Below, in pieces: positions 1 to 31,454 of a stretch of DNA of 31,454 bases. Source of the DNA: Brevinematia bacterium (GTDB lineage Bacteria; Spirochaetota; Brevinematia; DTOW01); NCBI GenBank assembly GCA_046299455.1, contig JBKBIJ010000001.1, forward strand, positions 1 through 31,454, in the 5' to 3' direction. The notes beneath the pieces were generated by a model. The model was given only the letters and a program-made list of their open reading frames with translations. It did no database searches and was not told where the DNA came from. Every line of letters starts with the position of its first letter. Within the stretch, counting starts at the first letter, position 1. The translations under genes and the position numbers were made by a program.

Positions 1-314
1 GGATCTATTGGCCTTTCGACGCATTTGTATATTCCTAGCTTGAGAATATTAACAATGTCTTTATGCATTGTATCATTCCTCAATACTATTATTGGTTTAG
101 TACTATCAAACTCTTTTATCTTTTTAATTATATCTTCCAAACGATCTCTTGGTAGATCTAATACAATTATATCTGTTTCGTTTATCAAGGGGCTTAGGTT
201 TTGGTATAACTTTGAACTTGGATTATAAACAGTAACATCTAAACCTTTGCTTTTCAAATAGGTACCTATACGATTCCCTAGGAGAAATATATTTGTTACT
301 ATGAGTACTTTCAT
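1..314 (-). CDS. Atypical response-regulator receiver (CheY-like) domain protein, 3' end runs off the window
   Basis: Not in the ORF track; my translation from ATG 314: MKVLIVTNIFLLGNRIGTYLKSKGLDVTVY...ETDIIVLDLP...KPIIVLRN...LGIYKCVERPIDP. Receiver-fold pattern; starts 2 nt after the cheX stop. Confidence 0.8.
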   Translation of the reverse strand, partial: MKVLIVTNIFLLGNRIGTYLKSKGLDVTVYNPSSKLYQNLSPLINETDIIVLDLPRDRLEDIIKKIKEFDSTKPIIVLRNDTMHKDIVNILKLGIYKCVERPID

Positions 315-316
315 AT

Positions 317-790
317 CTATGATTCCTTAAGAGCAATATTTATTTCTATTTGTCCCACAGGGGTAATTATAGGTACAACCAATGTTTCTATTTGTGGTGT
401 ATCTATTTCATAATCTTTACCAACAATAACTGTTGGAGGTGTTAGTACAAATGTGTATCCTTTTTTGTATAATTTTGTTATTGCGTTACCTACTACCATG
501 TTACCTAATTCGCCAAGTGCTGATTTTTCATAATCTCCTATTTGGTCCAGAGATTTTATATCTGAGGATGTCATCTTTGATAAGACCATAGTTGCAGTGC
601 TTTCGTTCATATCTATTATTACTCTACCGTTAGCAGGCCCTGTTATACCTAGTATTATACTAACTGAATTCGTAAGAGAAATGCCTTTCTTGAGAAAAAG
701 TTCTCCTCTCTTTATATCGTCAGTTTTCAATATTTCTGATAATATCTCAAAAGTTGATTCTATGAAAGGATTTATGTACTCTATCCTCAT
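317..790 (-). CDS. cheX: Chemotaxis phosphatase CheX
   Basis: MRIEYINPF start, GITG..GR motif, E-x2-N catalytic motif (ELGN), C-terminal TPPTVIVG; adjacent to cheW. Confidence 0.9.
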   Translation of the reverse strand: MRIEYINPFIESTFEILSEILKTDDIKRGELFLKKGISLTNSVSIILGITGPANGRVIIDMNESTATMVLSKMTSSDIKSLDQIGDYEKSALGELGNMVVGNAITKLYKKGYTFVLTPPTVIVGKDYEIDTPQIETLVVPIITPVGQIEINIALKES

Positions 791-792
791 TA

Positions 793-1260
793 CTACCTCC
801 TGAAAGATCTGTAGAATCCTACATTTGCTTTTTCTATGTACTTAACAATATTTTCCATATCTAGAACTCCTACCAAACTACCCAATTCCTTAACATCAAC
901 AAAAAATTTTATAAATTTAACATCTTTCCAAATATTTTCAGTATAACTTTTTATACTTTCATCTCCTGCATACACTACTTTATATATTTTATCTACAAAC
1001 AAACAAAACTTTTTTTCAAAGACTCCACACAAAACAACATTCTGAAGAATTTTATCTTTAAATTCACCTTTTAAGTTAAATAGTACGGTACCTAAATTAA
1101 ACACAGGAATTATTTCTCCTCTTATATTGACAAGACCTATTGTAAAACTAGGAACCTTTGGAACAATAAAAAACTCTTTCTGGGTTATTATCTCAGATAT
1201 ATAGCTTATTTCTATACCAAAGAGTTTATTATTTACACTCACAGGTATTATTGATATCAT
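793..1260 (-). CDS. cheW: Chemotaxis adaptor CheW-domain protein
   Basis: FGIEISYISEI, VPKVPSFTIGLVNIRGEIIPVFNL and LFVDKI are CheW signature segments. Confidence 0.85.
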   Translation of the reverse strand: MISIIPVSVNNKLFGIEISYISEIITQKEFFIVPKVPSFTIGLVNIRGEIIPVFNLGTVLFNLKGEFKDKILQNVVLCGVFEKKFCLFVDKIYKVVYAGDESIKSYTENIWKDVKFIKFFVDVKELGSLVGVLDMENIVKYIEKANVGFYRSFRR

Positions 1261-2459
1261 CTATACGACAAAACTATTATAAAAGATTTTTCTAAAATCT
1301 TTCTATAAATTACAGATTCTGTTTCAAAAATGTAACTTCGTTTCAAGTTCTTAATACATACCAAACTTCCATTTAAAATAACAAATAATATTCTGTCTTA
1401 AAAACTAAAGAAATATAAATTTACTAAAGATATGTAAAAAACAACTTATACTTTCGTTTTACTAATTAACATCAAATTCTCATCCAAGAGAGTGAGAATG
1501 TTTCAAAAATGATATTTTTCATTTAAAGACATCCAAGATATATACAGTAAATTGAATAAATCCTTAAAAAAGCATATTCCTCTAAGAAACTAACATTCCT
1601 AAAAATTATGGGACAGAAATAAGGATGTTTCAAAAATACTTTAATAATTAAAGATGTTCAAAAGTGTATTTAAGAAAAAAGAATAACTCTTTAAGAAAGT
1701 TTATATCTCAAAAACTACCTTCAGAAGTTACGTAAAAAATACCAATTATCCAAATAGGTTGTATGAAGGAACTTTAGAAGAAAGTTTGAGATATTTAATC
1801 TTTACAAAACACAACCTTTTAGATGTAGTTTATTAATATTATCCTCACTCAGAAAGAAGAGGATGCTTCTTCAATACTTAATGAGTTATAAGAAGTAGGG
1901 AAAATCTATAGAAAACCCTTAGCTTAATTGCTACGAAAAGTTAACTTTATTTAGAAGTTATACAAACGGAAGTATCATAAGATAGATTCTATAATAGTCT
2001 TAGAAATGATAAGAGAAAAAAAGAGGTCAATAAATTCAATTTATGACACAATCTTAGTCATAATTTCGTATATAAACTTGAGAGATAAAGGGAGAAGCTA
2101 ACAGAGAGTATGAGTATTATGTTTAGAACTTTTTACATAGCCTTGGTATAAAAAATATTCCTTAGGAATTCAATAACTTCTTAAGTGTACAAAGCTCCAA
2201 GAAAATATTATTTTTGGGAAGTTATGGAATAGAAGTAACTGTAATATCGACTTATGAGTAAATTGTAAAAATGAATAAGTGTTCTAAGTTTATATAAAAT
2301 TCCAGGAATACTCACTAAGAAACTACCATTCTTTAGAAGTTATAGAACATAAATACACCAAGAGAGTTTATATGGATAGTTTTTAAAGTCTCAAGAGAGT
2401 TATCTATCTTTTAGTAAAAAAATCTAATTTATTACGAAAATAATAAAGAGGTAAGAAGT
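1261..2459 (+). repeat. Cluster of degenerate dispersed-repeat (MITE-like) copies
   Basis: Left-terminus motif TGTTTCAAAAAT near 1320, 1499 and 1626; CTAAAAATTATGGGACAGAAAT near 1600; TTATCCAAATAGGTTGT near 1747; GAAGTTATGGAATAGAAGTA at 2218-2237; GAAGTTATAGAACATAAATACAC near 2337. No ORF in the track. Confidence 0.75.
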
Positions 2460-3320
2460 ATGGTAAGGGGGATATACACTGGTGCATCCGGAATGATAGC
2501 TCAACTTGATAATATAAACACTATAGCAAATAACCTAGCTAATATAAATACAACCTCATACAAAAGAGAAATAACTTTGTTTAAAGCATTTCCTGAAATG
2601 TTAGCAAGGAGAATTAATGATAACGGTATTGTTACTTTTCCATTGGGATCTTACGATAGAGCACCAGTAGTTGGCAAGTTTGGCACTGGGGTTGAAATCA
2701 ATGAAGTTCAAACTATATTTGATCAAGGATCTCTTAAACAAACAGAAAATCATTTTGATTTAGCGTTGGAAGGAGAAGGATTCTTTGTGGTTGAAACACC
2801 TGAGGGAATAAAATTAACTAGAAATGGTTCATTTAAAATAAGTAATGATAACTATTTAGTGACAAAGGAAGGTTTCAAAGTACTAGGTGAGAATGGGTAT
2901 ATAAGAGTAAAAATTGGTAATTTTAAGGTAGACAAGCAAGGGAACATTTTGATAGACCCAAACCATGATCCTTCAATTTTAGATGAATTTGTATCAACAG
3001 ACAGAAGTGATATAAAAGATCAGGAAATTATAGATAGAATAATGATAGTTAATGTGGATTTCCCAAGATACCTAAAAAAGGAAGGTCATTCCTACTATGT
3101 TATAACTGAACTCTCAGGTGAGATGAAGATATTAGATGGTCAAAAAAGACCTAAAGTACATCAAGGATTCCTTGAGGTATCAAATGTCAATCCCGTTATA
3201 GAAATGGTAAAAATGATATCAGCGGAAAGAACATATGAAGCTAATTCTAAAACTATACAAACCCATGATTCTCTATTAGGAAGGAGCGTAAATGAGGTAG
3301 GTAAAGGACTAAGTGCTTAA
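2460..3320 (+). CDS. flgF: Flagellar basal-body rod protein (FlgF/FlhO type; FlgG paralog not excluded)
   Basis: MVRGIYTGASGM...ANNLANINTT, DLALEGEGFF, TRNGSF, QGFLEVSNVNPVIEMVKMI: flagellar rod/hook N- and C-terminal motifs. Confidence 0.8.
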   Translation: MVRGIYTGASGMIAQLDNINTIANNLANINTTSYKREITLFKAFPEMLARRINDNGIVTFPLGSYDRAPVVGKFGTGVEINEVQTIFDQGSLKQTENHFDLALEGEGFFVVETPEGIKLTRNGSFKISNDNYLVTKEGFKVLGENGYIRVKIGNFKVDKQGNILIDPNHDPSILDEFVSTDRSDIKDQEIIDRIMIVNVDFPRYLKKEGHSYYVITELSGEMKILDGQKRPKVHQGFLEVSNVNPVIEMVKMISAERTYEANSKTIQTHDSLLGRSVNEVGKGLSA

Positions 3321-3876
3321 TAAAATCTGATATTTGCTTATAGAAGAGCTTAGTTATTTCAACGGAGATAAATCCAAGTAAAATGCCGATCAATACATCA
3401 GTTAAATAATGAACTCCTAAGTATATTCTTGATAGCCCTACCATTATGGCAAAAAATAATATTATAAATGCAGGTACAATAAAAAATTGTATTGTTACAA
3501 AAAATAATACAAAAATTGCAGCTGTGTGACCTGAAGGAAACGAATACCTATCAGGTGGTACTATAAGCCTTTTTATGGTTTGCCTATAATTTATATAAGG
3601 CCTTTTCCTAGCAACTATATATTTTATAATTTTCTGCAAGATAGTTTGAACAATCAATGAAACAGATAACAAAACACCAAAATCTAGATTAACAAAAATT
3701 AGAATAAAAACCGATAATAAAGTTAAAACCCACCAATCAGCTAATCTGGAAATTAACTTAAAAAATACTGTTATATAATTTCTCCTTATAGTGGCTAGTT
3801 TTGAGATGAACCAAAAATCAAACTTACCAATGAACGAAAATTTTCTTGATAAGTAACTTTTAAATCCCTTTAACAT
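3253..3876 (-). CDS. PAP2-family membrane phosphatase (undecaprenyl-PP/phospholipid phosphatase-like)
   Basis: All three PAP2 motifs: K(x6)RP (KYIVARKRP), PSGH, SR(x5)H(x3)D (SRIYLGVHYLTD). Confidence 0.9.
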   Translation of the reverse strand: MLKGFKSYLSRKFSFIGKFDFWFISKLATIRRNYITVFFKLISRLADWWVLTLLSVFILIFVNLDFGVLLSVSLIVQTILQKIIKYIVARKRPYINYRQTIKRLIVPPDRYSFPSGHTAAIFVLFFVTIQFFIVPAFIILFFAIMVGLSRIYLGVHYLTDVLIGILLGFISVEITKLFYKQISDFIKHLVLYLPHLRSFLIENHGFV

Positions 3877-3879
3877 AAC

Positions 3880-4212
3880 TTACTTAAATGATTTTACAGC
3901 TTCGTCAACAGATTCAGAATAATGAAATAAACTTTCAAGTTCAACGAGTTTTAATACTTTCCTTATATTTTGTCCAACGTTTGCGAGTCTTATACCACCA
4001 TTATTAGATGTAGTTCTTCTAAGAGATGAAATAAGAACTCTCATACCACTACTTGAGAGATGCTGTACGTCCGTAAAATCGAAAACTATCTTGTTTACAT
4101 TAGAATCTATTATGCTATTGACTTGCTTTTCCAATTCAAGGGCAGATTGAACATCTATTCTACCACTTAACCTTATTATAGAAACATCGCCAACCCTATC
4201 TACCTTAAACAT
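3880..4212 (-). CDS. STAS-domain anti-sigma-factor antagonist
   Basis: RLSGRID, IVFDFTDVQHLSSSGMRVL with the phosphorylatable Ser, 110 aa; strong RBS (AGGAGG). Confidence 0.9.
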   Translation of the reverse strand: MFKVDRVGDVSIIRLSGRIDVQSALELEKQVNSIIDSNVNKIVFDFTDVQHLSSSGMRVLISSLRRTTSNNGGIRLANVGQNIRKVLKLVELESLFHYSESVDEAVKSFK

Positions 4213-4230
4213 TTCAAAACCTCCTTTTTT

Positions 4231-4260
4231 AGTATAATGAAATTTTCGCTACCTTTTCAA
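4231..4260 (-). promoter_or_regulatory. Putative sigma70 promoter for the STAS gene
   Basis: Minus strand TTGAAA-N18-TATACT just upstream of the AGGAGG RBS. Confidence 0.45.
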
Positions 4261-4268
4261 GGTATTTA

Positions 4269-6173
4269 TTACCTGAGAGGTTCAAATATTTTACCACCGC
4301 CTCTGAAAAATTTAGTAAAGAATTCGTAAAAACTCAACCTTAATGCCTGTATACCAACTACAAGTCCTTCGAAAACAATGATAAAGATCTGGCCAAATAC
4401 AACTACTACAAATGAAAGGATATCACCAATGACACTACCTTTTAGAACTTCCGCTATTGAAAAAAACGTTATCATTAGAGCGACATGGTTTATAGCAAAA
4501 CCCGCTATTCTTATAAATGATAATGTGTTACTTATAAACGATATAAATACTTCAAAAAGCTCAAAAAATACGGATGCAAACGAAACATTATGACCGTGTC
4601 TTTTTGATTCTACTATAGATTCAATTGTAAACATAATAATAGGAACAATCAACCCGATAAGCATAAAATTTATATTCAATTGCCCTCCATAAATAAGAAA
4701 ATATAGAGGATATCCGACTAAAAAAGTGTAGAAGACTAATCCTGCTATTCCTTTACTACCCATAACTAATTTCAACCAATTCTTTTCAATCACAGTGTTA
4801 ATAACATTAATAATCAATCCGATCAATATAACTACAAAACCTATTATAACGGAAATTTTCATTATTTCTATAACATCATGTAGTGGGGAAATCCACATAG
4901 TTGGTATTATTTTCCCTTCTATACCAAAAACAGAACCATAGAGAAAACCAAATATTGCTGCAGAAATCCCTACAGCTATACCTAAACCAGAAATGACTCT
5001 AAAATTTTTAAACTTCAAAAATAATAAAAACGAAACTAAAGACAAAACTAATCCTTGACCTATATCACCAAACATCATACCATAGAATATAACATATAGG
5101 AAAGAGAATATAATTGTAGGATCTATTTCGTAAAATCTAGGAATCGAATATAGCTTTACCAAAGATTCAAAAGGGTGTAATATTTTAGGATTTGAAAGTT
5201 TAGTAGGGACTTGAATAGATTTTCTAGATTTAGCCAGTTTTTCTGCATCGTTAACTTCTATAACACATGTGTCTTTCGTTATCTCAGTTATTTTTCTAAC
5301 TATTTCTTTCTCATATTTCTTAGGTATCCATCCAGAGAAGACTAAAAATTTACCACCTTTTATGGATTGGGACTTTATCTTCATTGAACTATTAATAAAC
5401 CATAACCCTTTGTAAAGCGTTATTATTTCATCCGTATTTGTTTCTATTATCTTTTCTATTACTGATTTTAGCTTTTTCTTCTCTACTTCTATCTCCTTAA
5501 GTCTTCTATCTATTTCTTTGATATCATCCTGTTCATTAACTATTTCATCTATGTTTATGATCTTTATGAAAGAAGTTGAAAGCTTTAAGATTTCGTTTTT
5601 GTAGGACTTAGGTAGAGATATAAGAATAACCTTCAATTCACCAAACGATTCAATTTCTTTTATAACGCTAGGAAACTCGGACAAAACCTTTGAAATAGGA
5701 TCATATTCGTATTTTGTTATGACAAGCAAAGCTACAAAAAACTCTTTTGATACACCCTTTATATTCATTTCTTCTTTAATAGTATGTTTAAGTTTTCTTA
5801 TTCTTAGTTCTATTTCTTCTTTGTCCAAATTTTCTAGAATTGAGTAAGATGAATAGAATTCATTTTCTGCTTTAAGGAGTCTTGACTCAATCTCACCGAT
5901 TGACAAGGGTTCTCTAAAATTTAGGGTTTCTTTTATTTTGTTTTCATCAATTTTCATATTTACAGCTAGTTTATCTAGCCTCAACTTAATTTTTGAAAAT
6001 ATTTCCGCTTCATTGTTTTCTTTTTCACCTAGCTTTGAAATGTTTTCAACACCTTTGATATCAACTTTTTTTACCTCAAATTCCCCAAACTTTATTAAGT
6101 AATCAGAAATCTCCTTTAAGTAATCTTCAACGGTCAAAATATTTATCTCTACCATTCTTTCAGGGAAAAACAT
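4269..6173 (-). CDS. ntpI: V/A-type ATPase subunit I (a)
   Basis: 634 aa; PFESLVKLYSIP, DPT, FYGMMFGDIGQG, SNTLSFIRI (essential Arg), QALRLSFYEFFTKFF. Confidence 0.92.
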   Translation of the reverse strand: MFFPERMVEINILTVEDYLKEISDYLIKFGEFEVKKVDIKGVENISKLGEKENNEAEIFSKIKLRLDKLAVNMKIDENKIKETLNFREPLSIGEIESRLLKAENEFYSSYSILENLDKEEIELRIRKLKHTIKEEMNIKGVSKEFFVALLVITKYEYDPISKVLSEFPSVIKEIESFGELKVILISLPKSYKNEILKLSTSFIKIINIDEIVNEQDDIKEIDRRLKEIEVEKKKLKSVIEKIIETNTDEIITLYKGLWFINSSMKIKSQSIKGGKFLVFSGWIPKKYEKEIVRKITEITKDTCVIEVNDAEKLAKSRKSIQVPTKLSNPKILHPFESLVKLYSIPRFYEIDPTIIFSFLYVIFYGMMFGDIGQGLVLSLVSFLLFLKFKNFRVISGLGIAVGISAAIFGFLYGSVFGIEGKIIPTMWISPLHDVIEIMKISVIIGFVVILIGLIINVINTVIEKNWLKLVMGSKGIAGLVFYTFLVGYPLYFLIYGGQLNINFMLIGLIVPIIMFTIESIVESKRHGHNVSFASVFFELFEVFISFISNTLSFIRIAGFAINHVALMITFFSIAEVLKGSVIGDILSFVVVVFGQIFIIVFEGLVVGIQALRLSFYEFFTKFFRGGGKIFEPLR

Positions 6174-6184
6174 ACATCTCCTCC

Positions 6185-7174
6185 TTACAGAACCAGAAGC
6201 TGCCGTACTTTTTCAAACTCAAAACCACTTACAATACCACCTATTATCGAAAAATAGTTCTTCATATCAATTTCTCTGAGAATCATCATTGCTATAGTTG
6301 TTGAAGGATCCATAGGATTACTGATTATTAAGTTTCTACACTTCACCTTTAGCAAAGTATTCTTAAACCTATCTATATCATCTAAATCTACAATCACGAA
6401 ATTTGGTGGTATCACTTTATAATCTATACACTTTTTTATAAAGCTTTCTTTACCGGGTAGCAAAATGTTCATTAAGACTTCTTGATCACCACCTAAAAAG
6501 CTAACATTATTGATATATTTCATTATATCAATTCCAGACAAAAAACTGACTTTTGCAAACATTAACAGAATTTCGTAAAAAGCTTTTATCTTTAGCAAGC
6601 TTACTAGGTTATACCCAAACTTTGTTTTATTTTCAAACAATTTTCTATAGTAAACTATACTAGAGTAAACTAATAAATCATTTATATTCTCTAACGATAA
6701 CGTTTTAAGAGTATCCCTTAGGAGTTTATTATTTATTTTATTACGAGAAAGTGTTTCAAAGTATAGTGCTTTAATTTGATCTATACTTTCTAAACTAAGA
6801 ATATTTTCTCTAGATGATACTGTTGAGTAATCGAAAAGGAATAAGTCTTTTTCTGGGTAACCACTTAGCTTTGCTCTGATTAGAGTGTTTAAGTTATAAA
6901 ATTCATAAGCAAGCATGTAAGAATGTATTAGGTTTTTAATGTCCCAGTCACTTATGAAATCCAGCATTCTTTTTGCAAAAGTGATAGGGATGTTAAATAT
7001 ATACTTTCTGACTTCATCAAAGTTTAACTTTTTCTTTTCGAATTTTAAAAAAACATTTTCAACAGCATCCACAGAAAAACTAGATAAAATATCTATCATC
7101 TCTGTACTTGTTGTTTTATAAAACTCGTTGCGTATACGGGGCATTAACTGAGACATTGGTGTTAAATAACTCAT
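6185..7174 (-). CDS. ntpC: V/A-type ATPase subunit C (d/AC39 family)
   Basis: YEFYNLNTLIRAK and LREIDMKNYFSIIGG resemble subunit C motifs; directly upstream of subunit I. The track start (TTG 7231) lies inside a repeat terminus, so ATG 7174 is preferred. Confidence 0.7.
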   Translation of the reverse strand: MSYLTPMSQLMPRIRNEFYKTTSTEMIDILSSFSVDAVENVFLKFEKKKLNFDEVRKYIFNIPITFAKRMLDFISDWDIKNLIHSYMLAYEFYNLNTLIRAKLSGYPEKDLFLFDYSTVSSRENILSLESIDQIKALYFETLSRNKINNKLLRDTLKTLSLENINDLLVYSSIVYYRKLFENKTKFGYNLVSLLKIKAFYEILLMFAKVSFLSGIDIMKYINNVSFLGGDQEVLMNILLPGKESFIKKCIDYKVIPPNFVIVDLDDIDRFKNTLLKVKCRNLIISNPMDPSTTIAMMILREIDMKNYFSIIGGIVSGFEFEKVRQLLVL

Positions 7175-7231
7175 GGAAGAATTATGATTTTTAAAACTAA
7201 CTTTTTTCAAACTTCCTCGATTATGTTTCAA

Positions 7232-7864
7232 AACATCACTTTACTTCTTAAAAGTGTTTAAAGACACGTCTAAGAATTGGGATAACTTTTTAGAAAATCC
7301 AACTATTCCTCTTCCAACTACTTCAAATAATTACTTTTCTCTAGAATTATGGAATATTAATACCATAAGAATAACTTACTTAACAGCTTTTAGAAAAGAT
7401 AAGTAAAAGAAAATACTTTGGTAATGGTGAAGTCTTCCAAGAACCACTGCTCCAAAAAACTACCTTCCTAAGAGATTGTGAAACAGAAATACTATTAAGA
7501 GTACTTATCTTAATATATGTTTATAGATACTTCTGAAGTCTGCCACTCTAAAAACTCCTTATCCTTGGAAGTTATGTAAAATGAATACCATAAGAAAATT
7601 TATCAGGACACTTTGTAAAAGAGGTGTTTCAAAAATTACCTTTCTAACTAAAAGTATTTGAGAATGTGTCCGATTAAATTCAATAACCTCTTATCTATCA
7701 CTCTAAGAAAATATCATTACTTAAGAGATTATAGAACAAAAAGTACTAATTTTCCAAATAGGTTTCAGTAAAGAAAGAGAAAAAAGATGGTCTTACAAAG
7801 CGGACAAAGTATTCCTTATTTCTTCTATGTAACCTAATACCAAAATCAATTATCATATAAAGTT
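7232..7864 (+). repeat. Cluster of degenerate dispersed-repeat copies
   Basis: CTAGAATTATGGAATATTAATACCATAAG near 7342; AAAAACTACCTTCC near 7455; GAAGTTATGTAAAATGAATACCATAAG near 7568; left terminus GAGGTGTTTCAAAAATTACCTTTCTA near 7621; TTTCCAAATAGGTTT near 7751. Confidence 0.7.
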
Positions 7865-8266
7865 ATGAAGAAAACTTTAGGTATACTCATAGTAATTTTA
7901 TTACTGCTAACATTACAAGTATACTCACAACCTAAATTTAGGACGGAATTTCCAAGATTAAAAAAGGTTATTCAAGAATTAGATTTGTCAGATGAGCAAA
8001 GGAAAGAAATAATCAGAATACTACACAACAGTATTCAAGAGATAAAAAATATAAGAACTCAAATATCCAAGCTTAAAAAAGAAAATATTGAAATTTTAAA
8101 ATCTTACCCACCAGATAAAGAAAAGTTCTTGAAAAACCAAGAAAAAATATCAGAACTTCTTGGAGAAATTTACTTAATTAGATCAAAGGATCTAGTGAAA
8201 ATAATCTCTATACTCAATGAAACCCAATACGAAAAATTTATTCAAAAAATATACCTATATGAATAA
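7865..8266 (+). CDS. Secreted Spy/CpxP-family (LTxxQ) periplasmic protein
   Basis: N-terminal signal peptide, two LTxxQ-like motifs (LDLSDEQ, ILNETQ), helical charged core. Confidence 0.75.
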   Translation: MKKTLGILIVILLLLTLQVYSQPKFRTEFPRLKKVIQELDLSDEQRKEIIRILHNSIQEIKNIRTQISKLKKENIEILKSYPPDKEKFLKNQEKISELLGEIYLIRSKDLVKIISILNETQYEKFIQKIYLYE

Positions 8267-8937
8267 TTGGTTTACTTTTAAAAACCTTAGTTTTTCACTA
8301 ACTTTTTCCTTTTTCCCGATATTCCTATATCCTTCATTGGTAGAAGGATTATCCCTGGATACCCCTTTAAAAATTATTTTCCTCTTCTCAAATTTCCTTA
8401 CAACTTAATAATAACTCAAATTCATAGCTAAGATTTTACAATACCTTTTTTATCTTTGCTTGCATATTATTGAGTTCAAATAAGACATTTACCACATAAA
8501 TAACTCTTAAACTACAAAAAACTATAATCATCAAAGTTATTAGAATACTTTTTACTAAGTTTATTGGGGTAGAAAATCATTAATTGTTTTTTGATTTAAA
8601 TCAACTACTAAATGTGGGCGTTAAATTTAGACTCATAAAAAAATTTAGGTTGTTTATTAGCAAAAATTACCAAAAGATATAAAACTACTATTCTTAAGAA
8701 AATTAATATCATTGTATGTAAGTACAAAAATTCTCAAAACAACTTTCAAATAATGTGGGGAAAATTAGATTCCTTAGAAAAGGAATGACACTATATATTA
8801 ACTAGAGAATTATGGACTGAAATTACCATCATAAGTGGAGTTGGAACTAAAATATTCTTACGTTGAAACAATAAAACCACCATCCTTAAGAGTTAATATT
8901 TCTACTGATTTACAAGAATCCTCAAAATGACTTAAAA

Positions 8938-9113
8938 ATGTTAAAAAATAATATTTCCTATTTGAAATCCAATAAATCCTTAAAAAACCTATTGCTTTAA
9001 TAAAATAATACTCCTAAAAAATTATGGTGTAGAAACACCAAAGCAAACTTAACTGAATGAGTTATAAGGAAGAACGTAGAAAAAAAGAAGATAGGAAATT
9101 GGGTTTATTACAA
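8938..9113 (+). mobile_element. Near-complete MITE-like repeat unit (~176 bp)
   Basis: Left end ATGTTAAAAAATAATATTTCCTA; internal AATAAATCCTTAAAAAA and CTCCTAAAAAATTATGG; right end TAGGAAATTGGGTTTATTAC (9092-9111), roughly inverted to the left end. Confidence 0.6.
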
Positions 9114-9500
9114 AACCTCAAAATGAATTTCAAGTAGTGGAAAAGGTTAAACCTTTTAGGGAAAGAATAACATTATGTATTAGCTTGGAGATTAAGGAAT
9201 ATGAAACCACTTTCATTAATAGAATTAAAACATTATTGCATTTAAGGGATTAAAAATTTCTGAAATTGGGTTTTGGATAGAAGTAAAATGTTACTTTTAA
9301 TTTTTCATTCTCTTAGGAGAATGTTTTCTGTATCTGGGTAAGAACTAATAAGCTACTATTACTAATAGAATCTGAATATTTCCTTTAGCAGAGGATAAGT
9401 TATAGAAAAATATGTTTGTACTTTTTGACAACTTCAAGAGAGAAAAAATTAATTAGGTACGAAATTACCATAGTTAAGAGATTTAGTATATTGTATGTAG

Positions 9501-10075
9501 GTGTTATCTGATAAGAGATTACAAAGATTTTTTGATCTGGTTTACGAAGAAGTGGTCCTTTTTATCTTTAGTATAAGAGACTTTAGGAGATAATTGAAGT
9601 GAGTAATCGTTGAAAGTGGTTTGTGAAGAGTATTATCAATGGAATTTGTAGTAATGTAATAAAGTTTGGACAGATTATAGTAATGGAAGTAATCTACTTA
9701 TGGGTAGAGATTATTTGAGGGGATATGAAGGTAATGGGAGATAGGTTATATGGTCAAAGGGTTAAGGTGCTTAAGAAGGTAGGAGGATTGTAATATGGTT
9801 CGATATGTTGTTTGGATGAGACGATGAGGAAGAAAGTTAGGTCTTAGGTAAGGGAAAGGGTAATGAGGGAGGGTATGTGCATAAGGGGATAATGGGAGGT
9901 AGGTATAGGATAGAGCGAGTATTTGGGGGTATAGGGGGGTATATAGTAATTATTTGAGGGTGAAGAGTATGGGGTAGTAAAGGTTATGGTTATATTGTAG
10001 AATGTTGCATGTCTACTCAGAGTGTTTTCTATACCTACTCTTGTAATGGTGTTTATAGGTTTTTGCAATAACTTA
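9501..10075 (+). pseudogene. Decayed DDE transposase (IS4/IS5-superfamily-like), central and C-terminal part
   Basis: Frame-broken motifs: MKVMGDRLYGQ (9725-9757, catalytic D-x-x-Y type), DETMRKKVR, GGRYRIERVFGGI (9895-9933, Y/R-x-x-IE-x-x-FG catalytic-E motif). Multiple stops and frameshifts. Confidence 0.7.
9852..9873 (+). other. Canonical G-quadruplex-forming motif
   Basis: GGG-AAA-GGG-TAATGA-GGG-A-GGG read directly from the sequence. Confidence 0.55.
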
Positions 10076-10142
10076 CTCTTAAATGGATATATAATATATG
10101 GTAATTTTAAAATTTAGTTCTTAGTGAGAGGTGGGGGTTATT

Positions 10143-11072
10143 ATGAAAAAGGTAGTTTTTGTTTTTCCTGGTCAGGGTTCTCAGTATGTTGGTATGGGGA
10201 AAGATCTTTACGAAAGATTTGAATACGTAAGAGAGTTGTATGATAAAGCTAGTGAGATAGTTGGTTTTGACATAAAAAGATTAGTGTTTGAAGGCAGTGA
10301 AGACGATCTTAAGGATACAGCAAATGCTCAGCCTAGTATTTTTCTGACTTCTTCGGTAATGCTTGAGGTTCTCAAGAGAGAGGCAAATGATAAATTTGAG
10401 TTAATTGCCTGTGCTGGGCATAGTTTGGGTGAGTATTCTGCGTTATACTGTGCTGGTGTTTTTTCTTTCGAAGATGGTATTAAGATTACTAGAAAAAGGG
10501 GTGAGCTTATGAGGGACGCTGATCCCGAGGGCAAAGGTGGAATGGCTGCTGTTATAGGGCTTGATGTAAATAAAATAAAAAAGATATGTGGCGAGCTCAC
10601 CAATAATGGCAAGTATGTTGAACCTGTAAACTATAATTCTCCTGACCAAACTGTTATTTCTGGATATAAAGATGCAATAAAAGAAGCTTCTGAGAAGCTT
10701 AAGTCTGAAGGTGCTAAAAGAGTTATAGAACTTGCGGTTTCAGGAGCTTTTCATTCGAAAATGATGGAAGACTCTGCTAGAGAATTCAAAAAATTTCTCT
10801 TATCATTTAATATAAATTCTCCAAAGTTCATAGTTTTTGCAAACTACAATGCTAGTCCGTATCCATCAAAAAAAGAAGACATGATAGAGATTATGGAGAA
10901 ACAAATGTACTCTCCAGTGCTTTGGGTAGACATAGTTAAAAACATTGCATCATTAAGCCCAGATCTAGTTATAGAGGTTGGACCAGGACAGGTACTCAAA
11001 GGATTAATCAAGAAAATTGTTCCCAATATCGAAGTTACTAATTTCTCTGTAGATTTACTAGATACTTTCTAG
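10143..11072 (+). CDS. fabD: Malonyl-CoA:ACP transacylase
   Basis: FVFPGQGSQ, AQP, GHSLGEY, VSGAFHS, EVGPG. ATG 10143 preferred over the GTG at 10131. Confidence 0.97.
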   Translation: MKKVVFVFPGQGSQYVGMGKDLYERFEYVRELYDKASEIVGFDIKRLVFEGSEDDLKDTANAQPSIFLTSSVMLEVLKREANDKFELIACAGHSLGEYSALYCAGVFSFEDGIKITRKRGELMRDADPEGKGGMAAVIGLDVNKIKKICGELTNNGKYVEPVNYNSPDQTVISGYKDAIKEASEKLKSEGAKRVIELAVSGAFHSKMMEDSAREFKKFLLSFNINSPKFIVFANYNASPYPSKKEDMIEIMEKQMYSPVLWVDIVKNIASLSPDLVIEVGPGQVLKGLIKKIVPNIEVTNFSVDLLDTF

Positions 11073-11976
11073 ATTTTGTAAAAACTTTAGAACGAATCAT
11101 TCAAGTCTATGTTAAATAACCAATTATTGTTATTTTAGTAGTTTTTCCTTAGTTTTAGAAAATCCAAAAAATATTTTTGTATCCAAAAATTATCCAAAAA
11201 TAATGTACAAAAAGAGAATCTCTTGCATTAAATGGATTTAAATTCCAGGATATGGAGATAAAGATGTAGAGTTGGAGTGAAAATGTTTCAAAAATGTTAC
11301 TTTCATGTTTAAAGGGGCTTTGGCGCATAATTTTGAGAGTTAGCTTTTCAGAAAAGTCTTGTAACATTTATTTTCCAAGGTATATAGCTAAATCTTATTG
11401 TCTATTCACCAAAGCGGTGATATTTTTTTACACACTTACTTGTCTTCTAGGAGTTGTTTTAAAGAGTTTTTGTAATTTAAGATAACATCGTTATATAAAT
11501 AACCTTCTAGTTTTGGAACATACTACCATATCTAGAAAGGGTAGGAAGCTAAACTTCAAAGGACAAAATCAAAAAACATACATCTTGTTATAGTTAATGC
11601 AGGAATAAAGATATATGGAGAAGTGGAGTAGGGAACATTAAAGCATAGGAGAAAGAAGATTGAATGGACAAAAATACCAATGCTCGTATATGTAAGGATC
11701 CATTACTTTAAGAAAATATTTTTATTAAGAGAAATTATGGAACATAATAATAGCATTTTGTCTAAATAGGTTGTAAGTGAGAATGTGGGAAAAAGAGATT
11801 TAGGAAATTGGATTTTTGATACACTATGGAATTGGGTTGTAAAATTTTAGTTGTGGGTTAATGAGTAAGTACTAAAGAAGTTAGAAAATAACTTTTTGGT
11901 AAGTTAGTTGAAAGGAGATTTTTGTCAGAAAGAGTATTAAACGTGCGATAAAAGAATTAGTAGAAAAACTATAGAT
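11073..11976 (+). repeat. Cluster of degenerate dispersed-repeat copies
   Basis: GAGTGAAAATGTTTCAAAAATG at 11275 (1 mismatch to 1490); GAAATTATGGAACATAATAATAGCAT near 11731; TTTAGGAAATTGGATTTTTGATACA at 11799-11823, identical to 13166-13190. Confidence 0.8.
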
Positions 11977-12828
11977 TTAAATTTGTTGTATATAATTTTT
12001 TAGCCAACTACGGAACTCTTCTTTTAATTCTGATTGTTCAAGTATATATCTTACAAAAGATTTCGAATATTCAATAGGGGTTCCTGTGTCAAAGAATTCT
12101 TCTTTTTTGACTTCTATTCCTAGCACTTTGCCTTCTCTGCATAACTTATTTATTGCGTCTATATGATAAAATTCTCCTTTACCATTGAATTTTTCCCAAT
12201 CCTCCTTAAGAAATTTCATAAACTCTGGTGTAAAAAGATATCTTCCAATAGTAACGTATGAGGAGGGTTCTTTTCCTTTAGCTGGTTTCTCTACTATTTC
12301 GTTTACTTCGAATAGGTTGTTGATTTTTCTTACTTTTGCAACACCAAATCTTTGTAAATCTTCACCGCTTTTATCTATTATAGATATTACATTTTTATTA
12401 GAGGATTTGAATATTTCAACTAACTTTTTGCTCAAAGATGGCTTTGAAATTACTATATCGTCTGGATAAAGAAGGATGAAAGGATCATTCCCTATAAAGC
12501 TGGAAGCTTCGATGATAGCGTTACCTACTCCAAGCATTCTTTTTTGCCTAACAAAGCAAATGTTTGCATTTGGAGGTAATATAATCTTTTCTTTTTCGGT
12601 GCCTTTGAAAAAAGATTCTAGCTCAAATTCTACATCAAAATAATCATCCAAGCTCTTTTTCCTTCTGCTGGTTACAATAATTATGTCCTTTATTCCAGCT
12701 TCGATAATTTCATTTATGCTAAAATGGATGGATGGGATGTTATATAAAGGTAGCATTTCTTTCGGAATTGTTTTCGTTATAGGTAAAAACCTGCTACCGT
12801 ATCCAGCGGAGATTATAAGTGCTTTCAT
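11977..12828 (-). CDS. galU: UTP-glucose-1-phosphate uridylyltransferase
   Basis: AGYGSRFLPITKTIPKEMLP, RQ...LGVGNAI, VEKP, GRYLFTP. Confidence 0.93.
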   Translation of the reverse strand: MKALIISAGYGSRFLPITKTIPKEMLPLYNIPSIHFSINEIIEAGIKDIIIVTSRRKKSLDDYFDVEFELESFFKGTEKEKIILPPNANICFVRQKRMLGVGNAIIEASSFIGNDPFILLYPDDIVISKPSLSKKLVEIFKSSNKNVISIIDKSGEDLQRFGVAKVRKINNLFEVNEIVEKPAKGKEPSSYVTIGRYLFTPEFMKFLKEDWEKFNGKGEFYHIDAINKLCREGKVLGIEVKKEEFFDTGTPIEYSKSFVRYILEQSELKEEFRSWLKNYIQQI

Positions 12829-13013
12829 GATTTAATTTTATAACATTTGTAAGAAAAGTATCTAATTTCATACTTAATATATATTTTGGACTTGAATAGG
12901 TGACCTTAGAGGTGGCAACTTTTAAAATCTCATCAGAATAATGCATTTCTGATTCTCTTGATTTAGACTTTGATAAAACGCGGTAAGATGTTTTTGGTTT
13001 TAGAGTTAGGTAT

Positions 13014-13190
13014 TGTTTCAAAATTTGTAGAAGTTTCTAGAGTCTATCGTTCTATGGAACTGAAATTCTTAAAGAGTTTTATATAACAATAATACCGTAA
13101 AAGAGTTTATCCAAATAGGTTTTAAGTAATAATATAATTTGTAGTGGGATGTGGGTAAAATAAGGTTTAGGAAATTGGATTTTTGATACA
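13014..13190 (+). mobile_element. Best-preserved MITE-like repeat unit (177 bp)
   Basis: Left end TGTTTCAAAAT (13014-13024) versus right end ATTTTTGATACA (13179-13190; reverse complement TGTATCAAAAAT). Internal TATGGAACT...AATACCGTAA...TTATCCAAATAGGTT modules are shared with other copies. Confidence 0.65.
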
Positions 13191-13267
13191 TTTATTGTAC
13201 AATTTCTTGTAAAACTTTAAATTTTATTAGTAATTTATTTAAAATAACAGATTACTGGAGGGAAATT

Positions 13268-13528
13268 ATGGCTAAGGATCCTAATGTAAAGGATAGAAGT
13301 AGAGGTAAAGGATTGGGTGTTAAGCTGTATGATGGGCAGTTTGCCAAAGCTGGTAGCATAATAGTTAGGCAAATAGGTAATAGGATATATCCGGGTGAGA
13401 ATACAGGTCAAGGAAGAGACTTTACTATTTTTGCTCTTAAGGATGGTGTTGTTAAGTTTTACACAAGGAGGGGAAAGAAGTTTGTTAGTGTTAGAGAAAT
13501 TTCTAGTGGGGGATTAGATGATAAGTAA
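13268..13528 (+). CDS. rpmA: 50S ribosomal protein L27 with divergent N-terminus
   Basis: [16 protein letters not shown]....[19 protein letters not shown] is the L27 core; GGAGG RBS at 13257. Confidence 0.9.
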
Positions 13529-13868
13529 GGAAAAATTAGAAGAATTAAAAGAAAGGTTATCTAAAGAAAAATTACAAATACTTTCCGATATCTTTGGAGA
13601 AGAAGTAGCTATAAAGAGTTTTGTAAGTCAATCTGAAGGTGATATTGCTGATAAAGCTAGTGATTTTTATGAGTCTCAGTTGCTTGCAAGTATTTCTGGG
13701 GTTCAAAGGGAAATAATAGACAAGATAAATGAAGCGCTTAGAAGGATTGAAGATGGTGTTTATGGTAAATGTAGAATGTGTGGTAGTCCTATAGAAATAG
13801 AGAGGTTAGAAGCAATTCCGTATACCGATATTTGTTCTGAGTGCGCTAAAAAGACTGTAAGAAGGTAA
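13518..13868 (+). CDS. dksA: TraR/DksA C4 zinc-finger protein
   Basis: Coiled-coil with DxxD tip (GDIAD); [25 protein letters not shown]...CSEC. Confidence 0.85.
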
Positions 13869-13875
13869 TATATTT

Positions 13876-15315
13876 ATGGTTGGTGGTTTTAAGATTTCAG
13901 AGGTCGTTGAAGGTATAAAAGGTGGGAAAATATCTTGTTATGAATTAGTTAGTGAATATATAAGGAAAATAAAAGAAGACAACAATTCTAAATACCCTAT
14001 AAATGCATTTATAACGATTGATGAAGATAATGCTCTGAGAATTGCTAAACGTATAGATGAGAGTAGATCTTCTCTTAATGGTAAGCTTCTAGGTGTACCT
14101 ATTGCTATAAAGGATAACATAAATGTTGAAGGGTTACCAACTACATGTGCTTCTAAAATTCTTGAAGGATTCGTATCTGTTGAGGATGCTACTGTTATCA
14201 CGAAGTTAAAACAACAGGGATGTGTTATAATTGGTAAAACAAACATGGATGAATTTGCTATGGGGTCATCAAATGAGACTTCGTACTATGGTGTGGTTAG
14301 GAATCCCCATGATAGGACTAGGGTACCTGGTGGATCTTCTGGAGGATCTGCTGCAAGTGTTGCTGCTGATTTTTGTGTTGCATCTTTGGGGTCAGATACA
14401 GGTGGATCTATAAGACAACCTTCGGCGTTTTGCGGAGTTGTAGGTTTAAAACCTACTTATGGACTTGTTTCTAGATATGGGCTTGTTGCTTTTGGTTCGT
14501 CTCTAGATCAGATTGGCCCTATTACTAAAAGCGTTAAAGATGCTGCTATAATTTTGGATGTCATTGCTGGATATGATCCCAAGGATTCGACTTCTGTTAA
14601 ATTTAACGATACATATTTTTCTGGCAAATTAGATGATAGGTTTGAATTGTCTGGAACAGTTGTTGGATTGCCGGAAGAATATTTTACGGATGATATACAG
14701 AAAGATATACTGGATAATATATATAGCGTGGTTAAGATTCTAGAATCCAAAGGCGCCAAAGTAAAGAAAGTTTCTCTGCCCAAAACAAAATACGCGATAC
14801 CTACTTATTATATAGTGGCTCCTGCTGAAGCAAGCTCAAATCTTGCTAGATTTGATGGTATAAGGTACGGTCTAAGAGAAGAAGCTAAGTCATTGAAGGA
14901 TGTTTATTATAACACGAAAACCGTTGGTTTTGGTAAAGAAGTAAAAAGAAGAATAATGTTGGGTAATTATGTTTTGTCGGCAGGTTATTATGATGCTTAT
15001 TATCTTAAGGCTTTAAAAGTTAGAACTTTGCTCAAAAATGACTTTAAGAGAGTTTTTGAAGAAGTTAACTTTATAATTACACCTACTACACCTACTACTG
15101 CATTTAAGATAGGTGAGAAAGTTTCTAATCCTATAGAAATGTATTTATCGGATATATTTACTGTTACGGTAAATCTCGTTGGTACATGTGCTATATCTAT
15201 TCCAATTGGTAAGGACAGTAATAATCTACCCATAGGTATGCAAATAATAGGTAAACCTTTCGAGGATAGTGAATTACTTAAGTTTGCTTATTTTGTTGAG
15301 AAATTGATAGATTAA
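13876..15315 (+). CDS. gatA: Asp/Glu-tRNA amidotransferase subunit A
   Basis: Amidase signature GGSSGGSAA, GSDTGGSIRQP, SSNLARFDGIRYG, EVKRRIMLG, YYDAYYLKA, MYLSDIFTV. Confidence 0.97.
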   Translation: MVGGFKISEVVEGIKGGKISCYELVSEYIRKIKEDNNSKYPINAFITIDEDNALRIAKRIDESRSSLNGKLLGVPIAIKDNINVEGLPTTCASKILEGFVSVEDATVITKLKQQGCVIIGKTNMDEFAMGSSNETSYYGVVRNPHDRTRVPGGSSGGSAASVAADFCVASLGSDTGGSIRQPSAFCGVVGLKPTYGLVSRYGLVAFGSSLDQIGPITKSVKDAAIILDVIAGYDPKDSTSVKFNDTYFSGKLDDRFELSGTVVGLPEEYFTDDIQKDILDNIYSVVKILESKGAKVKKVSLPKTKYAIPTYYIVAPAEASSNLARFDGIRYGLREEAKSLKDVYYNTKTVGFGKEVKRRIMLGNYVLSAGYYDAYYLKALKVRTLLKNDFKRVFEEVNFIITPTTPTTAFKIGEKVSNPIEMYLSDIFTVTVNLVGTCAISIPIGKDSNNLPIGMQIIGKPFEDSELLKFAYFVEKLID

Positions 15316-17867
15316 TTTTTAGCTGTTTCCATGATTTTTCTGTTTTTCATTTTGTTGTTCTCTTTAGATTTGTTTTTTGTATTTTCTTTAGTTTCTATTT
15401 TTATTTCTACTTTGACTTTATCTTCTTCTATTTCATTACATATTACTTTTATCTTCTTGTTTTCTTTAGCTATTGAAGATATATCTATTCCTTTTTCTAT
15501 AATTTTTTGGGTAACTACGTCTTCTATGTATTTTCTTATTGTTTTTCTGAGTGGTCTTGCGCCCATTTTGGGGTCAAAACCTTTCTCTGCCAAGAATTCT
15601 TTTACTATTTCATTTATCGATATGGATATATTGTTTATTTCTAGATCTCTATTTATTTCTCTTATCATTTTGTCAACTATATCTTTTACTACTTCCTTTG
15701 ATAGAGGTTTGAATACTACTACTTCGTCAAGTCTGTTTAGAAATTCAGGACTAAAGTATTTTTTTACGTCATCTAAGATTTTTTCTTTCATGTTTTCATA
15801 TTCGAAAGCTCTTTCTTGAGAAGCTTTTGCAAATCCTAGGTACCCTTTGTTTGTTATTTCTTTTACACCAAGATTGGAAGTCATTATTATCACAGTGTTT
15901 GAAAAGCTTACTATATTATTTAGATTATCTGTTAATCTTCCATCATCCATTACTTGTAATAGTATGTTAAATACATCTGGATGGGCTTTTTCTATTTCAT
16001 CGAATAGTATTACGGAGTAAGGTTTCCTTCTTACTGCTTCTGTTAATTGTCCTCCTTCTTGATATCCTACGTATCCTGGTGGTGCACCTATTAATCTTGA
16101 AACTGTGAATTTCTCCATGAACTCACTCATGTCTATTCTTATTAAGTTATCTTCGCTGCCGAATAAGAATTCTGCTAGAGATTTAGCCAATTCCGTTTTA
16201 CCTACACCTGTTGGTCCAAGGAATAGAAATGAACCTATTGGTTTGTTTTTGGGTTTTAACCCTATTCTTGACCTTTTTATAGCTTTTGAGACGATTTCTA
16301 CTGCTTCGTCTTGTCCGATTACTCTCTTCTTTAGTTCTTTCTCTATGTTTGCTAATTTGGTTATTTCCATGCCACCCAATTTTTTAACAGGTATTCCTGT
16401 CATGGATGAGAGAGTTTCTCTTATATCATCCACTGTAACTGGAATTATTATCGAAGAGATTCTATTTATCCATTCTTCTTTTGAGGATTCATATTTTCTT
16501 CTCACCTCATCGAGTTTGTCTCTATATACTGCTGCTTCTTCGTAATTTTGGTATGCTATTGCTTCTTTCTTTTTTGTTTCTAGTTCCTCAATTTCTGTTT
16601 CAAGATCTATAAGTTCTTTTGGTTTTGAGAATATTTTCATTCTTACTTTCGCACCTGCTTCATCTATTAGGTCTATAGCTTTATCTGGTAGATATCTTCC
16701 TTGTATGTACTGTTTTGAGAGGTATACTGCTTGTATTATAGCTTCATCATCGTATCTTACTTTGTGGAAGTCTTCATATTTTTTCTTTATTCCTTTAAGT
16801 ATCTCGATAGATGTTTCTACAGAAGGTTCTTCGACTAATACTATTTGAAATCTTCTTTCCAGAGCTTTATCTTTTTCTATATACTTTCTATAGTCATCTA
16901 GTGTTGTAGCTCCTATAAACTGTATTTCTCCTTTTGAGAGCTCGGGTTTCAATATATTTGCTGCATCTATTGCACCTTCTGCTGCTCCTGCACCTATTAC
17001 AGTATGTATCTCATCTATAAATACTATAACATCTCCTGCTGTTTTTATCTCGTTTATTATATTTTTAAGCCTATCTTCAAACTCACCTCTATACTTGGTA
17101 CCTGCAACTATTGCTGGTATGTTTAGTTGGACTATCCTTTTATCCATAAGATATTCTGGTACTTGACCTTTTACTATCTTTTGGGCCAATCCCTCAACTA
17201 TCGATGTTTTACCAACACCTGGTAGTCCAACCAAAACAGGATTATTCTTCTTTCTTCTTACCAGTATTTGTATTGTTCTTTCTATTTCATTTTCTCTACC
17301 TATGACGGGATCTAACTTTCCTTCGATTGCTTGTTTGCATAGATCTATACTAAACTCGTCCAGAAGAGGTGTTCTTACTTTTTTCTTTTTTTCCTTTTGC
17401 TCTGATTGCCTTGCACCGAACGGTACAGAATTTGATAGTCTTGTGATCGTTCTTCTTAAAGCATCAAGAGTTATACCATTGTTCTCCAGAATGATATATG
17501 CTATGCCACTGTATCCACTCATCATCGCTATTAGCATATGTTCTGGACCTATATAATTATGACCTAGTTTTTTTGCCTCTTCCAGTGCTACATCAAGCAG
17601 TTTTTTTACATTTTGACTAAACGGTAAAGACCCCATGTTTATTGGACCCATTGGATTTCTTATTGCGTTTTCTAGATCAAATTTTAGTTTTTCTGTATCT
17701 ACTCCTAGATCTCTTAATGCAGCAACTGCTCTGTTTTCATTATCAGTTATTATTGCTATAAGTAGATGTTCTACTTCTATCTTATCATTCCTTAACCTTT
17801 TTGCTATCTCTTGTGAGAGAATATTTAATATCTTTTTGGAGCTAGGTGTTAATCCTTCGGGAAACAT
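15312..17867 (-). CDS. clpC: ATP-dependent Clp protease ATP-binding subunit ClpC
   Basis: Two Clp-N repeats, Walker A GLPGVGKT and GPTGVGKT, UVR-like coiled coil, RLIGAPPGYVGY, GARPLR; 851 aa. Confidence 0.96.
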   Translation of the reverse strand: MFPEGLTPSSKKILNILSQEIAKRLRNDKIEVEHLLIAIITDNENRAVAALRDLGVDTEKLKFDLENAIRNPMGPINMGSLPFSQNVKKLLDVALEEAKKLGHNYIGPEHMLIAMMSGYSGIAYIILENNGITLDALRRTITRLSNSVPFGARQSEQKEKKKKVRTPLLDEFSIDLCKQAIEGKLDPVIGRENEIERTIQILVRRKKNNPVLVGLPGVGKTSIVEGLAQKIVKGQVPEYLMDKRIVQLNIPAIVAGTKYRGEFEDRLKNIINEIKTAGDVIVFIDEIHTVIGAGAAEGAIDAANILKPELSKGEIQFIGATTLDDYRKYIEKDKALERRFQIVLVEEPSVETSIEILKGIKKKYEDFHKVRYDDEAIIQAVYLSKQYIQGRYLPDKAIDLIDEAGAKVRMKIFSKPKELIDLETEIEELETKKKEAIAYQNYEEAAVYRDKLDEVRRKYESSKEEWINRISSIIIPVTVDDIRETLSSMTGIPVKKLGGMEITKLANIEKELKKRVIGQDEAVEIVSKAIKRSRIGLKPKNKPIGSFLFLGPTGVGKTELAKSLAEFLFGSEDNLIRIDMSEFMEKFTVSRLIGAPPGYVGYQEGGQLTEAVRRKPYSVILFDEIEKAHPDVFNILLQVMDDGRLTDNLNNIVSFSNTVIIMTSNLGVKEITNKGYLGFAKASQERAFEYENMKEKILDDVKKYFSPEFLNRLDEVVVFKPLSKEVVKDIVDKMIREINRDLEINNISISINEIVKEFLAEKGFDPKMGARPLRKTIRKYIEDVVTQKIIEKGIDISSIAKENKKIKVICNEIEEDKVKVEIKIETKENTKNKSKENNKMKNRKIMETAKN

Positions 17868-17952
17868 AATCTACCTCTTAGTATAAAAAAGTTAAAGAAA
17901 TTACCAAAAAAAATCAAATTATTTTCTGCTTCATTGGAAAATTATCGGATTT

Positions 17953-19641
17953 ATGAAATATAATAAACACTATATGGCATTGGGTGACGTCTTAGTTGAA
18001 ATGGGGATTTTGACAAAGGAGGAATTGGCTGTTTACTTACAAAAACAAAAGCTTTCAAACAAAAGATTAGGTGAACTATTGGTTGATGAAGGTAAGATAT
18101 CTGAAGAAAAACTATATAGTATTTTATCCAATGAATTTAACGTAAACTTTGAAGATAATATAGATCTTCCTCCGGATGAGAAAATAGGTATTTTGTTGTC
18201 TATTTTGCCTATAGAGTTTTGTAAGAAGAAAAATGTTGCTCCTATAGATTATAAAGGTGATTTTATTGTTGTGGCTATAGACAATCCTTCTGATTTTGAT
18301 GTTGTAAGTGAGATAAGGTTTATAACTGGTAAACATGTTGAAACAAGGTTTGCTAAAACATCTGCAATAAAAAAGTACTTGTCTAACCTTCAGGGTTCCA
18401 TTTCAGGTAAGGTTGACAATCAAAAACCAAAGATTGAAAAGAAACTTTTCCAAGAGGAAAAAGATACTAAAAAGGTTGAAAAAGAAGAAAGTAAGATTGT
18501 AATGTTGGTTAATAAGATAATATCTGAGGGAATTGAGAAAAAAGCTAGTGATATACATCTTGAAGTGTATGAGAACAGAGTTTTGTTAAGGTATAGGATA
18601 GATGGTAAGCTCTATAAATTCGATGGTCCTCCCTTAGAGCTATACTCTGGTGTCGTTTCTAGGATAAAAATTATGTCTAACCTCGATATTTCTGAAAGAA
18701 GATTGCCACAGGATGGTGCTATAAAGTTTTCTTATTCCGGAAATGATATTGATATAAGAGTATCTATTATTCCAGGGATATATGGAGAGAATATAGTTAT
18801 GAGGATACTGTCAAAGGATACTACAATTATCTCTAGCCTTTCTTCAATTGGGATGAATGACCAAGAAGTTATGGTATATAGGGAATCTCTAAGTAAGCCA
18901 AATGGAATTATACTTGTTACTGGGCCTACCGGTAGTGGTAAAACTACAACACTTTATGCAGGGATAATGTATATAAAGCAATTTGATAAGAAGATTATAA
19001 CAGCTGAAGATCCAGTTGAGTATCAGATAGATGGAGTAGAACAAGTACAAATAAACCCTGAAATTGGTTTTACTTTTGCCAATGCTTTACGTTCATTCTT
19101 GAGACATGATCCAGATGTAATAATGGTTGGAGAAATTAGAGATACTGAAACTGCTGAAATTGCAATCAGAGCTGCTTTGACAGGACATCTTGTTTTGTCT
19201 ACATTACATACAAATGATGCTCCTTCATCTATAACAAGACTTGTTGATATGGGTATACCTCCTTATTTGGTTGCTTCTACCTTAAATGTTGTTATAGCTC
19301 AGAGATTAGTTAGAAAATTATGTGATCACTGTAAAGTAGAAAAAAAGATTGATGTTTCAAAATTTGATCCAAAACTTCGAAAATATTTTAAGGATGGTGA
19401 AATTGTATTTTTACCAAAAGGATGTTCCAAGTGTAATGGAACAGGATTTAGAGGTAGAATACCAATTTTCGAAATATTAAAAGTCGATGAAAGTATAAGA
19501 GAAGGTATATTGAAGAATTTGTCTTCGTTTGAATTGAAAGAAATAGCGATTAAAAATGGTATGAAAACTTTATTCGATTCAGGAATGGAAAAAGTAAAAA
19601 GTGGAATTACTACTATTGAGGAAATTGTTGCTATTACTTAG
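17953..19641 (+). CDS. pilB: PilB/GspE-family secretion/pilus assembly ATPase with N-terminal MshEN-type domain
   Basis: ASDIHLE, DISERRLPQDG, GPTGSGKTTTL, EDPVEY, LRHDPDVIMVGEIRD, CxxC...CxxC zinc site; N-terminal LG..L...G repeats. gspE cannot be excluded. Confidence 0.85.
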   Translation: MKYNKHYMALGDVLVEMGILTKEELAVYLQKQKLSNKRLGELLVDEGKISEEKLYSILSNEFNVNFEDNIDLPPDEKIGILLSILPIEFCKKKNVAPIDYKGDFIVVAIDNPSDFDVVSEIRFITGKHVETRFAKTSAIKKYLSNLQGSISGKVDNQKPKIEKKLFQEEKDTKKVEKEESKIVMLVNKIISEGIEKKASDIHLEVYENRVLLRYRIDGKLYKFDGPPLELYSGVVSRIKIMSNLDISERRLPQDGAIKFSYSGNDIDIRVSIIPGIYGENIVMRILSKDTTIISSLSSIGMNDQEVMVYRESLSKPNGIILVTGPTGSGKTTTLYAGIMYIKQFDKKIITAEDPVEYQIDGVEQVQINPEIGFTFANALRSFLRHDPDVIMVGEIRDTETAEIAIRAALTGHLVLSTLHTNDAPSSITRLVDMGIPPYLVASTLNVVIAQRLVRKLCDHCKVEKKIDVSKFDPKLRKYFKDGEIVFLPKGCSKCNGTGFRGRIPIFEILKVDESIREGILKNLSSFELKEIAIKNGMKTLFDSGMEKVKSGITTIEEIVAIT

Positions 19642-19648
19642 GTAAGTT

Positions 19649-20632
19649 ATGTCGAAATTCCCTAATCATGAAACTTTTAAAGAACATAAAACATTTCCCC
19701 AAAAGTTTGTTGAAAAGTTTATCTACTTTGATGATTATACCTTTCTTAGCAGAAATATTTTCCCTAAAAAAATGAAAAAATGTTATGTGTATGATATAAA
19801 AGATCAAAAAATTGCAGATTTCTTCCTAGATTACGGTAGGTTATACCTAGGATTTTCTGATAAGTTTATTACAAAGATGGTAAAAAATTACCTTAAAAGT
19901 ACTATTTTTTCTTACTCTACCGGAATATTTACATATAGATTTTTGAAGTTGATCAATGATCTTACTTGTAAAGAATTTAGGAATATATTTTTTGCTAGAA
20001 GTTTGTCTTCTTTGGGAGATATTTTATCTATGTTACTGGGGAAAAATTTTTCAGTCAATAGTTATTATACTTCTATTGTTTTTGGTAAAAAATTGGATAC
20101 TAATAATCCCGATGTTTTCGAACCTTTTAATGAATTTTTTTTGCTGGAAGATTTCCCTACGAGTATAAGATACCTCTTCTTAGGAAGAGGCATAAGGTAT
20201 TATGAGGTTCTGGAGAGATTGAGTTGTATCGATATAGGTGGGATTGTTATGAGTTTTGGTAGATTTTTTGTTGTTCTTTCTAACGAGAGAATTTTGAATA
20301 AAAGTAAAGATTTTTCCTTTGTATCGGAATTTGAATCTATGATTGGTTACTATTACTTGCTTAGAGAAAAGTTTTTGATTTCAAGAAAAATTTATAGATT
20401 AAAAAACTACACTGAGCGATGGTTAAAAAAATTTGTTGATATTGGTGTTGCGGATGGTTTGTCTCCTTATGCTATTTATTTCTCCAAAAAGCCTGAATAT
20501 TTTCATGATTACCTAATTAGGGAAGGTATTTTTTCTTACGGTAATACTTTGTTTTTTTCTTTTCAACACGATGAAAATGATTTTAAAAGACTTAGGAGAA
20601 AGTTGAACCAAGTTTTTGGTATATCGTCTTAA
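19649..20632 (+). CDS. Highly divergent class-III aminotransferase (HemL/GSA-aminomutase-like) fold protein, probably catalytically inactive
   Basis: By-eye alignment: [23 protein letters not shown] ~ [33 protein letters not shown] ~ [29 protein letters not shown] ~ GVYL...FLSxAHxEEDI. Confidence 0.55.
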   Translation: [327 protein letters not shown]

Positions 20633-21165
20633 ATTAGCTTGAACGATTTTATAGGGTAATATCTTGGATTTGGATGTGCAAGTTCACTTTTGTAAAGAAT
20701 GAACTCTTTAACATCAAATTCACCAAAGTCTTTATTATAAGCTTTGAGAATTTCTTTTAGCTTTTGGATGTTTGTAATGGTTTTGAACCTAGCTAATGTT
20801 ATATGCGGAGAAAATTCCCTTTTTTCTTTGGGGATTTCTATATTTTCAAGACTTCTCTCTATAATTTTGAATAGTGATTCCATCTCCTGGTTTTTTTCTA
20901 TTCCTACCCAAAATACTCTAGGAGCGTGTGTATTAGGGAAAACTCCTACGTTTTTTAGACAAATTTGGAATTTTTTAAATGTTATTTTATCGAGGATTCC
21001 TAAAATTTCTTTTGTTTTTGTGGTTTCTCCTATGAATTTAAGAGTTATGTGAATGTTTTCCATGGGAACTACTTTGGCGTTTAAGGAGCTTAGTTTCTCA
21101 GAGATTTCTGAGAACTTAATTTTTATTTCTTCTGGAACATCTATTGCTACAAATAACCTGTCCAT
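20629..21165 (-). CDS. thpR: RNA 2',3'-cyclic phosphodiesterase (2H phosphoesterase)
   Basis: RLFVAI start, two HxT motifs (HITLKF, FSPHITLAR), PRVFWVG. Confidence 0.93.
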   Translation of the reverse strand: MDRLFVAIDVPEEIKIKFSEISEKLSSLNAKVVPMENIHITLKFIGETTKTKEILGILDKITFKKFQICLKNVGVFPNTHAPRVFWVGIEKNQEMESLFKIIERSLENIEIPKEKREFSPHITLARFKTITNIQKLKEILKAYNKDFGEFDVKEFILYKSELAHPNPRYYPIKSFKLI

Positions 21166-21173
21166 AGGTTTGA

Positions 21174-21944
21174 CTAAAACGGTTTGAATAGGTCTTTTAT
21201 AGTTCTATTGTCTGGTATATCTTCAAGTATTTTGTATTTTTTTAGTATTACAGTGAACATTGCAATGAGCAAGGAATTTACAAGACCTTGGTAAAATAAC
21301 ATCATCCCTACAGCACTTATGAAAGAAAATATGAATATTGGTACTATTGTAAGTACGGTTAAGAATACAATGAAGACATTATCCATCATTATTACCCAAG
21401 ATCTGTTTACGGACGTTTTTATGTTATCTTTTGGGAAGAATACAATGTAAAGTGATAGTATAACGAAGAATAATGTAAACACTACCAAATACCAAAAAGT
21501 TATTACTATCAATATCATTCCTATGATGTTGTTGCCAAAGAATGATGAGTAGAAGATCATAGAAAATATTGCTAGGAAGTATACGAGGGCCGTTATTATT
21601 GTAAACAATATCGATTTACCAATGTTTTCTTTTATTCCTTGGAAAAATTCCTGAAAAAGTTTTTTATGAGTGTTTGTCGAAAAATTTCTAATAACTGTTA
21701 GAAGACCTATTTGAGTTGGAAAGAATATACTACTACCAAATAATATAGACATTACTAACCAAAACAAGTTTATTTCTTCGGGTGATGGTGGTGGTTCAAT
21801 TGGTATTCTGGCGAATATAAATAGACCCATTGTAAAAAAAAGCGTTGGAATATTTGTCAGGAATCCCAGAATACTTATTATTATGTTTTTTGAAAAATTG
21901 TCCCACCATAACCAAAAAAATTCTTTGAGTACTCTTATCCACAT
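21174..21944 (-). CDS. Integral membrane protein (DUF624/YesL-like)
   Basis: Five to six hydrophobic helices and FFQGIKENIGKS, resembling the DUF624 pattern; recognised by eye only. Confidence 0.55.
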   Translation of the reverse strand: MWIRVLKEFFWLWWDNFSKNIIISILGFLTNIPTLFFTMGLFIFARIPIEPPPSPEEINLFWLVMSILFGSSIFFPTQIGLLTVIRNFSTNTHKKLFQEFFQGIKENIGKSILFTIITALVYFLAIFSMIFYSSFFGNNIIGMILIVITFWYLVVFTLFFVILSLYIVFFPKDNIKTSVNRSWVIMMDNVFIVFLTVLTIVPIFIFSFISAVGMMLFYQGLVNSLLIAMFTVILKKYKILEDIPDNRTIKDLFKPF

Positions 21945-22029
21945 TTATTGCTTACCTCTCTAGAATTCTAATCTAACTTTAAGTTTATTTTCTACCTATA
22001 GTACTAATCTTTAAATTTGTTACGATAAC

Positions 22030-22452
22030 ATTTGAAGTCCGTTACTTCCTAAGACCTATCCAGATATGCTTTATTACGGTATTTCCCCTACAACCTCTAA
22101 AAGAAAGATAGTTTCCTAAACTGATCATTTTAGGAGTTTTCTGTAAATTTAGAAAACCTATTTCTCGCTAAAACTTATTTAGACAGATGCTATGAACCTT
22201 TTTAGGGTTTTATCCGGTTTCTTACCTATATTTTCGGGTACCTTAAATGATAGTTTTTTGATATCCTAGGAGTTTTCTCATAAATTTAGAACATTTATTT
22301 TATCTTAAAACTTGCTTAAACAGATTTTACTATTAGGGTACTTCTATTCCATAACTCCTATAAAATGGTATTTTCATCAGATAGCCACACCTTAAGCAGT
22401 GTCAAAAATCTAGTTTACTAATTTTCTATAAGTTTTGGAACACTCCCTCAAC
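22030..22452 (-). repeat. Reverse-oriented copies of the dispersed repeat
   Basis: 22339-22355 is the exact reverse complement of 2221-2237 (GTTATGGAATAGAAGTA). Reverse-complement modules TCTAAATAAGTTTTAG (near 22170), TATCTGGATAGGTC (near 22055) and GATTTTTGACAC (near 22400). GAGTTTTY..TAAATTTAGAA recurs near 22134, 22270 and 22870. Confidence 0.7.
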
Positions 22453-22536
22453 CCCTTTTTTAAATGATTAACCAACTTCTTAACGATATTTTTTTAGACC
22501 TTTAAGAGAGATATGTTCTTATCACAGTACTTTCGT

Positions 22537-22815
22537 TCAATAATTTCTAAAGAATGATAATTCTTTGAAGTGATAGTCATTTTTGAGTGTGGTATTTTCT
22601 AGGGTGGTAGGTTTTTTCAAGATTTGTTTGGTCAAGGTCAGTAATTTTTTATAGCTCAGGTGGTTAAGTATTTTTAAAAGGAATAGGATTGATATTATTG
22701 GTTCCTGGTATGTTTGAGGTCTGCTCATTTTTGATGTTTTTGCGGGTAGATAATTTTTGTAGAATAATTGGGTTAGTTTGTAAATGTAAGAAACTTCTAA
22801 GTTAGCAATTCCCAT
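22537..22815 (-). pseudogene. Truncated transposase N-terminal fragment (IS4/IS5-superfamily-like)
   Basis: MSRPQTYQEPIISILFLLKILNHLSYKKLL resembles the GRPxxY..ILxLFLxxxLxxLSYRxL N-terminus of DDE transposases. Only 92 aa; a terminus-like sequence lies just upstream. Confidence 0.6.
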
Positions 22816-22843
22816 AAGAAAAAAATCATAACAAAATCTTGCT

Positions 22844-22859
22844 ACTTTTGAAGCACCCT
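22844..22859 (-). mobile_element. Putative left terminal inverted repeat of the decayed IS
   Basis: Minus strand AGGGTGCTTCAAAAGT, 28 nt upstream of the transposase ATG, followed by a TGTTATGAT -10-like box. Resembles the repeat terminus GAGAGTGTTTCAAAAAT. Confidence 0.5.
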
Positions 22860-22860
22860 A

Positions 22861-24180
22861 TTCCTCTAAGAGTTTTACATAAATTTAGAATTACTTACTC
22901 CTTCTTATAACTTAATTAGATATGCTATCTTATAAAACCTACAGGATTTTTTAAGGTATTATCAAATTCCTAGTGATATTTTCGAAAACTTTTAAAAAGA
23001 AGTTTTGTCCTTAAGTAGTTAGATAATTTCTTAGGTTGTATATTTTTTAAGAACCTTTAAGTAACGAAAGTAATATTTTTTTAAACGTTCTTACTAAAAA
23101 TTGCATTTTAGGGAGTACTCATATTCTTGGCATACATTCAATTCTCATGGAATTAATTCTTCTGAATACTTTTCTCCAAAAAGTTAACCTTAGGGATTCT
23201 TCTTTTTATCACAATGAAATTTAAAGCATAGGATTTTTCGAAAATATTAACTTTCTACTTAAATTTGAGAGCGTTTCAAAAATTTAGCCTATATCTATAC
23301 TCTTAGTATCAACAAAAGAAGTTCTCACATGAATATGCTAAATTCATAAAAAATCTTAAGTCCTATTGCTTCAGAAAATCATCTTTCTTTAAATACCACC
23401 AGATATGAATAGCATAAAATAACTTACCCGAATGAGAGTGTTTCAAAAATATTACTTTCCTACTTAGAAGTGAAAATATTTCAAAAATAGTATTTTACTA
23501 TTTAAATGTATTCAAATACCTTAGTGAATCGGATAAATTCTTAAGAAATCTACAACTTTAGAAAACTAGCGTTTCTAAAAAATTAAGGAACAGAAGTACT
23601 ATATAAGAGCACCCTTGTAAAAAGAATGAGATTTAAAACTCTTAAGAGAACAAATTCAAAAAAAAATTACTACTCTTTAGAGGTTGTTAAAACAGAAGAA
23701 AAAAGAGGTTATCTAAATAGTCTTTTTAGTAAGGATTATGAAAGAAATATACTCAGGAAGAAATTGGATTTTTTAGGCACAACAACTTTTTAAAGTTTCA
23801 AAGAAATATCACCGAGAAATTGGACTACCTCTAAAATAAAGTATCGTTTGAATAAACCACATTTTTAAGAAGGCACGTAACAAAAAATTACCATAATAAG
23901 ATATCATATCTGAATAAGTTTTAAGAGAAAAAATAAATATTCTAAAATTTATACGAAACTCACTAAGTGAGTAAATTCAAAAAAGAAAGTATCTAAAGAA
24001 TGCTATTTCTTACTTAGAGATGTTCAAAACATATCTAATAAATTGGATAACCACTTAGAAGGAGTTTGTTACTCAAAAAATACTTTTCTTCAGAGTTTAT
24101 AGGATGAAAGTACTAATTGCCCAAATATTTTGTAAGGAAGAACGAAAAAGTGTAAATTATTTTTTTGATACAACATCATT
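22861..24180 (+). repeat. Large cluster of degenerate dispersed-repeat copies
   Basis: GAGAGCGTTTCAAAAAT near 23268 and GAGAGTGTTTCAAAAATATTACTTTCCTA near 23434. About 125 bp at 23472-23597 is colinear with 1495-1620. TTATCTAAATAG near 23709, GAAATTGGATTTTTTAGGCAC near 23760, TTTTTTGATACA ending at 24172. Confidence 0.75.
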
Positions 24181-24249
24181 TTTTTGGATACTTGATTTTT
24201 GTGAGGAATTTCTATAAAAATAACCTAATAAGTTTTAAAGGAGGTTTAA

Positions 24250-25326
<1,077 letters not shown>

Positions 25327-25344
25327 TTTGTTAAGGAGAGGGCT

Positions 25345-26547
25345 ATGGAGAAGAAAACTGTTAGGGATGTAGATTTGAGTAATAAGAAAGTTTTTATTAG
25401 GGAGGACTTTAATGTCCCCCTAGATTCGAATGGTAATATAACTGACTATACTAGAATAGATGCTGCTTTACCTACTATCAAGTACCTTTTGGAGAAGAAT
25501 TCTGCATTAGTTTTGGCATCTCATCTTGGTAGACCCAAAGGTAAGGATCCAAAATATAGTTTGCTTCCCGTTCAGAAAGCTCTTTCTGAAAGATTAGGAA
25601 TAGACGTTAAGTTTGTTCCAGATTGTGTTAACGATGAAGCAAAAAATGCTATAAAGAGTCTAAAGCCTGGAGAAGTCCTTCTGCTAGAAAATGTTAGATT
25701 TTATAAAGAGGAAGAAGCTAATGATGAGAATTTTGCTAGAAATTGGGCAGAGTTAGTTGATGCTTTCGTGTGTGATGCTTTTGGTAGTGTTCATAGAGCT
25801 CATGCTTCTGTGGAAGCTTTGCCTAGATTGATGAAACAGATGGGTAAACCTGCTGTTGCAGGGTTCTTAGTTGAAAAGGAGCTTGAGTACCTTGGGAAAG
25901 CCCTAAATGATCCAAAAAGACCTTTTGTAGCTATACTTGGGGGTTCTAAAGTTTCTACAAAGATTGATGTGATAAATTCACTTATAAACAAAGTAGATAA
26001 GTTACTCATTGGTGGTGGTATGATGTTTACCTTCTATAAGGCTATGGGTATAGATATTGGAAAATCTCTACTTGAACCGGATTATGTATCTGTTGCTTTT
26101 GATATCATTCAGAAATCCAAAGAGAAAAATGTTTCTATAGTTTTACCTGTTGATGTGGTTGTTACTGATAGTATTGACAATCCTAGTAAAATTGAAGTTG
26201 TGAGTAAAAACAATATTCCTTCTGATATGATAGGTGTTGATATTGGTCCTTCCACTATAAAGCTGTTTTCTGATGAGATTAGGGGAGCTAAAACTATCTT
26301 CTGGAATGGTCCTCTTGGAGTTTTTGAAAAAGATGAGTTTTCTAAGGGTACGATTGAAGTTGCCAAGATGTTAGCTTCTCTTAAGGATGCAATAAAGGTT
26401 ATAGGTGGTGGAGATTCTGCTGCTGCAGTTGCTAAAGCTGGTGTTGAAAGCAAGATGACTCATATATCAACAGGTGGTGGCGCATCTCTAGAGTTTGTCG
26501 AAGGGAAACCTTTGCCAGGTATTGTAATTTTGGATGATAGATATTAA
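25345..26547 (+). CDS. pgk: Phosphoglycerate kinase
   Basis: REDFNVP, SHLGRPKG, LLENVRF, GGSKVSTK, IGGGDS, HISTGGGASLE. Confidence 0.98.
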   Translation: MEKKTVRDVDLSNKKVFIREDFNVPLDSNGNITDYTRIDAALPTIKYLLEKNSALVLASHLGRPKGKDPKYSLLPVQKALSERLGIDVKFVPDCVNDEAKNAIKSLKPGEVLLLENVRFYKEEEANDENFARNWAELVDAFVCDAFGSVHRAHASVEALPRLMKQMGKPAVAGFLVEKELEYLGKALNDPKRPFVAILGGSKVSTKIDVINSLINKVDKLLIGGGMMFTFYKAMGIDIGKSLLEPDYVSVAFDIIQKSKEKNVSIVLPVDVVVTDSIDNPSKIEVVSKNNIPSDMIGVDIGPSTIKLFSDEIRGAKTIFWNGPLGVFEKDEFSKGTIEVAKMLASLKDAIKVIGGGDSAAAVAKAGVESKMTHISTGGGASLEFVEGKPLPGIVILDDRY

Positions 26548-27173
26548 TGAATGTAGAAGTTTTCGTTTTAGGAGATCTCAGTACTAACTCTTATGTCTTA
26601 TGGGATGAAGGAATAGGTATTGTTTTTGATCCGGGGGATCACCCCGATCTTATAATGCAGTTCTTAGAAGAAAATAATATATCGCTTCTATACGTTTTAA
26701 ATACCCATGCTCATTTTGATCATATTCTAGGTAATAATTTGCTTGTCAGTTCAACTAAAGCCAGGCTTGGTGTTAATGAATTAGATTCTGAAATTTTAAC
26801 GAATGCTTTCTATAATCTGTCAGCTTATATGTCGAAACCATTTTATTCTGTTAAACCTTCATTGTTGCTTAAAGATGGAGATAAATTGGAATTCTTGGAC
26901 AAAGAAATTTTTTGTATTCATACACCTGGGCATACTCCTGGTTCTAGTTGCTTCTACTTACCAACTGAAAATATTATTTTCACTGGTGATACTCTTTTTA
27001 AATTTTCTTACGGTAGAACTGATCTTCTTGGTGGTAACGAAGTAGAAATGGAGAATTCTCTAAGGAAGCTTTATTATATGCTTAATGATGAAGATATATG
27101 TTTCCCAGGACATGGAGAACGTTTTAAGTTTAGAGAAGTTAAACTATGGCTAAAGGAAATTTTAAGAATTTAG
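26547..27173 (+). CDS. MBL-fold metallo-hydrolase (glyoxalase II-like)
   Basis: THAHFDH (HxHxDH), HTPGHTPG, FTGDTLF, GRTD, PGHG. Confidence 0.92.
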   Translation: MNVEVFVLGDLSTNSYVLWDEGIGIVFDPGDHPDLIMQFLEENNISLLYVLNTHAHFDHILGNNLLVSSTKARLGVNELDSEILTNAFYNLSAYMSKPFYSVKPSLLLKDGDKLEFLDKEIFCIHTPGHTPGSSCFYLPTENIIFTGDTLFKFSYGRTDLLGGNEVEMENSLRKLYYMLNDEDICFPGHGERFKFREVKLWLKEILRI

Positions 27174-27850
27174 TTTTATACTTGTTTTTCGTTTTCCAAT
27201 TGCCTCTGTTTTCTTATGGTAATATTGGTGATAAGATTGTGTTTTTTGCTAAAAGATTTTTAGGAATACCTTATGATGTTGATCCTTTGGGAATCTATGT
27301 AAGGAAAAAGGTAATAGTTTATGATGAACGTGTTGATTGTATGTATTTGATTTTTAGAAGTGTCGAGTTAGCTTTTTCTGATGGAAATGATAGGGTTGCA
27401 TTAGATATTGCTCTCGATAAAAGGTTTATCAGTAGAGGTATGGTTAGTAATTCTATGGTTGTTAATTATGAAACTAGATTTGAATATGGTGAAGATATGA
27501 TTTTAAGCGGTAAGTGGGGAAAACCTTTGATAACTAATGAGAACATTCTTGAAAAAGTTTTTTCTAGAAGGCTTAATAGAAATATTTTTTTTGTTCCGAA
27601 AAGCAAGTATGATTGTATTGAGCAGTTTATTAAGAATGGTAGTATAATTTTTTTTATTAAAAATCCTAAATATAGCAAAAAAAATGAAGTTGTAGGGCAT
27701 ATGGGAATATTAGAAAAAGTTTCTAATGATGTTTTTTTAATACATGCTAAGGGAACTAAGAATGTTGGCGGTAAGGTTGTTAGAGAGAATATGAAAGATT
27801 ATTTAGAGAGTACTAAATATATAGGTTTTGTTATAACTTATTTTGAATGA
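27146..27850 (+). CDS. Secreted NlpC/P60-superfamily amidase (DUF1460/AmiA-like)
   Basis: Signal-like N-terminus; AKRFLGIPY..DPLG, VDC (catalytic Cys), GHMGI (His), FLIHA. Confidence 0.7.
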   Translation: MAKGNFKNLVLYLFFVFQLPLFSYGNIGDKIVFFAKRFLGIPYDVDPLGIYVRKKVIVYDERVDCMYLIFRSVELAFSDGNDRVALDIALDKRFISRGMVSNSMVVNYETRFEYGEDMILSGKWGKPLITNENILEKVFSRRLNRNIFFVPKSKYDCIEQFIKNGSIIFFIKNPKYSKKNEVVGHMGILEKVSNDVFLIHAKGTKNVGGKVVRENMKDYLESTKYIGFVITYFE

Positions 27851-28404
27851 TTGTTTCTTGTTAGTGATATAAAGTAATTATAGCCGAATTCTGCTGCTTT
27901 CTGGTTTGAAGATACTATTTTTGTTTTTCCTTTTTCTGAGAAGAATTTTTCGATACCTTTTAGTAGGAATTCGAAGTCATATAACTTTGATAATGCCATT
28001 AGTCCACCGATCATTACCATGTTAACGAATCTAGGGTCTCCTAAGTCAAAGGCTATAGAATTAGCATCTATGTGATAGATTTTTATGTCTTGTCTTTTTG
28101 GTGGTATGTTAACTAATGAGGAATTATATAGTAATATGCCATCTTTCTCTAACCATCGTTCAAATTTTATTACAGAAGGTTGATTAAAACAAACAACGAT
28201 GTTAGGTGATTGAGTCACAGGAGAAGCTACTTCATGATCATCTATTATTACAGTGCAATTTGAAGTACCTCCTCTTTGTTCTGCTCCGTAGGAAGGGAAA
28301 AAAGTGGGGTATTTGCCAGATATTATAGCTCCGTAGCAAAGAATCATACCTGCCGACAAAACGCCTTGTCCTCCAAAACCCGAAATTATTATCCTGTTTT
28401 CCAT
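27838..28404 (-). CDS. 2-oxoacid:acceptor oxidoreductase gamma subunit
   Basis: SGFGGQGVLSAG, PSYGAEQRGGTS, NMVMIG. Confidence 0.92.
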   Translation of the reverse strand: MENRIIISGFGGQGVLSAGMILCYGAIISGKYPTFFPSYGAEQRGGTSNCTVIIDDHEVASPVTQSPNIVVCFNQPSVIKFERWLEKDGILLYNSSLVNIPPKRQDIKIYHIDANSIAFDLGDPRFVNMVMIGGLMALSKLYDFEFLLKGIEKFFSEKGKTKIVSSNQKAAEFGYNYFISLTRNNHSK

Positions 28405-28459
28405 ATATCAAACTCCTATCTTCAAAATATTATTTATTTGTTACTTTGATTTTCAATAA

Positions 28460-28960
28460 AATTATAGGGATGTTCAAAAACATCAACTTCCTATTTAAAA
28501 GTCTTCATAAATGTTGCTAATATATAAAATGAATCCTTAAAAATGATAAAGATATTTTTTTGTATTAAAATCTAAAGAGAATCAATCCAAAAAACAACAG
28601 TGCATCAAAAATATCACCTCTCCCACTTAGAGATATTGAAAATATCCCTAATGGATTGGATGTTTTAAAAAGTCCAATACTCCTAAAAACCACCATTATT
28701 AAGAAGTTATAGAAACACTCGTTTTGATAGTATGCCTTTTCTGCATTAATCTTATTTTGTTTATTTGTTTGTATGATTTTTGTTTTTATAGTGTGGTATT
28801 ATTTCTAGATTTACGGAGACTTCTAAGGTCTTTCTATCTCAGTAGAGTATATTTCTCTAGAAGTTATGGAACATGAGTAATACCATAATAGAAATTAAGC
28901 AAATAGCTTCTAGGAAGGATAGGTGAAAAAATAGACTTAGGAAATTAGATTTTTAATACC
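28460..28960 (+). repeat. Cluster of degenerate dispersed-repeat copies
   Basis: GATGTTCAAAAACATCAACTTCCTA near 28469; ACTTAGAGATATTGAAAAT near 28626; CTAGAAGTTATGGAACATGAGTAATACCATAA near 28857. 28901-28959 is colinear and equal in length (59 bp) to 11764-11822. Confidence 0.75.
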
Positions 28961-29072
28961 GCTTTCTAAAAAGCAGCTATATGAAAAGAAAAGTATAAAA
29001 TTATTCGAAGAAGGGAAAGATGTTATTTTAGGAGAGAAAAAATATTTAACACTGTAGAGTTATGAAATAGAC

Positions 29073-29105
29073 AGTGGTTGAAGCACTGTAATTACTTCAA
29101 CCACT
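29073..29105. terminator. Perfect 11-bp stem hairpin; possible terminator of the upstream minus-strand gene
   Basis: AGTGGTTGAAG-N11-CTTCAACCACT, 25 nt past the stop at 29131; no strong U-tract. Confidence 0.45.
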
Positions 29106-29130
29106 TATTATAGTTAAGTTCCCCTGTCTA

Positions 29131-30636
29131 TTAAAATCTAACTAAGAAGCTAACATTACCACCTAGCCCTCTGAATCCAAAATCTGGTATTACGTCTGAA
29201 GTGAAGGGTAGTGTGGTATATTCTATTCCCCAATTATCATATGCTCTTATTAAGTTATATACTGGAATAGTGTGCTTATACCCTATCCCTAGAGAAAAAC
29301 CAAGGTATTTTGAAATTAGATATTCGATGTTTATTCCAGCAGTTCCACCTATTGAGAATGTAGTTAAATAGAACTCAAGGTAATACCACCACCAGTATAT
29401 TCCTCCAAGGTACGCAAATGATCCTAGTAGATTTAATCCAATATAAGGTTTTATTTTTAGATTACCCAGGTATATTGAATAATTTCCTATTAGATCTAGT
29501 GTTATGGTCAAGGGAGAAGATAGTACTAAGGTTATGTCTACTTGTGGTTCGAAGTATGCTGCTGAATCATCGTTTATTCCAGATATACCTATAACTAATG
29601 GATTATAGTTTTGCAAGTTATTCCATTTATCTTTGAAGTAGGTTAGCAAAGAAGTGTCAGTTGGTGTGTTGTAGACCATTTGTTGTATTCCTAAGAATAC
29701 TTTAAATATGAAACCTCTTCTTAAACAATCTACTAATTGATCGTTGATTTGTAAGCTACCAAATATAGGTATTACTTCGCTAAAGTCTTCTTCAACTTTT
29801 ACTACTCTCGCAAGTCCTACGTTTTCTGTTACCGTTCTCTCTTTACCACCGATTTTTATTTTTTTCGTTTTTATGACGTCTAATTCTAGTCCAGGATTAA
29901 TATCATAATTTTTACCAAGCTCTATATAGTACTTACCGTTACTTATATCAACTATCGTTGTATATAATTTAAACTTTTCTATGCCTCTTATCTGATACTT
30001 TATTTCATCTATTATGTTGTCAACCGCTAAGTTTATTGTCTCTTCCCTTGATAAATTTCTTCCTTTTATACCTGTTATTAGTTCAATTAATTCACTACTC
30101 TTACCAGATACTGTCTTTGTTATATCTATAGTATGGAATACCTCGCCTTCTCCTGGATCAAAAAATTTGAGAGATACTCTTATTGTTACTTCGTAGTAAG
30201 GCTGACCTGCATCATATCTTGTTTCTACACCAAATGATTTTATATTGGGTATTATTATTGTAAACGAATTTATTAATTTTTCGAGTATTTCTGGGGTTAG
30301 CGTTATTGTTCCCCATTTTGGATCAACGAACTTTTCCGAAGTAGTTATTTTCGTTTCTTGTAGTTCCTTAAGTCTAGCTAAGAATTTTTCAAGATTACCT
30401 TCGGAAAACCTGAATTGATATCCCTTTACTTTAAACCTTTTCATGTTTAAAAACAGATTAACTATTGAGTCATCTAGATTATTTACAACGCTTGCTGGTA
30501 AGTCAAATGTGTAGTAAGATGCAAAGATCGAGATTTCTTGCTGTTCAGAAATTTTGATACTTTCCTTTGGTTGTGAAAAACTATCAAACGATAAAGCTAT
30601 CACTAATATTGCTACAAGTAAAATGATTCTTTTCAT
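29131..30636 (-). CDS. Exported multidomain protein: CsgG/FlgT-like N-region, FlgT_C-like domain, C-terminal outer-membrane beta-barrel
   Basis: Signal peptide after ATG 30636 (RBS GAGGAGG); IVDISNGKYYIELGKNYDINPGLELDV...GLARVVKV; amphipathic strands ending GNVSFLVRF. Confidence 0.55.
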   Translation of the reverse strand: MKRIILLVAILVIALSFDSFSQPKESIKISEQQEISIFASYYTFDLPASVVNNLDDSIVNLFLNMKRFKVKGYQFRFSEGNLEKFLARLKELQETKITTSEKFVDPKWGTITLTPEILEKLINSFTIIIPNIKSFGVETRYDAGQPYYEVTIRVSLKFFDPGEGEVFHTIDITKTVSGKSSELIELITGIKGRNLSREETINLAVDNIIDEIKYQIRGIEKFKLYTTIVDISNGKYYIELGKNYDINPGLELDVIKTKKIKIGGKERTVTENVGLARVVKVEEDFSEVIPIFGSLQINDQLVDCLRRGFIFKVFLGIQQMVYNTPTDTSLLTYFKDKWNNLQNYNPLVIGISGINDDSAAYFEPQVDITLVLSSPLTITLDLIGNYSIYLGNLKIKPYIGLNLLGSFAYLGGIYWWWYYLEFYLTTFSIGGTAGINIEYLISKYLGFSLGIGYKHTIPVYNLIRAYDNWGIEYTTLPFTSDVIPDFGFRGLGGNVSFLVRF

Positions 30637-30656
30637 AAAAATCCTCCTCACGGATG

Positions 30657-30686
30657 ATTCTAAATCTAGTGATAGTAAAATTTCAA
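30657..30686 (-). promoter_or_regulatory. Putative sigma70 promoter
   Basis: Minus strand TTGAAA-N18-TAGAAT upstream of the GAGGAGG RBS. Confidence 0.4.
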
Positions 30687-31003
30687 TTACTTTTGAGGAG
30701 GTATGTAAAGAATCTATTACACATCTATACTTATCCTCATTTTTTTAATTCTTAGTTAATGTAAAGCTTCAATTTACTAGTAGTTCGAATTTTCCTCTAA
30801 TATATTAAAGTACTAAAGTATTAAAAGGTGCGTTAATCAATAACTTTTTGTATGTGTATTATCTCTTCTCTGAGAGTTTTAAATTTCTTGAGTTTATCTT
30901 TAATTTTAGATAAGATAGGATTTTACTCTTTTGATGGTGGAAACGATAAATTAGTAACTAAGAATGGGAGTATGAAAACATTTTTTACACAGCTCAAGAA
31001 AAC

Positions 31004-31032
31004 TTGACATTCTTTAAAATTTTTTGTATACT
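31004..31032 (+). promoter_or_regulatory. Near-consensus sigma70 promoter of the glutaredoxin gene
   Basis: TTGACA-N17-TATACT, followed by a GAGGAGG RBS near 31054. Confidence 0.75.
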
Positions 31033-31067
31033 ATATACAGTAATATGTATATGAGAGGAGGATAGTT

Positions 31068-31301
31068 ATGGATGTTAAAGTTTATTCTACACCGAGTTGT
31101 CCTTATTGTAATATGTTGAAGAATTATCTTAGGTCTAGAGGTATAAGTTTTGTTGATTATGATGTTTCTAGAGACGAAAGGAGAGCGATGGAGATGGTTA
31201 GAATTTCTGGTCAGATGGGAGTTCCTGTTGCGGTTATAAATGGTAAGGTTGTTGTGGGGTTTAACAAGCCTTTAATAGATAGGTTGTTGAACATCTCGTA
31301 A
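31068..31301 (+). CDS. Glutaredoxin-like protein (YruB/NrdH family)
   Basis: VYSTPSCPYC, GQMGVPV, VVGFN; 77 aa. Confidence 0.92.
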   Translation: MDVKVYSTPSCPYCNMLKNYLRSRGISFVDYDVSRDERRAMEMVRISGQMGVPVAVINGKVVVGFNKPLIDRLLNIS

Positions 31302-31311
31302 TTTATATTTA

Positions 31312-31454
31312 CTAGATTTTCGATTCATCTATTTCTAGATCTAAGTATTCTATTATTATACCTTCTTCTGCGCCTAAATATGTGTTTTCGCTACCGCAAT
31401 TATTGCATACATATATATGTGAATCTGCGTAGAATCTATTTCCACAGTCGTTAC
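31312..31454 (-). CDS. hypA: C-terminus of HypA/HybF-type hydrogenase nickel metallochaperone (5' part outside the window)
   Basis: Not in the ORF track; my translation: (..)NDCGNRFYADSHIYVCNNCGSENTYLGAEEGIIIEYLDLEIDESKI*, matching the HypA CxxC..CxxCGS..G.E..I..I.IE pattern. Confidence 0.7.
   Translation of the reverse strand, partial: NDCGNRFYADSHIYVCNNCGSENTYLGAEEGIIIEYLDLEIDESKI

Follow-up and report, generated by a model that had tools for sequence, protein, structure and literature searches.

The long intergenic gaps of the window, i.e., the whole stretch of 31,454 nt analyzed here, harbor members of a modular repeat family that comprises, according to genome-wide profile searches, a unit of 139 nt, present ∼1,000 times, together with ∼240 tail and ∼180 linker modules. 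We consider it probable (roughly 60%) that these repeats, now in decay, go back to a lineage-specific burst of a modular non-autonomous element mobilized in trans by IS-B, the name given here to a resident IS4/IS5-superfamily element of ∼1.0 kb. An iterated nhmmer profile search of the whole genome gave 1,007 unit, 247 tail, and 191 linker matches, and the family totals 128.5 kb, corresponding to 6.7% of the 1.92 Mb genome and to roughly 28% of its intergenic DNA. The unit (139 nt, or about 205 nt together with a tail) has a G+C content of 20–33% and no coding capacity, and 804 of 813 copies are intergenic with respect to ORFs of at least 90 aa. Dinucleotide-shuffled intergenic DNA, a control that the earlier note had put forward, returned no profile matches, compared to 1,063 and 285 without shuffling, which confirms that the family is real.

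Neither the family nor IS-B was found outside this genome. BLAST and a sequence-only covariance model did not find the family in 30 relatives, four of them of the same genus; one weak match in a congener lies inside an ORF. Searched against 185,579 species genomes, an exact 19-mer yielded single chance matches only, and among the matches to two patterns in JGI metagenomes none was real when rescored with the model. The genome, which stems from a hot-springs metagenome, has a coding share of about 76%, compared to 89–91% in the sampled loci of its congeners. The Atlas cluster closest to its flagellar rod protein consists mostly of Spirochaetota, a tentative pointer to its affiliation.

Modules of the family in the window

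At E≤0.01, the window contains 34 modules (27 unit and 7 tail matches to the nhmmer profile) that cover 2,968 nt, i.e., 9.4% of the window and 37% of its gap DNA; with weak matches and two IS remnants included, our own addition comes to roughly 12–13%. An occupancy of up to a quarter had been proposed before, a value that corresponds to the total non-coding share of the window, and the actual figure is about a tenth. The recurring modules, their order, and their anchors were borne out by a repeat search of the window. This search recovered the anchor pair 11776–11823/13143–13190 (identical in the final ∼25 nt), the inverted pair 2201–2237/22339–22375, and the colinear sets 1550–1618/8966–9034/23527–23595 and 9053–9106/11762–11815/28899–28952.

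Most modules belong to arrays recognized by their profile matches. Array 1 (nhmmer matches, 1492–2357, plus strand) consists in its first half of two units (1492–1621 and 1622–1742) and a tail with the right inverted repeat plus the M6 linker (1748–1861), and in its second half of partial units at 1915–1980, 2145–2239, and 2315–2357 and a linker B at 2253–2303. Array 2 (7219–7767, plus strand) contains units at 7219–7369 and 7623–7742, partial units at 7429–7495 and 7536–7594, and, at 7748–7767, an M4 motif, a repeat family from the window repeat search; an independent Logan contig covers this region (7000–8682) with one difference. Array 4 lies on the minus strand (22075–23090), with a unit at 22334–22509, partial units at 22075–22141, 22189–22248, 22524–22588, 22907–23002, and 23009–23090, and copies of linker B at 22131–22191, 22267–22325, and 22867–22929. 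The Logan contig over 20963–22883 is identical to the assembly, as is the one over 23437–24322 in the region of Array 5 (23230–24185, plus strand). The first half of Array 5 comprises two units (23230–23416 and 23470–23603), a 5′ fragment (23433–23472), and a further fragment (23661–23697); a partial unit (23787–23895), a linker B (23904–23961), a unit (23985–24114), and a tail with the right inverted repeat (24119–24185) make up the second. Array 6 (28468–28964, plus strand) is built from a unit (28600–28714), two partial units (28468–28545 and 28826–28880), and again a tail with the right inverted repeat (28900–28964).

Solitary pieces, all on the plus strand, lie between these arrays. Profile matches define a single element at 8930–9120 (5′-truncated unit, 8930–9040; tail with right inverted repeat, 9053–9120), a solo left end at 11277–11317 that represents unit positions 1–40 including the left inverted repeat, and a unit 3′ fragment (11695–11747) followed by a tail with right inverted repeat (11759–11827; whole piece 11695–11827). 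An internally deleted element at 13009–13192 was read from the sequence as a left-repeat-like start, a unit 3′ fragment, and an M4 motif; its right inverted repeat has the same sequence as the copy at 11799–11823. The earlier note had listed a unit at 13014–13190; a copy is indeed present in this gap (12829–13267), but it is weak and internally deleted, with a tail match at 13110–13190 of E=0.004.

Termini shared with the insertion sequence IS-B

IS-B was reconstructed from left junctions on contigs C113 and C17, which join its right part on C22 via an identical 77-nt overlap. The transposase fragment matches PF01609 at 34 bits (cut-off 23 bits), the ends GAGGGTGTTTCAAAAAT and GAGGCTGTATCAAAAAT agree as inverted repeats at 15 of 17 positions, and the 10-nt flank TTCATTTTAT adjoins both ends as a 10-bp target duplication. 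The reading frame on C22 is interrupted by an in-frame stop, and the transposase was not found in genomes of the same genus.

Two remnants of IS-B-type elements are present in the window; neither has a Pfam match, and both were identified only via the better copy on C22. A G-rich island at 9587–10003 (plus strand), with the motif RYRIERVFG in its translation, represents the decayed C-terminal part of an IS-B-type transposase gene. It is 61% identical to IS-B on C22 over 462 nt, and its protein match (E=9.6e-6) contains 3 stops. The N-terminal remnant at 22537–22860 (minus strand), recognized by nucleotide identity and tblastn, corresponds to the listed 92-aa ORF of the window and shares 73–78% of its nucleotides with the left junctions of IS-B on C113 and C17, and 82% with C80. 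Its left inverted repeat (about 22841–22860) sits at the expected position of a unit left end, directly after linker B.

Comparison of the consensus sequences showed that the unit start, a 17-nt motif, agrees with the left terminal inverted repeat of IS-B at 16 of 17 positions and that the tail end agrees with the right one at 15 of 17. The unit start GAGGATGTTTCAAAAAT in turn matches the reverse complement of the tail end GATGCTGTGTCAAAAAT at 14 of 17 positions, so that the imperfect inverted termini described previously do exist, with a conserved core of 17 nt and not 25. Matches to the end motifs number 983 (left) and 249 (right), compared to 345 and 26 in a reversed-sequence control. Moreover, in the window as well as on C17 and C113, a copy of IS-B occupies the exact point in an array at which another unit would begin, with the array orientation kept. 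These sequence comparisons support the view that the family carries the termini of a resident transposase-encoding IS and that the element is non-autonomous. The link lies in the termini only, as the unit interior has no detectable similarity to the IS-B interior, and descent may have run in either direction.

Array structure, decay, and competing explanations

Unlike a classic scattered MITE, the family forms unidirectional head-to-tail arrays. There are 423 of these on 197 contigs, with up to 20 modules each and a period that ranges from 100 to 260 nt (mode 140–180 nt), and adjacent modules share their orientation in 1,008 of 1,037 cases (29 opposite). A unit is followed by another unit in 350 cases and by a tail in 164, while a tail is followed by the array end in 104 of about 150 cases. 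A tail follows a quarter of the units, and left ends outnumber right ends about 4:1. Each internal unit carries its own left repeat, with linkers B and M6 interposed between modules, and multi-module segments are duplicated between loci (e.g., 565 nt at 92% between C2 and C153). An old, highly amplified, non-autonomous element had been predicted: age, amplification, and lack of autonomy hold, with non-coding copies about 75% identical to the consensus, but a dispersed or nested MITE of the classic kind does not, since the copies mostly lie end to end in one orientation.

The copies form a star phylogeny. Identity between neighboring units is 63.2% and does not differ from that of random pairs, so there has been no recent local amplification or homogenization; recent tandem duplication is rejected on this basis, whereas multimers at the time of the burst remain compatible. 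A/T positions of the consensus are kept in ∼80% of cases and G/C positions in ∼58%, and transitions dominate. Decay follows the mutational (AT) bias, and the copies behave neutrally; conservation across positions is uneven inside the base classes (SD 0.12).

Target-site duplications, proposed earlier as a check, are not detectable across 193 left/right end pairs: the distribution of 10-mer matches equals that of random pairing, with no excess at any offset from −10 to +6. Decay to an expected identity of about 58% would leave the signal visible if many of these pairs were true partners. Two exceptions are a 201-bp element with inverted ends at C51:5513–5714, flanked by a 10-bp duplication with a 9/10 match, and a 54-bp mini-element at 22396–22449 (minus strand). 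The latter, read by eye against the unit consensus, consists of left and right inverted repeats only and is nested in the unit at 22334–22509, with the host-unit segment TTAAAAAGGT on both its sides. The Logan contigs of the source run revealed no empty site or insertion polymorphism, and apparent joints in them were rejected as polymorphisms, having short sides and deriving from other copies. Upstream of the GAPDH gene, the orthologous spacer in congener G003 measures 122 bp, and intergenic DNA is too diverged for an exact empty-site alignment.

In the burst scenario, the IS-B transposase would have recognized the 17-nt termini, and new copies would have been placed beside existing ones in one orientation, either because insertion was directed to the ends of the element itself or because multimers inserted. 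Such placement could yield head-to-tail arrays in which each right end is accompanied by many left ends, and insertions in genes would have been purged by selection. The present arrays would then be mostly non-coding bulk, widening the intergenic spacers and providing homology at dispersed sites. The orientation ratio of 1,008:29 and the ∼4:1 excess of left ends are unlike independent cut-and-paste or copy-and-paste insertion; the missing duplication signal, the dissimilar interiors, and the in-frame stop on C22 also speak against the burst. A satellite-like origin, in which slippage, unequal crossing-over, or rolling-circle multimers amplified tandem repeats locally and recombination dispersed them, would account for direct arrays with a 140–180 nt mode, for their uniform orientation, and for the lack of general target duplications. 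In that case IS-B would share or have captured the 17-nt motif, or would prefer adjacent insertion, for which the position of its copies within ∼15–25 nt of a tail end could be cited, and the C2/C153 duplication would exemplify dispersal. We regard this origin as unlikely, given that adjacent units are no closer than units from different contigs, that arrays on 197 contigs need a dispersal mechanism, that the match covers both IS-B ends in inverted arrangement, and that two small two-ended elements are flanked by a ∼10-bp duplication.

No sign of function was found. Arrays of binding sites, e.g., for a transposase-derived or nucleoid protein, or promoter/leader modules for downstream genes are an improbable explanation of the family, even though a module lies no more than 600 nt upstream of 27% of genes, position conservation is uneven, and the right end carries the hexamer TTGACA in 325 of 376 copies. 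The orientation bias toward genes is weak: counted per array toward the nearest gene start it is 51:33 in tandem spacers (p about 0.06) and 74:52 in divergent ones (p about 0.06), but counted per gene it is 211:178 and not significant (p=0.10). A co-orientation count of 472:155, taken as promoter delivery, was rejected as an artefact because in divergent spacers any copy counts as co-oriented and the members of an array are not independent of one another. A hybrid-promoter test revealed no excess of −10 boxes 16–18 nt past the right-end TTGACA over shifted windows, and in the two largest gaps consensus promoter-like sites are at or below the shuffled expectation and terminators are absent. Decay along the mutational bias and congeners without arrays likewise argue against such cis-elements, while for a protein-binding role, which the modules may have, the evidence points neither way. 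That the unit codes for a structured non-coding RNA, as the earlier note had offered, or for an RNA element acting in cis is very improbable and already weakly refuted. Its consensus does contain three or four short palindromes, with 74.6% pair-forming cells compared to 39–55% with slid partners. However, Rfam gave no matches at gathering score, nothing convincing came from a tRNA search or from a four-hairpin structure drawn by hand, and RNAalifold found no conserved pairs in 60 copies. The locus was found in no RNA run. Single-copy folds of the plus strand (z-scores +0.4 to −1.4) were no better than shuffles, and covariation was marginally above column shuffles (14–19 of 500), inside the tool's stated false-positive range.

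Comparison with known repeats and genome load

Returning to an IS-B-driven burst, MITEs mobilized in trans by IS elements (Correia, RUP with IS630-Spn1, Chunjie, and Nezha; PMC10969869) are likewise short, non-coding, AT-rich, and nearly all intergenic; their termini also match a resident transposase-encoding IS, and they too have many truncated or decayed copies and are confined to one lineage. In contrast to these, our family forms one-orientation chains and no single scatter, with ∼4 left ends per right end, has no target duplications detectable as a rule, and reaches a single-family load of 6.7%, above the quoted examples (PMC10969869). Of the features of a MITE, we find a non-coding body below the size limit of about 600 bp, terminal inverted repeats, and an IS with the same termini, but not the flanking duplication. 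Microcystis MITEs of 8 families make up 1.8% of the genome (PMC2779907), and according to a 2024 review a plant-like MITE load of 8–10% has never been seen in prokaryotes (PMC10969869).

BOX of Streptococcus pneumoniae and BrickBuilt of Porphyromonas gingivalis share the modular layout leader–(internal repeat)n–tail, in which the inverted ends are small and the internal modules vary in number, as well as an intergenic location and species restriction (PMC3184786, PMC4596501). The fit to this grammar is loose, as every internal module here bears a left inverted repeat, and modules of one array are, unlike in BOX and BrickBuilt, as diverged as unrelated copies. Internal modules measure 139–175 nt here, and the boxB module of BOX is much shorter. 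In BrickBuilt, the internal module has 23 nt and there are 19 copies, one to two orders of magnitude fewer than here (PMC4596501). Enterobacterial BIMEs, which are built from G+C-rich REP stem-loops (PMC3184786), and NIMEs of Neisseria also form extragenic clusters of few recurring motifs with a loose grammar and an association with genome rearrangement (PMC3184786, PMC1797815). Compared to both, our modules are AT-rich, without a stable fold, and all point in the same direction. REP stem-loops in BIMEs alternate in orientation, and in NIMEs 20-bp dRS3 inverted repeats flank the repeat units. A REP/BIME identity is ruled out by the G+C content of 20–33%, by folds no better than shuffles, and by the 1,008 of 1,037 same-orientation neighbors. 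CRISPR arrays have near-identical repeats of 24–48 nt and unique spacers of similar length; units of 139 nt that are only 63% alike, with periods of 100–260 nt, rule out this identity as well.

The load is unusually heavy for a prokaryote, and compactness is the norm for small thermophile genomes. Much of the difference in coding share from the congeners is due to this one repeat family, which offers a clean example from nature of how a single IS-linked element inflates intergenic DNA and which raises the question of how modules bearing transposase ends chain in one orientation. More tentatively, and with considerable doubt, a non-autonomous element may have proliferated in a small-genome thermophile by orientation-specific insertion beside its own ends, or as multimers, into satellite-like unidirectional arrays, to a genome share beyond that of any single bacterial MITE family reported. 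If true, this way of amplifying would be new for MITEs, and the genome would be a natural case of inflation in a lineage for which streamlining is expected. The ∼420 dispersed arrays are likely substrates for extensive scrambling of gene order relative to the congeners. The assembly itself is fragmented because of the family, which is present at 25% of contig ends.

The repeat family and its modules

The genome bin, from a hot-springs metagenome, comprises 1.92 Mb in 285 contigs with 31% G+C and is 89% complete; the window is all of contig C1. Its genes are ordinary housekeeping and motility genes, including those for CheW, CheX, a flagellar rod protein, V-type ATPase subunits, FabD, L27, DksA, GatA, ClpB, a PilB-like ATPase, GAPDH, Pgk and others, and searches of the window returned no tRNAs and no Rfam families. 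Seven gaps of 0.4–2.3 kb, totalling 26% of the window, set the gene blocks apart. A putative 133-aa ORF (7865–8266) between two repeat-bearing gaps gave no Pfam family above cut-off.

Our analysis shows that the repeat family in these gaps is real. The anchors reported in the earlier note were recovered by a repeat search, and BLASTN of the window gaps against the whole genome gave ∼1,300 matches. Iterated nhmmer on the genome, whose first profile was a dimer of the unit, converged to three modules: a 139-nt unit (∼800–1,000 matches), a 119-nt tail and a 63-nt alternative linker, linker B. The unit and tail profiles found 1,063 and 285 matches, respectively, in real intergenic DNA compared with none for either in dinucleotide-shuffled sequence. 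With overlaps resolved, the genome carries 1,005 units, 242 tails and 184 linkers, which together occupy 128.5 kb (6.7% of the genome) on 197 contigs. In the window, 34 modules cover 2,968 nt, i.e., 37% of the gap DNA and 9.4% of the whole, lower than the quarter estimated previously.

Each unit starts with GAGGATGTTTCAAAAAT, carries a second, similar direct motif, GTGTTCAAAA, ∼20 nt past the start, and ends in a small palindrome, TTATGG...CCATAA. It is followed by the M4 motif, composed of TTATCCAAATAGGTTGTAAG and a purine-rich stretch, and then by the next unit, linker B or a tail end; the unit-to-next-unit period has its mode at 140–180 nt. The tail end, ...GAATTTTTGACACAGCATC, closes the array in 104 of ∼150 cases, or the tail continues via the 46-nt M6 linker to another unit. 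Truncation at the 5′ end is common among the units, whereas 78% extend to the 3′ end, and left ends outnumber right ends by ∼4:1. Among the 423 arrays, or runs of adjacent modules, the median length is 2 modules and the 90th percentile ∼8; the longest reach 20 modules or 2.7 kb, and 1,008 of 1,037 adjacent module pairs are oriented alike. The arrays recur with 0–4 differences in independent Logan contigs from the source run; they are therefore no artefact of one assembler. The family is found on a quarter of contig ends compared with 6.7% genome-wide. Across window positions 8653–9387, the Logan contig (4 differences) has a word depth of 31 compared with ∼10 for its neighbours, pointing to some three near-identical copies of these 735 nt in the population or genome.

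Age and distribution

The 384 near-full-length units share on average 75% identity with the consensus. Pairwise identity is the same for adjacent units (63.2%), non-adjacent units of one array (63.4%) and units on different contigs (63.2%), a star phylogeny. This equality of near and far copies indicates that there was no recent local duplication or homogenisation and that the arrays date back as far as the family itself. Conservation follows the consensus base (A 83%, T 78%, C 60%, G 56%) and transitions predominate, the product expected of neutral decay in an AT-biased genome. Almost all copies (804/813) lie outside ORFs, which fits purifying selection against genic insertions.

A sequence-only covariance model matched this genome at least 113 times and gave no credible match in any of 30 relatives, four of them congeners, the best foreign match lying inside a 301-aa ORF; BLAST searches likewise did not find the family in relatives. 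An exact 19-mer that occurs 12 times here gave single chance matches only among 185,579 species genomes, and two patterns searched over JGI metagenomes yielded no match accepted by the covariance model. Coding sequence makes up 76% of this genome, and 84 of its spacers are at least 1 kb long; sampled congener loci are 89–91% coding with maximum spacers of 341–715 bp.

The divergent genes for GAPDH and the V-ATPase d-subunit lie side by side in the congener G003 (contig C54, locus L016), with 122 bp between them. In this genome (7232–24252) they are separated by 17 kb holding other genes, with arrays bordering each, and their adjacency is also absent from a second congener, G004. Every window gene block bounded by a repeat-bearing gap lies on a different contig or 60 kb off in both congeners. 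The genes for CheW, the rod protein, FabD, the nucleotidyl transferase and GatA each have their own contig in G004; in G003 they occupy four contigs, with 60 kb between FabD and the transferase on the one that these two share. Because the congeners also differ among themselves, the arrays cannot be blamed specifically for the change in gene order.

A resident insertion sequence with similar ends

The genome contains fragments of a DDE transposase gene, the best copy being split across contig ends. The left junctions of contigs C113 and C17 share 77 identical nt with the end of C22, and this overlap defines an insertion sequence of ∼1.0 kb, IS-B. A fragment of its transposase scores above the curated cut-off for PF01609 and matches an IS5-family NCBIfam model only weakly; relatives at 28–44% identity were found only in a single genome from a different genus of the same taxonomic family, and none in the same genus. 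The best transposase copy (C22:15053–15783; L090:1486–2211) has one in-frame stop between a 59-aa N-terminal and a 181-aa piece, and could be a pseudogene or reflect a sequencing error or a recoding site. The left end of IS-B, GAGGGTGTTTCAAAAAT, matches the reverse complement of the right, GAGGCTGTATCAAAAAT, at 15/17 positions, and the ten bases TTCATTTTAT adjoin both ends, so that IS-B makes a 10-bp target duplication.

The unit start matches the left end of IS-B at 16/17 positions and the tail end its right end at 15/17; no similarity was found between the interiors of unit and IS-B. The window holds two IS-B remnants. One, N-terminal, at 22537–22860 (minus strand, ∼IS-B nt 1–236), has its left repeat exactly at the expected unit start, after linker B. 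The other, C-terminal and G-rich, is at 9587–10003 (plus strand, ∼IS-B nt 450–908). Inverting ∼9587–22536 would join them in one orientation. A single split copy is not shown by these sequences, because ∼210 nt would still be absent and the halves have diverged unequally (73–78% vs 61% identity to IS-B).

Among 193 candidate left/right pairs, 10-mer matches equalled those of random pairing and no offset showed an excess of target duplications. The two exceptions are, on C51, an element of 201 bp bounded by two inverted ends of the left type, whose 10-bp duplication matches at 9/10 positions, and a nested 54-bp element (22396–22449) composed of the two ends only, with the host unit's TTAAAAAGGT segment on both sides as read by eye.

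The best-supported reading is that the family represents a lineage-specific burst of a non-autonomous modular element that used IS-B ends and is now decaying neutrally. Its chaining in one orientation could result from insertion that targets the ends of the element itself with a fixed orientation, from insertion of multimers or from amplification at the time of the burst. On C17 and C113, IS-B closes an array on its downstream side and has the orientation of the array, a hint of such self-targeted insertion. Inverted neighbours would create long palindromes, and their loss may have increased the orientation bias.

Function, known elements and other repeats

A count over single copies seemed to show modules aimed at the gene downstream (472:155), but this was an artefact, produced by divergent spacers and by copies that are not independent. 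When only the nearest upstream module is scored for each gene, 211 are co-oriented and 178 anti-oriented (p = 0.10), and per array the orientation toward the gene is 51:33 in tandem and 74:52 in divergent spacers (p about 0.06 each); such a bias is weak at best. A TTGACA hexamer marks the right end of 325/376 copies, with a −10 box 16–18 nt downstream no commoner than in shifted control windows. In the two largest window gaps, promoter-like sites did not exceed the shuffled expectation and no terminators were detected. RNAalifold on 60 copies gave no conserved pairs, plus-strand folds of single copies were no better than shuffles, and four short hand-drawn hairpins showed marginal covariation, equalled by 14–19 of 500 shuffles. 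These tests of orientation, promoters, terminators and folds demonstrated no function, and the origin of the family is probably selfish.

The family resembles MITEs in being small and non-coding and in having inverted ends and a cognate IS, but it departs from a classic MITE in target duplication, in its like-oriented arrangement and in its surplus of left over right ends. BOX and BrickBuilt elements (PMC3184786, PMC4596501) have a similar leader-(module)n-tail logic, and BIMEs and NIMEs a similar mosaic grammar; in module size, composition and orientation the family is unlike any of them. It belongs with the MITE/BOX kind as a variant not known before, and both its amount and its arrangement are striking. 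The eight MITE families of Microcystis aeruginosa together make up 1.8% of the genome (PMC2779907), a maximum of 711 copies is quoted for ERIC, and nothing comparable to the plant share of 8–10% is stated to have been seen in prokaryotes (PMC10969869); the 6.7% share exceeds the published prokaryotic figures that we found.

The repeat classes of this genome are more numerous than the family studied here. A second, unrelated insertion sequence, IS-A, is present as ∼1 kb segments at 82–97% identity (C5:8337–9380, C113:5920–6897, C2:24455–25010, and on C73, C99, C224 and C264) with an IS5-family transposase pseudogene interrupted by internal stops (NCBIfam NF033579, E = 1.5e-33; PF01609; PF13737), and its termini do not resemble the unit. 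Further young families, at 96–98% identity over ∼300–355 nt, are missed or partly covered by the unit, tail and linker profiles: C19:13552–13860/C93:2948–3255, C55:1–300/C61:7583–7882, and C30:6172–6526/C195:1–353, the last of which carries linker B and a partial unit.

Follow-up and report, generated by a model that had tools for sequence, protein, structure and literature searches.

The N-terminus of bL27 is the only protein element beside the bacterial peptidyl-transferase centre (PTC), and what it does there is still debated, with catalysis, tRNA stabilisation and gatekeeping against tmRNA-SmpB all proposed. Canonical L27 starts MAHKKxGGSxxNGRDSxxxR-LGVK, and its first residues (A-H-K) reach the tRNA ends in the PTC. 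In archaea, uL16/L10e fills the space otherwise taken by the bL27 tail.

The HKK tip is called broadly or universally conserved in current papers (broadly: PMC12871816). E. coli strains whose bL27 lacks three or six residues are viable even though these truncations "prevent bL27 from reaching the PTC"; packing of the tail against uL16 is also possible (PMC7979765). According to Maguire (2005), as cited in PMC4647459, loss of three L27 residues brings peptidyl-transferase activity down to the level of an L27 deletion; L27 has also been described as dispensable for catalysis itself (PMC4647459). In the model of a 2026 preprint, tmRNA-SmpB is barred from translating ribosomes by the tip of bL27, and an HKK-to-AAA mutant behaves like a deletion (PMC12871816). 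For spirochaetes, the tabulated L27 tips are AHKK, ATSK, ATKK and AR-K, and Prp is present in every spirochaete although none has a long L27, the Prp cleavage motif of long L27 being (F/L)F before A(S/H)KK (PMC9405229).

Here we describe an L27 gene in a window of 31,454 nt (G+C 30.8%; GCA_046299455.1, contig JBKBIJ010000001.1), the whole stretch of DNA that was analysed, from a member of the Brevinematia. We label its family f1, which comprises 8 genomes in 3 genera.

Identification of the rpmA gene

The gene and the elements at its 5´ end are as follows.

13257..13261, + strand: Shine-Dalgarno sequence GGAGG, 6 nt before the ATG (read from the sequence)
13268..13528, + strand: rpmA, the sole bL27 gene, 86 aa (Pfam PF01016, 91.3 bits; phmmer; one match in the source genome)
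13271..13324, + strand: codons 2-19, the remodelled N-terminal tail, five residues shorter than canonical (alignment and codon differences)

The PF01016 match, far above the cut-off of 20.5 bits, covered only profile positions 13-79 and left positions 1-12 unmatched. A phmmer search of all PDB chains returned 79 sequences with E <0.001, among them T. thermophilus L27 (E 3.8e-19; query residues 7-77 against chain residues 13-83). Residues 16-77 align across the whole globular fold of canonical bL27, and in the full-length chains of E. coli and Thermus the counterpart of S11 is S16. This clean offset of 5 agrees with a preliminary description of the locus, in which the tail was put at about five residues short. 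That description had also recorded a GGAGG ribosome-binding site with no better start upstream, and both observations stand: relatives carry GGAGG, GGGGG or GGAGG-like motifs at the equivalent place, and there is no in-frame ATG, GTG or TTG upstream of 13268. In two related f1 genomes, a stop codon lies one codon 5´ of the ATG, so that a longer tail is impossible. Copies of rpmA were counted, as had been proposed, and each genome has one, with a single PF01016 place in the source genome and one protein match in each of 40 relatives (41 genomes); four of the other f1 genomes searched are 95-96% complete.

The source genome, a metagenome-assembled genome (MAG), totals 1.92 Mb on 285 contigs at 89% completeness, and a short tail in such an assembly might be an artefact (a mis-called start, a sequencing error or a pseudogene) or belong to a specialised paralogue beside a normal gene. 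We consider this very improbable, given that independent assemblies have the identical N-terminus, that the upstream stop codon fixes the start in two genomes, that the gene is under the strong purifying selection described below, and that there is one rpmA match per genome. The objection that correcting a sequencing error might restore a canonical N-terminus fails on the same independent assemblies. Judged from its sequence, the product of 13268-13528 is a true bL27, the sole and functional copy in a deep, fast-evolving Brevinematia family.

Conservation and selection of the remodelled tail

The N-terminal extension of f1 bL27 has 15 residues before LGVK, compared with about 20 in the canonical protein, with an AKDP tip and a VKDRS motif. 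The HKK tip and the Gly-rich hinge are absent, AKDP standing for AHKK and VKDRS for NGRDS, and neither an A-H/S/T-K-K tip nor the NGRDS motif was found. Asp4 and Pro5 occupy positions where Lys/His are broadly conserved; Ala2 and several basic residues are kept.

All eight f1 genomes have the N-terminus MAKDPN[VL]KDR[ST]RGKGLGVK. When 5.8 billion proteins were searched with a word-indexed method using query residues 1-40, only 11 clusters carried the f1 tail, all other matches being canonical MAHKK proteins that aligned from residue 11. In the form MAKDPN[VL]KD[RK][ST]RGKGLGVK, the tail is found in the eight genomes and in these 11 protein clusters (90% identity), which come from independent metagenomes. 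At least six independent samples yielded the rpmA locus of the closest relative, on 18 contigs in all and in the order rpmA-dksA-gatA-clpC. One NCBI MAG record labels the L27 of this nearest relative "Sulfolobales archaeon", probably reflecting a mis-binned bacterial contig.

Pairwise comparison of the eight f1 genomes gave 215 synonymous versus 14 non-synonymous differences in codons 2-19, and 672 versus 363 in codons 20-76, which encode the body of the protein. The DNA of the tail thus drifts while its peptide is fixed, more so than the folded domain, indicating that the tail is functional and not a decaying remnant. The new f1 tail is under strong purifying selection at the protein level. 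The preliminary description had called the tail non-conserved; it is non-canonical, yet nearly invariant within f1. The proposal of a lineage-specific ribosome variant fits these results well, the gene being the sole rpmA in eight of eight f1 genomes, with a fixed tail under purifying selection.

bL27 tails across the class and phylum

An alignment of L27 N-termini across related taxa had been suggested as a check, and it showed that the f1 tail is family-wide, the other families of the class having canonical tails or tails three residues shorter. Among 401 sampled Spirochaetota genomes, the weakest scores for full-length L27 were those of f1. Following up other low scorers led to the tails of two further families, f46 and f55, and of Treponema-like genomes. 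The N-terminal tails of the groups compared with f1 are listed here.

Brevinematia families f2, f5, f6 and f7: MAHKK tail
Brevinematia family f4: MASKK tail
Brevinematia family f3: MA[AGS][GS][GS][ST][GA]KNGR; MAAGGSGKNGRDS; three residues shorter
Spirochaetota family f46: MAHKGVNGRDS; five residues shorter, tip and NGRDS kept
Spirochaetota family f55: MAGASGARNGRDS; three residues shorter
Treponema-like genus: MGRTRGGSGAKNGRDP; full length
Treponema-like genome of 1.1 Mb: MARKRGG; full length

In a tree built from concatenated S19, L22, S3 and L16, f1 formed the sister group of the remaining families of the class, with a very long branch (0.755); it was not adjacent to f3, a placement in which long-branch attraction is possible. 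Since f1 and f3 are not sisters in this tree, the shortenings in f1, f3, f46 and f55 look independent, and Spirochaetota would have shortened the bL27 tail at least four separate times. For the same reason, we rejected the idea that the f3 tail, with three residues lost, is an intermediate on the way to the loss of five in f1. Alone among these four families, f1 lost length, basic tip and NGRDS together. It is the extreme case of spirochaete tip variation, a real but modest trend.

Among the best 150 representatives from 1.84 billion proteins, about seven had a shorter-tailed L27 and four were seemingly truncated at the start; two that were checked came from single 1-kb contigs. Short-tailed L27 proteins of doubtful quality are thus scattered elsewhere. 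We found no paper describing the short f1 tail, and the objection that such a tail might be common and already documented in the clade falls away, although spirochaete tip variation itself is known and tabulated (PMC9405229).

These comparisons bear on a rival reading in which the tail, only shorter, continues to reach the PTC and fulfils its canonical role through different chemistry. The strong purifying selection on the tail and the retention of Ala2 and several basic residues are consistent with this, as is the f46 tail, which is equally short and keeps both the AHK tip and NGRDS; length change alone may therefore be tolerated. On the other hand, E. coli truncations by three and six residues were reported to stop short of the PTC (PMC7979765), and in f1 Asp4 and Pro5 replace the broadly conserved Lys/His (PMC12871816), which we read as facing tRNA phosphates. 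We think it unlikely that the f1 tail continues to act at the PTC in this way.

Gene neighbourhood and ribosomal-protein operons

The surroundings of rpmA in the window comprise an intergenic region and two downstream genes.

12829..13267, no strand: AT-rich intergenic region in place of the ancestral rplU-prp (no Rfam match)
13518..13868, + strand: dksA-like gene, 116 aa (PF01258, 34.8 bits; C4 zinc finger CRMC...CSEC; tip DIADKA, of the form DxxDxA)
13876..15315, + strand: gatA (Amidase), 479 aa (PF01425, 526 bits; synteny)

The gene order in all other families of the class is rplU-prp-rpmA-dksA-like. In f1, rplU, prp and rpmA lie on three different contigs, and in the source genome a trpA-like gene follows rplU; the gene is thus detached from rplU, as had been noted. 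No leader RNA or defined promoter was detected 5´ of the detached rpmA, the region having no Rfam match and its promoter-like sites, including a weak one at 13216-13245, not exceeding chance. The 11-nt overlap with a dksA-like gene was likewise read correctly, the dksA-like open reading frame starting at 13518; across f1, this junction varies from -11 to +11 nt. The dksA-like product scored 22.1 bits against PF21157, under the cut-off of 27, and the CxxC...CxxC and D[IV][AV]D[KR]A motifs are present in nine of nine f1 dksA-like sequences examined. Within the class, gatA lies 3´ of dksA solely in f1.

The adjacency of rpmA and dksA is common to every family of the class, including those with canonical MAHKK tails; it is therefore ancestral and unrelated to the f1 tail. 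Single copy number and this shared position mark f1 rpmA as an orthologue of the other bL27 genes. An alternative L27 paralogue tied to DksA/GatA regulation, the other possibility raised in the preliminary description, is not borne out, since there is no second copy and the adjacency is ancestral to the class. Class-wide, a ribosomal-protein gene, rpmA, is paired with a short DksA-like gene directly 3´, and this pairing is conserved.

A Prp homologue (PF04327, 101 aa) with its His/Cys dyad kept is encoded as a stand-alone gene beside accD, well away from rplU and rpmA (genome G000, contig C36, L077:2075-2380). Loss of Prp was accordingly rejected as an explanation, this homologue with His and Cys being present, though unlinked.

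The S10/spc superoperon is also broken, after rpmC, on contig C150 of G000 (L118:273-3473). The order there is S19-L22-S3-L16-L29, followed by genes for an ABC-transporter ATPase and a Sua5/TsaC-like protein in place of S17-L14-L24. Taken with the dispersal of rplU, prp and rpmA, the break shows that ribosomal operons are widely fragmented in the f1 lineage.

Ribosomal partners of the tail

The model in which the tip acts as a gatekeeper against tmRNA-SmpB (PMC12871816) raises the possibility that f1 lost the tail upon losing trans-translation. SmpB, however, was found in eight of eight f1 genomes (196-199 bits) and full-length tmRNA in seven (151-176 bits), the eighth, G007, being 82% complete and giving weak partial matches only. 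The presence of both refutes loss of trans-translation as the cause, and we give this explanation next to no credence.

The uL16 protein of f1 scored 112-119 bits against Pfam in all eight genomes (L119-L125; L118:1562-1981), versus 170-189 bits for full-length uL16 from the rest of the class and from four spirochaete families of other classes. Expressed as change in Pfam score in f1, the drops for L16 (-33%) and L27 (-30%) were the largest among the proteins compared, the values for the others being 0% for S19, -11% for L22, -12 to -16% for S3, +17% for L29 and -6% for SmpB. The f1 protein has a 2-residue N-terminal extension and is changed at G87, A113, A120 and F130 (E. coli numbering), positions that are invariant in 23 other sequences; the G87 change removes a Gly of the GKGKG loop.

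With the low score, the extension and these four changes, and with the reported capacity of the tail of bL27 to pack on uL16 (PMC7979765), the two proteins, which flank the tRNA acceptor ends, might have been remodelled together in f1. Yet uL16 has gained no space-filling insertion (139 versus 137-138 aa) and keeps the RMGKGK core of its loop, S3 and L22 of the source genome also change otherwise-invariant columns at rates similar to those of uL16, and the short-tailed families f3 and f46 (three and five residues lost) have an ordinary uL16. The S3 and L22 changes and the ordinary uL16 of these two families leave co-evolution of uL16 and bL27 suggestive only, and we regard it as doubtful. We rejected the idea that a loop or extension of uL16 takes up the vacated space, there being no insertion and only the 2-residue N-terminal extension.

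The 23S rRNA was compared for two f1 genomes (L130, L131), the source genome having no assembled 23S rRNA. These showed 108 lineage-specific changes, at positions invariant in two other Brevinematia families, a Treponema-like genome and E. coli, versus 21-23 for f2 and f3. At the 32 PTC inner-shell positions checked, f1 does not differ from the other spirochaetes in the comparison, and 2586 is the single one that departs from E. coli; the f1-specific changes within domain V fall outside the PTC core. A change in PTC rRNA accompanying the loss of the tail was rejected, the inner-shell core being unchanged.

Discussion

We consider it likely that f1 ribosomes carry a sole bL27 whose rebuilt, selected tail is threaded through rRNA and stops short of the tRNA 3´ ends. 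The N-terminal extension would have been rebuilt by loss of five residues from the HKK/Gly-rich segment, with AHKK becoming AKDP and NGRDS becoming VKDRS. [quoted passage not shown] With no bL27 tip at the PTC, f1 ribosomes would work like those of the E. coli strains lacking three or six residues. Given that residue i of f1 corresponds to canonical residue i+5, f1 bL27 can be likened to a naturally occurring deletion of residues 2-6, and the tip that remains, K3 D4 P5, appears poorly suited to binding tRNA phosphates. From length and chemistry, it is most likely that the tail is still anchored in rRNA and has lost contact with the tRNA 3´ ends; on a straighter path, a tail of 15 residues might still approach the PTC. 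Considering the long f1 branch in ribosomal proteins and rRNA, the tail could have changed in the course of global drift and then been re-optimised locally, its function not having shifted in any specific way.

A fuller picture, in which f1 ribosomes have no protein residue of any kind at the tRNA 3´ ends, keep tmRNA-SmpB and a canonical PTC core, and have a co-adapted uL16, is one that we put forward tentatively and lean against. If true, f1 would offer, in nature and under selection, a counterpart to the E. coli bL27 tail truncations and would allow a direct test of whether the tip stabilises tRNA or acts as a gatekeeper against trans-translation. A lineage that keeps tmRNA and SmpB while holding a tip that is shorter, acidic and proline-containing under strong selection amounts to a natural experiment for models of tip function.

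Compared with canonical bL27 of E. coli and T. thermophilus, the f1 protein shares the globular domain, the single copy, Ala2 and a basic, unstructured N-terminal extension. It differs in the loss of five tail residues, the AKDP tip, the missing Gly-rich hinge, the VKDRS motif and an RQ[ITV]G sequence in place of RQRG, and its gene lies outside the rplU-(prp)-rpmA operon. With other spirochaete bL27 proteins (PMC9405229), f1 has in common a variable tip and the presence of Prp without a cleavable L27 extension; the tips of the others are substitutions at nearly full length, whereas f1 also lost five residues and NGRDS and has unlinked prp and rplU. As in bacteria with the Firmicute-type long L27, the f1 genome encodes a Prp homologue with a His/Cys dyad, but the propeptide and the (F/L)F|A(S/H)KK motif are absent, with no upstream start, and the f1 tail is shorter, not longer. 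The E. coli truncations by three and six residues and the HKK-to-AAA mutant show losses of length and of HKK comparable to those in f1, and these mutants are viable, with slow growth, more trans-translation and hypersensitivity to acylaminooxadiazoles (PMC12871816, PMC7979765). Unlike these mutant tails, the short tail of f1 is wild type, fixed and selected throughout a family.
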